This document shows, in pieces, positions 1 to 64,000 of a stretch of 64,000 nucleotides of DNA. The notes below the pieces were generated by a model. It was given only the letters and a program-made list of their open reading frames with translations, made no database searches and was not told the DNA's origin. The position numbers and the translations under genes were made by a program. Numbering within the stretch: position 1 is the stretch's first letter; each line of letters begins with the position of its first letter. The stretch comes from a virus. The DNA is taken from the IMG/VR virus record IMGVR_UViG_3300025543_000013, positions 12,475 through 76,474 of that record; one strand, written 5' to 3'.

Positions 1-2
1 CA

Positions 3-998
3 GACGGATTCAATGACCACGCAACACGATACAATACTAATGTTTCTAAATCAATAGAAATCGTAGATACTTATGGTGGTGTTCCGGTTTGTTTATTATT
101 CGGAAGTCCCGTAAGTAAATCAGACGGAACGGTTGTTAATGTTGAAGATTTAAATATCGGTGACGAAATTCTTACGGTAAAATTACCAAATGCAACAGAT
201 GAAGATGAAGGAACAGATTGGAAAAACGATATCTTTAATCGAACCGGTAGTTTCACTCAACACTCTGCAAGTGTTATGAGAGTTTTGTATGAATTTTCAC
301 AACACTATTATGATATCAATAGTGGTTCAGAATATATTACGGGTGAACATCATATGTTGTATAGACAAGCAGGTTCAGAAAATTGGACTTGGAAAACCGC
401 ACCTAATTTTTCAGTCGGTGATTATCTAATGGATAAAAACGGAAACGAAGTTGCTATTAGTTCACTTGTTATAAACCAAGATTCAGACGGATACGAAGTT
501 GTTCAATTAGATGTAGAACCAGATGATTATTATGTTGGTTCAACTTTTGTAGTTCACAACAAAGGAAGTAATTCAGAACCAAGTTATCCAACAACTCAAT
601 GGTCAAACGCATCAGGAGATTTTAGTTTATCAATTCCAGACGGGTCTACTTCTATTGTTGATAATGTAATTTCTTTATTAAAATCAATTCAATTATCTAA
701 TGGAAGTGGAACAACATCATTTAGTTGTCAACAACCTTCCAATGGAAATGTTGAATTAAAAATAGCAGTATCCACAACTGGTGACCCAGGAACAAGTGGA
801 ACAGCAAACGGAGGAACAGGATTTGGTAACACTCAATCAAGTGTTGCAAATGCATCAACATATTATATGAGATTTAAACTTGTGGAAACAAAAGCAGCTG
901 CTGGTAACTTATCTGCAGAAGCAAGAACAATCACCATTACAAATAATGGAGTAAGTAACACAGATATTGATATTACTTGTAGTTTAACGAATATATAA
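3..998 (+). CDS. 5'-truncated virion/fibre-like protein with an internal Hint (intein-like) domain at 90-560
   Basis: The frame is open from position 3, upstream of the ORF-track start at 276. Hint block A CLLFGSPVSKSDGTVVNVEDLNIGDEI (Cys at 90), block B ITGEHHM, terminal VVHN (555-560), then a Ser/Gly/Thr-rich beta domain. Confidence 0.8.
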   Translation, partial: DGFNDHATRYNTNVSKSIEIVDTYGGVPVCLLFGSPVSKSDGTVVNVEDLNIGDEILTVKLPNATDEDEGTDWKNDIFNRTGSFTQHSASVMRVLYEFSQHYYDINSGSEYITGEHHMLYRQAGSENWTWKTAPNFSVGDYLMDKNGNEVAISSLVINQDSDGYEVVQLDVEPDDYYVGSTFVVHNKGSNSEPSYPTTQWSNASGDFSLSIPDGSTSIVDNVISLLKSIQLSNGSGTTSFSCQQPSNGNVELKIAVSTTGDPGTSGTANGGTGFGNTQSSVANASTYYMRFKLVETKAAAGNLSAEARTITITNNGVSNTDIDITCSLTNI

Positions 999-1001
999 CA
1001 C

Positions 1002-1009
1002 TATTTATA
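1002..1009 (+). promoter_or_regulatory. Putative phage late promoter motif TATTTATA
   Basis: One of 15 intergenic TA(T/C)TTAT(A/T) copies, all upstream of + strand genes. Confidence 0.55.
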
Positions 1010-1018
1010 TAAAAGGTT

Positions 1019-1768
1019 ATGAAAAAAACAATACTCAATCACGAATATATAGAACAAGAAATCACTACAAATCAAGGAAAAGATTTTCGTTATCGTTGGT
1101 CTCACGGAGCAACCAACAAACATATGGGTGACGGAATGATACTTTATTCTTTGATGTATTTTTTTAAACCAAAAATATCAGTTTGTTTAGGTAGTGGTAA
1201 TGGTTTTATTCCAAGAATAATGTCAAAAGTCAATGACGACTTAGAATACGAAGGATTTCATAAATCAGGAGAAAGACCAGAAACTTATTTAGTGGATGCG
1301 TTTAACGGAATAGCAGGAATTCCAGATTGGGATACCAATAGCTTTTTTCCAAATAATTTTCGTGTTAATGTTTTGAAAACCACAACAGAAAAAGCATACT
1401 ATGAATACTTTATCAAACGAGATATAAAAATAGATATGTTGTGGATAGACGCTGACCACACTTACGAAGGTATAAAAAAAGATTTTGATTTGTATTCACA
1501 GATTATGAGTGATAATGGAATTATAATGATTCACGATACAGATAAAAACTATGTAGATAATTTTATTGAAGTAGAAAATCACGAAGAATATGATTTATCA
1601 GGCCCAAATGAGTGGTTAAAGAAATTTTTAATCAGTCATCAACAAGACCAATACGAAGTATTGAATTTATTTAATTACGGAATAGAAAAAGACTTTCCAA
1701 GTTCAACCGGTGTAACGATATTGAGAAAAAAGAAAGTCGGAGAATTTTTTAAGGATAGGATAGTTTAG
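1019..1768 (+). CDS. Class I SAM-dependent methyltransferase (Methyltransf_24-like)
   Basis: LGSGNG SAM-binding loop, IDMLWIDADHTYEG and GIIMIHD motifs. Confidence 0.8.
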   Translation: MKKTILNHEYIEQEITTNQGKDFRYRWSHGATNKHMGDGMILYSLMYFFKPKISVCLGSGNGFIPRIMSKVNDDLEYEGFHKSGERPETYLVDAFNGIAGIPDWDTNSFFPNNFRVNVLKTTTEKAYYEYFIKRDIKIDMLWIDADHTYEGIKKDFDLYSQIMSDNGIIMIHDTDKNYVDNFIEVENHEEYDLSGPNEWLKKFLISHQQDQYEVLNLFNYGIEKDFPSSTGVTILRKKKVGEFFKDRIV

Positions 1769-2469
1769 TGAAACTAACAGGTTTTGGTTGTAGTTATATG
1801 TGGGGTTGGCCTGATGGTAATAATGAAAATTCATTGGGTTATCAAGTATCACAATTACTAAATATGGACTTTGTAAATTTAGCAAGACAAGGTTCTGGTA
1901 ATGATTTAATTTATCAAACACTATTAACAAATCATCAATCAGGTGTGATTAATCCAAAAGACAATTTTATATTAATAGGTTGGTCTGAGGGATTTAGAAG
2001 AAAAGTTTTTTACAAAGATAAAGTTTGGGAAATATTCAGACCACACACAACATTACAAAATCCAGACAAAGAATATTGGGATGCACATACAGAATACTTA
2101 TTTTCAGACTATTTTATGAATACCAATCAAATGTATTATGATTCATTAAAAAATATTATAGGTTCATATCATTTATTAGAAAACTATGGATATAAATATT
2201 TGATGTTTGATGCTATGACTATATTGAATGATGGACAAGGTAGTGATATAGATGACTACACTATAAATCCACATTGGATTCCACAAGAATTTATTGATAT
2301 AAAAAAATCTATAAAAAATTATTTTACTGATATTCAATATAATCATTTTTTAATAAAATTAAAAGATGAAGGTGAAGTTTGGCCGTATTACTCAAAAACT
2401 GATTTTCACCCAAATGAATATGGAGCAAAAGAATATGCAAAGCTATTATATGAAGAAATTAATAAATAA
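1768..2469 (+). CDS. SGNH/GDSL-like hydrolase or acyltransferase
   Basis: N-terminal GCS block I, NLARQGSGN block II, C-terminal DFHPNEYG. GTG start. Confidence 0.65.
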   Translation: MKLTGFGCSYMWGWPDGNNENSLGYQVSQLLNMDFVNLARQGSGNDLIYQTLLTNHQSGVINPKDNFILIGWSEGFRRKVFYKDKVWEIFRPHTTLQNPDKEYWDAHTEYLFSDYFMNTNQMYYDSLKNIIGSYHLLENYGYKYLMFDAMTILNDGQGSDIDDYTINPHWIPQEFIDIKKSIKNYFTDIQYNHFLIKLKDEGEVWPYYSKTDFHPNEYGAKEYAKLLYEEINK

Positions 2470-3493
2470 CAGATTTTGTAGACAACCTTGGTCATTTGTA
2501 GAGGTTCATCAAAACGGAGATATATGGAATTGTTGTCCAAGTTGGATTACAAAACCAATGGGTAATATATTGGAACAATCTTGGGAAGAAGTTTGGAACG
2601 GAAATATTGCACAAGAATATAGACAATCTATGATTGATTCTACTTTTAAAAATTGTATTGAAACAAATTGTCCACACTTACTAAGTAAAACTTTAACTAA
2701 AGAATCACCCGTATTTGAAAAGGACGACTTAAATTTACTATGGAAAAAACTAAAAGTCAAGGATAATTCTGGCCCATTAGTAGTAAATTTTTGTTATGAT
2801 TCAAGTTGTAACTTATCGTGTCCAAGTTGTAGAACAGAATTACAAATGTGTTCCCCTAAGTCTGATGAATATAAAAATATAGAAAAAATACACGATATAG
2901 TTATTAATGAAATTATTAAGGACGCTTATAGATTATATATTACCGGAACAGGTGACCCATTTGCAAGTCCATTTTTTAGAAACTTTTTACAAACTTTTGA
3001 CAAATCAAAATATAAAAATATCGGCATGATACATTTACACACTAATGCTAATCTTTGGACAGAACCAATGTGGAAATCAATGAGTAATGTTCACGAGTTA
3101 GTAAAATCAGTTGAGATATCTATTGATGCTGGAACAAAGGAAACTTATGAAAAAGTAAGAAGAAACGGAGATTGGAATATATTGATGAAAAATTTAGATT
3201 ACATCAATACAATTAAAACATTAGAAAATGTAAAATTAAGTTTTGTCATACAAGATGACAATTATAAAGAAATGGAATTATTTGAAAATCTAAAACATAA
3301 ACTAAATAACATTCCAAGAGTTAGAACTCATTATTATAAATTATTAGATTGGGGTTCTATGAAAAACTATGAAGAAAAAGCAGTGTGGAAATCAACACAT
3401 AAAAACTTTACAGAATTTAAATCTATATGGAAAGATTTTGAAAAAACAATCAATCCAGAAAATACAACACACAACTTATTAGGAGTATTATGA
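2450..3493 (+). CDS. Radical SAM protein with N-terminal SPASM/twitch-like domain
   Basis: CNLSCPSC, TGTGDPF, SIDAG, N-terminal C-x-x-PW...NCC. Start moved to ATG 2450 (MKKLINNRFC). Confidence 0.85.
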   Translation: MKKLINNRFCRQPWSFVEVHQNGDIWNCCPSWITKPMGNILEQSWEEVWNGNIAQEYRQSMIDSTFKNCIETNCPHLLSKTLTKESPVFEKDDLNLLWKKLKVKDNSGPLVVNFCYDSSCNLSCPSCRTELQMCSPKSDEYKNIEKIHDIVINEIIKDAYRLYITGTGDPFASPFFRNFLQTFDKSKYKNIGMIHLHTNANLWTEPMWKSMSNVHELVKSVEISIDAGTKETYEKVRRNGDWNILMKNLDYINTIKTLENVKLSFVIQDDNYKEMELFENLKHKLNNIPRVRTHYYKLLDWGSMKNYEEKAVWKSTHKNFTEFKSIWKDFEKTINPENTTHNLLGVL

Positions 3494-4329
3494 ACTTAGT
3501 TACAGTTTGTGGACACAACACAACAATGTTATATCATATGTTAAATCATTATCATTTACATATGGACGAGATATTTGTAGTGTTGTATGCACATCACAAG
3601 AAAGACCCAGTTATCGAAGAAGCACAATTTATTTTGGAAAAATTTAACTTAAAACCACACAAAATAGTTATTGAAGAAGCATTCAATTGGAATCGTGTTA
3701 CTGACCATTACAACGAAACCAAATTACTAAAACCAGATGATTGGTGGATAGTCGCAGATGACGACGAATTACAATTATATTCTAAACCAACTTGGGAAAT
3801 TATTGAGGAGTGTGAAGAATTTGGATATGAATTCGTTACAGGTGGTTTCGTGGATAGAATAGGAGACAACGGAGATTTTCCTAAAATCACTATGGAATCA
3901 GATGTATGGAAAGAAATGCCACAAGCAGGATTTTTCAGATATCCTATGAGTTATGCTTGTCCAAACAAAGTAACTCTAATGAAAGGTAAAGTTAAAGTTT
4001 GTTCAGGACAACATTATGTTTTGTTTGAAGATGGAAATTCTTCTTGGGGTTCAGAACACCCTAAACGATATCCAATAGAAAAAAACTTTACACAAGTTCA
4101 TCATTTTAAATGGGATTATTCAGTATTGGAACGATTGAAACAAGTTAGTACTTCCACTGCAGTAGAAGCATTTGCACAAGAATACAAATTGATGTTGGAC
4201 GAAATAGAAAAAAGTGATTTTAAAATAGATTTAACCAAACCAGAATTTATGTTCCAAAGATTAGACATTCCTAATTATCACAAATTAGAAAATTGGGAAG
4301 AATTAAGAAAAAAAATCGTAACGATTTAG
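3490..4329 (+). CDS. GT-A fold glycosyltransferase (GT2-like)
   Basis: WWIVADDDE (DxD), GGFVDR and VHHFKW motifs. SD AGGAG. Confidence 0.7.
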   Translation: MNLVTVCGHNTTMLYHMLNHYHLHMDEIFVVLYAHHKKDPVIEEAQFILEKFNLKPHKIVIEEAFNWNRVTDHYNETKLLKPDDWWIVADDDELQLYSKPTWEIIEECEEFGYEFVTGGFVDRIGDNGDFPKITMESDVWKEMPQAGFFRYPMSYACPNKVTLMKGKVKVCSGQHYVLFEDGNSSWGSEHPKRYPIEKNFTQVHHFKWDYSVLERLKQVSTSTAVEAFAQEYKLMLDEIEKSDFKIDLTKPEFMFQRLDIPNYHKLENWEELRKKIVTI

Positions 4330-4341
4330 TAATTAATTTGA

Positions 4342-4349
4342 TATTTATT
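4342..4349 (+). promoter_or_regulatory. Putative late promoter motif TATTTATT
   Basis: Recurrent intergenic motif. Confidence 0.55.
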
Positions 4350-4380
4350 AATACAGTTATAAACAAAACGAGGTTATAAT

Positions 4381-4572
4381 ATGCCACAAGATAATAAACA
4401 CCAGTTAATGTTAGAAGAAAGAAAAGTAAAAGCACTTGAGAAAATTGCTAATGTTTTAGATGCTTTAACACTTTGGTTTGAAGACATTGACAAAGAAGAA
4501 TGGTCAAATAGAACACAATACTATTTGGCTGAATTCCACAAATCATTAGACATCAAAGAAGATAAGAAGTAA
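4381..4572 (+). CDS. Small hypothetical protein
   Basis: 63 aa, GAGG SD, fills the gap after a promoter motif. Confidence 0.7.
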   Translation: MPQDNKHQLMLEERKVKALEKIANVLDALTLWFEDIDKEEWSNRTQYYLAEFHKSLDIKEDKK

Positions 4573-4574
4573 AA

Positions 4575-5993
4575 ATGAAACTTGGAATAATTGTTCCTTA
4601 TCGTAAACGACCAGGACATCTTCGAAAGTTTCGTGAATCTATTGAATCTTATTTGAAAGACCAAGATTATGAATTAATCGTGGTTGAACAAGCAGATGAT
4701 TTACCTTTTAATCGTGGTAAGTTATTAAATATAGGATTTCAACAGGCAATTAGAAAACAATGTGATTATGTTGTGTTTCACGACGTTGATATGTTACCAA
4801 TCAATGTAGATTATTCTTATTCAGATGTTCCAATTCACCTTGCCAATGGATTTACCAATTCCGATAGAGAAATATTCGACACATACTTCGGTGGTGTAAC
4901 TATGTTCCCTATTGATTTATTCAAAAAGGTAAATGGTTATTCCAACGAATATTGGGGTTGGGGATTTGAAGATGATGATTTGTTAATGCGATTAACAGAA
5001 CAAAACATTCTAACCGACACAAAAACTTACGAAGTTCCAAAACTTAATACATCAGGAATTTATCTACACGGAGATGAAAGTTATATCGAGTGTCCAAACA
5101 CCATAGATTTAAATAAAGATTTTACCATACACATTTCGTTCAAACCAGATGAAATTATTCCCGAATACAACAAAGACTTTGATGAATATTGTGTATTTAG
5201 TATTCCAGGTTGGGACACAACCATAGCATACAATTCTTTCAACAGATATAAATTTGAATATTGGGACACACAAAAAAATTGTCAATCAATAAATTCTAAA
5301 TATGCATATCCACAATACACCAATATTACGATTACTCACGACAGGTCAAACAGACATTTAGCAATGTATCAAGACGGACAATTAGTTGGAGAACAAATTC
5401 TTAGAAGAAGTTTTTTAGACACAAAAAGGGCTTGGTTCTACATTGGGATTGGAGACAAAAGAGAACACGATAGAAAAAGTTTTCGTGGATTTGTCAATGA
5501 ATTTGGTTATTGGGACAAACCATTACAAAAAAATGAAATACAAGAATTACATCAATCACAAGGATTTAGTTTACTAAATAATTACGAACAATACAATAGT
5601 TCAGATAATTTAAAAATTTACTATGATTTCAAACATATCAAATTAGATGAAAATTACAAGTATGATTCCGGTCAAGTATTGAATTTAAAAACAAACGAAT
5701 ATGACGCAACATCATATCATTCAATACCTAAAACCATACAAGACATTGAATCAAAAACCATAGCTATTCCCGCCAGAAGAAATAGTTTGTTTGAAATGAT
5801 AGAACACGAATCTGAAGGATACTTTGAGGGTGGTTGGAAATCCAAATCCACAAGATTAAATCAGTTGAGGTTTTATAATGAAATCTTAAACAATGAAACT
5901 AATTTAGATTCAGATGGACTTTCCACACTTAAATATACGAAAGTTTCCGATACAAGTCAAGAAAAATATTCATTTATTTCGGTGGAGTTGTAA
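4575..5993 (+). CDS. GT7 (beta-1,4-galactosyltransferase-like) glycosyltransferase with inserted LamG/ConA-like domain
   Basis: IIVPYR, FNRGKLLNIG, FHDVD, NGYSNEYWGWGFEDDD, then a LamG-like insert, then the GT7 tail (HE...N..RF...DGLSTLKY). Confidence 0.85.
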   Translation: MKLGIIVPYRKRPGHLRKFRESIESYLKDQDYELIVVEQADDLPFNRGKLLNIGFQQAIRKQCDYVVFHDVDMLPINVDYSYSDVPIHLANGFTNSDREIFDTYFGGVTMFPIDLFKKVNGYSNEYWGWGFEDDDLLMRLTEQNILTDTKTYEVPKLNTSGIYLHGDESYIECPNTIDLNKDFTIHISFKPDEIIPEYNKDFDEYCVFSIPGWDTTIAYNSFNRYKFEYWDTQKNCQSINSKYAYPQYTNITITHDRSNRHLAMYQDGQLVGEQILRRSFLDTKRAWFYIGIGDKREHDRKSFRGFVNEFGYWDKPLQKNEIQELHQSQGFSLLNNYEQYNSSDNLKIYYDFKHIKLDENYKYDSGQVLNLKTNEYDATSYHSIPKTIQDIESKTIAIPARRNSLFEMIEHESEGYFEGGWKSKSTRLNQLRFYNEILNNETNLDSDGLSTLKYTKVSDTSQEKYSFISVEL

Positions 5994-6394
5994 TGTATAA
6001 AATAGGAGTAATGGCAGGAAATTATGATATAATTCATCCAGGTTATATCTATGCTTTCAAAGAAGCAAAATCTTTGTGTGAGAAATTTATCATATTGTTA
6101 CATACAGACCCAAGTATAGAAAGACCAGAAAAATTAAAACCCGTATTATCTATTAAAGAACGACTTGATATTTTACACTCTATTCGTTATATTGATTTTG
6201 TCGTTCAATACGATACTGAAAAAGATTTACTCGGATTAATTAAATGGTTAAATCCAGATGTAAGATTTATCGGAGATGATTATCGTGATAAACGATTTAC
6301 CGGTGATGACTTAGGTATCACAACACATTATATTAATCGTGACCACGGCTGGTCAACTACTAAATTTAAAACCTTAATATCTAAAACACTATGA
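5993..6394 (+). CDS. Cytidylyltransferase (TagD/RfaE-II-like, HIGH family)
   Basis: AGNYDIIHPGY, KPVLSIKER, IGDDY and WSTT motifs. Confidence 0.85.
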   Translation: MYKIGVMAGNYDIIHPGYIYAFKEAKSLCEKFIILLHTDPSIERPEKLKPVLSIKERLDILHSIRYIDFVVQYDTEKDLLGLIKWLNPDVRFIGDDYRDKRFTGDDLGITTHYINRDHGWSTTKFKTLISKTL

Positions 6395-7830
6395 AGTTAG
6401 GAATTTGCATACCATACCGAGATAACGGAGACGGAGTTCGTTTTGGACACTTGGATAGATTAATTCCACACTTGGAAGAATTCTTAGGAAAACAAGGTAT
6501 TGACTTTACTTGTTATGTTGGACATCAAATAGACAACGGAAAATTTCACAGAAGTGGAACAAAAAATGTTGCCTATCTACAAGCCAAAAAAGACGGGTGT
6601 GATTACTTTGCATTCCAAGATGTCGATATGTTACCACACGACGATTGTTATTATGGTCATCCCGGCGATACACCAAAACATATCGCAACTTATCTTTCAC
6701 AATGGGGGTATACTTTACGAGATAACGAATACTTTGGTGGAGTAGTGATATTCACAGGTGAACAATTTGAAAATGTCAACGGATACAACACCGAATATGT
6801 TGGTTGGGGTATGGAAGACGACGATTTATATTGGAGATGTGTAAAAAAAGGTTACTTTACACAACCGACTTTTGATACCATTAAACAAAAAATGGTTTTA
6901 TCTTTGGACGGAAAATCTACTCATATCAAAATACCACCAACACCACAACTTCGCAGATTACTAATGGATAGTTTCAATATACAGATTATATGTAAACCGG
7001 AAATACCAGAACACGAACCAGAACACCTAATCGGTAAAGGTAATAACAGATATCTAAAGTATCCAATATTATCAAAAGTAGGATATGACTTTGGTATTGA
7101 TTATAATAATTCAAATGCTTTCGCAGCTTCAATGTGGGATTGGAAAAACCAACACATATATCGTTGGAGAAAAAGGTATCAGGATAATTGGACAAAAGTT
7201 AATTTAATTCACGACAAAGAAAAACAAACCATTAGTTTTCAATTAAACGACCAAGACTTAGGAAAAAAATTCGGTATTCAACAATCAACAATTCATTATA
7301 AAGAAAGATTAAAACGATATGGAAATAATCCATTTTGGTTAGGGTGTAATGACCCACATGCTTGGGAAGGACAACGATTTTTCAAAGGTGAAATAGCAGA
7401 AGTAAAAATATGGGATAATTATAATGATTTAATCTTACATTACGATATGACTAAATCAATATGTTGTGACCAAGGTTGTCGTAGATGTAAAGGAGATGAA
7501 GTAAAAGATTTAAGTGGAAATGAAAATCACGGAGAAATTTATAATCGTGGTATTAGATTTTTGTATGACAAAGAAGTAATCAAATACAATCCAGAACCAC
7601 ATAGAAGATATGGAACTATGGAGTGTATGTATCACGACGACGAAGGAATAGTAAACAATCAATTTCAAGGAGATGTAGAACAAACCAGTAAAAACGAAAT
7701 CCTTTACAGAAAGAAAATGCAAAAGGGTGAAGTAGATATTGATAATTCAGGACTAAGACAAATGAAATATGATATTCATAGTATTGATACTATTTATAAT
7801 AGACACAAGTTAATTAATGTAAGGTTTTAG
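6391..7830 (+). CDS. Second GT7 glycosyltransferase with inserted LamG-like domain
   Basis: CIPYRD, FQDVD, NGYNTEYVGWGMEDDD. Paralogous to 4575-5993. Confidence 0.85.
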   Translation: MKLGICIPYRDNGDGVRFGHLDRLIPHLEEFLGKQGIDFTCYVGHQIDNGKFHRSGTKNVAYLQAKKDGCDYFAFQDVDMLPHDDCYYGHPGDTPKHIATYLSQWGYTLRDNEYFGGVVIFTGEQFENVNGYNTEYVGWGMEDDDLYWRCVKKGYFTQPTFDTIKQKMVLSLDGKSTHIKIPPTPQLRRLLMDSFNIQIICKPEIPEHEPEHLIGKGNNRYLKYPILSKVGYDFGIDYNNSNAFAASMWDWKNQHIYRWRKRYQDNWTKVNLIHDKEKQTISFQLNDQDLGKKFGIQQSTIHYKERLKRYGNNPFWLGCNDPHAWEGQRFFKGEIAEVKIWDNYNDLILHYDMTKSICCDQGCRRCKGDEVKDLSGNENHGEIYNRGIRFLYDKEVIKYNPEPHRRYGTMECMYHDDEGIVNNQFQGDVEQTSKNEILYRKKMQKGEVDIDNSGLRQMKYDIHSIDTIYNRHKLINVRF

Positions 7831-9243
7831 ATGGCAGGATATTTAGACCAAGTAAAAGAAAATCCAATATTTAAAGAAACAAAAGAAAGTTTAGATACGG
7901 TTGGAAAAGGTATGTGTTTGGCAAAGTGGACACAAGTTACACTTCAATTACAAACAGGACACAATCATAGTTGTCACCACCCGAGAACACACAAAATTTC
8001 AGAAGCTGAAATCAAAAGAAATCCAAGTGCTCTACACAACACACAATATAAAAAACTTCGTAGACGAGAAATGTTAACTGATAAACGACCAGTCGAATGT
8101 GATTATTGTTGGAATGTAGAAGATAATTCAAATAGATTTTCAGATAGAATATTTAAGTCAGCAGAATCTTGGTCTAAACCACATTTTGATGAAATTGTAA
8201 ATCAAGATTGGAGAGAAGATTTTAATCCAAGATATGTAGAGGTGGCATTCTCAAATGCTTGTAATTTTAAATGTAGTTATTGTGGCCCACCTTATTCTTC
8301 TACTTGGATGCAAGAAATTAAACAACACGGAGCATATCCAACAACAGATAAGTTTAATGGTATGGAAGGTATGATTGCCGAAAATAAAGTTCCAATTCTA
8401 CACAAAGACCCAAATCCTTATGTTGATGCATTTTGGAAATGGTGGCCAGACTTATATCGTGATTTACATACTTTTAGAATTACCGGTGGAGAACCAATGT
8501 TGGCAAAAGATACTTGGAAAGTTTTGGATTATATTATTGACGAACCTAATCCGAATCGTAATTTAAATTTTGCTATCAATTCCAATCTCGGATTGGGTGA
8601 TGATATGATTGACAAGTTAATCGGTAAGATTAACAAAATAGAAGATGAACGACGAGTAAAAGAGTTTATTATATTTACATCAGTTGATACTTGGGGAGAA
8701 CAAGCAGAGTATATAAGAAATGGATTAGAGTTCAATCGTTTTTGGGATAATATGAATAAGATATTAGAAAAATGTCCACGAGTTAATCTGACCATTATGT
8801 CTACTTATAATGCACTATCAGTTCCAAATTATGATAAATTGATAACAGGTGTTTATGATTTAAAACAAAACTATGGGTCTGACGATAGATATTGGAACTC
8901 TGCAGTATTTTTAGATTCAAGTTATTTAAGATATCCAAGTCATCAAACTGTACAAATACTACCAGATTATATAAAACCATTGATTTATAAACAAACACAA
9001 TTAACCGAATATATGGCAACACCAAATTTTGAAACAAGATTAATCGGATATTCTGATATTGAAGTTCAAAAAATAAAAAGAATATATGATTGGTCTTTAT
9101 CGGTTAAAGAAGAAAATTTAGTAGAACAAAGACAAAACTTTTATAGAATGTTTTCAGAACACGATAAAAGACGAGGAACTAATTTTCGTAAAACATTTCC
9201 AGAATTAGAAAAGTTTTTTATGGAGTGTAAAGATTTATGTTAA
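7831..9243 (+). CDS. Radical SAM protein with N-terminal twitch-like domain
   Basis: CNFKCSYC, TGGEP, N-terminal CLAKW...SCHH...CDYCW. Confidence 0.85.
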   Translation: MAGYLDQVKENPIFKETKESLDTVGKGMCLAKWTQVTLQLQTGHNHSCHHPRTHKISEAEIKRNPSALHNTQYKKLRRREMLTDKRPVECDYCWNVEDNSNRFSDRIFKSAESWSKPHFDEIVNQDWREDFNPRYVEVAFSNACNFKCSYCGPPYSSTWMQEIKQHGAYPTTDKFNGMEGMIAENKVPILHKDPNPYVDAFWKWWPDLYRDLHTFRITGGEPMLAKDTWKVLDYIIDEPNPNRNLNFAINSNLGLGDDMIDKLIGKINKIEDERRVKEFIIFTSVDTWGEQAEYIRNGLEFNRFWDNMNKILEKCPRVNLTIMSTYNALSVPNYDKLITGVYDLKQNYGSDDRYWNSAVFLDSSYLRYPSHQTVQILPDYIKPLIYKQTQLTEYMATPNFETRLIGYSDIEVQKIKRIYDWSLSVKEENLVEQRQNFYRMFSEHDKRRGTNFRKTFPELEKFFMECKDLC

Positions 9244-9953
9244 GAATTAAAAAAGGTAGTCCTTACTATGTTTTACCAACTCAAAGATATGATTTAACAA
9301 CATTTCCACCAAGTCGTTCTATGCAACAAGACTTTACATTTTTTGTAAAGTTTAGTGTGGCTGATATTATAGAAAATCAAAAAACACCATCTTCTATTAT
9401 GATGAGGCCTGGAATGCATTATGGGTTAACATATAACCAAAATACAGGAAATATTTCTTGGGAATATTGGTATGAATTTGAAAACGAAAATAAGTTTGAA
9501 TTTTTAACATTAGAAACTAAACCATATGAGTTGACTGATGAGTGGATTGTAATTGTTCAACATAATTTTAACAAAAAACATTTTAAAATGTCTTTAATCA
9601 GTAAAGACTTTACATCAACAGAAATCGAAAAAACTTATTTAGGAAGACTTTGTGACTATACCGAAACACCATATAATTTTGGTTGTGGAAATTATTTTCA
9701 ACAAGTTGATGAATCACATTATTTTTGGGCAGATTATAATTTATACTACACAGGGTTGATAAAAAATTGTAAATTTAACGAAGATGATATTTTAAAGTTT
9801 GTTTCTGATAACACCAATTCTACATTTAAGCTAGATAAATATATTGATGATTTAGTTTTTTTCTTTAATTTTAAAGAACAAAATAAATATAAAGTTTGGG
9901 ATTTATCAGGACATTGTAATTTTCTTATGAAAAATATGGATGTTGGTAAATGA
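9237..9953 (+). CDS. LamG/ConA-like domain protein
   Basis: DFTF.V.F, F.F.F and VWDLSGHCN ends resemble the LamG inserts of the neighbouring GT7s. Confidence 0.5.
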   Translation: MLRIKKGSPYYVLPTQRYDLTTFPPSRSMQQDFTFFVKFSVADIIENQKTPSSIMMRPGMHYGLTYNQNTGNISWEYWYEFENENKFEFLTLETKPYELTDEWIVIVQHNFNKKHFKMSLISKDFTSTEIEKTYLGRLCDYTETPYNFGCGNYFQQVDESHYFWADYNLYYTGLIKNCKFNEDDILKFVSDNTNSTFKLDKYIDDLVFFFNFKEQNKYKVWDLSGHCNFLMKNMDVGK

Positions 9954-11170
9954 CAACAATATATTGTACTAAATCCGAACTTAAATCACTATTTTATGAA
10001 AATGAACATTTATTAGAAAATGTTAAGCATATTAATATTGACCATTTTGACGACACTTTAAGAGAATTAAAAACTAAAATAAAAGTTGTAAGATTTGAAG
10101 ACATAACACACCCAATATTTAATCCAGAGGACAATTCGGTCATTATTTTCGATAGGAGAGTTATTGAAAGAGATTTTTTTACATTGATAAATGAATACGG
10201 ATATGATTTTCGTGATAGATTATATTCTATATGGAAAGAACGAAATGTGAGAGTTTTATTTAATTTTGCATTTTTTGAACCAATTGAGTATCAAACAAAA
10301 TTATATGATTTTATAACTACTGATTTCCCATTTAGACACTTAAAACTAACAGATTATCCATTATTTAAAGATTTGCCTAATTTTGAGTATGATTCTTTAT
10401 ATAATATGTTTCATTACTTTAATGAAAATTTAAATGGAAGTCCTAATTCTTTTCCAATAAAAGAACACACTATTGAAAAAGAAAAATTGTTTTCTTCTAT
10501 TCAAATGAAATTAAGACCACATAGATTATATTTTTTTAAGAAGTTATTAGAAAATAAATTAGAACACAATGGATATATTACTGCTACTAAGTTCTACTTT
10601 GATGAATATGTTAATGCCGATTTAAAAACTGATAATAATTCTTTACAAAACAAATATTATTATGAAAAGGACAATTGGAATTTTTTCAAAACAAAGTGGG
10701 AAGACTATAAAAATATTATCGTAGATAGTTTTCAAAATAATATCTGGCAAAACCATACACAAAAATATAATTTAGATTTTGAATATGATAAAAGTTATAT
10801 AGATATTTATGGTGAAACCCACATTCTTTATAATATCAAATATCCATTTTTTACTGAAAAATCATATCAACCAATCTTCTTTGAAAAAATGTTTATATTG
10901 TATGGTGGGAATAGATTTTATCGTAAGTTAAAAAAATTGGGGGGATATAATTTCTTTGAAGAATTTGGATTACCAACAAATTATGATGAAATCGAAAGTC
11001 CTTATAAACAAGTAGATTTAGTAGTGGATGCACTTTCCCAACTATCTATACATAAATTTAATAAAACTTTTTTAGAAAGTCAAGAAAAAATTAAAAAAAA
11101 TAAAAAAATTATTTTAGATTATTATAAAGAAATAATAAGTAAAACACACAATTTTATATTAGACAGATGA
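9950..11170 (+). CDS. Putative glycosyltransferase (GT10/fucosyltransferase-like C-terminus)
   Basis: LRPHR...GET...FFTEKSYQPI...LKKLG...F..YD. One of five paralogs. Confidence 0.5.
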   Translation: MTTIYCTKSELKSLFYENEHLLENVKHINIDHFDDTLRELKTKIKVVRFEDITHPIFNPEDNSVIIFDRRVIERDFFTLINEYGYDFRDRLYSIWKERNVRVLFNFAFFEPIEYQTKLYDFITTDFPFRHLKLTDYPLFKDLPNFEYDSLYNMFHYFNENLNGSPNSFPIKEHTIEKEKLFSSIQMKLRPHRLYFFKKLLENKLEHNGYITATKFYFDEYVNADLKTDNNSLQNKYYYEKDNWNFFKTKWEDYKNIIVDSFQNNIWQNHTQKYNLDFEYDKSYIDIYGETHILYNIKYPFFTEKSYQPIFFEKMFILYGGNRFYRKLKKLGGYNFFEEFGLPTNYDEIESPYKQVDLVVDALSQLSIHKFNKTFLESQEKIKKNKKIILDYYKEIISKTHNFILDR

Positions 11171-11997
11171 AAAAAATATTACTAACAGGAGGTTGTAGCT
11201 TTTCTGCACCATACCCAGAAGAATGGAAAAAAACTTGGGTTCAATATGTTCAAGAAAAATATGAATTTGATAACTATATTCATACCGGTATAGGAGCATC
11301 TGGAAACGAATTAATAACTTATAGGTTGTTGTATTATCTTAACAAATTAAAGGAATTACAGAAAACCCAAGACATCAAAATATATTTAGCAGTTATGTGG
11401 AGTCAAGTAGACAGAATAGACATAATGACTAATAATTTTTCTTTAGATATGAAAACTGATAATGGAAATATGATTAACCACGATTCAATTGAAACAAATA
11501 TTAATTTAAATAATAATAGTTCTATTGAAAAAGTAAAAAGTTTTCTTAAAAAAAATTCAAAGTTTATTAGACCAGGAGGAAAACCCATTGACGAAGATTT
11601 TTATAGAAAAGATAATCCCAATCAAAGGGAGTGGTTATTAAATTATTATAAAGATTATTATACTGATGAATATGCGATTAATCAAACTTTGAAAAATATT
11701 TCATTAATTCAAAATTATTGTGAAAAAAATGATATAAATTATATTATGTTTTCAATGGAAAATCTTTTTGATAATAACAGAATTTCAATTAATAATTATC
11801 CTAACATAAAAAACTTTTTAAGTTTAGTTGATTGGGAAAAATTTGTTTTCTATAAAGAACAAAATGGATTGTATGAGTATACTCACTTAAATAATCTAAA
11901 AATGTGGGAAGATAATTTTCATCCACATAGTTCTACTCATAAACATTTTATTGATAACTTTGACAAAGAAATTAAAAAGATATGGAAAATAAAATAA
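11167..11997 (+). CDS. SGNH-like protein
   Basis: GGCSFS, GASGN, C-terminal DNFHP. Confidence 0.6.
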   Translation: MKKILLTGGCSFSAPYPEEWKKTWVQYVQEKYEFDNYIHTGIGASGNELITYRLLYYLNKLKELQKTQDIKIYLAVMWSQVDRIDIMTNNFSLDMKTDNGNMINHDSIETNINLNNNSSIEKVKSFLKKNSKFIRPGGKPIDEDFYRKDNPNQREWLLNYYKDYYTDEYAINQTLKNISLIQNYCEKNDINYIMFSMENLFDNNRISINNYPNIKNFLSLVDWEKFVFYKEQNGLYEYTHLNNLKMWEDNFHPHSSTHKHFIDNFDKEIKKIWKIK

Positions 11998-13274
11998 TAT
12001 TTGCATACGATAGAAAACAAGATGATTTTTTTGTTCCGAATGGATATTTTGTAAAAGATAATTTTTATGATGATATTGGTCAATATACCATTAACACACA
12101 ACACGAGCCTATTGTTCACCCTATGTTTAGAGCACTTCAACAAAATCAACTTTTACTTGATGATGTAAAAGATAATTTTATCTATCCAATAGAACAATTT
12201 GGTGCTATAGAAAAGTTAATCGGTCAAGAAAACGGATATGAAAATATAAATATGTTTTCAAATATAGGTCAAAAAACTTTTGATAAGATAAGAAGTAAAA
12301 ATGGAAAAATAGTTGTATTTTCATTTGAAGAAAGTAGAGTAGAACTTCAATCCATAGTTTTTCTACACACTAAATTATTAGAGTATAATATTAATGAAAT
12401 ATATTATGTAACAGGAAATAATTGGTCTATACAAAATCACTATAATGTATGGTGTCAACATAACAATATAAAGCCAAAAGTAATTATTTTAAATTCACTT
12501 GAACAACTTTATTTAAAAGGACAAGATTTATATAATAAAAGAGGAAAGTTTGTTGAGTTAAACGAAATAGAAAGTAAACGAGAAAAAAGATTTCTTTGTT
12601 TTAATCGTAGAATCAGACCACATAGATACGCAATGATTGCGATGTTTCATCATAACAATTTACTAAAAGATAATTTAGTTAGTTATTCATTAGAAAGAGG
12701 TAAAGATTTAAATCATTTGGGTGAACAAGGCCCCGATTTACACACTATGAACATTATTATGGGAAAAACAGAATTAAGAGATTCATATATGTCCTATTAT
12801 AATGAACTTGTTAATTTATCACCAATGATAATAGATTATGAAAATCTTACTAATGTAATGGGGCCTGGTTGTGAAAATAAAGAACCATATTTACAAACTT
12901 ATTTTTCTATCGTTACCGAAACAGCATTTCCAGAACAAATATATTTTTCAACAGAAAAAATATATCGTCCTATGTTACATTTTCATCCATTTATAGTTTA
13001 TGGTTCACCATTTACTTTGAAAAATTTAAGAGAACTTGGATTTAAAACATTTGAAGGATTCATAGATGAAAGTTATGATGAAACATTATCACCATTTAAA
13101 CGAATGCAAAAAATTACAAAAGAAGTAAAACGATTGTGTAGTATGAATGATACTGAAATACACGATTGGTATTTGGGTATGAAAGACACATTGATACATA
13201 ATAGAAATCTGATGTATGAATATGGTAGTAAGTATGAAAAACATATGTTAGATTTAGTTGGAGATATTTTATGA
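11982..13274 (+). CDS. Putative glycosyltransferase (GT10-like)
   Basis: FLCFNRRIRPHR, SIVTET, FSTEKIYRP..HPFIVYG, LGFKTF.GFIDESYD. Confidence 0.55.
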   Translation: MENKIIFAYDRKQDDFFVPNGYFVKDNFYDDIGQYTINTQHEPIVHPMFRALQQNQLLLDDVKDNFIYPIEQFGAIEKLIGQENGYENINMFSNIGQKTFDKIRSKNGKIVVFSFEESRVELQSIVFLHTKLLEYNINEIYYVTGNNWSIQNHYNVWCQHNNIKPKVIILNSLEQLYLKGQDLYNKRGKFVELNEIESKREKRFLCFNRRIRPHRYAMIAMFHHNNLLKDNLVSYSLERGKDLNHLGEQGPDLHTMNIIMGKTELRDSYMSYYNELVNLSPMIIDYENLTNVMGPGCENKEPYLQTYFSIVTETAFPEQIYFSTEKIYRPMLHFHPFIVYGSPFTLKNLRELGFKTFEGFIDESYDETLSPFKRMQKITKEVKRLCSMNDTEIHDWYLGMKDTLIHNRNLMYEYGSKYEKHMLDLVGDIL

Positions 13275-13978
13275 TTTTATTTTTGGGTTGTAGTTTTACT
13301 TGGGGGGCTGGACTACAATATGAATATTTACATAATGAAGAAAATGTTTCTTTTGACTATATAAATAAAAATTTAATACCACCAAATTATTTTTTAGAAC
13401 ATTGTTCATACAAAGCAGATAAATATAGACAAGAAAAACATTTTCCTAATTTAATTGCAAAACATTTTAATAGTGCTTATTGTTTAGGAAAATCCGGTAA
13501 TGGTGGTAATAACAATGAAATAGAAAGAATACTTAATGACTTTCAACTGAGAAATTTGGGAGGACAAGGACAATGTAAATTAATTGTAGTTCAATTTACA
13601 GATTGGCAACGTAGTCTTGAGCCTCATCCGAGAATTAGTGATTTAATTGAAATAGAGAAAATAATAGAATTTCAAGTTAATCAAATAGTTCAACAAATAC
13701 AAGCTTTTGGTGTTAAAAATTGGGTAGGAATTTCTTGGTTTGAAGATATTGGTAAATTTTTAAAAACAAAATTTCCAAAAAACTATGTTCCAATTTATGC
13801 AAATGGTGTGGAACTAACAGGTTTTGAAAATCTTTGTCAAAAAAATAATCGTACTAAACCATATACACTTTGGGGTTGGAGTAATGAAAAAATAGATGAT
13901 ATGCATTTTAATTCATATGGACACGAATTTATTGCAAAACAAATAATAAGAAAAATTGAAGAAAATAATTTACTTTGA
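13271..13978 (+). CDS. SGNH-like protein
   Basis: LGCSFTWG, GNGGNN, DMHFNSYGH. Confidence 0.6.
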   Translation: MILFLGCSFTWGAGLQYEYLHNEENVSFDYINKNLIPPNYFLEHCSYKADKYRQEKHFPNLIAKHFNSAYCLGKSGNGGNNNEIERILNDFQLRNLGGQGQCKLIVVQFTDWQRSLEPHPRISDLIEIEKIIEFQVNQIVQQIQAFGVKNWVGISWFEDIGKFLKTKFPKNYVPIYANGVELTGFENLCQKNNRTKPYTLWGWSNEKIDDMHFNSYGHEFIAKQIIRKIEENNLL

Positions 13979-13986
13979 TACTTATT
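13979..13986 (+). promoter_or_regulatory. Putative late promoter variant TACTTATT
   Basis: Single-mismatch copy of the recurrent motif, in the only sizeable gap in the middle of the island. Confidence 0.45.
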
Positions 13987-13991
13987 ATTAA

Positions 13992-14047
13992 GTCAGTCGG
14001 AACTAACTCGGGTGAAATCCCTGAAAGACCTAACCTTCCGAAACGAC
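13992..14047 (+). ncRNA. Candidate structured 5' leader RNA upstream of the rmlC-like gene
   Basis: Nested pairings gtc/gac, tcggaa/ttccga and tcggg-tgaaat-ccc(t)ga. GC-richer than its surroundings. Confidence 0.4.
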
Positions 14048-14064
14048 ATTAAAATAGGAGGCAA

Positions 14065-14568
14065 ATGTTTAGTTATCAATCACAGATTAGTGATATCTTG
14101 AAAGATGTCAAGATATTCACACCAGACAAATTCACAGATTATCGTGGAACAATGTGGACATATTGGGAACAATCAATGGACACACCACCACAGAAAATCT
14201 CTAAATTTACACATTCTCGTAAAAATGTTCTTAGAGGATTACACGGAGATAATGAAACTTGGAAACACATTACTTGTGTTTATGGTGCCTTTTATTTAGT
14301 TGTTGTTGATTATCGTAAAGATAGTCCGACTTATTTAAAGTGGGACAGTTGGACACTTGATGACAAAAATTGTAAAAGTGTATTGGTTCCGCCAGGTTTT
14401 CTTAACGGGCATTTATGTTTAACAAACGAGTGTGTATTTCATTATACTCAATCTTATCCAAATCAATATGTTGACTATCAAGACCAAATAACAGAAAAAT
14501 GGAATGACCCAATGTTAAAAATAAATTGGCCAATCAATAACCCTATATTATCGGAGAGAGACAAATGA
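14065..14568 (+). CDS. rmlC: dTDP-4-dehydrorhamnose 3,5-epimerase family
   Basis: F.DYRG, SRKNVLRGLHG, VVVD.R.DSPTY, VPPGF.NGH, WPI..PILSERD. Confidence 0.88.
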   Translation: MFSYQSQISDILKDVKIFTPDKFTDYRGTMWTYWEQSMDTPPQKISKFTHSRKNVLRGLHGDNETWKHITCVYGAFYLVVVDYRKDSPTYLKWDSWTLDDKNCKSVLVPPGFLNGHLCLTNECVFHYTQSYPNQYVDYQDQITEKWNDPMLKINWPINNPILSERDK

Positions 14569-14975
14569 AAAACAGAAAATTTTTACCATCATTAAATGAA
14601 TTAATTGATAGATTAAGTATTCATCAATTAAAAGAAGTGTTTATAGCAGAAAACAAAAAAAACTATGCAAAAGAAATTAAAGATATGATGCACGATATAG
14701 ATTTAATTTTAAAAGAAGATAGTGGAAAAGTAACCGCAGAAACCATTAGAGCAATCATAGTATTGGCACAAATGAACACACACATCTGGTATAACGAAAC
14801 AAAAGTTCGTAACGGAGAAAAAGACGGAAATTTACATCTAACACACGGACTAAATGGTATTCGTAATACTGCAGGAAATAAAATAGCAGAGTGTATAGGT
14901 AATAAAAATGGTAGACGAGATTATAAAATAGATTGTTTAGCAGCAGAATTTAAAGATTGGGAAATTAGTTGGTAA
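14565..14975 (+). CDS. Hypothetical helical protein of the nucleotide-sugar cluster
   Basis: Translationally coupled on both sides. ELIDRLSI..LKE motif. Confidence 0.7.
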   Translation: MKNRKFLPSLNELIDRLSIHQLKEVFIAENKKNYAKEIKDMMHDIDLILKEDSGKVTAETIRAIIVLAQMNTHIWYNETKVRNGEKDGNLHLTHGLNGIRNTAGNKIAECIGNKNGRRDYKIDCLAAEFKDWEISW

Positions 14976-15601
14976 TGAAAAATTTAGAACAATACGAAAA
15001 AGTTAGAGAAGTTCCTTTTGTTAAACAAGATTTAATTGAGTTTGAAGACCAAATAGTTTCTTTATGGGAAAATGGTAAAATAAAGGCACCAGTTCATTTA
15101 TCCAATGGTAACGAAGATGAGTTAATAGAAATTTTCAGTAGAATAGATTATAGTGATTATATATTTTCTACTTGGAGAAGTCATTATCACGCACTACTTC
15201 ACGGAATATCAACAGAATGGATAGAATATCAAATTTTACAAGGAAAATCAATATCATTGTGTAATCTTGACCATAATTTTTATTCATCAGCAATCGTTAC
15301 AGGTATTTTACCAATCGCACTCGGAACTGCTATTGGACTAAAAAAACAAAACTCAAAACAAAAAGTATGGTGTTTTGTTGGAGATATGACATTTGAAACA
15401 GGTATATTTTATGAAGTTCATAAGTATGCCAGAAACTTCGATTTACCATTATACTTTGTCGTAGAAGACAATAAGGTTTCTACACAAACACCAACAAAAG
15501 CAACTTGGAATAAAACAAGGGATATACCAGATGATGTAATTCATTATAATTATGAATCTAAATATCCACACTACGGAACAGGAAAATGGGTCGTATTTTA
15601 A
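14975..15601 (+). CDS. Thiamine-diphosphate-dependent E1 alpha-like subunit (short)
   Basis: HLSNGNE, STWRSHYHAL, TPP motif VGDM...EDN. ATG overlaps the upstream TAA. Confidence 0.88.
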   Translation: MKNLEQYEKVREVPFVKQDLIEFEDQIVSLWENGKIKAPVHLSNGNEDELIEIFSRIDYSDYIFSTWRSHYHALLHGISTEWIEYQILQGKSISLCNLDHNFYSSAIVTGILPIALGTAIGLKKQNSKQKVWCFVGDMTFETGIFYEVHKYARNFDLPLYFVVEDNKVSTQTPTKATWNKTRDIPDDVIHYNYESKYPHYGTGKWVVF

Positions 15602-16908
15602 ATTTACTATATAAAGATTGGTATAAAGATTGTAGATTGCCAAATGGACTTACGAGATTTGAAATTGATAAAATGAAAGAAATTTTACATACTGAGTATA
15701 GTAATGATATTTCTATGTTATTACAACCAGATATAGATATATTAGTTAAAGATGGGCTAAGACCTACTTGTAAAATAGGGCCATTTTTAAGTACAGATTT
15801 ACTTAAAGAGTTTAAAACAAACTTTGTTAGATTTGAGGACATTACAGAGGACGAAATTTATTTTTATGTAATTGAATTACTACATCAAACTGGATTATAT
15901 CGTTCGTTACAACAAATACCAGATGAGATTATCGACTTAGTAAACCAAGATAGATGCTTTGTCATTTATGATTATGAACACGAGGGTCAATTTGATTATG
16001 ATTTTTTTAAACAATGGTATCAAAATTGTATTATACAAGAGGGATACTCACATATAAAATATAATAATTTCTATGTTTTAACCGGAGATTTAAATTATGA
16101 TAGACAATTGGGAGATGATGTTGAAATTAATTTTGTTCCTTCATTACACTTTGTAGAGTTGTGTGGGGCAGAAGCGGTGGATATGATTGAGGGAGTTAGT
16201 AGTAAACCAAACTTTAAAGTTCGTAGTGTTGATGAAATAGATGTGTCTAAAAAAACAAAACACTTTTTATCATACAATAGAAATTGTCAGAAAGACCATA
16301 GAAAGTCATTAGGTGCATATTTTGAACACAATAACTTATGGAAAAATAATCATATAAGTTTTTTAAAAGGAAGTTGGACAAATGACACAATACCTAATAT
16401 TTTACCAGATATGTATTTAGACGCGTGTAAAAGATTAGATGATATGGATATTGTTGAACTGGATACAAAACATTTGGAAGACAAATTTGGATTTGGAACA
16501 TCATTTACAGATATGTGGGAATTTTATCAAGAAACTTTTTTAAGCGTAGTTTCTGAAACTTTATTTGATGAATCAATATTTTTGTCAGAAAAAATTTGTA
16601 AACCAATATTAAGTTTACATCCATTTATAGTTGTCGGTTCACCAAGAATTATTGAAAAACTTAATGAGTTAGGTTTTAAAACTTTTGAACCTTTTATTTG
16701 TGAAAATTATGACAGTGTGGTTGAACCAGAAAAAAGATTACAATTAGTCTTTGATGAATTAGATAAATTTAGAAATAGACCTATCGAAGAATTGAAAGAA
16801 TGGTTTGAAAGTATAAAACCAATATTAAAACATAATCAAGAAGTTTTGTTAAAAATAGGTAAAGAAAAATCAAGTAAAGTAAAATTTTTGGAGAAACTAT
16901 ATGACTAA
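15586..16908 (+). CDS. Putative glycosyltransferase (GT10-like)
   Basis: FLSYNR...HR, SVVSET, FLSEKICKP..HPFIVVG, LGFKTF. Confidence 0.55.
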   Translation: MGRILNLLYKDWYKDCRLPNGLTRFEIDKMKEILHTEYSNDISMLLQPDIDILVKDGLRPTCKIGPFLSTDLLKEFKTNFVRFEDITEDEIYFYVIELLHQTGLYRSLQQIPDEIIDLVNQDRCFVIYDYEHEGQFDYDFFKQWYQNCIIQEGYSHIKYNNFYVLTGDLNYDRQLGDDVEINFVPSLHFVELCGAEAVDMIEGVSSKPNFKVRSVDEIDVSKKTKHFLSYNRNCQKDHRKSLGAYFEHNNLWKNNHISFLKGSWTNDTIPNILPDMYLDACKRLDDMDIVELDTKHLEDKFGFGTSFTDMWEFYQETFLSVVSETLFDESIFLSEKICKPILSLHPFIVVGSPRIIEKLNELGFKTFEPFICENYDSVVEPEKRLQLVFDELDKFRNRPIEELKEWFESIKPILKHNQEVLLKIGKEKSSKVKFLEKLYD

Positions 16909-17848
16909 TGTTTTAATTACAGGTGCATCAGGTATGATTGGAAAATATCTTGTAGATATGTGTTTAGAAAAAGGATATTATGTAAGGGGAACAGATATTC
17001 GTTATGATGACAGATATGATACTTATTCAGAAAACTTTGAATTTTATCAAGCAGACTTACGAAACTTTGATGATTGTAAAAATGTAGTCGTGGATATGAA
17101 TGTAGTGTTTCACGTGGCAGGAGTTAAGGGTTCACCAAAGAGAGCAGCTGAACAACCAAATGATTACTTTACACCAATGTTACAATTCAATACCAATATG
17201 GCAGAATCTGCAAGGCTTCAAGGAGTTGATTGGTATGTTTACACTTCATCAGTTGGAGTTTATTCACCAGCAGACTATTTTTTTGAAGATGATGTTTGGA
17301 AAACATTTCCAAGTCAAAATGACAAATATGCCGGTTGGGTAAAACGATTAGGTGAATTGCAATTAGAATGTTTTGAAAAACATTATGGATTAAAAAATTA
17401 TTCAATAGTTAGACCAGCAAATGTTTATGGTCGTTATGATGACTTTAGTGAAAATGGAATGGTAATTCCACAATTAATAAAAAGAATACATAATGAAAAT
17501 CCACTAATTTGTTGGGGAGACGGAACACCAATACGAGATTTCATACACGCAGAAGATGTGGCAAGAGGTATATTAATGTCGTATGAAAAGAAAATTACAG
17601 AACCTATTAATTTAGGTAGTGGTACAGGAGTATCGATAAAAGAATTAGTTGAAACATTATCTTTAATTTATCAAGAAAAACATTCAACTAATGTTGAGGT
17701 GTTGTGGGATACAACAAAACCAAATGGTGATGAAATAAGACTTATGGATATGACACGAGCAAATAGTTATGGGTTTTATCCAAAAATAACTTTATCAGAA
17801 GGTATATCTGATGTAATAGACTATATAGGAGAAAAAAATGAACAATAA
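16901..17848 (+). CDS. NAD-dependent nucleotide-sugar epimerase/reductase (GDP-fucose synthase-like SDR)
   Basis: GASGMIG, RPANVYG..D.F, WGDG.P.RDFIH, INLGSG, KPNG. Confidence 0.85.
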   Translation: MTNVLITGASGMIGKYLVDMCLEKGYYVRGTDIRYDDRYDTYSENFEFYQADLRNFDDCKNVVVDMNVVFHVAGVKGSPKRAAEQPNDYFTPMLQFNTNMAESARLQGVDWYVYTSSVGVYSPADYFFEDDVWKTFPSQNDKYAGWVKRLGELQLECFEKHYGLKNYSIVRPANVYGRYDDFSENGMVIPQLIKRIHNENPLICWGDGTPIRDFIHAEDVARGILMSYEKKITEPINLGSGTGVSIKELVETLSLIYQEKHSTNVEVLWDTTKPNGDEIRLMDMTRANSYGFYPKITLSEGISDVIDYIGEKNEQ

Positions 17849-18578
17849 AGAAATACAAGAGTTTTGGTTGAAAAACGGATATTACAACGAACAAATTCTT
17901 TCAGACGAAGAAGTAGAGCTATATCGAGAAGAAACCAGAAAACTATTTAAAGAAAAACCAACAAGTCCATATAAAAATCCAACCGAGGATTCTGAATTAC
18001 TAATAGATTTGATGAAACACCCAAGAGTGTTGGAATTAGTTTCTATTTGTATGGAAGCTGACTTAGGAATTCAAAATGTAAAAGTAGACGCTTTACAAAC
18101 TTGGATGTATTTAAAACCACCAGGAGAATTAGGTAGAGATATACATCAAAATATATTTTATACTCACGCTAATCGTGGTGATATTATCAATACATCAATA
18201 GCACTTAATGACGCGGACAGAGATAATGGTGGTTTATTTGTTTATCCAGGTTCACAACACGAGTGGTGTTTACCAATTACAGTAGATGAAGATAGAATGA
18301 GAACCAATCCTATTGGTTGGAATAATGAACGAGGTAAACCTTGTGTATTACCAGGTGAATGGGTTGACGGAGAATGGAAAGATAAATATGAAAAAGTTTA
18401 TACAAACGCAAAAGCGGGTTCGGTATCGTTAATTCATTCACATATAATCCACGGTTCAGAAGAAAACACTTCACCGGATAGATGGAGAACTGCATTCTTA
18501 ACTGCATACTTAAGACAAGGAGCTCACTTTATTCAAGGTAATGATATGAAAAGAAAAAAAATAGCAGTATATGATTGA
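17838..18578 (+). CDS. Phytanoyl-CoA dioxygenase (PhyH)-family 2OG/Fe(II) oxygenase
   Basis: KPPG...HQN, NGGL.VYPGSQH, IIHGS.EN.S..R.R. Confidence 0.8.
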   Translation: MNNKEIQEFWLKNGYYNEQILSDEEVELYREETRKLFKEKPTSPYKNPTEDSELLIDLMKHPRVLELVSICMEADLGIQNVKVDALQTWMYLKPPGELGRDIHQNIFYTHANRGDIINTSIALNDADRDNGGLFVYPGSQHEWCLPITVDEDRMRTNPIGWNNERGKPCVLPGEWVDGEWKDKYEKVYTNAKAGSVSLIHSHIIHGSEENTSPDRWRTAFLTAYLRQGAHFIQGNDMKRKKIAVYD

Positions 18579-19521
18579 TTTTTTTCATAATAAAAAAGTA
18601 GTCGTTACGGGTGGTAGTGGTTTTATCGGAACACACTTTATTCAAGAGTTATTGAATAGAGGTGCCAATGTTAGAACATCAATCCATAAAACACCACTAA
18701 AAATACAAGACGATAGAATTGAAGTGTTGGATAACATTGATTTGACTAAATTAGATGATGCTATGAAATTAGTAAAAGGTGTTGATATCGTGATACATTG
18801 TGCTGGTCACATTGGACACCCAAGTTCAATTCCAACAGATTATCAAATTGGATTAAATCAAATTACCGTAATTACCAATGTGTTGGAAGCTTGTTACAAA
18901 CAAGGAGTTGGAAGATTTTTAGATTTAAATAGTTCAACAGGTTATCCAGATAAAAGGTATCCAATAACCGAAAGTGAATTTTGGTTAGAACAACCATACA
19001 TTTCTTATTTTAGTTATGGTTGGATGCGAAGATATAGAGAAAAACTTATGGAACATACTTCACACTTGTGTGATATGCACATTGGTATTGCTCGTGGAAC
19101 TGCTATATTTGGGCCACACGATAATTTTGATTTAAAAACTTGTCACGTGGTTCCGGCACTAATCAAAAGATGTTTAAGTGGTGAAGACCCATTTGTAGTT
19201 TGGGGTAGTCCAGATGTCGTTAGAGATTTTCTATATGTTAAAGATGTGGTAAAAGGTTGTTTGTTAGTTTTGGAAAAAGGTAAATCAATGAGACCATACA
19301 ATGTAGGTTATGGTTCAACTATTACGATTGGTGATATTGTGAATACTATATTGAAAGTTACAGGTAAGACACCAGAAGTTCAATGGGACAATTCAAAGCC
19401 AACAACAATTCCATTTCGTTCTTGTTCAACAGAACGAATAGAAACAGAATTAGGATTTAAACCAAATTATACTTTTGAACAAGGTATTAAAGAAACTGTG
19501 GAGTGGTATGAAAACTTATAA
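18571..19521 (+). CDS. Second GDP-fucose synthase-like SDR
   Basis: GGSGFIG, GPHDNFD...HVVPALI, VWG...RDFLYV.D. Confidence 0.85.
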   Translation: MIDFFHNKKVVVTGGSGFIGTHFIQELLNRGANVRTSIHKTPLKIQDDRIEVLDNIDLTKLDDAMKLVKGVDIVIHCAGHIGHPSSIPTDYQIGLNQITVITNVLEACYKQGVGRFLDLNSSTGYPDKRYPITESEFWLEQPYISYFSYGWMRRYREKLMEHTSHLCDMHIGIARGTAIFGPHDNFDLKTCHVVPALIKRCLSGEDPFVVWGSPDVVRDFLYVKDVVKGCLLVLEKGKSMRPYNVGYGSTITIGDIVNTILKVTGKTPEVQWDNSKPTTIPFRSCSTERIETELGFKPNYTFEQGIKETVEWYENL

Positions 19522-20032
19522 AGAAGAACTAATACAATCAATGAATTATTTGGCAGAAAAACCAAATACCATTTTTGTAGGACAACAAACTGCTTTTGCA
19601 GGTAATCCAATGTCCACTACAATTTTGGATATTTCAAAAGACAAAATGATTGAAACACCAGTATTTGAAGAAGTTCAAATGGGTATGTCAATTGGATTAG
19701 GTATGACCAATATGTGTGTCATTACTTTTTATCCAAGGTGGGATTTCTTGATATGTGCGGCAAATCAATTGATTAATCACTTGGATAAATTTAAACATAT
19801 GACAGGTTATGATTCACACGTTATCATTAGAGTTGGTAAAGGTAGTGATGACCCATTAGACCCAGGTGTTCAACATAAAGCAGATTATTCTGAACAATTT
19901 AAACAATTGCTTAGTTATGTTGATATCGTTAAACTTACAAATAAAGAAAATATTTTTTCTACTTATCAAAATGCATATAAAAATAAAAAACCAATAATAA
20001 TTGTTGAATATCCGGAGAAGTATAATGAATAA
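19508..20032 (+). CDS. TPP-dependent E1 beta/transketolase pyrimidine-binding-like subunit (short)
   Basis: ETPVFEEVQMGMSIGL, PRWDF...NQLINHLDK, G.QH. Start moved to ATG 19508. Confidence 0.82.
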   Translation: MKTYKEELIQSMNYLAEKPNTIFVGQQTAFAGNPMSTTILDISKDKMIETPVFEEVQMGMSIGLGMTNMCVITFYPRWDFLICAANQLINHLDKFKHMTGYDSHVIIRVGKGSDDPLDPGVQHKADYSEQFKQLLSYVDIVKLTNKENIFSTYQNAYKNKKPIIIVEYPEKYNE

Positions 20033-21026
20033 TTCTTCAAATTTATTAAAAAGATTAGATATAAAAAAAGAAAATTATATTGAAATAGAACCAAGAAAAA
20101 TAGAAAAAGTATTTATTTCTGGTTTAACTGAAGGTTATGGTTATTTACGACATATTCAAGATATTTACAAAACTATAAGTCCAGACTATTTGTATCCTAT
20201 TTCAGATGGATTTTTATATAATAAAAATATTTTTAAAGTTCCAGAACAACAAGTATTTGACAACCCTATTTTAAGCTTTTGGTATACTTGGTATATTTTG
20301 TGGCAAAATGTTACTAATAATTGTCCAGAGTTTGTAAGATTTCATAAAGGTGATATTAATAAAATAATTAATTTAGACAAAAAGAGAGAACATAAGTTTA
20401 TTTCTTTAAATAGAAATTTAAAAACCGGTAGAGACATTTTTATAAATTCTTTAGATGATAATTTTTTAAAAGACAATTGGGTTAGTGGACACTTTTCAGA
20501 TAGAAAATATTTAAAAAATGATAAACTTATAAATAATCAATTTACACACTTTTATAATATTATATTTAATGATTTAAATACTAAAGGATACATACAACCA
20601 TTTTTTGAAAGCACAGGATTAAATGATGGATTTACTGATAAAATGTTAATGATTACTGAAAAATCTTGTATTCCTTTTTTACTCGGAAACATAGCAATTC
20701 CAATGAATTTATTTTATGTTTCTGAATATGAGAAGCTTGGATTTGAATTTGTCAAAGACATCAATGGTGTTTCTATAAATGAAACAATAGAGTGGGACTT
20801 GGTTAAGTACAACGAATCATTCGCAAGTGTTTGGTTAAACGAACTAATTGAAAAAATAAAGTATATTAATCAAAACAATACTTTACAAGATATAGAAAAA
20901 ATTTATCAAGATAACTATGAATTGATTTTACATAATCAAAATCTTATAAAAAAACTAATGACGGATAATTCCGTAATAGATGAACTAAAACAATGGATAG
21001 AAAATGAAAATAATACAGATTATTAA
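20025..21026 (+). CDS. Diverged GT10-like protein
   Basis: FISLNR, ES...MITEKS.IPF, LGF. Start moved to ATG 20025. Confidence 0.45.
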   Translation: MNNSSNLLKRLDIKKENYIEIEPRKIEKVFISGLTEGYGYLRHIQDIYKTISPDYLYPISDGFLYNKNIFKVPEQQVFDNPILSFWYTWYILWQNVTNNCPEFVRFHKGDINKIINLDKKREHKFISLNRNLKTGRDIFINSLDDNFLKDNWVSGHFSDRKYLKNDKLINNQFTHFYNIIFNDLNTKGYIQPFFESTGLNDGFTDKMLMITEKSCIPFLLGNIAIPMNLFYVSEYEKLGFEFVKDINGVSINETIEWDLVKYNESFASVWLNELIEKIKYINQNNTLQDIEKIYQDNYELILHNQNLIKKLMTDNSVIDELKQWIENENNTDY

Positions 21027-21114
21027 AGATTGGGTTTTTGAATTTAAAAAACAAAGAAAACTCAAAAAGAAATTAAAAGAACTTCGTAAACGTGACCCAT
21101 TTATTTACAAATGA
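21004..21114 (+). CDS. 36-aa basic microprotein MKIIQIIKDWVFEFKKQRKLKKKLKELRKRDPFIYK (not in ORF track)
   Basis: ATG 21004. TGA 21112-21114 overlaps the next ATG (ATGA) and the ORF exactly fills the gap. Confidence 0.7.
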   Translation: MKIIQIIKDWVFEFKKQRKLKKKLKELRKRDPFIYK

Positions 21115-21818
21115 TTTATTTTGGTGGAGATAGTTTTATGTACGGAAAGGGCTTAGAAAAAGAAAAGTCCTTTCCCTACCTTGTTGCCGATTCTTTAAAT
21201 CAAGAATTTTTTGATGATTCACAAGTTTCATCATCAAACAAATTAATCTATTTAAGAGCGATGAATCATATAGTGTCGAATCAAAATTGTGATTTGTATA
21301 TTATAATGTGGTCAAGAGGTGTGGATAGGAGATTTGAACATATTTTGGATTACGATTTAACAGAAAGGTGGGTAAACATAATACCTTGTCCACATCAAAA
21401 GAAAGATGACAAAATACGAAATGATATAAACAAATATGTTTTAGAAAACTTCGTAACAGAACAATCAAGTTTCATTAATAATTTGGTTTATATGGTTTCA
21501 TTACAAAATATGTTTAAACTTTATAATAAAAAATATGTTTATTGTTATGCTCACAATGAGTTTATGAATTTGTATAAAAAAACATATAAAGAATATGGGT
21601 ATTTTTTAAATGTTAAAGATGATGAACAAGATTTTACCAAATCAACAGATTTAAAACCTTTAATAAATTCACTTGATTTTAAAAATATAATTGAATACTC
21701 TTTTAGTGAAATTATGGGTAATTGGGTTGGTGGCAGAATTGACAGACACCCAGATGAAAAACAATGTAAAGAGTATGCAGAATACTTTTTAAAGGAGTTG
21801 AATTATGAAGATAAATAA
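21111..21818 (+). CDS. SGNH-like protein
   Basis: GGDSFMYG, SSSN, C-terminal DRHP. Confidence 0.62.
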   Translation: MIYFGGDSFMYGKGLEKEKSFPYLVADSLNQEFFDDSQVSSSNKLIYLRAMNHIVSNQNCDLYIIMWSRGVDRRFEHILDYDLTERWVNIIPCPHQKKDDKIRNDINKYVLENFVTEQSSFINNLVYMVSLQNMFKLYNKKYVYCYAHNEFMNLYKKTYKEYGYFLNVKDDEQDFTKSTDLKPLINSLDFKNIIEYSFSEIMGNWVGGRIDRHPDEKQCKEYAEYFLKELNYEDK

Positions 21819-22644
21819 AAAGTATTTAATTACAAGTGGTTGTTCTTTTACCGAAGGACATATGATACAACCAATTAGTTGGGCAACAAAACTTGGTGAG
21901 AAACTAAGTTTAGAAACAATTAATTTAGGTAAAGGTGGAACAGGAAATGAAATCATTACACAAAGTGTAATTAATTACTCTACTTTTGAAAAAGAAATAG
22001 CAGATAATAGTTTTTTTGTAATACAATTATCAGAGTGTTTACGATATTTGATAAATTATGATGGTAGTAAATCTTCACAATATTGGCATATTACCCCAGG
22101 ACAATTTGTAAATGATAATGGATTTGATAATTGGGATTTAAGTTCAGAACTTAACAAACATATATACAATAATCGTTATGGATTAGCACCTTTTTATTCA
22201 AACATAACATTTAGTCTGATAAAAACATATTGGAACATAATCAATTTGGTTAATTTTTTTGAAAAAAATAATTATCCTTATTTGATATTTGACGGATTAA
22301 ATAGTCATATACCTTTTGAGAAAAATGGAAAGTGGTTTTTACCGTTTTCTGACCCCGATAACAAGTGGGATAAACCATATGAATTAAAAGTTAGTGATAA
22401 AAAAAATTTTAAATTATTTATAACAGATGAGCATTGTCCAACACTTCACATACACTTGATTAATTATATTAAAAGTTTAAATTATTATTATACTGAAAAT
22501 ACATTATGGAAATTTATTCATAAACGAGATAATGAAGATTATCATAAAGAAAATGAAGGACACCCAAATGAATTAGGTTCTGATAAATGGGCAGAAGAAT
22601 TAATAAAAATTATAGGAGATAAGTATGAAAACTATAAAGTATAA
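21805..22644 (+). CDS. SGNH-like protein
   Basis: SGCSFTEG, NLGKGGTGN, GHPNELG. Confidence 0.62.
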   Translation: MKINKKYLITSGCSFTEGHMIQPISWATKLGEKLSLETINLGKGGTGNEIITQSVINYSTFEKEIADNSFFVIQLSECLRYLINYDGSKSSQYWHITPGQFVNDNGFDNWDLSSELNKHIYNNRYGLAPFYSNITFSLIKTYWNIINLVNFFEKNNYPYLIFDGLNSHIPFEKNGKWFLPFSDPDNKWDKPYELKVSDKKNFKLFITDEHCPTLHIHLINYIKSLNYYYTENTLWKFIHKRDNEDYHKENEGHPNELGSDKWAEELIKIIGDKYENYKV

Positions 22645-23413
22645 AAACGAAATATTTTCTGAATATGTTTTAGATTATTTAGTTAACAATAAAGTTATAA
22701 AAAATAAATCAAATTTAAACAATTTACACGAAAATTTAGTAAATGTCGATATGGCGAATTATGAGTCAGGAGAAATATATAAAGACACTCATAAACATAA
22801 TTACACGAGTGGTATAAATGAAGTTCAAAAGTTTTTATACAACTTAGATAGTGATACTAATTGGTATAAAATGTATTTAGATTTGTTAAAAGAAATTTAT
22901 AATAATGTGGGATATGATTTTTATTTTCAAAAAACACCAACAGTTAGAGTTCACTGTCCAAATGCCGTCGGTTCTGAACACTATCCAATGTATCACACAG
23001 ATGTGTCACTTGGTCACCCGCCACAAGAAATAAATGTTTGGTTTTCTTTAACGAAAAATAAAAATTCAGGATTTTACATTATGAGTTTAGAAGATAGTCT
23101 TGAATATGTAGAAAAGTATGGACACGAAGAACTGAATAGATTAGCAATTAACGATAAAAAAGTATTCAATGTTGAATGTCATAATAAATCAGAAGAAGTG
23201 GAATCTACTTTAGACAATATATTTTTATTTGATTCACTACGAATCCATAGTGGTATGGCAAGAGAAGATGATACAAGAGTATCAATGGATATAAGAATAA
23301 ATCCGGTTGATAAATTTGTCCACGGATATATCGGTAGTGGAACACAAAAGGCAGAGTTTTGGCCAGGTGGACATTTTGGGTATCACGAAAAATCAATTAA
23401 GGAATTAATATGA
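22625..23413 (+). CDS. 2OG/Fe(II) oxygenase-like protein (StrG-like)
   Basis: FQKTPTVRVH.P, HTD...GHP..EINVW, H...R.S.D.R. Confidence 0.6.
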   Translation: MKTIKYKNEIFSEYVLDYLVNNKVIKNKSNLNNLHENLVNVDMANYESGEIYKDTHKHNYTSGINEVQKFLYNLDSDTNWYKMYLDLLKEIYNNVGYDFYFQKTPTVRVHCPNAVGSEHYPMYHTDVSLGHPPQEINVWFSLTKNKNSGFYIMSLEDSLEYVEKYGHEELNRLAINDKKVFNVECHNKSEEVESTLDNIFLFDSLRIHSGMAREDDTRVSMDIRINPVDKFVHGYIGSGTQKAEFWPGGHFGYHEKSIKELI

Positions 23414-24369
23414 ATATATTGATAACAGGTGGAACCGGATTTGTAGGTAGTCATATGATTGATTATATATTGAGTAATCAATCTGATGTAAAGATATATG
23501 TGACTAAAAGGTGGTTAGAAGATACAAAAAATATTGACCACATCAATGATACACGATTTGAAATAATTGATTGTGATTTATTAGACGGATTTTCAGTTCA
23601 AAGAGCAGTTGAAATATCTAAACCAGATAAAGTGTTTCATTTTGCAGCACAATCTTTTCCAGAAGTTAGTTTTAAAATACCAGTTATAACTTTACAAACT
23701 AATGTTATCGGAACAACACACTTGTTAGAATCAATTAAAAATTCTAAATATAATCCGGTTGTGGTTAGTATTTCATCATCAGAGGTATATGGTAATCCAA
23801 ATCCAGACGAAGTTCCAATTAATGAGAATAATCCAATTAGACCGGCAAATCCATACTCAATATCAAAAGTAGGACACGACTTAATGTCACAATATTATTA
23901 TAACGCGTATGGTATGAAAATTATTACAACTCGTATGTTTTCACACGAAGGTTCTCGTAGAGGAAAAGAGTTTGCACTTTCATCATTTGCATATCAAATA
24001 GTTCAAAATGAAAAAGGCAACGGAGACGGATTTATACGACACGGAAATTTAGATTCAACAAGAACTTATGCCCATATTGAAGATGCTATACGAGCATATT
24101 GGTTGTGTTCAGAAAGTAAAAAATTTGGTGAAGTTTATAACATTGGTGGAGACTATACTTGTAAAGTTGGAGATGCGTTAAATATGTTGATATCAAAATC
24201 AACAATAAAATTAAAACCATTACTTGATGAACAAAGAGTAAGACCAACAGACATTACATTACAAATTCCAGATACAACAAAATTTAGAAAAGAATTTGGT
24301 TGGAAACCAGAAAAAGATTTATCAGATATTTGTGACGACTTATTGAATTATTGGAGAGATGTCTTATGA
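23410..24369 (+). CDS. gmd: GDP-mannose 4,6-dehydratase
   Basis: GGTGFVGSH, FHFAAQSF, SSSEVYG, PYSISK, RMFSHEG.RRG..F, GNL...R, RPTD. Confidence 0.85.
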   Translation: MNILITGGTGFVGSHMIDYILSNQSDVKIYVTKRWLEDTKNIDHINDTRFEIIDCDLLDGFSVQRAVEISKPDKVFHFAAQSFPEVSFKIPVITLQTNVIGTTHLLESIKNSKYNPVVVSISSSEVYGNPNPDEVPINENNPIRPANPYSISKVGHDLMSQYYYNAYGMKIITTRMFSHEGSRRGKEFALSSFAYQIVQNEKGNGDGFIRHGNLDSTRTYAHIEDAIRAYWLCSESKKFGEVYNIGGDYTCKVGDALNMLISKSTIKLKPLLDEQRVRPTDITLQIPDTTKFRKEFGWKPEKDLSDICDDLLNYWRDVL

Positions 24370-25349
24370 TTACACTAAATTCTGAGTTGTGTAATCCTAT
24401 GAATATATATTTTCAAAATAACGAGATACAATATTCAAATGATAATCCAACTATTATAAAGTTGAATGAAAATGAAAGAAATCAAGATGAACTTAATAAT
24501 AAAATATTTATAAAGTTAGACGAAAAATTTCATATACCAGAAGAATATATTAATAGTATACTAAAAAATAATAAGATAATCGCAAGTGTTAATTGTAATA
24601 TTAATCATCCAAATTATTACTTTGACCCGTTATTATATATGTACTACTTTTATTTTTTATTTGGATTTAATCATTTATCTTATAATCAACTTGATGTTCG
24701 TAAAACAAATTTAGTCGGTTGTTATCATTTATTTAATTATAAAAATGACAGAGATTATTGTCATAATTTTATTGATGAACACTTGATAGAAAAAATTCAT
24801 ATTTACAATACCAAAAAAGATTCAAAAGTAATAAATGACACTGCAAAAGTAATTAATAAAAATATGGGTAAACAACAATGGAATTCAAATCATATAGCGG
24901 GATATAGTGATTACATAACATCAGCAGTTGGATTAATACACGATAGTATGGGATTTTATTTACAGAACTCAGAACAAAATTATTTAATTGAACCAGAACA
25001 ATGTTATTTAAATGAAAAAGCATTAAAAGGTATTTTGTTTTCTAAATTAAATATTCCATTTATATTAAACACTACACTAAAAAATTTTAAGATTTTAAGA
25101 GAAACAGGATTTTGGTTTTTAAATTCTGAGTTTACCGACTATGATGTAAAAGTCGGAATAGTCAAAACTATAAGTTTTTTAAATGAGTTACACCGACAAA
25201 CAGGTGATTATCAACAAACTCATAGTAAATTAGTTGATATGTTTGGAGAAAAAATGCAAAATAATTACAATTTATTTCACAAATATTTGGAAAAACCATA
25301 CAACTACAACAAATTCTTAGAGTTCATTTCAAACAATAAAACTTCCTAA
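24366..25349 (+). CDS. Highly diverged GT10-like or hypothetical protein
   Basis: YLNEKALKG...PFI...L.E.GF.F resembles the TEK motif of the paralogs. ATGA overlap with gmd. Confidence 0.4.
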   Translation: MITLNSELCNPMNIYFQNNEIQYSNDNPTIIKLNENERNQDELNNKIFIKLDEKFHIPEEYINSILKNNKIIASVNCNINHPNYYFDPLLYMYYFYFLFGFNHLSYNQLDVRKTNLVGCYHLFNYKNDRDYCHNFIDEHLIEKIHIYNTKKDSKVINDTAKVINKNMGKQQWNSNHIAGYSDYITSAVGLIHDSMGFYLQNSEQNYLIEPEQCYLNEKALKGILFSKLNIPFILNTTLKNFKILRETGFWFLNSEFTDYDVKVGIVKTISFLNELHRQTGDYQQTHSKLVDMFGEKMQNNYNLFHKYLEKPYNYNKFLEFISNNKTS

Positions 25350-25354
25350 GTTTA

Positions 25355-25362
25355 TATTTATA
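25355..25362 (+). promoter_or_regulatory. Putative late promoter TATTTATA
   Basis: Recurrent intergenic motif. Confidence 0.6.
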
Positions 25363-25393
25363 ATTGTATACAAATATAAATTTTAGGACTAAA

Positions 25394-26137
25394 ATGATTA
25401 AATTATCAGAATTATTACACGAAGGTATCAATGACCCAGGTATTTTAAAAGCCGTTTTCTTAGCCGGAGGGCCTGGTTCAGGTAAAACCTATGTAGCCAA
25501 AGGTCTATTTGGTATTCCTGAACGACTAAACATATCCCAAACTGGTTTGAAAATGGTCAATTCTGATAAAGAACTCAAACATCTTTTAAACAAATACGGA
25601 TTCGGTACTGATTTAGACTCATTACCAGATGAAGTATTTTCAAATTTAACCAATCCTAAAGACCCAGAATATAGTGGATTGAGAACTTATGCAAAAGAAC
25701 TCACCAAAGAACGACAAAGACTTTATGCACAAGGTCGTTTAGGTATGATTATCGACGGAACCGGAGATGATTATCAAAAGATTGCACGAGAAAAGAAAGA
25801 ATTAGAAGATATCGGATACGATACTTATATGATTTTTGTCAACACTACATTAGAAGTAGCACTTGATAGAAATGAAAAAAGAGATAGAGTTTTACCTAAA
25901 CATATTGTTGCGGATTCTCACAAAGAAGTAGTTCGTAATATTGGTGGATTTCAAGGATTGTTTGGTTCTGGTAATTTTATGGTTGTTGATAACAATCAAT
26001 ATCGAACAGAAGAAGAAGCAACCAAACGATTCAATATGTTGGTTAAAAAAGGATTAGGTAAATTTATATCAGCACCCGTTAAAAATAAACGAGGACAAGC
26101 TTGGATACGACATAACAAACTATTAAAGGGGAAATAA
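25394..26137 (+). CDS. Zeta-toxin/AAA_33-like P-loop kinase with N-terminal MIKLSELLHE tag
   Basis: AGGPGSGKT Walker A, IIDGT, AL.RN..R.R lid. SD AGGA before ATG 25394. Confidence 0.8.
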   Translation: MIKLSELLHEGINDPGILKAVFLAGGPGSGKTYVAKGLFGIPERLNISQTGLKMVNSDKELKHLLNKYGFGTDLDSLPDEVFSNLTNPKDPEYSGLRTYAKELTKERQRLYAQGRLGMIIDGTGDDYQKIAREKKELEDIGYDTYMIFVNTTLEVALDRNEKRDRVLPKHIVADSHKEVVRNIGGFQGLFGSGNFMVVDNNQYRTEEEATKRFNMLVKKGLGKFISAPVKNKRGQAWIRHNKLLKGK

Positions 26138-26138
26138 A

Positions 26139-26621
26139 ATGTTAATATCATTTGACGAAATTATAGAAGTAACTTTACACCACGAAGGTGGATATGTTCA
26201 CGACCCAAATGACTTGGGTGGAGAAACCAACTTCGGTATTGCAAAAAGATTTTATCCAGATGTAGATATTAAAAATCTTACAGAAGACGAAGCAAAAGAA
26301 ATTTATCGTAGAGATTATTGGGATAAAAACAGAGTGGAAGAACTACCAGAACACCTTAGACATATATTTTTCGATATGTGTGTAAATCAAGGTAGAGGAA
26401 CCGCAGTAAAAATTTTACAACGAGCTTGTGTTGCTAAAGGAGCAGACATCGCAATTGACGGAGGTATGGGGCCAGGAACTATGAACGCAATCGAAACCTA
26501 CAAACCTTCCGCAGATAGAGTTCGTTGTTATAGATTAAAACATTATTATGATTTAGTAAATGCAAAACCAGAACAAGAAAGATTTTTGTTCGGTTGGTTT
26601 AAACGAGCAATATCAGTATAG
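26139..26621 (+). CDS. Glycoside hydrolase family 108 lysozyme (endolysin) with peptidoglycan-binding C-terminus
   Basis: HEGGYVHDPNDLGGETNFGI, Y...YW, FD..VNQG, DG..GP.T, F..GW..R. Confidence 0.9.
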   Translation: MLISFDEIIEVTLHHEGGYVHDPNDLGGETNFGIAKRFYPDVDIKNLTEDEAKEIYRRDYWDKNRVEELPEHLRHIFFDMCVNQGRGTAVKILQRACVAKGADIAIDGGMGPGTMNAIETYKPSADRVRCYRLKHYYDLVNAKPEQERFLFGWFKRAISV

Positions 26622-26631
26622 GAGAAAATAA

Positions 26632-26904
26632 ATGGCAACACCAGTTCAAGGTTCATTCATAGATAGAACTAAAAACATAGAGAGACCAAATTCATTTAAA
26701 GTTGTTAATAGTATTAATGACGCAATTTATGAACCAACAGGTTCTAATTTAAATTCAGCTTTTACCGTGAGTGGTGAAGGATATGAACTTAGAGGTTTAG
26801 ATGGTGGTTCAATAACAGGTGGATTAGCAAGTGGTAGTGTATACAATGTATCATTATCATATGTTAGTGCATCATCATTTGCAACTGTAAACTTATTTAG
26901 ATAA
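26632..26904 (+). CDS. Small hypothetical (possibly virion) protein
   Basis: SD AGGAG, Ser/Gly-rich beta composition. Confidence 0.65.
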   Translation: MATPVQGSFIDRTKNIERPNSFKVVNSINDAIYEPTGSNLNSAFTVSGEGYELRGLDGGSITGGLASGSVYNVSLSYVSASSFATVNLFR

Positions 26905-27281
26905 TGTCAGAACAAATATCACAGATTATACGAGAAGTCATCACAGAACTGATTGACGATAGTCGTTGTGTTCGTTGTGGTTCAATCACTAATGAAGACT
27001 TGAGAAAGTGGTTCGGTAAAGGTGGAGCCGGAGGAACAACCAAAGGTGGTTGGGACAGATATGGTTCAGACGGACAGAAACTTGGTAAATGTGGTGGTGG
27101 AAAAGAAGGTGGTGCATATGCCGCATGTTTAAGTGCCGAGAAAGCTCGTAAACTTGGCCCAGACGGAAGAGCAGCATTTGTTCGTCGTAAAAGACGAGAC
27201 CAAAAGAAAGCAGGCGATACCAAAAAAGGAAGACAAAGAACCAAAGGTAAAGCACCAGTAATGAGTAAAACAGGAGCATAA
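26904..27281 (+). CDS. Basic Gly/Lys-rich phage protein (DLRKWF...GGW...C...CL family)
   Basis: The domain begins right after ITNE. Coupled to its neighbours. Confidence 0.65.
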   Translation: MSEQISQIIREVITELIDDSRCVRCGSITNEDLRKWFGKGGAGGTTKGGWDRYGSDGQKLGKCGGGKEGGAYAACLSAEKARKLGPDGRAAFVRRKRRDQKKAGDTKKGRQRTKGKAPVMSKTGA

Positions 27282-27282
27282 G

Positions 27283-27771
27283 GTGATTAAATTACACGAC
27301 ATACTTAATGAAGCAGAAAAAAAAGGTTGTCCTTTACCAACACAAGATATTGATTTAAATTTAAAAAATCGTAATAAAGCATTTAAAAAATATAACTATG
27401 GGCCAGCAGACCCAAGACACGATTTAAATACAGATGTGGATAAATTAGATTATGCTAATTTAAAAGAAAGTGATTTTAAATCAAAAGAAGAATTACAAAA
27501 CTCACCAAACATTGAGTATTGGAAAAAATTACAGGATATCTACAATACAGAAGATATATTCGCAATCTTAAAACAAAGATGTGGTAATTGTGCAGCATTT
27601 AACATTACGGACAAAATGAGAGATTGTATTAAAAAAGGTATCGGAGATGAAGCACCAGCAGAACCAATTATTAAAGTTGGTGAAATTGGATATTGTAGAT
27701 TTTTAAAATTTAAATGTGCGGCAGCCAGAACTTGTCAAGCTTGGGTAAGCGGTGGGCCGATTAAAGACTAA
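27283..27771 (+). CDS. Cys-rich metal-binding protein with MIKLHDILNE tag
   Basis: RCGNCAAF...DC...GYC...KC...RTCQAW. GTG start. Confidence 0.65.
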   Translation: MIKLHDILNEAEKKGCPLPTQDIDLNLKNRNKAFKKYNYGPADPRHDLNTDVDKLDYANLKESDFKSKEELQNSPNIEYWKKLQDIYNTEDIFAILKQRCGNCAAFNITDKMRDCIKKGIGDEAPAEPIIKVGEIGYCRFLKFKCAAARTCQAWVSGGPIKD

Positions 27772-28088
27772 TGGCAGGAGATTGTTATCAAGCAAATGGT
27801 AATTTTATCATTACCAAAATGGGAGACAATGATTTCAAATTGTGTCACGGAGTTGCTTTATTAGCAAGTGATAAAAAACCTTTTGGTCATTGTTGGATAG
27901 AAAAGGGTGGTGCAATATTAGATTTTTCTAATGGTAAAAAAATTGCAACCACTAAAAAGAAATATTATGAATTGGGTGGAATACCAGTTTCAGGATATAA
28001 GAATTATTTTTACACACCTGCGGAAGCAGCAAAGAAAATGGTTGAAACAGGACATTGGGGGCCTTGGGATTCCAAACCACCGAGATAA
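27771..28088 (+). CDS. Small transglutaminase/papain-like Cys-His-Asp protein
   Basis: GDCY, LCHG, GHCWIE, ILDFS. Confidence 0.5.
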   Translation: MAGDCYQANGNFIITKMGDNDFKLCHGVALLASDKKPFGHCWIEKGGAILDFSNGKKIATTKKKYYELGGIPVSGYKNYFYTPAEAAKKMVETGHWGPWDSKPPR

Positions 28089-28091
28089 ATT

Positions 28092-29750
28092 ATGGCAGAA
28101 TTTTTTATAGATGAACCAAGAGAAATTGGAAAAAAAAGAGATAGATTATCTTCTCGTGAATTGAGTATGATAAAAGATAAGGCGTTTGAATCTTATAATG
28201 AGATGTTAAACTTGCCTAAATATAACAACCCGAAGGTAAATGAAATGATAGATATTACACCATCACATATTGAATTATTGAGAACTACTTTTGATACCGT
28301 CAAAGGTATCAATCCAAGTGGTGGTGCATACAAGAACTTAGTTGCATTTTTAGACAATCTAAGTCAAAGTTCATTAAAAAAATTATCCAATGCAAGAATT
28401 AAATTTGTTTCACCATTGGCAAAAAACAGATTAAATAAAAATGAAATGTTAAACAAACCTAATTATATTAGAAATGTAGCACCAATTCCGGCAAACCAAA
28501 AAGACGGAGAACATCAATATTATAATCCAGAAGTGGAAGAAGACAAAATTCCAGGTGGATTAGCCAAAGGAATGAGTTTAAATGATATTGCTAAAAAACA
28601 CAATGTAGATATTGAAGTGTTGAAAAAAGAATTCGTCAAAGGTGTGAAAACCGAAATGGAACACACCACAGATAAAGAAGTGGCAAAAGAAATTGCACTT
28701 GACCATATTTTTGAAGACCCAAAGTATTATACAAAGTTGGCAACAATAGAAGAAGATTGGTCAGACAAATACAAAAGAAGTATTGATTGCAACAACCCAA
28801 AAGGATTTAGTCAAAAGGCACATTGTCAAGGACGAGAAAAAAGAGAAGGAATTAATGAACGAGCACAACAAGCAGTATCGGGTGGAAAAGTTCATAAAAA
28901 TATTACAGGATTTAATTTACCATACAAAGGTAGAAAATACAAAGAAATAGATATGGAAGTTAAAAAAATTGACAACAAAACAGAAAAAGTTTTATTAAGA
29001 ATTTTAAATCCAAAAAATTTATTCGGACAACAAGTCGAAGTAACATTTAAAGAACTTCGTAGAGGCCCGTTTATGAAAACCGACACCAGTAAAGATGTTA
29101 AGGAGAATACTATGAAATCATTAAGTGAAATGATAAAAGAAATCACAATAGAAGAAAAGTTAAATTTATTTACGGAAAAGAATGTTCCGACAGACCCAGG
29201 TAAATGGGCATACTACAAAGCACAAGCTAAGAAAAAGTTTGATGTATATCCAAGTGCATATGCAAATGGATGGGCAGCAAAACAATATAAAGCAGCTGGT
29301 GGTGGTTGGAGAAAATCAAAAAGTGAATCCTTAGAAGAAGCTTGTTGGGTAGGATATAAACAAGTCGGTATGAAAGACAAAGGTGGAAAGAAAGTTCCTA
29401 ATTGTGTAAAAGAAATCACAGAAATATTTTACGAAGAAAATGGAAAAGGACACGGATACACTTTTGAATACATTAGAGAAAACGATTTAAACGAAGCAGA
29501 ATACCAAGGTCGTAAAGTTAAACTTGGTAAACCAATGCAAGGTGATGTCAAAAAATTTAAAGTATATGTTAAGAATCCAGAAGGAAATGTCGTCAAAGTA
29601 AACTTTGGACACAAAGGTAAAGACGGTGAAAAAACAATGAGAATTAGAAAATCTAATCCAGAGGCAAGAAAGAATTTTAGAGCAAGACATAATTGTGATA
29701 ATCCAGGCCCACGCCACAAAGCGAGATACTGGTCTTGTCGCAAATGGTAG
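28092..29750 (+). CDS. Modular polyprotein of short phage domains separated by [LIV]xE sites
   Basis: Modules include E.EHT.D...A.EIALDH..EDP.YY.KL, WS.KYKRSIDC.NPKGFSQKAHC, KFDVYPSAYANGW, CW.GYK..G.K.KGGK.VPNCV and VNFG...FRARHNC...ARYWSC. Confidence 0.75.
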   Translation: MAEFFIDEPREIGKKRDRLSSRELSMIKDKAFESYNEMLNLPKYNNPKVNEMIDITPSHIELLRTTFDTVKGINPSGGAYKNLVAFLDNLSQSSLKKLSNARIKFVSPLAKNRLNKNEMLNKPNYIRNVAPIPANQKDGEHQYYNPEVEEDKIPGGLAKGMSLNDIAKKHNVDIEVLKKEFVKGVKTEMEHTTDKEVAKEIALDHIFEDPKYYTKLATIEEDWSDKYKRSIDCNNPKGFSQKAHCQGREKREGINERAQQAVSGGKVHKNITGFNLPYKGRKYKEIDMEVKKIDNKTEKVLLRILNPKNLFGQQVEVTFKELRRGPFMKTDTSKDVKENTMKSLSEMIKEITIEEKLNLFTEKNVPTDPGKWAYYKAQAKKKFDVYPSAYANGWAAKQYKAAGGGWRKSKSESLEEACWVGYKQVGMKDKGGKKVPNCVKEITEIFYEENGKGHGYTFEYIRENDLNEAEYQGRKVKLGKPMQGDVKKFKVYVKNPEGNVVKVNFGHKGKDGEKTMRIRKSNPEARKNFRARHNCDNPGPRHKARYWSCRKW

Positions 29751-29757
29751 GAGAGTT

Positions 29758-32700
29758 ATGAAATCAAAACTAACAGAATGGTTAGTTAAACCTTATATCA
29801 ATGAAGGCGTTGAACTCGACATTGAAGTCGGTGATGACGTCTTGATGGGTAGGTTTAAAAACAAACGAGTCAAAGTCAAATCTATTGATTGGAATGACAA
29901 AGGTGATTTATTAATCAACGGAAGACCCGCATTAAAATTTAGAAAAGTAGACAATGATAGAAAATTACTACCGACTAAAAAGTCAGGTGAGGATTCCATA
30001 GAACCAGATTCCGATAGAAAAGGTATTGATGACGAATTCCCATATTACAAAACAGAAAACACAATGCACGAGTGTATTGCATTTTCTAAAAAGTTTGGAG
30101 ACGATATTGTATTGGGAAAAAATCGTGATAGAAATTACACACCAGAATTAAAAATCGTAAGAGAAATAAGTGGAAACGGAATAGAAGTTTGTTATGTTCA
30201 AGACCAAGATACAGATTGGTCAGAAGGTATGAACTCAAATGGTATTGGATTGGTTAATTCAGCATTATTTGTTAAACGAGATGAAAAAGATTATGATAAA
30301 TCTAAAAAGAAAAAGGCTCCTTCCAAAGACGGAATTCGTATAAGACACGCATTATCAAAAGATACACTACGAGATGTTGTGGAATCATTGGTTAAATTCG
30401 ACACAGGAGTTAAAGGACACACAATCGTAAGTGATGGTAAAAAAGTAGTGGTGATTGAAAACACCAGTAGAACAAAAGCATCAGTCAAAATACACGACAT
30501 ATCTAATTCAGTCGTTAGAACAAATCACGGACTTGAACATCCAGAACAAGGATATACAAGAGGGCCAGATAGAATTTCATCTCAATTGAGATTAAAAAAT
30601 GCACAAAACATTATTGATAATGAAAGTGATTACAAAAAATTATTTCCTAAATTTTATAACCATACACAAAATAAAGGCCCAAAATATGATGTCGTAAGAG
30701 CACAAAATAAATTATGGACATCAAGTCAAATTTTAATGAATTTAAATAAACGAGAAATGATGTTGTATTTAATTCCAGGAGCAGTCAAGTTTATTGGTGT
30801 GGAAAACAAATTACCAAAAGGATATGATAAAAAAATTAATTTAGTGGTTCGTGAATACGAACATAGTCCAAGTGATAAATACGGAACTTATGTTAAAACA
30901 ACTGAAAAACCAAAACCAAGTGCCATTAAAGATAAAGACATCAAAGTAGAAAGTTTCTTTGGATTAGAAGCAAAAAGAATTCCAAGAAAAAAAGGACAAC
31001 ATCAAGGTTCATCAAGTCATTCAGATTTATACACAGATGAAAATCCAAAAGGAACAATACACGGATTAAAGTTTGCAACCGTAGATGACGCAAAAAAATC
31101 CGTTAGTAAAATAAAAGGTAGTGGTAAATCTCACGCTCACAAAATACAAGCGGCAGTTGCTATGGAACAACGAGCAAGAGAAATGGGTAAAACTGCACAA
31201 GCAGCAGTTTATCGTAGTTATATCAACCAGATGAAAAAGAAGACCAAAGAAAAGAATGAGGGATTTTTTGGATTAGGAGCAGGAGACATTCCTTCACCAA
31301 GTCGTAAAATGGTAAAGAAAATGAAAAAGAAAGGAAATACATCAGTTCCTTATGGTAGTGGATATAAAAAAGTAAACGAACAAAAATCAAAAATTAAAAA
31401 AGTAATCGCAATATATCCAGGTCGTTTTCAACCATTCGGCCCACATCATAAAAAAGTATTTGACGCATTATCAAGTAAATTTGATGACGCTTACATCACA
31501 ACATCAAACATCAAACAACCACCAAGACACCCAATGAACTTTAATGAAAAAGTTCGTCATATGGTAAAAATGGGTGTTCCAAAAAATAAAATCGTTCAAG
31601 AAAAAAGTCCTTATGTGGCAAATAATTTATTGAGAAAGTTTGATAAAGATACCACCGCAGTTGTTTATGTGTTTGGTGCAAAAGACGCCGGTAGATTAGC
31701 AGGTGGAACCAAGAAATCAGGTGGTAAAACTTATTATCAAGATTTAAAATCAAATATCAATGATTTAAAAGGATATGAAGAACACGGATACATTTATACC
31801 GCACCGCATGTAAATGTTAGTGGTATATCAAGTGGAACAGAAATCCGTAATTTATTAGGTAGTCCAAAGTTTGATGAAAAGAAAAGACAACAAATCTTTA
31901 AAAAAACATTTGGTTATTTTGACCAAGGTTTGTATAATATGTTGACCAATAAATTTAAAAAATTATTTGAATTTTATCAACAACCACAAGTAAAAAAATT
32001 ATTGAAAGAAGTCAGTGCATTAGGAACTCATTTTAACGGAAGTGATTTAGATGATGAGGGTATGTATGATTTTTTTGGGTCTATTGATGATTATGTTAGA
32101 GTATCACCAATGCATGCAGAAATTTTAGGTTGGGAGTTAATTGGATTTCCAATTCGTGACACAGAAGATATGATGTTTACTATTATGTCAGATGATTATG
32201 AAAAAGATAGAGTTGATACTACGACTTTTGGTAGAACGATTAATCAAAACACAAGAAATACTAAATCAGTAGATAATCCATTTCCAAAATATAAAGAACA
32301 TATGAGAAATGTTGTGGGTAATTTAGGTTGGGAAATAATTAAATTTTACGGAGAAGAATCATTTACCAAGATGAAAGATTCACCAACACTAAATAAAAAA
32401 GATGTATATAAAGGTGTTGACCATATTAAAGATAAATTAGCAGAAGAATTTGTTGAAGATGTAAAAAAAGTCTTTTTAATTGAAGGTGGAGCATACGGAC
32501 ATATGAATCACCCGTTTGACGATAATAATTTGACGTTTTCAGATTTGAAGAATATAATTATATATGGGTTAGAAGGAACTTTAAATCGTGAAGATAATGT
32601 TTCTGAAAAACTTGACGGACAAAACCTAATGGTAAGTTGGGTTGACGGAAATTTAAGAGCAGCCCGAAACAAAGGACACCTAAAAAATGGTGGTAAAACA

Positions 32701-33708
32701 GCACCAACAACCGCAGGTATCGCAAGTATGTTTGCCGGTAGAGGAAACATCAAAACTGCATTTGTTGGAGCAATGAAAGATTTAGAAAATGCGATTGGTA
32801 AATTATCCAATCCACAAAAAGAAAAAATATTTGGTAATGGAACCAAATGGATGAACTTGGAGGTTATATATCCACAAACAGCAAATGTAATCGATTATGA
32901 TGTCGCAGAAATTATATTTCACGGAACAATCGAATATGATAAAACCGGTAGACAAATAGGATATTCAAAAGAAGCAGCTCGTATGTTACAAGGTATGATA
33001 CAACAAATAAACCAAAACATTCAAAAAAGATTTAAAATCGGTAAACCAAACTTTTTACAATTGAATAAAGTTCAAGATTTTAGTAAAAAGAAATCTACAT
33101 TTTTAGGTAAATTAAATAAATTACAAGCACAATACGGATTAAAAGATAATGATAGATTAGGTCAGTATCACGAATCATTTTGGAGAGAATATATTTTTAA
33201 TGCAGCAAAACAATTTAAAGTTTCGTTGAAACAAAATGAATTAGTAAATTTAACGAATCGTTGGGCATACTTTGATAAATCATATAAAGTTCCAGAAATC
33301 AAAGAAGACTTTAAAGACAGACCAGAATTTATGAAATGGATATTAGATACAGATAAACTTGACCACAATAAAATGTGGAAAGAAAATATCAAACCATTTG
33401 AAATATTATTTTTTCAAGTAGGAGCAGAAATTCTAAAAAATATGTCAGGATTTTTAGCAGTATCACCGGATAAAGCAGTTCAAAAAATTAAACAAGATGT
33501 AACAAATGCATTAAAAGATTTACAAAAACCAGATAATGTAGAAAAGTTATCTAAATTAAAAACACAAATAGAAAAATTAGAAGCTATCGGGGGTTCAAGT
33601 GCAATCGTTCCAAGTGAAGGATTGGTATTTAAATACAATGGTAGTCTTTACAAGTTTACCGGAGCATTTGCACCGATTAATCAAATACTCGGTAGTTTAA
33701 GATTTTAA
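29758..33708 (+). CDS. 1316-aa multidomain polyprotein: KOW-like domain, Ntn-hydrolase, DLYTDENP domain, HIGH nucleotidyltransferase, unknown domain, KxDG ligase-like domain
   Basis: Start at ATG 29758 behind SD AGGAG. Motifs: E|CIAF...GKNRD...EGMN, YPGRFQPF...SSGTEIR, GHMNHPFD...EKLDGQN...EGLVF. Confidence 0.8.
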   Translation: MKSKLTEWLVKPYINEGVELDIEVGDDVLMGRFKNKRVKVKSIDWNDKGDLLINGRPALKFRKVDNDRKLLPTKKSGEDSIEPDSDRKGIDDEFPYYKTENTMHECIAFSKKFGDDIVLGKNRDRNYTPELKIVREISGNGIEVCYVQDQDTDWSEGMNSNGIGLVNSALFVKRDEKDYDKSKKKKAPSKDGIRIRHALSKDTLRDVVESLVKFDTGVKGHTIVSDGKKVVVIENTSRTKASVKIHDISNSVVRTNHGLEHPEQGYTRGPDRISSQLRLKNAQNIIDNESDYKKLFPKFYNHTQNKGPKYDVVRAQNKLWTSSQILMNLNKREMMLYLIPGAVKFIGVENKLPKGYDKKINLVVREYEHSPSDKYGTYVKTTEKPKPSAIKDKDIKVESFFGLEAKRIPRKKGQHQGSSSHSDLYTDENPKGTIHGLKFATVDDAKKSVSKIKGSGKSHAHKIQAAVAMEQRAREMGKTAQAAVYRSYINQMKKKTKEKNEGFFGLGAGDIPSPSRKMVKKMKKKGNTSVPYGSGYKKVNEQKSKIKKVIAIYPGRFQPFGPHHKKVFDALSSKFDDAYITTSNIKQPPRHPMNFNEKVRHMVKMGVPKNKIVQEKSPYVANNLLRKFDKDTTAVVYVFGAKDAGRLAGGTKKSGGKTYYQDLKSNINDLKGYEEHGYIYTAPHVNVSGISSGTEIRNLLGSPKFDEKKRQQIFKKTFGYFDQGLYNMLTNKFKKLFEFYQQPQVKKLLKEVSALGTHFNGSDLDDEGMYDFFGSIDDYVRVSPMHAEILGWELIGFPIRDTEDMMFTIMSDDYEKDRVDTTTFGRTINQNTRNTKSVDNPFPKYKEHMRNVVGNLGWEIIKFYGEESFTKMKDSPTLNKKDVYKGVDHIKDKLAEEFVEDVKKVFLIEGGAYGHMNHPFDDNNLTFSDLKNIIIYGLEGTLNREDNVSEKLDGQNLMVSWVDGNLRAARNKGHLKNGGKTAPTTAGIASMFAGRGNIKTAFVGAMKDLENAIGKLSNPQKEKIFGNGTKWMNLEVIYPQTANVIDYDVAEIIFHGTIEYDKTGRQIGYSKEAARMLQGMIQQINQNIQKRFKIGKPNFLQLNKVQDFSKKKSTFLGKLNKLQAQYGLKDNDRLGQYHESFWREYIFNAAKQFKVSLKQNELVNLTNRWAYFDKSYKVPEIKEDFKDRPEFMKWILDTDKLDHNKMWKENIKPFEILFFQVGAEILKNMSGFLAVSPDKAVQKIKQDVTNALKDLQKPDNVEKLSKLKTQIEKLEAIGGSSAIVPSEGLVFKYNGSLYKFTGAFAPINQILGSLRF

Positions 33709-33720
33709 GGAGAATAGGTT

Positions 33721-34293
33721 ATGGCAAATTATAGTAAAGATTCAGAAAGACAAAATAAAGCACTCAAAGATTTAATGGGTGGTAAACAATATGAAAAAAA
33801 TTATACACAAGTCGGATATCAACCTAAGGTAGAAAATCGTGGTGGAGAAACCAGAAAATCAGAATTAACAGATGTTATGGCATCAGTAAGAATGCCTTGG
33901 TTTTGTCCTAAGTGTCAGAAGGCAATGAAGAAAAGACTTGATGACAAATTTTGGAGAATTGCAGGACATTGTTTTGATTGTCAAATAGAAATGGAAAACA
34001 AAATGAGAATTAAAGATTATTCTGAATATGAAAAATATGCACAGAAAAAAGTATTGGAAAATCAAAAAGCATATTTAAAAGATTTAGAACAAAGTATTGA
34101 TGAATTTGAAAAAACAGGTGGTAAACAAGAATGGTTTAATCAAGTTGGTGTCAACACACCAGAACTTCAAAAAGAAAAATGGGAAATGGGTAAAGAAAAT
34201 TTTGAATCAATGGTTAAAGAAGCAAAAGATTTTATACGAGAAAAGAAACAACTCGTTGAAGACGCAGAAAAACAACTAACAGGAGTTAAATAA
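33721..34293 (+). CDS. Zn-finger (CxxC...CxxC) hypothetical protein
   Basis: FCPKC...HCFDC. SD AGGAG. Confidence 0.7.
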   Translation: MANYSKDSERQNKALKDLMGGKQYEKNYTQVGYQPKVENRGGETRKSELTDVMASVRMPWFCPKCQKAMKKRLDDKFWRIAGHCFDCQIEMENKMRIKDYSEYEKYAQKKVLENQKAYLKDLEQSIDEFEKTGGKQEWFNQVGVNTPELQKEKWEMGKENFESMVKEAKDFIREKKQLVEDAEKQLTGVK

Positions 34294-34574
34294 TGAATAT
34301 CATTCAAATGATACTAAACCTATTCTTTGGTGGAAATAAGAAAAAAGAAGTCAAAGAATTAGACAAAGCAATCAAAGCAAAAGACCAAGAAGTTAAAGAA
34401 CTTGAAAAAGAAGTAGAAGTTCTTGAGTCAAAGAAAAAAGTTAACAAAAAAGAAGTAGCTAAATTAAAAAGAAAAGTCACTACTACTAAAAAAGAAATTG
34501 AAAAAGCATCAGAAGCAGTCAAAGAAGATAATGCTGATGACGCAGTAAAATTTTTGAAGAAATTCAGTAAGTAG
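34293..34574 (+). CDS. Membrane-anchored coiled-coil protein (possible spanin component)
   Basis: Hydrophobic N-terminus followed by a Lys/Glu coiled coil. Confidence 0.45.
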   Translation: MNIIQMILNLFFGGNKKKEVKELDKAIKAKDQEVKELEKEVEVLESKKKVNKKEVAKLKRKVTTTKKEIEKASEAVKEDNADDAVKFLKKFSK

Positions 34575-34578
34575 TATA

Positions 34579-34586
34579 TATTTATA
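34579..34586 (+). promoter_or_regulatory. Putative late promoter TATTTATA (3 nt before the ATG, so possibly a leaderless mRNA)
   Basis: Recurrent motif. No SD before ATG 34590. Confidence 0.45.
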
Positions 34587-34589
34587 TAT

Positions 34590-34970
34590 ATGAGATATTT
34601 AATTTACATATTATTTTTTGGATTAGTTTTTTCACAAGACGCAACCAAAACCTACACTTTTACCGAAGATGAAGTTTTGGGATTCACTAATCGTATCAAA
34701 GAATTAGAACTAAAAGATAGTTTGAATGTTTCTTTGGTAATGGATTTAGAATCACAAATCAAATTATATGAGGAAAACTCAGTAATTGATTCAATGTTGA
34801 TTGAGAATAAAACTAATCAAATTAATCTACTGAAAGACACCACCAAACTTCTTGAACAAAAAGTAAAACTCGTTCAACCTAAATGGTATGAAAACAAATG
34901 GTTATACTTTACATATGGAGTTTTGATGACTGCTACATCAGTTAAGTTAGCAGGTCAAATAGTAGATTAA
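34590..34970 (+). CDS. Secreted or membrane coiled-coil protein (possible spanin-like)
   Basis: Signal-peptide-like N-terminus, coiled coil, KWYE.KW plus a C-terminal hydrophobic segment. Confidence 0.5.
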   Translation: MRYLIYILFFGLVFSQDATKTYTFTEDEVLGFTNRIKELELKDSLNVSLVMDLESQIKLYEENSVIDSMLIENKTNQINLLKDTTKLLEQKVKLVQPKWYENKWLYFTYGVLMTATSVKLAGQIVD

Positions 34971-36541
34971 TGGCAGAACAAATAAAAGAAGTAATCAAAG
35001 CCGAATATATAAAGTGTGCACAAGACCCAGCATACTTTATGAAAAAGTTTTGTATGATACAACACCCGATACGAGGAAAAATACCTTTTGAGTTGTATGA
35101 TTTCCAAGAGAAAACGGTTCGTGAATTTAAAGACAATCGTTTTAACATTATTTTGAAATCAAGACAATTGGGTATTTCTACTTTATCCGCCGGTTATTCT
35201 TTGTGGTTGATGACATTTTTCCAAGATAAAAACATCTTGGTAATTGCAACCAAACAAGAAGTAGCCAAAAACTTGGTAACGAAAGTTCGTGTTATGCACG
35301 CAAATTTACCGAGTTGGTTGAAACAAAGATGTGTTGAGGACAATAAATTAAATCTTCGTTATATGAATGGTAGTCAAATCAAGGCAGTATCATCAGGACC
35401 AGAGGCCGCTCGTTCGGAAGCTCTATCTTTGTTGATATTAGATGAGGCAGCATTCATTGACAAGATTGACGAAATATGGACTGCGTCACAACAAACCTTG
35501 ACAACCGGTGGTAGTTGTATCGCTTTATCAACACCGAATGGTGTGGGTAATTGGTTTCACAAAACTTGGATAGATGCTGAAGAAGCAACCGGTATGTTTA
35601 ATCCGATTAAACTACATTGGACGGTTCATCCAGATAGAACTCAAGAGTGGAGAGATGAACAAGATACTTTACTTGGGCCAAGTTCAGCAGCACAAGAATG
35701 TGATTGTGACTTCTTGACTTCTGGTACTGGGGTAATTGACCCAATCATTTTGGAAAAAATGAGAAAAAGTTTATGTATTGACCCAATAGAAAAAAGAGGT
35801 ATCGATAGTAATATGTGGGTTTGGGAACCACCAAACTATTCAAAAGATTATTTGGTATGTGCTGATGTGGGTCGTGGAGATTCAGCAGACTATTCTGCAT
35901 TTCACGTGATTGAGTTAGAAACTTTAACACAAGTGGCAGAATATAAAGGTCGTATCAATACAAAAGATTTTGGTAATATGTTGGTTAGTGTGGCAACAGA
36001 ATATAATGATGCTTTACTAATTATAGAAAACAACAATATTGGTTGGGCAACAATCCAACAGGTAATCGATAGAGATTATCCAAATTTATTTTATACAAGT
36101 AAAGACTTACAATATGTTGATGTTCAACATCAAGTCACGAATAAACATTATCGTGAAGAAAAAAATATGGTGGCCGGTTTTTCAACGACTTCTAAGACCA
36201 GACCACTAATTATTAGTAAGTTAGAAGAATTTTTTAGAGAAGAAAGTGTAGTGATTCGTTCAAATCGTTTGATTGATGAATTATTGACTTTCGTCTATAT
36301 AAATAACAGAGCACAAGCGATGAACGGATACAATGATGATTTAGTTATGTCGTTTGCAATTGGACTTTGGGTTCGTGATACGGCATTAAGACTACGAACA
36401 CAAGGTGTGGAATTAACAAAGAAAACTCTATCCAAAATGATGGATAATCAGGGTTTATACACTCAAGAAGACGCAAGAAAAAATGATTCTTGGGAGTGGG
36501 ACACAGGAAAAAATAAAGAGTCATTAGATTGGCTTTTATAA
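34970..36541 (+). CDS. terL: Terminase large subunit (T4 gp17-like)
   Basis: LKSRQLGIST Walker A, LILDEAAF Walker B, STPNG, ADVGRG..DYS and DDLVMS nuclease motifs. Confidence 0.97.
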   Translation: MAEQIKEVIKAEYIKCAQDPAYFMKKFCMIQHPIRGKIPFELYDFQEKTVREFKDNRFNIILKSRQLGISTLSAGYSLWLMTFFQDKNILVIATKQEVAKNLVTKVRVMHANLPSWLKQRCVEDNKLNLRYMNGSQIKAVSSGPEAARSEALSLLILDEAAFIDKIDEIWTASQQTLTTGGSCIALSTPNGVGNWFHKTWIDAEEATGMFNPIKLHWTVHPDRTQEWRDEQDTLLGPSSAAQECDCDFLTSGTGVIDPIILEKMRKSLCIDPIEKRGIDSNMWVWEPPNYSKDYLVCADVGRGDSADYSAFHVIELETLTQVAEYKGRINTKDFGNMLVSVATEYNDALLIIENNNIGWATIQQVIDRDYPNLFYTSKDLQYVDVQHQVTNKHYREEKNMVAGFSTTSKTRPLIISKLEEFFREESVVIRSNRLIDELLTFVYINNRAQAMNGYNDDLVMSFAIGLWVRDTALRLRTQGVELTKKTLSKMMDNQGLYTQEDARKNDSWEWDTGKNKESLDWLL

Positions 36542-36554
36542 AGTGAGGTAAAAA

Positions 36555-38417
36555 ATGGCAGATACAACATTATTTGGGAGACTACGAAGATTATTTGCAA
36601 CAAATGTAATTGTTCGTAATGTCGGTGGTAAAAAACTAAAAATCGCCGATACAGACCAAGTTCAAAAACAGGTTAAATCACACCTTGTTGATAGATATAC
36701 AAAACTACACAACAACTTAGATTTAGTCGGAACAGGTTATTCCACCGTTCATCAAATAATGGCGGCAAGATTGGCATTATTCAAAGATTATGAGTCAATG
36801 GATTCCGACCCAATTATTTCATCAGCGTTGGACATTTATTCAGATGAATCCACTATGAAAGGTGAATACGGAGATGTAATTAAGATTAAATCTGAAAATG
36901 AAAACATTAAAGAAATTCTACATAATTTGTTTTATGATATTATGAATGTTGAGTTCAATTTATGGCCTTGGGTTCGTAATATGGTAAAGTATGGAGATTT
37001 CTTTTTATACTTAGATGTTCAAGAACAATATGGTATTACCAATGTAGTTCCATTATCACCTTATGAAATCATAAGAGCAGAAGGTGAAGACCCAACTAAT
37101 CCTTATTATACAAAATTTTATTTAGAAAGTATTGAAGGAGCACACCCTTACTTCGGACAACAAAGAAGTGGTAAAGGAAAAATAGAATTTGAAAATTTCC
37201 AAATTGCACATTTTAGAATGGCTAATGATAGTAATTTCTTACCTTATGGTAAATCTATGATTGAATCTACTCGTAAAATTTGGAAACAATTAACACTTAT
37301 GGAAGACGCAATGTTAATTCACAGAATTATGAGAGCACCTTCTAAACGAGTATTCAAAATTGATATTGGAAACATTCCACCAAATGAAGTTGACAATTAT
37401 ATGCAAAGAATTATCAACAAGATGAAGAAAACACCATTTGTTGATGAATCAACCGGTGAATATAATTTAAAATACAATATACAAAACTTAACAGAAGATT
37501 TCTTCTTACCGGTTCGTGGTGGAGATTCAGGAACAGAAATCAATGAATTAGGTGGTATTGATTATGATTCAACCGAAGATGTTGAATATCTAAAAAGTAA
37601 ACTTTTAGCATCACTAAGAGTACCGAAAGCATTCTTAGGATTTGATGAAAATGTTGGTGGTAAAGCAACCTTAGCAGCAGAAGATGTTAGATTCGCAAGA
37701 ACCATTGAAAGAATACAAAGAATTATTGTAAGTGAATTAACAAAGATAGCAGTTGTTCACTTGTATTCACAAGGATACACCGACGCAGACTTGGTAAACT
37801 TTGAATTAGAATTAGCAAGTCCTTCAACAATGTATGAACAAGAAAAGATTGAATTATGGGGACAGAAAGTTACATTGGCTCGTGATATGTTGAGTGATAA
37901 AATTCTACCTTATAATTGGATTTATGATAACATTTTTAATTTTTCACAAGAAGAAAAAATTCAAATTGAAAATGAAATCATTGAAGACCAAAAACAAAAA
38001 TTCAGACACTCACAGATTGAAATGGAAGGTAATGACCCAATGAATACCGGTGAGGCAGTAGGAACACCAAGTAGTATGGCAACTATCGGTATCGGTGCAG
38101 AAGACCAAGCAACACCACCCGAAACCGCAGCAGGTTCCATATTCGACCCAATGTATGACGGAGAAGACGACAGACCAGAAGACCAACAAGGTGGTCGTCC
38201 ACAAGAGATGAACCACTATGGAAAAGATAGTGGAGCAAGAGGTCGTGACCCATTAGGGAAACAAACTAAAAACAGACGACCTTTAGCACTCGCTCACTAC
38301 GACGCATTAAAGAAAACAATGGGTAATAAGTCAAAGGACATACTGAACGAAACCAAACAAGTAGATGAATTAAAAGAAGAATATAATGAATATACTAAGG
38401 AAAACGGAGAGAAATAA
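36555..38417 (+). CDS. gp20: Portal protein (T4 gp20-like)
   Basis: EDAMLIHRIMRAP.KRVF.IDIGN.P, EDFFLPVRGG, L.VPK.FL. Confidence 0.95.
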   Translation: MADTTLFGRLRRLFATNVIVRNVGGKKLKIADTDQVQKQVKSHLVDRYTKLHNNLDLVGTGYSTVHQIMAARLALFKDYESMDSDPIISSALDIYSDESTMKGEYGDVIKIKSENENIKEILHNLFYDIMNVEFNLWPWVRNMVKYGDFFLYLDVQEQYGITNVVPLSPYEIIRAEGEDPTNPYYTKFYLESIEGAHPYFGQQRSGKGKIEFENFQIAHFRMANDSNFLPYGKSMIESTRKIWKQLTLMEDAMLIHRIMRAPSKRVFKIDIGNIPPNEVDNYMQRIINKMKKTPFVDESTGEYNLKYNIQNLTEDFFLPVRGGDSGTEINELGGIDYDSTEDVEYLKSKLLASLRVPKAFLGFDENVGGKATLAAEDVRFARTIERIQRIIVSELTKIAVVHLYSQGYTDADLVNFELELASPSTMYEQEKIELWGQKVTLARDMLSDKILPYNWIYDNIFNFSQEEKIQIENEIIEDQKQKFRHSQIEMEGNDPMNTGEAVGTPSSMATIGIGAEDQATPPETAAGSIFDPMYDGEDDRPEDQQGGRPQEMNHYGKDSGARGRDPLGKQTKNRRPLALAHYDALKKTMGNKSKDILNETKQVDELKEEYNEYTKENGEK

Positions 38418-38439
38418 TACCGATTTTTCCTAAGTTTTA

Positions 38440-38447
38440 TATTTATT
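38440..38447 (+). promoter_or_regulatory. Putative late promoter TATTTATT
   Basis: Recurrent intergenic motif. Confidence 0.6.
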
Positions 38448-38481
38448 ATTGATAAAAAACACAAAATACTTTGGAGCTCAA

Positions 38482-39354
38482 ATGTCTTATGTAAAACATA
38501 ATAAGATAAAGAATACAGGTATTCTTTATGAACTTTTATCTCGTCAAATTACTGTTGATGTGATAAATGACACAAAAAATCCTAAGTCAGTTAAATTATT
38601 TAAAGAATTTTTTAATAAAAATACTGAATTAGGTAAAGAATACGAATTATATTCAATCTTATTGAATAAAAAATACAAAAACTTGACTCACGCATCTTCT
38701 TTATTAGAAGCAGTAGTCAAAAGTCGTCGTAAATTGTCAAATCGTCGTTTGGCAAATGAAAAATTCAATCTAATTAAAACAATTAAAGAAAATTACGACA
38801 TCAAAGAATTCTTCAATACAAGAATTCCTAACTTTAAAGTATTGGCATCGGTTTATCGTGTTTTTCAAACAGAAACCGGCAAAGAAGACTTTGGCCCATT
38901 AGCAAAAACAGATTCATCAATCACCATAACTGAACATATTACTCAAACTAAACAAACAAGAGTGAAAAAACAAGTTATGAGTGAATATTCTTCACAAGAA
39001 AAAGATTTAAGATTGTTAAGTTATCAGTTATTAGTGGATAAGTTTAATAAAAAGTATAAGTCTTTAAATGAAAGTCAAAAAAACTTGTTGAAACAATATA
39101 TCAACAATGTATCTAATACAAATTCATTAAAAGAATTTATAGATTCAGAAGTAATCAAAGTCAAGAGAGCTCTAAAGACACTACTTCCAAAGATAGATGA
39201 CAAGATTACAAAAATTAAACTTTCAGAAGCTATTAACTACACAGACGAAGCCACAAAAGGTAAAGTCGTGAAAGATAAACACGTGGTTGCATTGATGAGA
39301 TACTATGAACTTATTAAGGAAATAAAAAATGTCCAATCACGACAAAATAGCTAA
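38482..39354 (+). CDS. Conserved head-module hypothetical protein (prohead core-like)
   Basis: KH.K.KNTGILYELL. Lies between portal and protease. SD GGAG before ATG 38482. Confidence 0.65.
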   Translation: MSYVKHNKIKNTGILYELLSRQITVDVINDTKNPKSVKLFKEFFNKNTELGKEYELYSILLNKKYKNLTHASSLLEAVVKSRRKLSNRRLANEKFNLIKTIKENYDIKEFFNTRIPNFKVLASVYRVFQTETGKEDFGPLAKTDSSITITEHITQTKQTRVKKQVMSEYSSQEKDLRLLSYQLLVDKFNKKYKSLNESQKNLLKQYINNVSNTNSLKEFIDSEVIKVKRALKTLLPKIDDKITKIKLSEAINYTDEATKGKVVKDKHVVALMRYYELIKEIKNVQSRQNS

Positions 39355-40723
39355 ACTCAAAGAAATCATTAGACACTTAGTTGTTCAAGAACTAAGAAAA
39401 GATGATATCGAAGAAGCATCAACAACTGCTTCTGCCGGTGCAGCAAATCCAATGGGAACCGGTATTCATTACGATACACCAAAAGCATTCTCAAGTGGTT
39501 CAGCAGTTGGACACAAAAGTCCAGAAGTCGGTGGATATAAAAAAATCAAAGAAGATAAAGACATTGGTCACCAAGACGACGAACCAGATATGTTGAAATC
39601 TACTGCATTGGAAATCCAAGAGTATGGTAAAAAACTATACGACGCATTAGATAAATACGACAAGATGGAAGACGAAGTTGATTTTCCTAATTGGTGGCAG
39701 TCAAAACTAATCGTTGCAAAAGATTATCTACAAAAAGCATATCATTATTTAAATTCAGAAGAAAAGAAAGACGGAGTTCAAGAATCAATCACCGGTTCAG
39801 ACAGAAAAGAATTACTACAAATCGGTAAAGAAATCAAAGATAACTTGATAAAACATCATTCAGGTCTTAGTGGAAATGAAAGAATGTTGACACAAGCAAT
39901 AGGTTCAACATTTATGTCTATGGGATTTTCACCAGATAACAAAAATTATCAAAACTACAAAAAATACTTTCCAAAAAACTTTAATAGTTCATCAGTTCAA
40001 AAATTAGCTGGTATACTACAAAAGGAAAAAGATACCGTTAGAGCAACATTTTTTAAACAAGTTGTTAAAGAATCAATAAATGAAAAAACATCACCAAACG
40101 AAATGTATGATGATATGGTAAAAACTTTAAACACATCAAATCAAAAAAAGGCATTACAAAGATTAATAGATGAGTTTGAAATCGGTAGAGTTTATTATAT
40201 GTTTTCAACAAATAGACGAGGATTTTTCCAAGCAGTTTTAACCGCAGAAGCATTGATGAAAGCAAAAAATCTAAAAGAAGTCACTCAACAAGAAATTGAT
40301 GCGGTAAACAAACTTGTTAAAAGTTTTGATGTATTACGAAAAGAATATCAAAAAATCACCAACACAGGTGATAAAACACTTAAAGACAAAATATTCAATA
40401 ATTATTATGAATATATCCAAGTGGCTCAAAAAGAAATGGAAAGACTTGCAGGAATTTTAAAAACCAAACAAATGATAGGTGAGGGTCGTTATCACGAATG
40501 GAGAAACGACGAATCCCTAACACCAAAACAAAAGATTGGTCAATCCGTAAAAGAAATTAGAGATTCATTAAACGAATTAGACAAAACAATCAAAATGAAT
40601 TTAAAATTAAAAACAGAATTAAATATGAGTTCTCAAGATTATTGGAAGAACACACACAAAGCACTAACCAAAATTTCTGAAAGGTTAGTTAAAATGGCAA
40701 ACAAAGTAGGAAATTTAAAATAA
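39329..40723 (+). CDS. Modular head-associated protein with internal xxE junctions
   Basis: DIEE|ASTT, KIKE|DKD, VQE|SITG, ESINE|KTS, NLKE|VTQ, MIGE|GRY. Confidence 0.6.
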   Translation: MSNHDKIAKLKEIIRHLVVQELRKDDIEEASTTASAGAANPMGTGIHYDTPKAFSSGSAVGHKSPEVGGYKKIKEDKDIGHQDDEPDMLKSTALEIQEYGKKLYDALDKYDKMEDEVDFPNWWQSKLIVAKDYLQKAYHYLNSEEKKDGVQESITGSDRKELLQIGKEIKDNLIKHHSGLSGNERMLTQAIGSTFMSMGFSPDNKNYQNYKKYFPKNFNSSSVQKLAGILQKEKDTVRATFFKQVVKESINEKTSPNEMYDDMVKTLNTSNQKKALQRLIDEFEIGRVYYMFSTNRRGFFQAVLTAEALMKAKNLKEVTQQEIDAVNKLVKSFDVLRKEYQKITNTGDKTLKDKIFNNYYEYIQVAQKEMERLAGILKTKQMIGEGRYHEWRNDESLTPKQKIGQSVKEIRDSLNELDKTIKMNLKLKTELNMSSQDYWKNTHKALTKISERLVKMANKVGNLK

Positions 40724-41346
40724 TGAAACAAGTTATCGTAGATTACACACCATTTAATGTTTCAGCAACTCAAATCAATGAGTCAATGAAAGAAAACAAC
40801 GGAAAGTTGATTGTAAAAGGTGTATTACAAAGAGCAGAAGCAAAAAATCAAAATGGTAGAGTATATCCAAGAGATATTTTAGTTCGTGAATCTAAAAAAT
40901 ACAACGAAAATTTTGTAAGTCAAAACAGAGCACTCGGTGAATTAGACCACCCAGATAGTTCCGTAGTTAATTTACAAAATGTTTCTCACAATGTCAAGGA
41001 AATGCATTTCGAAGGTGACAATTTAGTCGGAACCGTAGAAATCTTGACAACACCAAGTGGTAATATCTTAAAAGAGCTATTTAGAAATGGTATCAAATTA
41101 GGTATTAGTTCACGAGGATTGGGTAGTGTCGAAATGGTACAAGAAGCCAACGGAGACACCGTATCAAAAGTCGGTGATGACTTTGAATTAATCGCTTTTG
41201 ATTTTGTTTCCAATCCTTCAACTCACGGAGCATTCTTATATCCACAAAAAATGAATGAGTCCGTAGACAACACCTTAACCGGTAGAACTTGTGGAGATTA
41301 TTGTAAGGCAGAAAATATAATTAATTCAATTATTAGAGGCGAATAA
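40723..41346 (+). CDS. gp21: Prohead core protease (T4 gp21-like)
   Basis: NQNGRVYP, ALGELDHP, VSH, GISSRGLGS, FDFVSNPSTHGA. Confidence 0.95.
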   Translation: MKQVIVDYTPFNVSATQINESMKENNGKLIVKGVLQRAEAKNQNGRVYPRDILVRESKKYNENFVSQNRALGELDHPDSSVVNLQNVSHNVKEMHFEGDNLVGTVEILTTPSGNILKELFRNGIKLGISSRGLGSVEMVQEANGDTVSKVGDDFELIAFDFVSNPSTHGAFLYPQKMNESVDNTLTGRTCGDYCKAENIINSIIRGE

Positions 41347-41741
41347 TGGACTTACGAGAATTATCAAAAATCACAACAAGATACACCAATCGTTTAGATG
41401 AAGCAATGAAAATCAAAGGTGCTAATGGTAAAATGGTTGAAGTTCCAAGTGAATACGGAAGAATAATGAGTGGAATCGATAGAGTGATGTCAAAATTTAG
41501 TCCACGAGGAGTTATGTTTGGATATCAAAGATATCACAAACTAAAACCAAATGATGAATATAGTGGTTCAATTATTTTAAAAAATCCGTTATCTAAAAAA
41601 GATACTGATGATGTTATGAAACATCTTAAAAGTGCAGGTAGTTCATTAGGAGTTAAATTTGAAAAAATTACATTTAATCCAGATAGAAATGAACCATTTG
41701 TTGAATTTAGAATAGATGACGATAGTTTAATGGTGAGATAG
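41346..41741 (+). CDS. Hypothetical putative head cargo protein
   Basis: Leader ends RLDE|AMKI, the same junction as in 44098-44535. Confidence 0.6.
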   Translation: MDLRELSKITTRYTNRLDEAMKIKGANGKMVEVPSEYGRIMSGIDRVMSKFSPRGVMFGYQRYHKLKPNDEYSGSIILKNPLSKKDTDDVMKHLKSAGSSLGVKFEKITFNPDRNEPFVEFRIDDDSLMVR

Positions 41742-41744
41742 AAA

Positions 41745-44096
41745 ATGCCAGCCGTTAGTAAAAAACAACAAAAATTTATGGGGATTGTAAGGTCAATCCA
41801 AAAAGGTGAACAACCAGCGTCTAAGTTTTCCAAAGACGCACAAGATGTTGCCAAAGATATGAAAAAGAAAGATGTGAAGAAATTCGCATCAACCAAACAT
41901 AAGGGTTTACCAATGAAAAAAGAACAAATGATAAATCGTTTAAAAGAAATGATTAAACAAGAATTATCAGAATACACTTATGGTGTAGGTGATATCGTTA
42001 AAGATGTCAATCCTTCTTGTTTACATTACGGAGCAATCGGTAAAGTAAAAGAGGTAAATCCAGAATATGTTACTTTTGTCGTGACGAACAACGGAGATAA
42101 TTTTTCCAAAGGACAAACATTAGAAAAATCACACGACCAAATGAAAAAAGTGAATGAAGGTTCAATGGATTGGGAAAAGAAACATTTCCCTTGGGCAAAT
42201 AAAGAAGAACAAATGATGATTGCTAAACTTGTGTTTTCAAATAAAGATGGTATTGATGGTGAAGTAAAACGTCAAAAGAAGAACCCGAGTTCTTATAAAG
42301 ACCACATAAAAAGAATGGTTAAAAAAGGATTACACGAATCAGTAAATGAATCAACTGCCAGAACTGATAAATCAATCGGAACTAAAAACTACAAAGGTGT
42401 AGGTTGGTTCTGGCCAAATGATGGTTGGAAACATTATTTAAGAGATGTTGAAAACGCAGGAAGAAAAGAAGTTCACGACCTTTGGTTAAAAGCAGGATTT
42501 GAAGTTAAAAAAGACAATCGTGGAATTCCACACTTTGACATTAAACCAAATGAAAGAGGAAAGGCAATGGACATTGTTAACAAATTAGACAGGTCAAAAA
42601 AATATAAACACGCTAACGAATCAGTAAACGAAGCAACATTTACACCAATTGATAAAATAAAAGATATTAAAAACTTAGTAAAAAAAGATTTAGTAACATA
42701 TAGAGGTGGTAAAGGAGGTGGTTATGAAATAGCAATTCGTAATAGAAAAGTTCCTGGTTGGCCAATACCACGTGATTTATATTTCACAAAAGATGGTAGA
42801 GTGAATACATCACCAGAAGCACAAAAGACTATTTCCGATACAAGAAGAAAACAATATGCAATAAAACCAATTGCAGTATATAATATACATTCTAATGATT
42901 TAAGGAAATTAAGGCAATTTGGAGACGTTGTAGGATTAGCACCAAACAGGAGAGAATCAGTAGAATCAGTAAACGAAGCAAATCCAAAAGATACTATTGC
43001 AACTATCGATATGGTAAATGCATTATTAAAAATTAAAAGTCCAATGTCAAGACAAACTTTAGACGCACTAAAAATGATGGTTAGACATTATGGACTTGAC
43101 AACATTAAAAAAGAAGTTCAAAGAGATGCCAGAAAATTTTACAAAAGTTTACAAAAAATGGAAAAAGGTTTAAACCAAGACATTGAACTTGAAAGTATCA
43201 TCAAAGAAGATTACTTTGTTCGTGGTGGTGAAGAATTTTCAAAAAACTTTTTAACCGGACTTGATTTAGTTATTTCACAGGCAAATAATTTAAAAGGTCA
43301 ATTATCAAAACATCCAGTTAAAAGAGATGTGAATAAATTAAGAGCAATTCAAACAATTTATAAAAAGTTTTTACAACCATCAATAGATAAACAAACTGAC
43401 CGTTTCAAATCAGTTGATTTAACTAAAGTAAAAAAATATTTACAAGACGGAAAATTTAGAAATGCACTTGAATATGAAATATTAAGTGCACTTTCTACAA
43501 GTAGTTACAATAGTAATTCTTATCGTTTCTTAGATGATAAACAACAAGAATTAGTAAAAAAACTTAGCAGTTCTTTAAAAGATTTAACCAATAAATTAGA
43601 CAAAGCACAATTGGAATCAGTAAATGAAGCAAGTGTATCACAAGTTCGTTCAACTATATCAAGAGTTAAAAAACAATTGATGCAAAAATGGGCTAAAAAA
43701 GGTGGATACGAAAACTTTGGTCAAAAAGAACTTCGTAATTTAAGAGATAAGTTTAAAGAAAATCCTTATGGTAGTCCAGAAGAAAGAAAGATTTCAGATA
43801 TGTTAAGTGCATTTGATAATTGGGCTATGAATTATAGTGGTGATATGAGAGAAACAGTAATTAAAGAAGCCGGTGGTGTAGAAAAGATTTTAGATATGGC
43901 AAGAAATAATTCATATGGAAAACTTGGTGGACAAACCGTTGATGGTCTGACTGCAAATTTATTTAAAGCAGTTTACGATAGAGCACCACAAGACGCAAAA
44001 GATAAAGTTAATAAAATGAACGAAAGAGAATTAATCAGATTTATGGGTAATTTATGGAATAAGTTCGGTAAAAACGTTACTTTGAGGAGTAGTTAA
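41745..44096 (+). CDS. ESVNE-punctuated polyprotein (N-terminal DUF3008-like and KOW-like modules plus several unrelated modules)
   Basis: MPAVSKKQQKFMG...FASTKHKGLP. Four ESVNE sites plus ELSE, KVNE, IIKE and VIKE junctions. Confidence 0.75.
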   Translation: MPAVSKKQQKFMGIVRSIQKGEQPASKFSKDAQDVAKDMKKKDVKKFASTKHKGLPMKKEQMINRLKEMIKQELSEYTYGVGDIVKDVNPSCLHYGAIGKVKEVNPEYVTFVVTNNGDNFSKGQTLEKSHDQMKKVNEGSMDWEKKHFPWANKEEQMMIAKLVFSNKDGIDGEVKRQKKNPSSYKDHIKRMVKKGLHESVNESTARTDKSIGTKNYKGVGWFWPNDGWKHYLRDVENAGRKEVHDLWLKAGFEVKKDNRGIPHFDIKPNERGKAMDIVNKLDRSKKYKHANESVNEATFTPIDKIKDIKNLVKKDLVTYRGGKGGGYEIAIRNRKVPGWPIPRDLYFTKDGRVNTSPEAQKTISDTRRKQYAIKPIAVYNIHSNDLRKLRQFGDVVGLAPNRRESVESVNEANPKDTIATIDMVNALLKIKSPMSRQTLDALKMMVRHYGLDNIKKEVQRDARKFYKSLQKMEKGLNQDIELESIIKEDYFVRGGEEFSKNFLTGLDLVISQANNLKGQLSKHPVKRDVNKLRAIQTIYKKFLQPSIDKQTDRFKSVDLTKVKKYLQDGKFRNALEYEILSALSTSSYNSNSYRFLDDKQQELVKKLSSSLKDLTNKLDKAQLESVNEASVSQVRSTISRVKKQLMQKWAKKGGYENFGQKELRNLRDKFKENPYGSPEERKISDMLSAFDNWAMNYSGDMRETVIKEAGGVEKILDMARNNSYGKLGGQTVDGLTANLFKAVYDRAPQDAKDKVNKMNERELIRFMGNLWNKFGKNVTLRSS
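42336..43631 (+). repeat. Dispersed in-frame direct repeat GAATCAGTAAAYGAA(GCA) encoding ESVNE(A)
   Basis: Copies at 42336, 42618, 42963 (with a partial tandem copy at 42954) and 43614. Variant GAATCAATAAATGAA near 40070. Confidence 0.9.
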
Positions 44097-44097
44097 A

Positions 44098-44535
44098 ATG
44101 GATAAAAAATTAGCAATGAAAATAAGTGATTCTTGGAAAGACTTTCGTTTAAATTCTTTAACAGAAGCAATGAAAATTTTCCCAGCTGGAGCACAACACG
44201 GATTTGATTTAACAGATTTCAAACCAAGAGGATTTGAAAAGTTTTTAACTGCATTAGGTATTCCTAAAGTGGCAAAAGGTTCATCAACCGGAGTAAGTTG
44301 GTCTGCAGGAAATAATTTTTATTGGAGAAACAAAGATATTATTATCATTACTGCAAACAATCCAATTACAGGTCAATATTATGCACCAGACAGAAGAAGT
44401 CCAGAAAAGAATTACGCATCATATGTGGGAATTGAAACAAAAAATCCAGATGATATGGAAAGAGTGGTTAAATTATTTAAACAACACACATCTTATCGTA
44501 AAGGTGAATCAAAAGGTAGAAGGGATTTTGTATAA
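44098..44535 (+). CDS. Hypothetical putative head cargo protein
   Basis: Leader ends SLTE|AMKI. Confidence 0.6.
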   Translation: MDKKLAMKISDSWKDFRLNSLTEAMKIFPAGAQHGFDLTDFKPRGFEKFLTALGIPKVAKGSSTGVSWSAGNNFYWRNKDIIIITANNPITGQYYAPDRRSPEKNYASYVGIETKNPDDMERVVKLFKQHTSYRKGESKGRRDFV

Positions 44536-45587
44536 TGATTAAAATTAAAGATATCATTAAAGAACATAAAATCATAATGACTGAGGCATTTGCATCAGGT
44601 AAACTTCGTGCATTGACAAACAATTGGAGGTCAAACGATTCAGACTTTTGGGCATACGGAGCAAAACTTGGTATCGAGTGGGACAAAATCACAGACCAAG
44701 AAATCAAAACCAATACCAAACCACTTAAAAAAGGAATTGAACTTGTTTATGTTGATAAAGATGTTTCAGTTCCACAAAAAGGTAACACAGGAAATTGGGG
44801 TAGATATGATATCGGTATTGACAAGTTTACATTGATTAGTGTGTTGAAAGACGGAAAACCACTTTGGTATACAAAAAGTTGGAAACCATTAACCAATGTA
44901 ATGACTGCAACCGGTAAATCAACTAAAACAAGTCGTTATGGTAGAACAACAAGTAGAGTTCCAGATATAGACGCAGGTTCAAGAGATTGGTCAAAAAATA
45001 GACAATTTGGATTAAATATGACCGGATATCAATCATTAGCAGGTATGATGTCAATACCAGGAGTTAAATTCCATCACATTGATTTATCAGAAGACCAACC
45101 TTATATGGGGGCTGGTATCAAACGACAAATGAGACAAGCAGCTCAATTCGGTGCAGCAAAATTCACCACTAATGATGAATTTGCAAGAATTAACAGACAA
45201 TACTTTGACGAATTGTTAAAAGCAAGATTAAACGACCCTAAAAAATTAGCACAAAAAGTAAAACAAGCAGCTGATTTTTGTCAACAAATTATTGACGCAG
45301 CACTTGGTGGTGTTACAGCAACAGGTAAAGTAAAAAGTATTATTGACAAATTTCAGTCCAATAGAACAACTGCAACACAAGAGGCAGACGCTTATGCATT
45401 GGCATCAGAGGTAGGTGATGAATTAAGTAGATTGTATAGATATTATGGATATTATTTAGAAGCAATCCAAAAAGAAAAAGAAGATAAAATTAAATACGGA
45501 ACAGCAGACTTCACAAAAGATGAAGCTGAAGGCCACGCAAAAGATGTTCAACAATATTACAATTATATTATGGGAGGAAAATTCTAA
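44535..45587 (+). CDS. Hypothetical protein with MIKIKDIIKE tag
   Basis: Shared N-terminal tag, second site IMTE|AF. Confidence 0.7.
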   Translation: MIKIKDIIKEHKIIMTEAFASGKLRALTNNWRSNDSDFWAYGAKLGIEWDKITDQEIKTNTKPLKKGIELVYVDKDVSVPQKGNTGNWGRYDIGIDKFTLISVLKDGKPLWYTKSWKPLTNVMTATGKSTKTSRYGRTTSRVPDIDAGSRDWSKNRQFGLNMTGYQSLAGMMSIPGVKFHHIDLSEDQPYMGAGIKRQMRQAAQFGAAKFTTNDEFARINRQYFDELLKARLNDPKKLAQKVKQAADFCQQIIDAALGGVTATGKVKSIIDKFQSNRTTATQEADAYALASEVGDELSRLYRYYGYYLEAIQKEKEDKIKYGTADFTKDEAEGHAKDVQQYYNYIMGGKF

Positions 45588-45850
45588 TGATTAAATTAAA
45601 AAACATATTAACAGAAAATGATTTAACTTTTGTTTCAAAAATAATCGGTAAACCAGTTCGTGATATCGAAAGATTTCTTGACAAGAATAAAAAATTTCGT
45701 TCGGGTCAATTATACGATTATCTTGACTTAGCTTACGATAATCAAGAAAGAAAAGAACGTGGAGAAGAAATTGTTAAGGCGATGAAAGGTGATAGTAAAG
45801 CACTTAAAGAATTAAATAGATTATTAAAATATTTTGGTAAAGATTACTGA
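45587..45850 (+). CDS. Small protein with MIKLKNILTE tag
   Basis: Shared N-terminal tag. Confidence 0.7.
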   Translation: MIKLKNILTENDLTFVSKIIGKPVRDIERFLDKNKKFRSGQLYDYLDLAYDNQERKERGEEIVKAMKGDSKALKELNRLLKYFGKDY

Positions 45851-45852
45851 TA

Positions 45853-46107
45853 ATGATTAAATTAAAAAACATATTATCCGAACAAGACAACACCATTGAT
45901 AAAAAAGAATGGGAAAAAGTCAGCACAACCATTTATGACGGAATGGATACTTTGTTTTTTAAAGGTGTTAAGTATTTAAGAGATTACGATAGGTCAAACT
46001 TACCACCAAAAGAAAAAAGAATGTTAACTGACTTTTTCAATGATTTCTCAGCACTTCAAAGAAGATTTGGAAAAATAGAAAGAGAAATTGACAGGTATGC
46101 AAAATGA
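45853..46107 (+). CDS. Small protein with MIKLKNILSE tag
   Basis: The first 24 nt are identical to 45587-45610; the rest is unrelated. Confidence 0.7.
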   Translation: MIKLKNILSEQDNTIDKKEWEKVSTTIYDGMDTLFFKGVKYLRDYDRSNLPPKEKRMLTDFFNDFSALQRRFGKIEREIDRYAK

Positions 46108-46619
46108 TTAAATTAAAATCTATATTACAAGAAGAAATGAATCCAAGAGACAAACGAGAGTTTGAAGCAGCAGCTCGTGGTATCGAAACTAATTTAGAAT
46201 ACATCAAAGAAGAAGTCACAAGACTTGTCAAACTACTCAATAAAGAAGGTATGAGAAAGTCAGCAAACGAACTTCAAATATCATACAAAAGACGAGTATT
46301 AGAATTTGGATTAGATGTAAAAAACATTACAAGACAACACATTGGAGAAGCAACAACAGGATTTACAGACGCAGGTAGAGGATATCAAAACAAAGAAACT
46401 CAAACCTTTTCAGTAAACGCAGTTAAAGACGCAAGTAAACAAGTTGGTAAATTACAACAAAGTGTTGTTGGACAATTTATCAAAGATATCAATCAGAAAA
46501 AATATGATGCTATGGACTTGGTTCGTGCAATCAAAACCACACCATTGGGTGACGCATCATTTAGTAAAAAAGATTTTTTTATGTCTTTGTTTGATTTGAT
46601 TAAAAAACGAACAAGATGA
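46104..46619 (+). CDS. Two-module protein with MIKLKSILQE tag
   Basis: Shared tag, internal HIGE|ATT junction. Confidence 0.7.
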   Translation: MIKLKSILQEEMNPRDKREFEAAARGIETNLEYIKEEVTRLVKLLNKEGMRKSANELQISYKRRVLEFGLDVKNITRQHIGEATTGFTDAGRGYQNKETQTFSVNAVKDASKQVGKLQQSVVGQFIKDINQKKYDAMDLVRAIKTTPLGDASFSKKDFFMSLFDLIKKRTR

Positions 46620-46627
46620 TATTTATA
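46620..46627 (+). promoter_or_regulatory. Putative late promoter TATTTATA
   Basis: Recurrent intergenic motif. Confidence 0.6.
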
Positions 46628-46644
46628 TACAAGGAGAAAACAAA

Positions 46645-47418
46645 ATGGCTAAATTAAAAAAATTAATCAAAGAAAACTTCTCATTAGTCGGTGGGGTAGT
46701 TTCAACACCAGCAATAGGTGGTGGGTATACTTCTTTATCAAGAATCGTTAAAGAAAAATATGGTGAAACACCAACACAAAAGATTACTTCTAAACAAGTA
46801 GCAGAAGCATTGAGAAATTATAATCAAATTGGTAAATCACTTTATCAACAACAATCATTAAAAGAAACTGCAAAAAGATTATCATCAATCGCAGAAATGG
46901 CAGCTTCTCACACATTACAAGAAACAGAAGATTGGTTTGATAAAGTTACGGTTTCTCGTAATATGAAAGAATTAACCAATCACTCAAAAGCATTTTCAAA
47001 AATAGCAGAAGAAGCATCATCCGTTCAACAAAGATTAGCCAGTTTGTATGAAGATATGGGTATGATTCTAAATCGTTATTATGATATTCCAGAAAGTGAA
47101 GAAAAGGATAAAGAAGAATACGGAAGTAATACAATTGAAGAAGGTGATTATGAAGAATTCTTCCAATCAGCAATGAAAAAATTTGGTGTATCTTCACCTG
47201 ATGATTTTAAAACTGATGAAGAAAAGAAAAAGTTCTTCAATTATGTTGATAAAAATTATCAAGCAAAATCAGAAGGCAAAGTATATGAAGGTGGGCCAGG
47301 AAGTGGTAGACCAGGTGGTAAGATGCCACAACCAAGTGATTTCGGTGGAAATATGGATAAATACTTTGATGCGTTAAACAAAAGAATGGCTGACGACGAA
47401 AAAAGAAAGAAAAAATAA
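46645..47418 (+). CDS. Head-associated protein with MAKLKKLIKE tag and appended modules
   Basis: DWFDKVTV.RNMKEL...LYEDMG..L.RYY core, then TIEE|GDYEEFF.SAMKKFGV.SP and VYE|GGPGSG modules. SD AGGAG. Confidence 0.7.
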   Translation: MAKLKKLIKENFSLVGGVVSTPAIGGGYTSLSRIVKEKYGETPTQKITSKQVAEALRNYNQIGKSLYQQQSLKETAKRLSSIAEMAASHTLQETEDWFDKVTVSRNMKELTNHSKAFSKIAEEASSVQQRLASLYEDMGMILNRYYDIPESEEKDKEEYGSNTIEEGDYEEFFQSAMKKFGVSSPDDFKTDEEKKKFFNYVDKNYQAKSEGKVYEGGPGSGRPGGKMPQPSDFGGNMDKYFDALNKRMADDEKRKKK

Positions 47419-47684
47419 TGAAACTTAAAAAACTATTAAACGAAAATCTTTGGAACGAAAGAAAGTTTGGTGAGTCATTACCAACACTTGAAGACACTAC
47501 CAAAGCATATAAATTAAAACAAGAACAAGAAATCAACGAAGAACCAATCGTTGAAAACAATTCATCACTTAAAGCAAAAATGATTCGACATATACAAGAT
47601 ATGGTAAAATATAGTGATAGACTTGGTAGTGATGAAATTGATGAATTAAAAGAATTGTTAAAATTAGTGCAACAAATCAGATAA
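47418..47684 (+). CDS. Small protein with MKLKKLLNE tag
   Basis: Shared tag, W.ERKFGE.LPTL. Confidence 0.65.
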   Translation: MKLKKLLNENLWNERKFGESLPTLEDTTKAYKLKQEQEINEEPIVENNSSLKAKMIRHIQDMVKYSDRLGSDEIDELKELLKLVQQIR

Positions 47685-47701
47685 CAGAAAGAGAGTAAAG
47701 G

Positions 47702-47902
47702 TTGTTAAAAGTAGAGATTCGTAAGGGTCAATCAGTAGAAAAAGCACTTAAAATATTCAAACGAAAAGTCAAAGACTCAGGTATTATGTTTGAATTAAAA
47801 GAGCGTTCTTTTTATAAAAAGCCATCGGCAATCAAAAGAGAACAAAAAAACAAAACAAAACTGAGAGCCAAATACGAAAAATTAAAAAATCAAGAAGATT
47901 AA
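47702..47902 (+). CDS. rpsU: Phage-encoded 30S ribosomal protein bS21
   Basis: V.I..G.S.EKALK.FKRKV..SG...E.KER.FY.KPS..KR. TTG start. Confidence 0.9.
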   Translation: MLKVEIRKGQSVEKALKIFKRKVKDSGIMFELKERSFYKKPSAIKREQKNKTKLRAKYEKLKNQED

Positions 47903-47908
47903 AAAATA

Positions 47909-47930
47909 CACACTTTGTGTGAATTTTTTT
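47909..47930 (+). terminator. Weak intrinsic terminator after rpsU
   Basis: cacac-ttt-gtgtg hairpin followed by a T7 run. Confidence 0.4.
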
Positions 47931-47941
47931 CAGTTTTGTTA

Positions 47942-47949
47942 TATTTATT
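47942..47949 (+). promoter_or_regulatory. Putative late promoter for the scaffold/capsid operon
   Basis: TATTTATT recurrent motif. Confidence 0.65.
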
Positions 47950-48058
47950 ATTACGAAACTAAATACACTATCGTACATTCGTACATCATATAGTGTAATC
48001 TATTAAAACTATATTATAGTTCCTAATAACTATATTGAATCCAAACGGAGATTATAAA

Positions 48059-49210
48059 ATGGATGATTTACTAAGAGAAGCTATTGCAGATGCTAAAGCA
48101 GTTCGTGAAACCGCACTTGCAAATGCTAAAATAGCACTTGAAGAAGCATTCACACCACGTTTGCAATCTATGTTGTCTAAGAAAATCGCAGCAGAAGCAG
48201 AAGAAATGGACGCAGAAGAAGAAATGGACGCAGAAGAAGAAATGGACGCTGAAGAAGAAATGGACGCTGAAGAAATGAGAGATGCTGAAGAAATGAGAGA
48301 TGCTGAAGAAATGGACGCAGAAGAATCTGAACACGAAATGTCAGAAGAAGAAGATGCAGAAGAATCTGAACACGAAGAAATGCGTGAAGAAGAAGACGCT
48401 GAAGAATCTGATGATGAAATGAGAGAATCAGAAGACGCTGAAGAAGAAGACTCAGTTGAAGAAGCAGAAGATGCAGAAGAAGAAGATGAACTTGATTTAG
48501 AATCAGTTCTTCGTGAATTAGAAGCAGACTTAGATGATGAAGACAATGTTGAAGAAGCAGAAGATACTGAAGAAGAAGATACTATGGATGAAAATGATGT
48601 ATCATCTGATATCGGTGACGCTGACAACAAAGTCAATCCAGAAGCAAATGATTCTTCAAAAACAGGTGCACCAGGTCCAGAAGGCGAAGGTTCAGATAAG
48701 AAAGCAGGTGATGAACTTGGCGACCACGAAACAGTGGACGACTTAACTGAAGCAGAAGATACCGAAGAAGGTGACTTAGACTTAGACGAAGTTCTAAGAG
48801 CACTTACTGAAGAAGAAGATGCAGAAGAAGAAGCAGAGAAGGTGGAAGCACTTCAAAAAGAAATCAAAGAGTATCGTAAAGTAATTAACTTTATGAGAAG
48901 AAACTTAAACGAAGTTAATCTCTTGAATGCTAAATTATTGTTCTCAAACAAACTATTTAGAGCATTTGGACTTAACAACAACCAAAAATTAAAAGTTGTT
49001 GAAACATTTGACAGAACTACAAACTTAAGAGAAGTTAAATTGGTTTACGCTACATTAGCAGAATCATTTAAAAGACCTACAAGTAAAATAGTTGAGTCAA
49101 AAGGTTCAAGTTCTAAAGCAGTTCGTTCTACAAAACCAGCAAAACAAGAAGTTTTGTCAGAGGGAGCAGAATTAAGAAATAGATTCAAGAAATTAGCAAA
49201 CATACTTTAA
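48059..49210 (+). CDS. Prohead scaffold/core protein (functional gp22 equivalent), highly acidic
   Basis: Immediately upstream of the capsid gene. EAIADAKAVRETALANAK..LEEAF.P, LNEVNLLNAKLL, C-terminal RFKKLANI. SD GGAG before ATG 48059. Confidence 0.85.
   Translation: MDDLLREAIADAKAVRETALANAKIALEEAFTPRLQSMLSKKIAAEAEEMDAEEEMDAEEEMDAEEEMDAEEMRDAEEMRDAEEMDAEESEHEMSEEEDAEESEHEEMREEEDAEESDDEMRESEDAEEEDSVEEAEDAEEEDELDLESVLRELEADLDDEDNVEEAEDTEEEDTMDENDVSSDIGDADNKVNPEANDSSKTGAPGPEGEGSDKKAGDELGDHETVDDLTEAEDTEEGDLDLDEVLRALTEEEDAEEEAEKVEALQKEIKEYRKVINFMRRNLNEVNLLNAKLLFSNKLFRAFGLNNNQKLKVVETFDRTTNLREVKLVYATLAESFKRPTSKIVESKGSSSKAVRSTKPAKQEVLSEGAELRNRFKKLANIL
48200..48325 (+). repeat. Imperfect 15/18-bp tandem repeat encoding EEMDAE/EEMRDA
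   Basis: gaagaaatggacgcagaa and variants, about 7 copies. Confidence 0.85.
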
Positions 49211-49226
49211 TTAGGAGACTAAAAAA

Positions 49227-50876
49227 ATGAGCAAATTAGGCGCAATTGAGAAATTGATGGACGGATATAATCCGCAAAGACAATTGCTTGAGCAAACTCG
49301 TAAATTAGTCAAGAAATGGGAACCAACAGGTCTTTTAGAAGGTCTTAACGACGAAACTAAAAGACACGGAATGGCAGTTCTTCTTGAAAACCAAGCTTCA
49401 CAGCTTATTCAAGAAGCTTCCGTAACAGGAACATCTGCAAATTCTGAAGAATGGTCAGGTGTAGCATTACCATTAGTTCGTAGAATTTTTGGTGAGTTAG
49501 CAGCACAAGACTTTGTGTCAGTTCAACCTATGAACTTACCATCAGGTCTTATTTTCTATCTTGACTTTAAATACGGAACAGCACAAACAGGCCTTCACAC
49601 ACAAAATTCTGATGTATATGGTAATACTTCAGGTTCAGGTGACGCAAGTGGCGGTCTATATGGAGCAGGTAAATTCGGCTATACAATCAACGACAAATCT
49701 TCATCAGTATTGACAATTGGAGCTACAGCTAACGCATCAGCGTTCAGCACAGGTTCAGTTGACTGGGAAGACGTAGATTACGAAGGTGATTTATCAGCAT
49801 CTCAAGCTATTGCAGATAGTGCAGACAATGCACTTATTAAAGTTGTCGTTGCAGACGCAGCAATCTCAGGTCTTGACAAGGACGGAGTTAGAGCATTCTC
49901 TATCTCAGGTTCTGGTTTTGACGAGTTCTTCCCTGCATACACAAAATACAGTACAACAAACTCTACAACTACATTTATTGTAAGAAAATCTGGAGTTGGT
50001 TCACTAATTAACGCAGTTGTTACATATCACAAACAACCAACAACTGATTACAGCAGAACTGATTTTGAAACAGATTCAAACAGCATTAATGCAAACCCAG
50101 AAGCAGATATTGACATACCAGAACTTGATATCGCATTAAAGAGTATTCCAATCATTGCGAAAACTCGTAAGTTAAAAGCAGTCTGGACACCAGAACTTGC
50201 ACAAGACTTAAATGCATATCACTCAGTTGATGCAGAAGCAGAATTAACATCTCTACTTTCTGAGTACATTTCTATGGAAATTGACTTAGAAATCTTAGAT
50301 ATGTTGATGTCAAACGCTTCAGCAAAAACAGAATATTGGTCAGCAAGAGTTGGATACGAGCATGACGCTACAAACAACACTTTTGCACAATCTTCAGGTG
50401 AGTCAAATGCTTACACCAAAGGTACTTGGTTCCAAACACTTGGTAACAAGATACAAGCAGTTTCTAATGCAATTCATCAAAAAACTCTAAGAGGAGGTGC
50501 AAACTTCTTAGTTGTTTCACCAGAAACAGCAACAATCATAGAGTCAATTCCTGGATATGCAGCAGACACAACAGGTGATGCTTCATCAAATCAATTTGCA
50601 ATGGGTGTACAAAAAGTTGGTGCATTAAACAACAGATACACTGTTTATAAGAACCCTTATATGTTAGAAAATCAAATCCTTGTTGGATTTAGAGGTGCTA
50701 ACTTCTTAGAAACAGGTGCGGTTTATGCTCCATATGTACCACTCATTATGACACCATTAGTGTACGACCCGAAAAACTTTACACCAAGAAAGGGTGTAAT
50801 GACTCGTTACGCTAAGAAGATGGTTAGAAGCGAATTCTACGGTAAAGTTATCGTATCAGACGTTTCTTATGTCTAA
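49227..50876 (+). CDS. gp23: Major capsid protein (T4 gp23-like)
   Basis: VSVQPMNLPSGLIF, AKTRKLKAVWTPELAQDL, YAPYVPL, F.P..GVMTRYA. Probable maturation site LIQE63|A. Confidence 0.97.
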   Translation: MSKLGAIEKLMDGYNPQRQLLEQTRKLVKKWEPTGLLEGLNDETKRHGMAVLLENQASQLIQEASVTGTSANSEEWSGVALPLVRRIFGELAAQDFVSVQPMNLPSGLIFYLDFKYGTAQTGLHTQNSDVYGNTSGSGDASGGLYGAGKFGYTINDKSSSVLTIGATANASAFSTGSVDWEDVDYEGDLSASQAIADSADNALIKVVVADAAISGLDKDGVRAFSISGSGFDEFFPAYTKYSTTNSTTTFIVRKSGVGSLINAVVTYHKQPTTDYSRTDFETDSNSINANPEADIDIPELDIALKSIPIIAKTRKLKAVWTPELAQDLNAYHSVDAEAELTSLLSEYISMEIDLEILDMLMSNASAKTEYWSARVGYEHDATNNTFAQSSGESNAYTKGTWFQTLGNKIQAVSNAIHQKTLRGGANFLVVSPETATIIESIPGYAADTTGDASSNQFAMGVQKVGALNNRYTVYKNPYMLENQILVGFRGANFLETGAVYAPYVPLIMTPLVYDPKNFTPRKGVMTRYAKKMVRSEFYGKVIVSDVSYV

Positions 50877-50937
50877 TGTTAATTGAGAAGACATATTGAC
50901 TAATTGATATTTAATAATATTAATTGACTAATAAGAG

Positions 50938-50963
50938 AAAACCCCGATTCGTCGGGGTTTTTT
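50938..50963. terminator. Bidirectional intrinsic terminator after gp23
   Basis: aaaa-ccccga-TTCG-tcgggg-tttttt. Confidence 0.9.
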
Positions 50964-51002
50964 CGTATATTAAGTGTTTTCAATAACCAAAGAAGACATT
51001 AT

Positions 51003-51031
51003 AATATACAAACAAAAAATGAAAAAGTCAA
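51003..51031 (-). promoter_or_regulatory. Sigma70-type promoter TTGACT-N17-TATATT, antisense to gp23
   Basis: -35 at 51031-51026 and -10 at 51008-51003. Same architecture as the two copies near 63.5 kb. Confidence 0.7.
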
Positions 51032-51060
51032 GGGTTTTTCTCAAAAACTTTCAAAATTGA

Positions 51061-51068
51061 TATTTATT
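51061..51068 (+). promoter_or_regulatory. Putative late promoter TATTTATT
   Basis: Recurrent intergenic motif. Confidence 0.65.
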
Positions 51069-51102
51069 AATGTATACAAATTACTATTAATAGGAGAATT
51101 TA

Positions 51103-52260
51103 ATGGCTCAAGAACCAATATGGCCAGGGTCTGGTTCCGCAGTAAGTGGTTCCACACCATTTGGGTTATTTGATACTGATTCAGAATTCCAAACAGAAGC
51201 ACCACAAGTTGCAACTTGGTGTGCCAGAAGATTGGGATATCCAATCGTTGATATCGAATTACAAGACACACAATTTTACGCTTGTTTTGAAGAAGCTATA
51301 TCAGAATATAGTGCCCAAGTAAACCAATTCAATATTCGTGATAACTTATTAAGTTTAAGAGGACAATCCACAGGTTCAAACTTTACACACAAAAGAATTA
51401 CACCAACTTTATCTGAAATCATTTATATTTCTGAAGAATATGGAACAGAAGCACAAGTAGGTGGAACCGTAGATTACAAAAGAAAGAAAGTCAATATACA
51501 TTCAGGTAGTCAAGTGTATGATTTGAATGAATTAATTGGTGAAGCGAGTGAATCAGGTAAATCCATAGAAGTCAAACGAGTTCATTATGAAGCAAGACCA
51601 GCGGTCACAAGATACTTTGACCCATATGCTTCAACCGGATTTGGAACTTACAATATGTTGGACGGATTTGGTTTCGGTAGTTATTCACCGGCAATTACTT
51701 TTGTATTACAACCAATCTATGCAGATTTGTTAAGAATACAAGCAATCGAGTTTAATGACCAGATTAGAAAATCAGCATATTCATTTGATATTAAAAACAA
51801 TCAAATGAGAATTTTCCCAATTCCTTCAGAAGAATCAGGTTCAGTTTGGGTAGATTATATTTTAACAGAAGATAGAGACAATCCATTGAGAACTCGTTAT
51901 AGTGGTTCATCAGATGTAGTATCTGATTATTCTAATGTAGGTTATGATTTTATGGTTTATTCAAATATCAATGATGTGGGTAAACAATGGATTAGAAAAT
52001 ATTGTTTAGCATTATCCAAAGAATTATTGGGTATCGTTCGTTCTAAATACGGAACTATTCCTATTCCTAATTCAAGCGTAGAATTAGACGGAAATACATT
52101 GAGAGCCGAAGCAACAGCAGAAAAAGAAAAATTAGTAGAGGAACTAAGAGAAACACTTGAACAAACCAGTCGTAAGGCATTGTTAGAAGCAAGAAAAGAC
52201 GAAAGTGAATTTGAACAAGAAACTTTAAAGAAAGTCCCTTACCCAATTTATATAGGATAA
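51103..52260 (+). CDS. gp13: Neck/head-completion protein (T4 gp13-like)
   Basis: RRLGYPIVDIEL.D.Q, W.RKY.LAL.KE.LG..RSKY..IP.P...V.LDG..L..EA..EK..L. Confidence 0.85.
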   Translation: MAQEPIWPGSGSAVSGSTPFGLFDTDSEFQTEAPQVATWCARRLGYPIVDIELQDTQFYACFEEAISEYSAQVNQFNIRDNLLSLRGQSTGSNFTHKRITPTLSEIIYISEEYGTEAQVGGTVDYKRKKVNIHSGSQVYDLNELIGEASESGKSIEVKRVHYEARPAVTRYFDPYASTGFGTYNMLDGFGFGSYSPAITFVLQPIYADLLRIQAIEFNDQIRKSAYSFDIKNNQMRIFPIPSEESGSVWVDYILTEDRDNPLRTRYSGSSDVVSDYSNVGYDFMVYSNINDVGKQWIRKYCLALSKELLGIVRSKYGTIPIPNSSVELDGNTLRAEATAEKEKLVEELRETLEQTSRKALLEARKDESEFEQETLKKVPYPIYIG

Positions 52261-52264
52261 TACT

Positions 52265-52750
52265 ATGCCACAAAGATACTATGGAACAAAAGATTTGGCA
52301 ACCATAGAAAAGTTCAATAGAGAACTTTTAGGTGAACCAAACAAAGATGATTGCGGGATTATAGACCAGTTTGTAATTCTTTACAGAACTTCAGTATATG
52401 ATACAGAAACCAATATGTATGGGGAAGCATCAGAAGGTAAAGTTTATAAACAAGGTGTAAAACTTCCGTGTATTGTGGATGCCGAAGATTTCAATTTTGA
52501 CTATACTGACTTTGGTGCAGACAATACACAATCAGTAAAGTTTGCATTCCAAAGAGCATACTTAGTTGAGGTAAATCTAAAACCAGATATCGGTGATATA
52601 TTACAATGGAACGACGGATACTTTGAAGTTAAAGATTATAATGAAAATCAATTAATCGGTGGAGACCCAACAAAATCACACTCAATTGTAGTTACAGCAC
52701 ATCTAACAAGAATGCCAACTACAAACTTAGAAGAATATAGAGGATTTTAA
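52265..52750 (+). CDS. gp14: Head-closure/neck protein (T4 gp14-like)
   Basis: N.YGE, P.IGD..W..GYFEV. Synteny after gp13. Confidence 0.65.
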   Translation: MPQRYYGTKDLATIEKFNRELLGEPNKDDCGIIDQFVILYRTSVYDTETNMYGEASEGKVYKQGVKLPCIVDAEDFNFDYTDFGADNTQSVKFAFQRAYLVEVNLKPDIGDILQWNDGYFEVKDYNENQLIGGDPTKSHSIVVTAHLTRMPTTNLEEYRGF

Positions 52751-54453
52751 TGTCACGAAATAAACCAATACCAAGAAGTCAACGAATTACTTTTAATCGT
52801 GGAGAAAAGATTAGTCGTAATTCACCAGGAGCAAAAGATGATGTAAAGAACTTATCCGTTGGTTTAATGGATATGGATAGTGCTATTATGTATTACTTCA
52901 ACGAAGTAATCAAACCAGAAGTTACAATCAATGATGAAAAAGTTAAAGTTCCTTGTATTTATGCATCACCAGAAAGATGGACACAAGTTTCTAAACAAGG
53001 ATATTTACGAGATAAAAAACGACAAATTATTGTTCCGTTGATTGTATTTAAGAGAACCGGTATGTCTCGTAGTGATATAGGTGGTGGTGTTGATAAATTA
53101 GATGCAAATAAACCAAATTTATTTTATACATTTCAAAAGAAATATTCTCAATTTAATCGATTTGATAAATTTTCAGTATTACAAAAAATAGAACCTGGAA
53201 CTGAATATTATAATGTAGCAATGCCAGACTATGTTCAGTTGACATATGAATTTACCATATGGACATCTTACATAGAACAAATGAATCGTATTGTTGAAAA
53301 AATTAATTATTCTGACGGAGCATATTGGGGTGAACCTAATAAAATGAGATTTAGAACTCGTATTGAAAGTTTTTCAGACGCAAGTTCAGTTGAAGGTGAA
53401 AGGTTAATCAAAACTACTTTTAGTGTGAATCTATATGGATATATTTTACCAGAATCATTTAACAATTACAACACCACACAAAAATATCTAACACCTAAAA
53501 AATTAATCATTAGAGAAAGTACTGATAAAAAACTTGTCAATGATAAAGGACAAAAAGTAAGTTTAGCTTCCAACGCAACAGAATTTGGTGAAAACACAAA
53601 AGATATTTTTTCAATCAGTATTTCTAATGGATTGATATTTGAACAAGGAACAGGTGTAACACTTTCTAATAATGGTATTACTTTTGATGGTTCAAGTGAA
53701 TTAACACAAGAATTTTCTATCGGACAATCAGTCGGAACCACAGATGATGTTCAATTCAATACTCTGACTGCAAACTCGGTTCAAATAGGAACAGGAACTA
53801 CCGTAATTGCAGATGGAAGTATCAGTAGTTCAGACGGAACAATAGAAATTACAGGTTCTGCCGTAGTTACCGGTAGTTTAACCGTAGTGGGTGATGTTGT
53901 GGTAACAGGAAGTGTAACTGCAGATTTGTTCGTCACACAAGTTACAACTCGTTCTATTGATTTTTCAACCGGTTCAAATGATTTTGGAGATTCATTAGAT
54001 GACCAACATCAATTTACAGGTTCAGTAGAGATAACAGGTTCATTTAGTTTGAATGGATATGAAGTTGATGAGATTTCCAATGATACAACCTTAACAGATG
54101 CAAGTCAAACTGCATTAGTAACGGAATATGCACTCGCAAACTTTACAACTGAAGAACTTACAACAGACGAAACCACATATTTAAGAAAAAATTTTTACAA
54201 AACATCTACCGGAGTCACAGGAACAAATACTGCAAGTTTTACCGCAACGACTGCATCAGCACCAAGTGGTATGACTGCAACATCTGAAAATGACTTCGTA
54301 TTCTTTATCAATGGACAATATATGGAACACGATGCAATTACTATTCGTCAAGTTGAAACCGGTAGTTTTCATTTAATGGTAAATACTGATTCCATAGGAT
54401 ATGAATTAGAATCAGACGACGAGATATTAGCAATCGGTAAATTTAATACTTAG
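52750..54453 (+). CDS. Tail terminator/sheath stabiliser (gp15-like) fused to a C-terminal fibre-like domain
   Basis: VP.IYA.PERW, P.YV.LTYEF.IWT...EQMN.IVE.I, then a TGS-rich extension. Confidence 0.65.
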   Translation: MSRNKPIPRSQRITFNRGEKISRNSPGAKDDVKNLSVGLMDMDSAIMYYFNEVIKPEVTINDEKVKVPCIYASPERWTQVSKQGYLRDKKRQIIVPLIVFKRTGMSRSDIGGGVDKLDANKPNLFYTFQKKYSQFNRFDKFSVLQKIEPGTEYYNVAMPDYVQLTYEFTIWTSYIEQMNRIVEKINYSDGAYWGEPNKMRFRTRIESFSDASSVEGERLIKTTFSVNLYGYILPESFNNYNTTQKYLTPKKLIIRESTDKKLVNDKGQKVSLASNATEFGENTKDIFSISISNGLIFEQGTGVTLSNNGITFDGSSELTQEFSIGQSVGTTDDVQFNTLTANSVQIGTGTTVIADGSISSSDGTIEITGSAVVTGSLTVVGDVVVTGSVTADLFVTQVTTRSIDFSTGSNDFGDSLDDQHQFTGSVEITGSFSLNGYEVDEISNDTTLTDASQTALVTEYALANFTTEELTTDETTYLRKNFYKTSTGVTGTNTASFTATTASAPSGMTATSENDFVFFINGQYMEHDAITIRQVETGSFHLMVNTDSIGYELESDDEILAIGKFNT

Positions 54454-54461
54454 GAGTAGTT

Positions 54462-55331
54462 ATGGCAGATATTACATTTAAAGTAAATAATCCCATAACA
54501 CTAAAAGCCGGAACAGGTGTTTCATTATCAGCAGACGGCAAGGGATTTACACAAAAGAAATTTGACGGAACAGATAAGTCAAATATTAGAATATCAATCG
54601 GACAAGAAGTAGCAACAAGTTCAAATGTACAATTCAATGATGTTGTGTTGAGTAGTGATAGTTTGACCGTAGGAACAGGTTCTGATGTATTGGTGTTTAG
54701 TGACGGACAAATAGTTGGAGATTTACATTTTAGTAATAATTTATTAACTACTGAAACTCTTACAGTAGTCGGCCCACTAACCTATAAAGGATTTTTTACA
54801 TCATCAAATTTTACAGCAGATGTATCCAATGTAACACAATCCGTTAATACAGGTTCAACTAAGTTTGGAACTGAAACCAACAATCATAATCAAAGATTTA
54901 CAGGTAGTTTAGATATTACGGGTTCTTATAATTTGAATCGTTTAACTGATTCAATTACTGAGATTTCCAATGATACAAGTGCAACTGACCAAAGTCAAAC
55001 TTCATTTGTCACGGAATATGCTGCATATACTTTTTTATCAGCACAATCACCAGTTAAAGATTATTTAAGAAAATCATTTGTTCATACGGGTAGTTTTGTC
55101 AATAGTTCAACATCAAGATTTACTGCAGTTACAGCATCTGCACCAACAGGATTTACCGAAACAACTGAAAACGATTTTATGTTTTTCATTAATGGTATGT
55201 TGATAGAAAATGACGCATTAACAATACAACAAAATTCATCTAATTTAGATTTATCACTAAATACTACTTTATTAGGATATAGTTTATCCGCAGATGATGA
55301 GGTAATTGGGTTCGGTAAATTTAACAATTAG
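54462..55331 (+). CDS. Collar/fibre protein paralogous to the C-terminal half of 52750-54453
   Basis: Shared GTGV.LS, IGQ.V.T...VQFN, EISNDT..TD.SQT..VTEYA, YLRK.F, ENDF.FFING and DDE...GKFN. Confidence 0.7.
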   Translation: MADITFKVNNPITLKAGTGVSLSADGKGFTQKKFDGTDKSNIRISIGQEVATSSNVQFNDVVLSSDSLTVGTGSDVLVFSDGQIVGDLHFSNNLLTTETLTVVGPLTYKGFFTSSNFTADVSNVTQSVNTGSTKFGTETNNHNQRFTGSLDITGSYNLNRLTDSITEISNDTSATDQSQTSFVTEYAAYTFLSAQSPVKDYLRKSFVHTGSFVNSSTSRFTAVTASAPTGFTETTENDFMFFINGMLIENDALTIQQNSSNLDLSLNTTLLGYSLSADDEVIGFGKFNN

Positions 55332-55332
55332 A

Positions 55333-55340
55333 TATTTATA
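55333..55340 (+). promoter_or_regulatory. Putative late promoter TATTTATA
   Basis: Recurrent intergenic motif. Confidence 0.6.
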
Positions 55341-55352
55341 AATGAGGATATT

Positions 55353-55673
55353 ATGGCAAATTTAAAATCAAAACAATTAGCAAGTTTATTAACATTTACT
55401 ACCGCAAGTATTGATGTGGTGAGTGGTTCGTTAATACCAGATGCAGCAAATTTGTATAATATCGGTAGTTCTACTGTTCCTTATTTAAGTGGTTCATTCA
55501 CAAATTTAGATGTTTCAACTGGTGGTCAAGTTCAAATCACCAATCTATTCGTAACAGACATCAGTAGATTTACAGGTTCAATCGTATTGAAAGAACAATC
55601 CACAACACCAACCGCTCAAGAAGGTGGTTTGATGTATAGTGGAAGTAATTTTTACTTAGGTTTTGATTCTTAA
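55353..55673 (+). CDS. Small virion fibre-associated protein
   Basis: GSLIPDA.N.YNIGSS, P.A.EGGLMYSGSNFY. Confidence 0.65.
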   Translation: MANLKSKQLASLLTFTTASIDVVSGSLIPDAANLYNIGSSTVPYLSGSFTNLDVSTGGQVQITNLFVTDISRFTGSIVLKEQSTTPTAQEGGLMYSGSNFYLGFDS

Positions 55674-55688
55674 AATTTCAATTCTTAA

Positions 55689-55696
55689 TATTTATA
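55689..55696 (+). promoter_or_regulatory. Putative late promoter TATTTATA
   Basis: Recurrent intergenic motif. Confidence 0.6.
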
Positions 55697-55765
55697 TTTA
55701 GTAGGAGTATGTAAACCTTACTCATAAAATTAATAAAAAAGAGATAATCTTATAGGAGAAAAATA

Positions 55766-56971
55766 ATGGCAAGTTGGAAAAAAGTCATTGTTAGTGGTTC
55801 CGATGCTGAGTTAAATGGATTAACTTTAAGTGGTGACTTGACCGTAGCAGGTGGAGACATTACTTTAGGTTCAACCAGTATTTTTTCAGGTGGAGACACA
55901 ACATCTTTAAACAATATTGATGCTATTGACGCAACAACCGAAGCAACAATTGAAGCAGCTATTGATACTCTTGCAAATCTAACCGCAGCTAGTTCATTGG
56001 TAACCGTAGGAACACTTGATAGTGGTGCTATTTCAAGTGGATTTGGTAATATTGACAACGGAACATCTACCTTAAACACAGGTAACGCCACCGTTGATAC
56101 ATTGACCAATGACTCAGCAGTAAATGCATCACACATTACAGGTTCTTTCACTGGTTCATTTGTCGGTGATGGTACAGGTTTAACCGGAGTAACAGCAGCA
56201 GTTGATATTGATGCTTTATCAGCAGGTGCAATAGACCAAACTGATAATTTAATCTACTCAGACGCTGGAACTGAAAAGAAAATCACATTTAGTGATTTCG
56301 AAGATACAATCTTTGGAAACTTTAGTGGTGATGCAACAGTTGCAGCAGGTGGTGCATTAACACTAAAATCAGGTGTCGTATCAGCATCAGCAATGATTGA
56401 CCACGATACAACCACAAACTTCGTAGCAAACGAACACATTGACCACACAACAGTAAGTGTTATTGCTGGTAATGGTTTAACCGGTGGTGGTACTATCGCA
56501 GCAGATAGAACATTAAATATCGGAGCAGGAACAGGTGTAACGGTTAATGCAGACGATATTGCAATCGGACAAGATGTGGCAACAACCGCAAATGTAACCT
56601 TTGCAACAGCATCTATCACACAAAACTTAACAGTTGGTGGAGATTTAGTAGTAAATGGAACACAAACATTAGTAAATACAACTAATTTATTAGTTGAAGA
56701 TAGATTTATTTTGATGAATAGTGGTTCAGCAGCGGGTGACGGTGGATTCATAGTTCAAACAGAAGCAGGATTCACAGGTGCAGCATTTGGTTGGGACGAT
56801 TCAGAAGGTCGTTTCGGTTTACAAATCGGAACTAAATTAGCACAAGATGCTACCGCAATCGCACCAGACGCATATGCATCAGCAGTAATAACATCAGACG
56901 ACGCTAATTACCAAAAGAATGGTAATATATTAGTGTCAGGTTCTGGTGACATATTCATATATGTAGAGTAA
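55766..56971 (+). CDS. Fibre/whisker-like structural protein
   Basis: MASWKKVIVSGS N-terminus, TGSF.GDG.GLTG, DHD.TTNFVANEHIDH, AG.GLTGGG. Confidence 0.75.
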   Translation: MASWKKVIVSGSDAELNGLTLSGDLTVAGGDITLGSTSIFSGGDTTSLNNIDAIDATTEATIEAAIDTLANLTAASSLVTVGTLDSGAISSGFGNIDNGTSTLNTGNATVDTLTNDSAVNASHITGSFTGSFVGDGTGLTGVTAAVDIDALSAGAIDQTDNLIYSDAGTEKKITFSDFEDTIFGNFSGDATVAAGGALTLKSGVVSASAMIDHDTTTNFVANEHIDHTTVSVIAGNGLTGGGTIAADRTLNIGAGTGVTVNADDIAIGQDVATTANVTFATASITQNLTVGGDLVVNGTQTLVNTTNLLVEDRFILMNSGSAAGDGGFIVQTEAGFTGAAFGWDDSEGRFGLQIGTKLAQDATAIAPDAYASAVITSDDANYQKNGNILVSGSGDIFIYVE

Positions 56972-57002
56972 TCCTAAAATAAATAATTAATTAAGGTTTA
57001 TA

Positions 57003-57215
57003 ATGGGATTAATAGATAATAAAAAAACTCAGGAATTAAGATTATCGAATAAAAACGAGGGTGTTTCGAAAGAGACACCTTCGTTAAAGTTATCAAAACA
57101 AGAAATTGAATTTTTGTTGTTTATGATACAAGAAGGAATGATACCTGGAAAAAGATTAATTGAAGCAATATCCGTAGTGGAGAAACTTCAAAAAAGTTAC
57201 AAAGAACAAAAATAA
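57003..57215 (+). CDS. Small hypothetical protein (possible fibre chaperone)
   Basis: 70 aa between fibre genes. L...EIEFLL..I......G..L.....V.EKLQ. Confidence 0.65.
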   Translation: MGLIDNKKTQELRLSNKNEGVSKETPSLKLSKQEIEFLLFMIQEGMIPGKRLIEAISVVEKLQKSYKEQK

Positions 57216-57220
57216 CTTTA

Positions 57221-57268
57221 TTGGCCTTGTGTGGCAACAAGGAAGTGGGCTCAACGAGTAACCAACCA
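57221..57268 (+). ncRNA. Candidate structured cis-regulatory RNA
   Basis: ttgg/ccaa closing helix around the ccttgt/acaagg and gctc/gagt hairpins, directly before SD AGGAG. Confidence 0.45.
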
Positions 57269-57284
57269 TAAGGAGAACGAATAA

Positions 57285-57650
57285 ATGCCAAGTTGGAAAA
57301 AACTTATCACAAGTGGGTCAAACGCTCACTTAAATCAAGTAACTGCATCATCTTTTACTGGTTCTTTTACAGGAGATGGTAGTGGATTAACTGGGGTAGG
57401 TAGTTCAATTACTGTAAAAGATGAAGGAACTAATCTTACCACTGCATTATCAAGTTTAGACTTTGTAGGTAGTGGTGTATCTGCTTCACTATCAAGTGGA
57501 GATGCAGTGACAGTCACAATCACAGGTGCAGATTTAGCAGCAGTATTCGAACAAGATTCAAACGGAGACTTACAACCAACAAACGATGCCAATGGGTTAA
57601 GTGTATTTTATAATTATGATGCAAATGGAGATATTCAACCAAGTGCATAA
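57285..57650 (+). CDS. Short fibre-like protein, paralogous N-terminus to 55766-56971
   Basis: MPSWKKLITSGS.A.LN, TGSFTGDGSGLTG, twin D.NGD.QP. Confidence 0.7.
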   Translation: MPSWKKLITSGSNAHLNQVTASSFTGSFTGDGSGLTGVGSSITVKDEGTNLTTALSSLDFVGSGVSASLSSGDAVTVTITGADLAAVFEQDSNGDLQPTNDANGLSVFYNYDANGDIQPSA

Positions 57651-57677
57651 AATTGAAACGATTATTAAAGAATTAAA

Positions 57678-57685
57678 TACTTATA
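57678..57685 (+). promoter_or_regulatory. Putative late promoter variant TACTTATA
   Basis: Single-mismatch copy of the recurrent motif. Confidence 0.5.
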
Positions 57686-57707
57686 GATAAGGTAAGGAAT
57701 TTTATAA

Positions 57708-60182
57708 ATGGCAACAAAAAATATAGTCCCAAGAGCGAATAAGGAAGGTCAGTTAGGAACTGATGCTAAACAATGGAATAAAGTTATTGCCCATACGGGT
57801 AGTTTTCAAGTAGTTAGTAGTTCTTTAATACCCGATTCAACAAACACATATGATTTAGGTAGTTCAACTAAATTTTGGAAAGATATTTATGTATCAAGTG
57901 GTTCTATTAAGTTTATAGACCCGAGTGATAATAGTGTTGCCTCAACTCTTTCCGTTGATTCAAACGGAATATTTACTTTAGGAAATATTAGTTTAGATTC
58001 CGTAGTCAGTAGTAGTACTCAAATAAGTGAGTTTGGATTTATTAGTTCAAGTGTTTCTATTCCAGACGGAACCGTTAGTGGTAGTATTCAAATAGCATCA
58101 GATATATCCGGTTCATTTACTCAACCAAGTGCAAGTTTTTCAACAAGAGTTACATCTAACGAAACAAATATTACAAATCTACAAACAGATAGTGGTAGTT
58201 TTTCAACAAGAATAACAGCAACAGAATCTGAACTTGGAAATACTTTAATCAGTAGTAGTGCTCAAATTGCTACCGACATATCAGGTTCATTTACCGAAGC
58301 AAGTTCAAGTATATCTACAAGACTAACTGATGCAGAAACAGAATTGTCCAATACTTTAATCAGTAGTTCGGCACAAATCGCATCAGACATTAGTGGTTCG
58401 TTCACTGCCGGAACCGGAGTAACAATTACTTCTGGTGAAATATCAATCGGACAAGAAGTTGAAACAACTTCAAATGTAAATTTTGGAACTTTAATAACAA
58501 GTGGTGATGTAACGGTTGGTGGAAATTTAGATGTTCAAGGAACAACCACATCTATTGATTCCGCAACTCTAAACATTGGAGATAAAAACATTACAATCGG
58601 TAGTGGTAGTACAACTTCTGCACAATTAAATGAAGCCGGTATAGATTTTGGTTTAGGTGGAGATGTTGCAAATTTAAGATACAGACATTCTGATACATCA
58701 ATCACATCAAGTGTAGATTTTAGAGCACCAAATTTTTATGGAACTTTTCAAGGAGCATTATCAAGTTCAGCTCAGATAGCAGACGACATTAGTGGTTCAT
58801 TTACAGCTGCCAGCTCAAGTTTATCATCAAGAATTGCAACCGCTGAAGCTGAACTTGAAAATACTTTAATTAGTAGTTCCGCACAAGTAGACCACGACTC
58901 TACTACAAACTTTGTAGCAAACGAACACATTGACCACACAAGTGTAACTTTAACCGCAGGAGATGGTTTAACTGGTGGTGGTGATATTAGTTCAAATAGA
59001 AGTTTTGCAGTAGATACTACGGTATTGAGAACAACCGGAGATAATATATTGAGTGGTAGTGCACAAATTGCAACAGACATTAGTGGTTCATTTACTGCAC
59101 CAAGTTCAAGTTTTTCAACAAGAGTTACTACAAATGAAACCGATATTACCAATCTACAAACAGATAGTGGTTCATTCAGTACAAGAGTTACAACTTTAGA
59201 AACAGATTTATCTACTGAACAAACTAATATAGACAATTTACAAACAGATAGCGGAAGTTTTTCAACTCGTATCACAACTGCAGAATCAGAATTATCCAAT
59301 ACTTTATTTAGTAGTTCCGCACAAGTAGACCACGACTCTACAACCAATTTTGTATCAAATGAACATATCAATCACTCATCAGTAACAATAACTGCCGGAA
59401 GTGGTTTAACTGGTGGTGGAGATATCACAACAACAAGAACAATTAATGTTGGGGCAGGAGATGGTATATCAGTTGCTGCAGATTCAGTAGCAGTGGATGC
59501 TACAGTATTAAGAACAACAGGTGACTCAATTGTATCTGCTTCAGCACAAATAACTCACGATTCAACAACTGGTTTTGTCGCAAACGAACACATAGACCAC
59601 TCATCAGTATCTATTACAGCAGGTAGTGGATTAACAGGTGGTGGAACGATAGCAGCATCAAGAACAATCGACATAGGTGCAGGAACAGGTATTGATGTAG
59701 CGGCTGATGCAATTTCAGTTGATGTATCAGATTTTATGACCAATGGTGCGAACAATAGAGTGTTAACCGCTACCGGAACAGATGCAATGAATGCAGAATC
59801 TGGTTTAACTTATGACGGAAGTAATTTAGATGTAACTGGTGGTGTAAGAGCAACAGGTGATGTTGTGGCATTCTATTCATCAGACAAAAGACTTAAAGAC
59901 AATATCGTTCGTATAGAAAATCCATTAGATAAAATTGAAAAGATTGGTGGTTATACATATGATTGGAATGATAAACAAAACACTTATGAAGTTGGAAGTA
60001 AAGACTTTGGGGTTATCGCACAAGAAATCCAAGAAGTTCTACCAGAACTCGTAACCGAAAGAGACAATGGATACTTAGCAGTTAAATATGAAAAAATCGT
60101 TCCATTATTGATTGAATCAATCAAAGAATTAAAACAAGAAATTGATGATATCAAACAGAAATGTGATTGTTTGAATAAATAA
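57708..60182 (+). CDS. Long fibre protein with C-terminal peptidase S74 intramolecular chaperone
   Basis: Repeats SSSAQIA.DISGSFT, SGSFSTR.T and DHDSTTNFV.NEHI.H. C-terminal SSDKRLKDNI...GVIAQEI..VLPELV...Y..IVPLLIESIKEL. Confidence 0.88.
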   Translation: MATKNIVPRANKEGQLGTDAKQWNKVIAHTGSFQVVSSSLIPDSTNTYDLGSSTKFWKDIYVSSGSIKFIDPSDNSVASTLSVDSNGIFTLGNISLDSVVSSSTQISEFGFISSSVSIPDGTVSGSIQIASDISGSFTQPSASFSTRVTSNETNITNLQTDSGSFSTRITATESELGNTLISSSAQIATDISGSFTEASSSISTRLTDAETELSNTLISSSAQIASDISGSFTAGTGVTITSGEISIGQEVETTSNVNFGTLITSGDVTVGGNLDVQGTTTSIDSATLNIGDKNITIGSGSTTSAQLNEAGIDFGLGGDVANLRYRHSDTSITSSVDFRAPNFYGTFQGALSSSAQIADDISGSFTAASSSLSSRIATAEAELENTLISSSAQVDHDSTTNFVANEHIDHTSVTLTAGDGLTGGGDISSNRSFAVDTTVLRTTGDNILSGSAQIATDISGSFTAPSSSFSTRVTTNETDITNLQTDSGSFSTRVTTLETDLSTEQTNIDNLQTDSGSFSTRITTAESELSNTLFSSSAQVDHDSTTNFVSNEHINHSSVTITAGSGLTGGGDITTTRTINVGAGDGISVAADSVAVDATVLRTTGDSIVSASAQITHDSTTGFVANEHIDHSSVSITAGSGLTGGGTIAASRTIDIGAGTGIDVAADAISVDVSDFMTNGANNRVLTATGTDAMNAESGLTYDGSNLDVTGGVRATGDVVAFYSSDKRLKDNIVRIENPLDKIEKIGGYTYDWNDKQNTYEVGSKDFGVIAQEIQEVLPELVTERDNGYLAVKYEKIVPLLIESIKELKQEIDDIKQKCDCLNK

Positions 60183-60187
60183 GTTTA

Positions 60188-60195
60188 TATTTATT
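60188..60195 (+). promoter_or_regulatory. Putative late promoter TATTTATT
   Basis: Recurrent intergenic motif. Confidence 0.6.
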
Positions 60196-60217
60196 ATTAC
60201 AAAAAATAGGAGTTATA

Positions 60218-60502
60218 ATGGCAAAAAAATCTAAAGAAATCAAATTTACCCAAGAAGAACTTCAATCATTAGCAGATTTAAGAAATCGTTATAATGGTAT
60301 TACAAGTGCTTTCGGTAACTTGGAAATCAATAGAATCCAAATTGAAAATCGTTTAGAACAACTTGATAATGAAAAAGTTCGTTTAGAAACACAATACAAC
60401 GAAACTATTCAACTTGAAAGACGATTAGTTGAAAACTTGACTGAGAAGTACGGAGCAGGTAATTTGGATATAAATACCGGTGTTTTTACACCAAATAATT
60501 AA
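60218..60502 (+). CDS. Small coiled-coil protein (possible assembly chaperone)
   Basis: KF..EEL..L, coiled coil, KYG.G.LD..TG.F.P. SD AGGAG. Confidence 0.7.
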   Translation: MAKKSKEIKFTQEELQSLADLRNRYNGITSAFGNLEINRIQIENRLEQLDNEKVRLETQYNETIQLERRLVENLTEKYGAGNLDINTGVFTPNN

Positions 60503-60547
60503 TTAAAAAAATTAACTCAGTAGATATATTTTGGTAAATCTCAATAC

Positions 60548-60555
60548 TATTTATA
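60548..60555 (+). promoter_or_regulatory. Putative late promoter for the tail sheath gene
   Basis: TATTTATA recurrent motif. Confidence 0.65.
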
Positions 60556-60598
60556 TATACTGAAATCTTATCCAAGATAACCAATTAGGAGAAACAAA

Positions 60599-62962
60599 AT
60601 GGCTGAAAGAATAGTCAGTCCTGGTGTTTTTACCAGAGAAAAAGATTTATCATTTCTTCCACAAGGAATCGGAAACATTGGAGCAGCATTAATCGGGCCA
60701 ACAGAAATGGGGCCTGCTTTTGTTCCTACGATAGTTCGTAACTTAGGAGAATTTGAAACTATTTTCGGTAAAGATAATCAAGACTTTTATGTTCCTTACA
60801 CTGCGAAACAATATCTTCGTAATGCAGGAACACTTACAATCGTTCGTGTTTTAGGATTAGGTGGATACTCAAATGATACCATTACATTAGGTATTAGTGG
60901 TTCAGGTCACGCAGTTGCGGCAACACTAAAACCTTCAAGAGGTGCATCAGACCCAGACAATTTAGAAATTGCAGGGCCAGGAAGTGCTTCTTTAAGTGAT
61001 GGTGGAACAAAATCATCATTTACTTTAACAGTTCAAGGAACTTCATATTCATTATCATTTGATTCAAGTTCTGCAAACTATATTACAAAAGTATTTAGTG
61101 ATAACCCACAAGATGCAAACAAATCACTTTATGTGTATTCAAATTTCCAAAACACACAAAATGGTGCAGGCTCTTCCGATACAATAACTATCGCAAGTAG
61201 TTCAGATGAATTATTTTCATTTGATTACCAAGAAGCAGCTACACCTTACATTCAATCACAATTAGTAAACTCAGCAAGAACAAGTTTATTTAAAATCAGA
61301 ACATTGTCACACGGAAGTAATATCAATGGTAAATATCGTATCGGTATTTCAGATATTAAAGAAGCTGCAGATGTTCCTGGTTCAGATTATGGTTCATTTA
61401 GTTTACAAGTGATTGTAAATAATCCAGGCAAAAACGACGACGGAGTAGTATTGGAGAACTTCCAAAATTTAAATTTTGATGAAGATTCACAAAACTATCT
61501 ACCAAGAGTAATTGGTGACAAATATACCACAATTGATTCAAACGGAAAACTAACCAACAATGGTGATTATCCAAATCAATCAAGATATATTCGTGTTTCT
61601 GATTACGGAAACTTAACTGGAATTTCAAAAGAATTAGTTCCTATGGGATTTGCAGCACCATTAAATCCACACAATGTAACTCTTGCATCATCAGGAGGTA
61701 GTGGTTCAATGGCGTTCCCAACATCTTCATACCTTGGAACTTCAGCAGATACAGGTCAGTTAAACTCTCGTGGTTCATATGACCAAAATGCTTACTATGG
61801 ATTAGACTTTAATAATGTTGACCACCAACAATTGTTAGCACCATTACCAACATCAGCAGGTGCTGGTAACAATATAACAATGAGTTTGGAAGATGCATAC
61901 GGACACGACGACGCGTCAGTATTGGGTTCAACCTACACAGATGGTAGTAATTTACTAACCATTACAGGTTCTGATTACAGACAATTAAAGTTCCAAGTTC
62001 CTTTCCAAGGTGGATTTGACGGTTCAAACCCTGCAAAAGCAAGATTAACCGGAACAAGTATCGTTGGTAACAACACACAAGGTTTTGATTTAAGTTCAGC
62101 GAGTGCTACTGGTTCATTGTCATACATCAGAGCAATCAATGCTATTTCAAATCCAGATGAGTTTGATATCAACTTATTGGCTTTACCAGGTGTTATTCAC
62201 TCAATTCACTCATCAGTAACTAACCACGCTATTGATAAAATAGAAGCAAGAGCAGATGCTTTCTTTATTATGGACGGCTCTCACTATTCAGCTTCTATTC
62301 AAACAGCAATAGATGATGTTAAAACAATAGATTCAAATTATGTTGCAACATATTATCCTTGGGTTAAAATTACTGATGATGTTAAAGGTAAACCAACTTG
62401 GGTTCCACCTTCAGTAGTTCTACCAGGTGTTTATGCAAACAATGATAGAATTGGTCAAGAGTGGTTCGCACCAGCAGGTCTAAATCGTGGTGGTTTAACA
62501 AGTGTATTAGAAGCAAAAACAAGACTAACCAACTTAGAAAGAGATGATTTATACGAAAATCGTGTAAACCCAATCGCATCTTTCCCAGGTCAAGGTGTAG
62601 TGGTGTTTGGTCAGAAAACACTTCAAGGTAAACCAAGTGCATTAGACAGAATCAATGTAAGAAGATTGTTGATTAATTTGAGAAAGTTCATCGCATCAAC
62701 TTCAAGATTCTTGGTATTTGAACAAAACACAGCAGCTCTAAGAAACAGATTCCTAAATATTGTGAATCCTTACTTAGAACAAGTTCAAGCAAATTCAGGT
62801 CTATCTGCTTTCAGAGTAGTAATGGACGATTCAAACAACACACCAGATGTTGTAGATAGAAACCAATTAATTGGTCAAATCTTTATCCAACCTACAAGAA
62901 CAGCTGAATTTATTGTATTGGACTTCGTAGTTCAACCAACAGGAGCAGCATTCCAAGACTAA
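60599..62962 (+). CDS. gp18: Contractile tail sheath protein (T4 gp18-like)
   Basis: SPGVFTREKDLS, YYPWV, WFAPAGLNRG, GQKTL, DRINVRRL, QPTRTAEFI.LDF. Confidence 0.96.
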   Translation: MAERIVSPGVFTREKDLSFLPQGIGNIGAALIGPTEMGPAFVPTIVRNLGEFETIFGKDNQDFYVPYTAKQYLRNAGTLTIVRVLGLGGYSNDTITLGISGSGHAVAATLKPSRGASDPDNLEIAGPGSASLSDGGTKSSFTLTVQGTSYSLSFDSSSANYITKVFSDNPQDANKSLYVYSNFQNTQNGAGSSDTITIASSSDELFSFDYQEAATPYIQSQLVNSARTSLFKIRTLSHGSNINGKYRIGISDIKEAADVPGSDYGSFSLQVIVNNPGKNDDGVVLENFQNLNFDEDSQNYLPRVIGDKYTTIDSNGKLTNNGDYPNQSRYIRVSDYGNLTGISKELVPMGFAAPLNPHNVTLASSGGSGSMAFPTSSYLGTSADTGQLNSRGSYDQNAYYGLDFNNVDHQQLLAPLPTSAGAGNNITMSLEDAYGHDDASVLGSTYTDGSNLLTITGSDYRQLKFQVPFQGGFDGSNPAKARLTGTSIVGNNTQGFDLSSASATGSLSYIRAINAISNPDEFDINLLALPGVIHSIHSSVTNHAIDKIEARADAFFIMDGSHYSASIQTAIDDVKTIDSNYVATYYPWVKITDDVKGKPTWVPPSVVLPGVYANNDRIGQEWFAPAGLNRGGLTSVLEAKTRLTNLERDDLYENRVNPIASFPGQGVVVFGQKTLQGKPSALDRINVRRLLINLRKFIASTSRFLVFEQNTAALRNRFLNIVNPYLEQVQANSGLSAFRVVMDDSNNTPDVVDRNQLIGQIFIQPTRTAEFIVLDFVVQPTGAAFQD

Positions 62963-62979
62963 TAGGAATATTGATTAAG

Positions 62980-63009
62980 AAAAACCCCCGATACTCTCGG
63001 GGGTTTTTT
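62980..63009. terminator. Bidirectional intrinsic terminator between gp18 and the convergent minus-strand gene
   Basis: aaaaa-cccccga-tactc-tcggggg-tttttt. Confidence 0.9.
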
Positions 63010-63055
63010 GTTTAAGGAAACAAAATAGGTTCCAAGCGGATTACGATATTAACAC

Positions 63056-63427
63056 CTATTTAGGATAAATTGCGAAGGTATCAGCATATTCTGCCAATGT
63101 ATTGTATTGATTTCTTACAAAACCATATTGTGGTTTACTACCACCACGATACCTAATTCTATATTTACCAGTCATCATCATTTCTCTAATAACCGGATTC
63201 CATCTAAATTCCATAGGAATACCTTTATAATGAGCAACTTCACCAAGATTAGTATTCGCATAATTCATAATATTTAATCTTGGTTGATTTTCATTAGCTT
63301 CATACAATTCCATAGGATTGTGAGCATATTGATAGACATTCATAGTAAATGTCCTATTGTTAAAACCAAAATCTCTTGGAACAAAAGTATCTTGGTAGTT
63401 TCTCGGTTTAATTGTTAAATTTTCCAT
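63056..63427 (-). CDS. Hypothetical protein under a sigma70-type promoter (only convincing minus-strand gene)
   Basis: Own promoter and terminator. SD AAAGGA before ATG 63427; the ORF track starts at 63457. Confidence 0.75.
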   Translation of the reverse strand: MENLTIKPRNYQDTFVPRDFGFNNRTFTMNVYQYAHNPMELYEANENQPRLNIMNYANTNLGEVAHYKGIPMEFRWNPVIREMMMTGKYRIRYRGGSKPQYGFVRNQYNTLAEYADTFAIYPK

Positions 63428-63462
63428 TTCGTTGTTTCCTTTATTATTATCAATCATATTAT

Positions 63463-63491
63463 AATATACAAAGACTTTTTGTAAAAGTCAA
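63463..63491 (-). promoter_or_regulatory. Sigma70-type promoter TTGACT-N17-TATATT
   Basis: -35 at 63491-63486 and -10 at 63468-63463. Contains the inverted repeat gactttt-tgt-aaaagtc. Confidence 0.75.
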
Positions 63492-63562
63492 GTATTTTTT
63501 TAAATTATTTTTTAACTTATATACTTGCTTAATTGTCTTTGTTCTTAAATTATCCATATTAT

Positions 63563-63591
63563 AATATATGAATAATAAACAACAAAGTCAA
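63563..63591 (-). promoter_or_regulatory. Second tandem sigma70-type promoter TTGACT-N17-TATATT
   Basis: Exactly 100 bp upstream of the previous copy. Confidence 0.7.
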
Positions 63592-63668
63592 GAAAAAACT
63601 TCAAAAAAACTTCTAATAATTATATTAAAATAACTTGTTGTAGATTATCATCTTTTTCAATTTGATTA

Positions 63669-63676
63669 TATTTATT
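63669..63676 (+). promoter_or_regulatory. Putative late promoter for the tail tube gene
   Basis: TATTTATT recurrent motif. Confidence 0.65.
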
Positions 63677-63707
63677 ACTGAAGTAAAAATTTTATAGGAG
63701 AAATAAA

Positions 63708-64000
63708 GTGGCATTTTTAGACCCGAACGAAATATTCTTTACACCATTTGAACCTAAGATGAAAAATAGGTTTATTATGGAGATTGACGGGATACCGGCA
63801 TATCTTATTAAAACTTCATCAAGACCAAGTGTTAATTTTGAAACCGTAACTCTTGACCATATGAATGTTAAAAGATATCTAAAAGGAAAAGCATCTTGGC
63901 AAGCAATTAACATCACTCTATACGACCCAATCGTTCCAAGTGGAGCACAATCAGTAAACGAGTGGATTAGACAACACCACGAATCAACAACTGGTATTGA
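63708..64000 (+). CDS. gp19: Tail tube protein (T4 gp19-like), 3'-truncated (not in ORF track)
   Basis: GTG start behind AGGAG. FEPK.KNRF.MEIDGIP.YLIK...RP, KGKA.W..I.ITLYDPI.PSGAQ.V.EW. Follows the sheath gene. Confidence 0.88.
   Translation, partial: MAFLDPNEIFFTPFEPKMKNRFIMEIDGIPAYLIKTSSRPSVNFETVTLDHMNVKRYLKGKASWQAINITLYDPIVPSGAQSVNEWIRQHHESTTGI

Follow-up and report, generated by a model that had tools for sequence, protein, structure and literature searches.

The capsid targeting sequence (CTS) of phage T4 is a 10-residue peptide, MKTYQEFIAE (PMC8442874), whose residues 4 and 7 act in targeting and residues 8 and 10 in processing (PMC9026906). The T4 protease gp21 cuts after L/I-x-E, and the core proteins gp67 and gp68 are likewise processed by gp21 (PMC9026906). 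That the CTS offers T4-like phages a means to load varied proteins has already been published (PMC9026906, PMC3012670). For phiKZ and SPN3US, N-terminal propeptides have been proposed to target head proteins to the prohead (PMC5694885).

We analyzed 64,000 nucleotides of viral DNA (positions 12,475 to 76,474 of IMG/VR record IMGVR_UViG_3300025543_000013), referred to here as the window. The source is an uncultured marine T4-like phage, distantly related to T4, with a G+C content of ∼31%. It represents a phage lineage separate from the T-even-like phages, to which its gp23-type capsid protein is only ∼30% identical. The head genes and the predicted capsid-protein cleavage site are as follows (a slash marks a predicted cut).

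36555..38417, + strand: gp20-type portal protein (Pfam Portal_T4, 1e-75), marking a T4-type head module
40723..41346, + strand: T4 gp21-family protease for prohead maturation (Peptidase_S77; Pfam PF03420, 2e-27)
48059..49210, + strand: putative scaffold/core protein, directly upstream of the capsid gene; acidic and repetitive
49227..50876, + strand: gp23-type major capsid protein (Pfam Gp23, 4.3e-78)
49404-49415, + strand: predicted capsid-protein maturation site L-I-Q-E63/A, conserved in relatives

Peptidase_S77, Portal_T4 and Gp23 each exceed their Pfam cut-offs in the window. The preliminary description had placed the head protease at 40723, and this assignment was confirmed: the protein scored 96.4 bits against PF03420 (cut-off 27), 2.7e-50 against phrog_207 and 2.4e-13 against the T4 gp21 structure 5JBL. 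In the 5JBL alignment the ELDHP, SRGLGS and D-F-V blocks coincide, and the predicted catalytic residues are the His of ELDHP, the Ser of SRGLGS and the Asp of D-F-V. His, Ser and Asp form the catalytic triad of S77 proteases (PMC5694885).

The predicted maturation site of the capsid protein, Q-L-I-x-E/[AST], is kept in 16 relatives. Residue 29 of mature T4 gp23* aligns with residue 79 of the window protein, and the predicted site would thus fall near the cut position of T4 gp23. A second candidate site is V-L-L-E54. The protein at 48059 carries 20 [LIVM]-x-E sites and is conserved in relatives; Pfam and PHROG profiles gave no match to it. Its position and composition point to a putative scaffold or core protein.

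Eight of the 68 window genes open with the tag M-[I/A]-K-[L/I]-x-x-[L/I]-[L/I]-x-E, one of them in a 9-residue form. They are listed below together with a promoter-like motif upstream of the first.

25353..25361, + strand: promoter-like motif TATATTTAT, upstream of the first tagged gene (25394)
25394..26137, + strand: candidate cargo 1, tag MIKLSELLHE (25394-25423) and a P-loop kinase of the Zeta-toxin/AAA_33 type (Pfam)
27283..27771, + strand: candidate cargo 2, tag MIKLHDILNE, GTG start, 152-aa mature part
44535..45587, + strand: candidate cargo 3, tag MIKIKDIIKE and a conserved 340-aa protein
45587..45850, + strand: candidate cargo 4, tag MIKLKNILTE, 77-aa basic mature part
45853..46107, + strand: candidate cargo 5, tag MIKLKNILSE, 74-aa basic mature part
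46104..46619, + strand: candidate cargo 6, tag MIKLKSILQE, 161-aa basic mature part
46645..47418, + strand: candidate cargo 7, variant tag MAKLKKLIKE, 247-aa mature part of pI 5.9
47418..47684, + strand: candidate cargo 8, 9-residue tag MKLKKLLNE and a second module, W-N-E-RKFGESLPT

All eight peptides reported earlier were found at these positions. The core K[LI]..[LI][LI].E starts at residue 2-3 in these 8 of 68 genes; the expectation from composition is 0.003, a margin over chance that is overwhelming even though the motif was defined after inspection of the data. Internally, the core occurs only twice in the 20,504 residues of window proteins, so the proposed enrichment at N-termini holds. 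One internal look-alike, TIKLKPLLDE, lies in the SDR gene at 23410-24369. The preliminary description also counted an internal MKSLSEMIKE at 29112. This peptide exists, but it is not a copy of the tag, because it scored 0.1 against 15.7-26.4 for the eight in a PSSM that included these eight tags themselves.

When the tags were removed, the eight proteins showed no pairwise similarity (blastp, all E > 0.04). The earlier statement that similarity ends at the Glu is thus correct for the window proteins; it does not extend to the 47418 family, which shares a second module in relatives. All eight tags end in [LI]-x-E, the gp21-type end that had been proposed, and the predicted capsid-protein site (Q-L-I-x-E/A) has an identical shape. 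The mature parts are basic in six of the eight proteins (pI 8.4-9.7; genome median 5.9) and acidic in the other two.

Six of the eight proteins had no match in PHROGs or Pfam, among them the 27283 protein, whose gene has AGGAG 8-14 nt upstream and starts 1 nt past the preceding stop. The 25394 kinase (Zeta_toxin 4.9e-9, AAA_33 8.6e-7) has a mature pI of 9.5, and a sequence search of the PDB gave no significant match to it. It is not homologous to the NadR-like/cytidylyltransferase-like proteins of phages immuto and Mel-JY01. The motif TATATTTAT just upstream of it has six copies in the window, all intergenic (25353, 34577, 38438, 47940, 60186 and 63667), and is also found ahead of head and tail genes. 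Enrichment was seen for this shorter motif but not for a 15-nt promoter guess.

Six of the tagged genes sit between the protease and scaffold genes. The first of them, 44535, belongs to a family that is abundant in metagenomes (381 clusters) and has a second invariant site after the tag in the alignment, I-M-T-E17/A-F. No homologue was present among the cultured phages of the collection searched, which also contained no cultured member of the clade. The AlphaFold2 model of the family had a mean pLDDT of 60.6, with residues 1-17 below 50; Foldseek found no PDB match to it at E ≤ 0.001, and the ESM Atlas gave sub-threshold leads only, all below 0.9. Relatives of the 46645 protein retain the MAKLK variant. 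The 47418 protein belongs to the largest tagged family.

Related loci carry the same peptide. In an independent seed test there, hydrophobic-hydrophobic-x-E occupied positions 7-10 after [start]-I-K-L in 80 of 106 ORF starts, compared with 11 of 399 cases elsewhere on the same strand and none of 241 on the other. Positions 2 and 5, left free in the search, were I in 65 of 72 and K in 63 of 72 cases; position 4 had been set by the search pattern, which makes its conservation only partly independent evidence. Conservation drops sharply at positions 11-12. In relatives anchored on the protease, all 90 of 90 tagged genes were located 0-5 kb downstream of it, with more sequence having been sampled upstream.

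We also searched IMG/VR with a narrow pattern anchored only on the tag DNA. This search returned more than 119 stretches, and 115 of 122 matches were at ORF starts. Sixty-nine were on the same fragment as clade markers, and 25 loci hold the protease. Four of the five records that lack markers encode an S77 protease at another place, and the three complete genomes are all among these four. The pooled set comprises 272 distinct tagged proteins in 108 sequence families, with Pfam domains for SOD, NUDIX, kinase, ATP-grasp, M23 plus lysozyme, HD, GNAT and 2H phosphoesterase. The superoxide dismutase is a complete Fe/Mn enzyme whose residue 13 aligns with residue 4 of a solved SOD, which shows that the tag is a pure N-terminal add-on. 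Found on more than 100 unrelated families, complete canonical enzymes among them, the tag behaves as a portable label, as had been suggested.

Complete relatives of 173-369 kb have an S77 protease and 7-11 strict tag copies. The tagged genes are not always linked to head genes: in one complete relative, G003, they are far from the head module. A subset of tagged proteins has a two-part leader, the tag and then W-x-RKFGEPLPT. The distant cultured relatives immuto and Mel-JY01 have only looser, heterogeneous tags; in Mel-JY01 a separate tagged gene has its homologue in an internal segment of the 1316-aa protein of the window. The searched literature contained no mention of the tag peptides and no virion proteome of immuto or Mel-JY01.

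We propose, with a probability of about 0.75, that the tag is a lineage-specific T4-style head-targeting propeptide cut by the S77 protease; the packaging, cutting and injection are what we infer from the data above. The tag would probably form a short amphipathic helix with M1, L4, I/L7 and L/I8 on its hydrophobic face. This helix would dock the newly made protein onto the scaffolding core during prohead assembly, the presumed docking partner being the 48059 protein. Once activated inside the prohead, the gp21-type protease, presumably that of 40723, would cut after Glu10 in hydrophobic-hydrophobic-x-Glu. The cut tag would be lost, and the mature protein would remain beside the DNA in the head. 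At infection, the phage would eject most of the mature cargo into the host; a part of it may function purely as core components. Such a label is short and self-contained, which would explain its attachment to so many unrelated proteins, complete enzymes included.

A related explanation keeps the targeting and cutting but assigns many, or even most, of the tagged proteins to assembly or to the core, in which role they would be degraded or just fill the head; T4 gp67 and gp68 are likewise core proteins processed by gp21 (PMC9026906). The 44535 and 46645 families fit it, being conserved, single-copy, located in the head module and without an enzyme domain, and so do the two acidic mature parts. 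These two families could indeed be structural core proteins rather than injected effectors. For the set as a whole we consider the explanation unlikely: complete enzymes such as SOD, NUDIX proteins, kinases, 2H phosphoesterase, GNAT, HD and M23 plus lysozyme proteins are implausible in assembly, and the tagged repertoire differs between genomes, which fits accessory effectors.

It is quite improbable that the conserved 30 nt work mainly as a block of DNA homology for cassette recombination between co-infecting phages, with the peptide secondary. The sequence ATGATTAAATTAAAA is identical at many gene starts, and the tagged genes do occur as variable arrays with mosaic modules. However, the peptide is retained while synonymous codons vary (AAA/AAG, TTA/CTT/CTA/TTG/CTC, GAA/GAG and ATT/ATC/ATA, with GTG and TTG starts as well), and recombination leaves unexplained why the capsid-protein site has the same hydrophobic-x-Glu end. 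The block is only 15-30 nt long; recombination is better seen as a possible added benefit of the tag than as a full alternative.

A leader for other machinery unrelated to the head, such as a radical-SAM maturase, a chaperone or a secretion/membrane route, is very improbable. Some radical-SAM protein is encoded in all five genomes checked, but its genes are distant from the tagged ones (17-36 kb in the window, roughly 10 to 200 kb in genomes G001 and G003), and a homologue of either of the window's radical-SAM genes was present in only 1 of 115 tag-anchored loci, compared with 25 for the protease. For secretion the tag is charged and too short: with 10 residues, 3-5 of them charged, and no hydrophobic run, it was rejected as a Sec/Tat or lipoprotein signal. 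Finally, a by-product of AT-rich codon bias or of optimized translation initiation is effectively refuted, for in this genome of low G+C, where many genes start MK or MKK, the tag is absent from the other 60 window genes, including the highly expressed capsid, portal, sheath and glycan-island genes and the tail genes (the absence from glycan and tail genes had been noted before), positions 7-10 are conserved at the amino-acid level, and the reversed pattern gave 0 matches in five genomes compared with 3-11 for the tag pattern.

Beyond a few model systems, little is known of what phages inject alongside their DNA, since its identification takes purified virions and mass spectrometry. Should the tag indeed label proteins for loading into the head, sequence alone would suffice to list the proteins injected by an entire clade of uncultured marine phages. 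Such a list would name candidate proteins for host takeover and counter-defence, acting ahead of any phage gene expression. The tag would further provide a second, independent case of a short T4-type address label, of use in studying how a label binds the scaffolding core, and might find application as a packaging tag where proteins are delivered in non-coliphage systems. We give roughly even odds to the broad form of this claim: that the tag reads out what abundant uncultured marine T4-like/jumbo phages pack and inject (more than 100 families, including SOD, NUDIX, kinases, Acb1/LigT-type 2H phosphoesterase and peptidoglycan hydrolase), and that W-x-RKFGEPLPT is a previously undescribed targeting, retention or ejection module.

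In the giant phages phiKZ and SPN3US, a gp21-related protease (gp175/gp245) processes many ejection and inner-body proteins of the head after a motif ending in Glu (PMC5694885), which resembles the system proposed here. Their propeptides are mostly long (20 to >100 residues) and not uniform, whereas the window tag is a near-invariant 10-mer. The polymorphic ip loci of T-even phages are also sets of unrelated variable genes united only by a leader (PMC3012670, PMC9026906). The window clade differs from them in its marine lineage, its G+C of ∼31%, its other leader and its far larger number of families.

The closest parallel is the T4 CTS of IPI, IPII, IPIII and Alt, which gp21 removes and which is likewise a 10-residue N-terminal peptide on otherwise unrelated proteins, with hydrophobic residues at positions 4, 7 and 8, Glu at position 10 and an L/I-x-E end. 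The positions conserved in the tag (L4, I/L7, L/I8 and E10) coincide with those that function in the T4 CTS. An S77/gp21-family protease and head genes of the gp20/gp23 type occur in both phages, and the mature parts of the T4 internal proteins are also mostly basic. In contrast, MKTYQEFIAE and MIKLKxILxE have only M1, E10 and the hydrophobic pattern in common, so the likeness is functional and not demonstrably homologous; judged by its residues, the tag is either analogous in function to the T4 CTS or a highly diverged version of it. The repertoire is also much larger, with 8 tagged genes in this partial genome, 7-11 strict copies per complete relative and 108 families, compared with a handful in T4. 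Unlike T4, the window clade has complete housekeeping-type enzymes among its candidate cargo, a second conserved module after the tag in a subset, and six tagged genes between the protease and the putative scaffold gene.

The window covers 64 kb of a virus contig that is 76.5 kb long and has a CheckV completeness of 42%. Its G+C content is ~31%, and gene calling on it gave 68 genes, all carried by the + strand. The head genes and the tail sheath are located as follows.

34970-36541, + strand: large terminase of the T4-type head module
36555-38417, + strand: gp20-type portal (Pfam Portal_T4, 1e-75)
40723-41346, + strand: gp21-type prohead protease, Peptidase_S77 (2e-27)
48059-49210, + strand: putative acidic scaffold within the head module
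49227-50876, + strand: gp23-type capsid protein (4.3e-78)
60599-62962, + strand: tail sheath

Capsid-protein identity is highest, at 57%, to an uncultured 484-kb phage, followed by Microcystis phage Mel-JY01 at 56% and the Flavobacterium phage immuto group at 52%; to T-even-like phages it is only ~30%. A ribosomal protein bS21 gene (47702-47902; phrog_21469, 3.4e-10) lies inside the head module, with tagged genes on one side and the scaffold gene on the other. Mel-JY01 has a bS21 gene at the equivalent place.

The preliminary description claimed that eight genes begin with nearly the same peptide. All eight were found with the claimed sequences, at 25394, 27283, 44535, 45587, 45853, 46104, 46645 and 47418, fitting M-[I/A]-K-[L/I]-x-x-[L/I]-[L/I]-x-E (one of them a 9-mer), and once the tag was removed no pairwise similarity was detectable among the proteins, as had also been claimed. 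One of these genes starts at GTG, preceded by a good ribosome-binding site. The core K[LI]..[LI][LI].E begins at residue 2-3 in 8/68 genes, compared with 0.003 N-terminal cases expected from composition; two internal copies occur in 20,504 residues. Scanning the entire contig in six frames revealed no ORF-start copies beyond the eight. Scores from a PSSM built on the tags were bimodal: the eight tags scored 15.7-26.4, a look-alike in an SDR-type sugar enzyme 16.2 and everything else at most 8. This look-alike, TIKLKPLLDE (24202-24231, residues 265-274 of gene 23410-24369), is probably a chance occurrence, since it is located away from an ORF start. The internal MKSLSEMIKE at 29112 had been listed as a further copy. 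We did not count it because its PSSM score is just 0.1.

With the protease as query, at least 592 IMG/VR relatives were obtained, and the best 80 loci were examined. These loci contain 90 tagged ORF starts, and 90/90 are located downstream of the protease, at a distance of 0-5 kb, in a sample comprising 485 kb of upstream and 275 kb of downstream sequence. A second search was anchored on the tag DNA alone, so it was unbiased toward the protease, and returned at least 119 stretches. Among the matches listed, 115 of 122 are ORF starts, 69 have clade markers on the same fragment, and the protease is present in 25 loci. Markers were absent from the fetched fragment in five records; four of them carry an S77 protease elsewhere, including all three complete genomes (173, 296 and 369 kb), and the fifth is a fragment, 8% complete. 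Pooling the matches listed gave 272 different tagged proteins, which fall into 108 families by sequence (single linkage, E < 1e-4, tag removed).

In G003, a complete relative, the tagged genes lie outside the head module. One tagged gene start was seen at both genome ends in G003 (C1:103-132 and 172939-172968) and in another complete relative, G002 (C1:6416 and 368072), which fits terminal repeats beginning in or near a cluster of tagged genes. No cultured member of the clade was present in the phage collection, and no virion proteome for it was found in the literature searched. Cultured distant relatives carry looser tags only, in 8/44 (immuto) and 3/35 (Mel-JY01) head-proximal genes versus 4.3% expected.

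Pfam was run on one representative per tagged family. The domains found include Fe/Mn superoxide dismutase, two NUDIX hydrolases, two Zeta/AAA_33 kinases, RimK-type ATP-grasp, an M23 peptidase fused with phage lysozyme, HD and GNAT. A tagged 2H phosphoesterase scored over the 2_5_RNA_ligase2 cut-off and under that of Acb1. The tagged superoxide dismutase carries a 9-residue tag, and its residue 13 already aligns with residue 4 of a solved enzyme, so the protein itself is complete and canonical and the tag is purely an addition at its N-terminus.

The reading of the tag as a T4-style head-targeting propeptide meets its most serious qualification in the possibility that some of the tagged proteins belong to the core instead of acting as effectors; the conserved 44535 and 46645 families are the main candidates for this. 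Alignment of the 44535-45587 family shows a second invariant site past the tag, hydrophobic-hydrophobic-T-E17↓(A/S)-F (↓ marks the boundary), and P0108, a homologue without the tag, retains L-V-V-E↓S-F. The true mature N-terminus of this family may be residue 18. In the AF2 model, residues 1-17 are of low confidence, with a short helix at 4-10, and separate from the fold, which is weakly suggestive of, and compatible with, a flexible propeptide. Two untagged head-module proteins (41346-41741 and 44098-44535) have N-terminal peptides of 19-23 residues ending in L-x-E↓AMKI (RLDE↓AMKIK and SLTE↓AMKIF), which could be core-protein propeptides of a longer type; a relative of the 41346-41741 protein begins MIKLKEISKITTRYTNRL.

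The largest tagged family comprises 47418-47684 and relatives such as L047:4563, L047:4942 and L047:5343. A W-x(1-3)-RKFGEPLPT module abuts the tag, and hydrophobic-x-E follows 5-7 residues past it in 26/41 members. Tag and module could be a two-part leader of ~30 residues. The C-termini are divergent and mosaic; a CxCGxxCC module and an EGPD...KKELQ helix module are examples. In Mel-JY01, a stand-alone gene of 639 aa begins MGKLINILLSE. Its homologue in the window is the stretch of residues 547-1316 in the 1316-aa protein 29758-33708, where the module sits internally, after K-V-N-E, and the last 419 residues are 41% identical. In this C-terminal half, a large conserved domain comes after a cytidylyltransferase-like one. 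Since the Mel-JY01 homologue is stand-alone and tag-bearing, the comparison supports the idea that 29758-33708 may be head cargo cut at x-x-E joints.

Across the window and its relatives, 72 different tag DNAs were compared. Ile is present at tag position 2 in 65/72 and Lys at position 5 in 63/72, both being free in the search pattern, and positions 11 and 12, just past the tag, vary. Synonymous codons are used for Leu, Lys, Glu and Ile, and the starts include GTG and TTG. The strict pattern gave 3-11 matches per genome in five genomes; the reversed pattern gave 0. An independent seed test on [start]-I-K-L points in the same direction on protein versus nucleotide signal: hydrophobic-hydrophobic-x-E occupies positions 7-10 in 80/106 ORF starts, compared with 11/399 elsewhere on that strand and 0/241 on the opposite strand. 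The tag DNA may also act in cassette recombination, which would add to the peptide role but is unable to replace it. A reading of the tag as leader for a radical-SAM enzyme lacks linkage support in this clade. AT bias or initiation bias as the source of the tag is ruled out by its gene specificity and its conservation at the amino-acid level.

The protease claimed at 40723 is of the gp21 type (Peptidase_S77, 2e-27). In a structure alignment with T4 gp21, its His, Ser and Asp blocks are in place, corresponding to the triad stated for gp21-type proteases (PMC5694885). T4 gp21 cleaves after L/I-x-E and takes a 65-residue propeptide off gp23 (PMC9026906). The window capsid protein has a candidate maturation site, L-I-Q-E63↓A, and Q-L-I-x-E↓[AST] is kept in the capsid proteins of 16 relatives. 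Residue 29 of mature T4 gp23* aligns with window residue 79, which places the T4 cut at most ~12 residues from E63.

Six copies of TATATTTAT occur in the window (25353, 34577, 38438, 47940, 60186 and 63667). All are intergenic and upstream of a head, tail or tagged gene, including the first tagged gene, and the motif probably belongs to a late-type promoter. An endolysin-like gene (26139-26621; phrog_315, 1.3e-48) lies 3' of this motif, flanked by the two upstream tagged genes. It begins MLISFDEIIE, ending I-I-E, a stretch that seems to belong to the enzyme fold of the GH108-type muramidase family more than to be a tag. In a pathway whose every step is drawn from the T4 parallel, tagged proteins would probably be made late, the tag would dock them onto the scaffolding core, the S77 protease would cleave after Glu10, leaving the mature proteins in the head to be ejected with the DNA.

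The T4 capsid targeting sequence (CTS) is MKTYQEFIAE, 10 residues long (PMC8442874). In its mutants, targeting depends mostly on residues 4 and 7 and processing on residues 8 and 10 (PMC9026906). The tag is of equal length and is conserved at exactly L4, I/L7, L/I8 and E10. Some relatives (e.g. loci L045 and L036) have Asp at position 10 (MIKLKELIKD↓ECHCG...) or Glu moved to position 9; other tag variants in the clade include MIKMKPLLKE and MAKLK. Because Asp10 in the T4 CTS blocks cutting and leaves targeting unaffected (PMC9026906), the Asp10 proteins may stay tethered or uncut. As in T4 internal proteins, the mature parts are basic in 6/8 tagged proteins (pI 8.4-9.7; genome median 5.9). T-even internal proteins have just the CTS in common, and it is possibly a general loader of varied proteins in T4-like phages (PMC3012670, PMC9026906); the loading principle is thus already known. 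The novelty lies in a consensus that differs from that of T4, in the distant marine lineage that carries it, and in the size of the cargo set and the enzymes it includes.

Follow-up and report, generated by a model that had tools for sequence, protein, structure and literature searches.

A probable capsid-cargo polyprotein of a T4-like phage, whose cut-site linker may double as an in-frame recombination site

The locus described here raises two questions: why should a single phage gene carry the same 15-nt unit four times, always in frame, and what might the protein so punctuated do? The gene (P0001, 41745-44096, plus strand, as are all features given below) lies in what we term the window, the whole 64-kb stretch of DNA analysed, which is part of the 76-kb virus record of an uncultured, aquatic T4-like phage, and encodes 783 aa with a pI of 9.7. 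We consider it probable that the product is a capsid-cargo polyprotein, and that the linker at which it would be cut doubles as an in-frame recombination site. Injected phage proteins act ahead of any phage gene expression, and injected internal proteins are almost unknown outside T4. If the linker is both cut site and recombination site, this would explain the fast renewal of such a first-strike set, with packaging and release unbroken, and the gene would provide, within a coding sequence, a parallel to integron cassettes and to T4 PeSL shuffling.

A modular ORF and its repeat

The sequence GAATCAGTAAAYGAA, which encodes ESVNE, is present in four exact copies in the window, all on the plus strand and all in the polyprotein frame, whereas 100 dinucleotide shuffles of the window produced none. 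The copies lie at 42336-42350 and 43614-43628 (both GAATCAGTAAATGAA), at 42618-42632 (GAATCAGTAAACGAA) and from 42963, as an earlier sequence-only reading of this DNA had placed them. That reading also remarked on a stuttered partial copy at 42954, which is real: over 42954-42977 a 9-nt stutter, GAATCAGTA, precedes the third copy, the whole (GAATCAGTA-GAATCAGTAAACGAA) translating as ESVESVNE, and these 9 nt are missing from another metagenome (run X6). Throughout the 76-kb record, the sole further copy within one mismatch is the ESINE variant, likewise already noticed, at 40070-40084 in the ORF that begins at 39329. Looser junctions were proposed at ELSE, KVNE, IIKE and VIKE, and all were found in the 783-aa translation (residues 73-76, 135-138, 485-488 and 705-708, respectively), such that eight junctions fit [L/V/I]-x-E, with A, S, G or D at P1'.

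As the data behind the polyprotein are entirely metagenomic, an artefact of assembly or gene calling might be suspected. This is scarcely credible given a frame that is uninterrupted over 2.35 kb of DNA at 31% GC, a 98% identical 783-aa protein recovered from a second data set, the presence of the stretch in 18 runs from 12 studies, and a repeat that is shorter than the assembly word size. More than 816 relatives, from metagenomes, were found, and none carries a functional name.

The junctions delimit modules of differing constancy. Module A (residues 1-76, 41745-41972), which ends in ELSE, is a family-conserved N-terminal domain that matches DUF3008 (Pfam PF11450, residues 3-59, 27.1 bits against a gathering cut-off of 24), as did every one of 32 relatives scanned against Pfam. 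Module B (residues 77-138, 41973-42158), a small KOW/SH3-like beta-barrel ending in KVNE, is also conserved, with many invariant columns, and together with module A constitutes a single cluster (C1). Three variable cassettes follow: module C (residues 139-202, 42159-42350, family C14), which is always 64 aa long; module D (residues 203-296, 42351-42632, family C7), which sits either before or after the core module among other relatives; and module E (residues 297-411, 42633-42977, family C19), which ends in ESVESVNE. Modules F and G (residues 412-628, 42978-43628, family C0) form a helical core with the internal IIKE, and are near-universal (119 of 121 relatives). Module H (residues 629-708, 43629-43868, family C11) is a cassette ending in VIKE here and in ESVNE in relatives, while module I (residues 709-783, 43869-44093, families C5 and C4) supplies one of the three C-terminal ends that alternate across the family. 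Nearly all module families are basic (pI 9.4-10.5).

Structure prediction agrees with this partition. The sequence-only reading expected no integrated fold to span the repeats, and AlphaFold returned none (pTM 0.30), with all eight junctions in low-confidence linkers (pLDDT <50) that account for 22% of residues, and modules B and G at pLDDT 83-87 and 81-94, respectively. In Foldseek searches, module B weakly matched NusG/Spt5 KOW domains of the PDB (E 7e-3), and among viral models only other long phage proteins of several domains aligned, at low TM scores. Searches of Pfam, PHROGs, PDB sequences and the ESM Atlas returned nothing for the modules beyond DUF3008, and no enzyme or known anti-defence domain. 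A 'phages' collection held no full-length relative, its DUF3008 matches being confined to cyanophages; our literature searches found neither a paper mentioning DUF3008 nor a published description of such polyproteins. In GenBank, cyanophage S-SCSM1 has a DUF3008 gene labelled 'virion protein', and it is on this annotation that the assignment to the virion is based; 45 proteins are reported from mass spectrometry of CsCl-purified S-SCSM1 virions.

Modules with independent histories

Among 121 relatives, ESVNE is the most frequent 5-mer (214 copies), and approximately 30 module families, each of fixed length, are combined in 90 architectures, with family C2 alone in 29 different neighbour contexts; as these are metagenome assemblies, long-range architectures may be strain chimeras, and only the adjacency of neighbouring modules is safe. 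Six further architectures (P0003-P0008) each differ from the window by whole modules; for example, module E is swapped for a 61-aa module of family C17 in P0003 and missing from P0004, and module C is lacking in P0005. In L001 and L002, modules D and E are replaced by an unrelated 61-aa module, and DNA of the window and of L002 is 93% identical until 2 nt past repeat 1, identity resuming 1 nt before repeat 3. More broadly, in HSPs with at least 90% identity, internal ends coincide with the motif in 75% of cases and internal starts in 79%, compared with 7-13% for random positions. The modules have independent histories: their identities are uncorrelated across 1700 protein pairs (r 0.00-0.23), and in P0011 and P0074, for instance, C2 is 100% identical, C1 94% and C0 38%. 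The sequence-only reading anticipated presence or absence in blocks bounded at the repeat; orthologues indeed differ by whole modules, with boundaries within 2 nt, and neither full-length collinearity of orthologues nor one fold spanning the repeats, the two computable observations that would have spoken against it, was encountered.

The same reading predicted deletions between repeats, and these are seen, in frame, in contigs from independent metagenomes. In a contig of run X11, 42148 is followed directly by 42341, so that 192 nt (64 codons) corresponding to module C drop out in frame, and the joint crosses inside AAAGT[G/A]AATGAA, a stretch common to both motifs; in this run the depth over modules D/E is below that on either side. 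Two further joints, 42352 to 42962 and 42638 to 42962, are present in contigs of other metagenomes; a joint in X15 (42980-43637), which has 8 extra letters, and stretches without contig cover were left out of this evidence. The Logan assembly word is 31 nt, and as the repeat is shorter than this, the contig joints are unlikely to be assembly chimeras.

Boundaries of this kind need not imply that the repeat takes part in the exchange. Recombination could be illegitimate and fall at random places, the survivors being those that keep whole modules and a cleavable linker, with the repeat as a passenger. Selection alone predicts boundaries at cleavage sites, and these would also become sharper if intact, cleavable modules were favoured; moreover, fifteen nucleotides are short for homologous recombination. 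Peptide selection, however, cannot fix silent sites, and it is here that the repeat is most distinctive. The sequence-only reading held that Ser is TCA and Val GTA in every window copy, which is the case, and took this as identity at the DNA level. In the window, the four copies share their E, S, V and E codons (p ~1e-3 under window codon usage). Conservation of the silent positions is far stronger over 19 loci with 55 motif copies, which, given the common ancestry of orthologous junctions, are not independent samples. All 43 Val residues are encoded by GTA (background 40%; 45-53% in V-N context) and 49 of 55 Ser residues by TCA, and across 49 distinct junction contexts GTA again encodes all 38 Val residues. 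Elsewhere codons are mixed, both at looser ENINE/ENVNE junctions and in the orthologous N-terminal module, where 10 of 12 conserved Val/Ser columns show more than one codon. Asn within the motif is encoded freely by either codon (30 AAT, 25 AAC), in line with a passenger repeat, and homogenisation of the repeat is thus incomplete; a nucleotide-level function other than recombination could also fix the Ser and Val codons. Together with the silent sites, the module C joint, placed within nucleotides common to both motifs, and the polymorphic 9-nt stutter, a slippage footprint at the repeat, lead us to regard selection without a role for the repeat as unlikely, and to favour the repeat as a putative crossover site.

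Head genes and putative cleavage

The polyprotein is surrounded by head genes. These include a large terminase gene, a T4-type portal (gp20; 36555-38417, Pfam PF07230 1e-75) and a gp23-like major capsid protein (49227-50876, phrog_138 4e-74) with an I-Q-E63|A64 site, close to the E65|A66 at which T4 gp23 is cut. A T4 gp21-type prohead serine protease of family S77 (40723-41346, Pfam PF03420 2e-27, phrog_207 3e-50) is encoded 400 nt upstream of the polyprotein ORF. It retains the GELDHP and GISSRG blocks, which we take from T4 gp21 to contain the catalytic His and Ser, and has xNE sites near both of its own ends, with INE, MKE and KMNE|SV conserved in relatives. We considered the polyprotein as a gp22-type scaffold and rejected this, as it is basic (pI 9.7) and the slot before the capsid gene is taken by an acidic ORF of 391 aa (48035-49210), our scaffold candidate, directly upstream; Flavobacterium phage immuto and Microcystis phage Mel-JY01 encode acidic proteins at the same position. 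Phage immuto (vB_FspM_immuto) shares this head module, and its gene immuto35A_191, for a product of 841 aa, contains the repeat once.

T4 gp21 cuts after the Glu of L/I-x-E, and processing in T4 is blocked if this Glu is changed to Asp (PMC9026906). The ESVNE motif fits the (L/I/V)-x-E rule of S77 proteases, and the residue after it is small. From this fit, the adjacency of the two genes and the capsid I-Q-E63|A64 site, we infer that the polyprotein is cleaved by its neighbour, and packaging into the head would then be expected. A point against the cargo reading is that DUF3008 takes up the first 60 residues, where T4-like cargo would have a 10-aa targeting leader: no [LIV]-x-E precedes residue 66, and a T4-type capsid-targeting sequence (10-19 residues ending in a cleavage motif) is absent from this N-terminus.

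Shared cassettes, cargo and known systems

The cassettes are not private to the 783-aa ORF, but are found in several carrier genes. At least three other carrier gene families hold these modules, two of them with short leaders like the capsid-targeting sequence of T4, as does a zeta-like P-loop polyprotein on a 252-kb contig; this sharing, and the separate gene for the acidic scaffold candidate, are new here. A second carrier in the window, of 464 aa (39329-40723), combines a leader (MSNHDKIAKLKE) with the ESINE site and a variable middle. Its relatives are 461, 309 and 360 aa long with unchanged ends, and the middle module is found again in polyprotein P0078, as family C30. Module D also occurs within carrier proteins of 200 and 400 aa that are led by a capsid-targeting sequence; the genomic context of the short carriers (P0130, P0137) was taken from a related-loci search. 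Downstream of the polyprotein, six consecutive genes (44535-47684) begin with a 10-aa leader, M-[IAK]-K-[IL]-K-x-[IL]-[IL]-x-E, that resembles T4 capsid targeting and whose DNA is itself repeated (family D3).

These carriers bear on whether the motif is cut at all. ESVNE might instead be an inter-domain linker or docking motif of a multidomain protein, in the virion or not, and its match to the protease rule a coincidence in a Glu/Lys-rich chain; [VILM][NK]E motifs do arise by chance in neighbouring genes, the portal included. Yet the motif always ends in Glu, lies in predicted disordered linkers beside an S77 gene, and interchanges with VIKE, IIKE and ESVKE, which retain only the [V/I]-x-E core, and the same cassettes also stand behind leaders like the capsid-targeting sequence of T4. 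An uncleaved protein therefore strikes us as improbable.

In the cargo reading that we prefer, a conserved carrier part, comprising the DUF3008 domain, the KOW-like barrel, the helical core and one of three C-terminal ends, would accept a changing set of small, mostly basic cassettes of 60-120 aa, each terminating in E-S-[V/I]-[N/K]-E. The chain would be incorporated into the prohead core and cut after the last Glu of each site by the adjacent S77 protease, yielding about nine mini-proteins that may remain with the DNA and probably enter the host along with it. The 15 nt of the site would at the same time serve as a portable in-frame recombination site: crossing over between copies by the phage's own recombination machinery could delete, duplicate, replace or transplant whole cassettes with frame and cut site intact, and such exchanges may connect different positions, related phages and separate carrier genes.

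The nearest precedent for such cargo is T4, whose internal proteins are small and non-essential, are loaded in the prohead core, released by the S77 protease and injected with the DNA (PMC9026906; PMC12373910). They are highly variable between related phages, and T4's three inhibit restriction enzymes (PMC12373910). As with IPI, IPII, IPIII and Alt of T4, an S77 protease is encoded here, and the six leader-bearing genes lie in the window. In T4, however, each cargo is its own gene with its own leader, whereas about nine appear fused here, so that one carrier could load equal numbers; the junction is a fixed unit of 5 residues and 15 nt, the N-terminus is DUF3008 in place of a 10-aa leader, and the polyprotein has no sequence similarity to any T4 internal protein.

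It is possible, if in our view the weaker case, that the cut fragments are structural or DNA-condensing, akin to T4 IPII and IPIII and to pieces of gp22, gp67 and gp68, and that they serve to construct or fill the core and to offset the charge of the DNA, their turnover being largely neutral. The basic pI of nearly all module families, domain searches that yielded no enzyme or anti-defence domain, and the conserved core module and ends, which suggest a role in assembly, are consistent with this. Extreme turnover, and nearly identical cassettes across diverged phages and carriers, are more typical of conflict genes, and both the separate acidic scaffold gene and the anti-restriction activity of all three T4 internal proteins weigh in the same direction. 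As the modules are mostly basic and have no known domain, a DNA-associated internal-protein role is as plausible as an anti-defence or host-takeover one.

With regard to the exchange itself, insertions, deletions and replacements in hyperplastic regions of T4-like phages are bounded by PeSLs, short conserved DNA motifs present in repeated copies; their shuffling has been proposed to proceed via homologous recombination, with excised mini-circles as one route (Arbiol et al. 2010, PMC2839356; Comeau et al. 2014, PMC4122927). Indels between close relatives are similarly bounded by the repeat here. A PeSL, however, is a promoter-plus-terminator cassette that lies between genes and moves entire genes, whereas the present repeat, of only 15 nt, is read in frame as part of a coding sequence and moves protein modules within genes; the contrast with the early promoter and stem-loop terminator of PeSLs rests on the position of the repeat inside an ORF. 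Polyvalent proteins are long and multi-modular, lie near head genes and are predicted to be packaged, processed and delivered with DNA (Iyer et al. 2017, PMC5512222). They bear known enzymatic or conflict domains and often an embedded peptidase, whereas DUF3008 is the sole Pfam match here and the protease is a separate morphogenetic enzyme; the modules are 60-120 aa long, and the polyprotein falls outside that class. In the giant phages phiKZ, 201phi2-1 and SPN3US, a gp21 homologue cuts many head proteins after the Glu of short motifs, and the heads carry a mass of ejected proteins (PMC9026906, PMC10052503), but the cuts mostly strip propeptides from separate products, and descriptions of these phages include no cassette array whose junction is conserved as DNA.

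More speculatively, T4-like and jumbo phages of aquatic habitats, forming a large clade, may share a cassette system that works in frame and without an integrase, with ES[V/I]NE as its attachment site. Recombination between flanking repeats might excise single modules as small circles, which could re-enter any other copy of the repeat in any head-targeted carrier, thereby forming a shared pool of injected mini-proteins, many inhibiting host defences and each equipped for packaging and release; we offer this broad proposal tentatively, and doubt that all of it will hold. The motif is in any case a simple search handle, delimiting hundreds of small candidate virion-delivered proteins in metagenomes, and the layout of the polyprotein offers a natural model for a single gene from which several foreign proteins could be loaded into a capsid. 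As regards single cassettes, homologues of the 39329 ORF and the zeta-like polyprotein, on other contigs, contain module H with 62-71% identity, and in other phages the family of the leader-bearing gene at 47418 carries module D together with ESVNE.

The junction repeat and its codons

The window, part of a 76-kb IMG/VR virus record (31% GC, estimated completeness 42%), carries at 41745-44096 the polyprotein ORF of 783 open codons, and the 15-mer GAATCAGTAAAYGAA occurs four times in the window (42336, 42618, 42963 and 43614), in every case as an in-frame ESVNE within this ORF, against no copies in 100 dinucleotide shuffles of the window. A 9-nt partial copy immediately before the third repeat yields ESVESVNE, the ORF at 39329 holds a copy with one mismatch that encodes ESINE, and the looser junctions ELSE, KVNE, IIKE and VIKE are all found in the polyprotein, so that the observations of the sequence-only reading were borne out in full.

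The further suggestion that the junction is conserved as DNA was upheld by a survey of 55 ES[V/I]NE copies from 19 loci, which are not independent samples, and across which the silent sites of valine and serine are held. Valine is GTA in 43 of 43 copies (background 40%) and serine is TCA in 49 of 55 (background 47%), with AGT used in 0 of 55 against a background share of 31%; isoleucine is ATA in nine of 12, and asparagine is free (30 AAT, 25 AAC). A neighbour effect accounts for little of the GTA bias, since valine before asparagine elsewhere is GTA in only 45-53% of cases, and is GTA in 38 of 38 among the 49 distinct junction contexts. Nor does descent account for the codon identity, because the N-terminal module, which is orthologous across these loci, uses several codons in 10 of its 12 conserved valine or serine columns; looser ENINE/ENVNE junctions also have mixed codons. 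The contrast is nevertheless too strong for peptide selection alone, and calls for continuing homogenisation by recombination at the repeat, or for another nucleotide-level function. The repeats at 42336-42350 and 43614-43628, which use the AAT codon, contain TAAATG in the +1 frame. This hexamer is the usual stop-start overlap in coupled phage genes, and could hint that the modules were once separate genes lying end to end.

Module turnover among relatives, populations and carrier genes

A search of 5.8 billion proteins yielded over 816 relatives, which are 445-994 aa long and all lack a functional name. Among the query and the best 120 of these, no 5-mer is commoner than ESVNE (214 copies), and cutting at [VILM]NE gives approximately 30 recurring module families of fixed length (67, 79, 60, 61, 64 and 52 aa, among others), arranged in 90 different architectures, of which only neighbour adjacency is safe, as the long-range architectures of assembled proteins may be strain chimeras. 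One family occurs in 29 different neighbour contexts, certain families may precede or follow the core module, and certain ones appear twice per chain. The key comparison, with three IMG/VR relatives, recovered the block-wise differences that had been predicted: two loci (L001 and L002) match the window at 93% DNA identity until 2 nt beyond repeat 1, and the match resumes 1 nt ahead of repeat 3, with an unrelated 61-aa module replacing modules D and E between these breakpoints, and the third (L004) has still other modules, likewise bounded by [V/I]NE. Of the seven closest relatives, one (P0002) has the architecture of the window, and the other six (P0003-P0008) each lack, gain or replace whole modules; orthologues are not uniformly collinear, but vary by indels at ESVNE. 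Where local alignments reach 90% identity or more, the motif coincides with 75% of their internal ends and 79% of their internal starts, compared with 7-13% for random positions. As module identities are uncorrelated (r 0.00-0.23 over 1700 protein pairs), and one pair drops from 100% identity in one module to 38% in its neighbour, modules are exchanged between lineages, and not merely lost.

Eighteen runs contain the polyprotein ORF; they belong to 12 studies, which sampled freshwater, estuarine, lagoon and marine settings. Logan contigs from four runs, compared with 41300-44600, contain the metagenomic deletions between repeats that had been anticipated. One contig joins 42148 to 42341, thereby omitting 192 nt that correspond exactly to the 64-aa module C; the joint stays in frame (...KKVNE, then module D), and the crossover falls inside AAAGT[G/A]AATGAA, which is common to both motifs. 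Further joints (42352 to 42962, and 42638 to 42962) match the borders of D+E and of E, the 9-nt stutter is absent in one run, contig ends accumulate at the repeats, and in one run (X11) depth is lower across D and E than in the flanks. The Logan assembly word is 31 nt, and because the 15-nt repeat is shorter, chimeric assembly does not readily account for the joints.

Cassettes also recur in other genes. In other phages, module H (62-71% identity) forms part of homologues of the 39329 ORF. It is also found on a 252-kb viral contig, in an 823-aa chain (L015:4654-7125) that opens with a zeta-toxin-like P-loop (Pfam Zeta_toxin E 6e-4; at 19.7 bits under the cut-off of 22.3) followed by a series of ESVNE-bounded modules. 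Module D sits between ...LNE and ESVNE inside 200-aa proteins otherwise homologous to the leader-bearing gene at 47418, insert-free versions of which are found in two related loci (L106 and L107) at the corresponding position ahead of the scaffold; module D and a 61-aa family (C17) are also found in 320-400-aa proteins with another leader, MNIKKIIREE... Members of the 39329-ORF family (461, 309 and 360 aa) keep their ends but vary in the middle, and the middle of the window's copy recurs as a module of another polyprotein (P0078). The earlier interpretation, which was supported wherever it was computable, is extended from a single gene to what looks like a cassette pool shared across carrier genes. 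In Flavobacterium phage vB_FspM_immuto_3-5A, gene immuto35A_191 (L021:7386-9911) encodes an 841-aa multi-module protein with one exact 15-nt repeat (MNE|SVNE) and two copies of a ...P-x-W-W-x-x-K-I...Y-L... helical module, which family C2 and the window's 39329 ORF also contain; this cultured phage is a possible bench model.

Recombination between the 15-nt copies would probably account for the gain, loss and exchange of modules. In T4, short direct repeats are well known to give rise to deletions, and PeSL repeats have the same role between genes of T4-like phages (PMC2839356). The shuffling logic is alike, but the substrate differs.

Genomic setting and proposed packaging

Upstream of the polyprotein lie a large terminase (34970), a T4-type portal (36555; Pfam 1e-75), a 301-aa ORF, the 464-aa ORF (39329), an S77 prohead protease (40723; Pfam 2e-27, PHROG 3e-50) and a 131-aa ORF (41346-41741). 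Directly after it come a 145-aa ORF, six leader-bearing genes (44535-47684) with the 10-residue start M-[IAK]-K-[IL]-K-x-[IL]-[IL]-x-E, a gene for ribosomal protein bS21 (47702-47902; Pfam PF01165, 1.5e-12), a very acidic 391-aa protein (48035) as scaffold candidate and, next to that, a gp23-like capsid protein (49227; phrog_138, 4e-74). Judged by their portals (50-54% identity), the closest cultured phages are Flavobacterium phage vB_FspM_immuto and Microcystis phage Mel-JY01. In each of them the gene immediately before the capsid gene encodes an acidic protein, and no polyprotein-like gene was found between the protease and that protein. A gp22-type scaffold role for the polyprotein is therefore ruled out; it is an additional gene in the variable region that separates the protease from the scaffold.

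In T4, gp21 cuts after the Glu of L/I-x-E, and internal proteins are loaded into the prohead core by short N-terminal leaders that end with this motif; such a leader also brings about packaging and delivery of foreign proteins fused to it (PMC9026906). The window encodes a protease of gp21's family, with cleavage-type sites near both of its own ends, the capsid protein has I-Q-E63|A64 at the expected place, and leader-bearing genes adjoin the polyprotein. It is quite probable that the chain would be built into the prohead core, and that cuts at its junctions would yield about nine pieces, each 62-140 aa long. An AlphaFold2 model from a 121-row alignment (mean pLDDT 65.6, pTM 0.30) shows no integrated fold spanning the repeats: all eight junctions (after residues 76, 138, 202, 296, 411, 488, 628 and 708) are in segments with pLDDT <50, which make up 22% of the chain, and modules B and G are confidently predicted (pLDDT >80). 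Contacts between modules may exist, as the model is without inter-domain error estimates. The only fold match, a weak KOW-like barrel, most likely belongs to module B.

No known domain was found in any module family, and nearly all families are basic (pI 9.4-10.5). A host-conflict role for the pieces is favoured by their fast turnover and by the precedent of T4 Ip1, Ip2 and Ip3, each of which inhibits a different GmrSD enzyme (PMC12373910), and a role as DNA-associated internal proteins by their basic charge; we consider the two readings about equally probable. Although the system appears to work like that of the T4 internal proteins, the chain lacks a 10-aa leader and has no sequence in common with them. 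Assignment to the polyvalent proteins of Iyer et al. (PMC5512222) was rejected, since the polyprotein has neither known conflict domains nor an embedded peptidase. Our literature search found no paper on protease-site repeats as in-frame cassette junctions, and the object would represent a T4-type head-cargo system in which repeat-mediated modular shuffling has moved inside the reading frame.

Several neighbouring genes have repeats of their own. The six leader genes have near-identical 5' DNA (AATGATTAAATTAAAAAACATATTA..., family D3) followed by unrelated bodies, and the encoded 10-residue leader resembles the T4 capsid-targeting sequence and ends with [IL]-x-E; they look like a classical internal-protein gene array adjoining the polyprotein. 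The bS21 gene has the same place in Mel-JY01, and the scaffold candidate contains at 48176-48600 approximately 16 degenerate 18-nt tandem units coding (A/D)EEEMD-like repeats. The post-protease gene, 131 aa in the window (41346-41741), reaches 164 aa (L002:5328-5822), 251 aa (L004:5246-6001), 273 aa (L037:2906-3727) and 533 aa (L024:2400-4001) in related loci; in the longer forms two L-S-x-I-T-T-R-Y copies flank a variable middle, the apparent deletion of which would explain the short form in the window. The two ORFs on either side of the polyprotein (131 and 145 aa) have in common a 26-nt stretch (41388-41413 and 44152-44177; family D14) encoding ...[DT]E|AMKI, preceded by differing leaders. 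Upstream of the terminase, at 28092-33708, two long ORFs (552 and 1337 aa) are rich in x-N-E sites; one matches DUF5661 and the other has acyltransferase/Ntn-hydrolase-like (E 7e-5) and cytidylyltransferase-like (E 1e-3) domain matches. Cytidylyltransferase-like proteins have been detected in cyanophage virions (PMC9602691), and both ORFs are possibly further packaged polyproteins.
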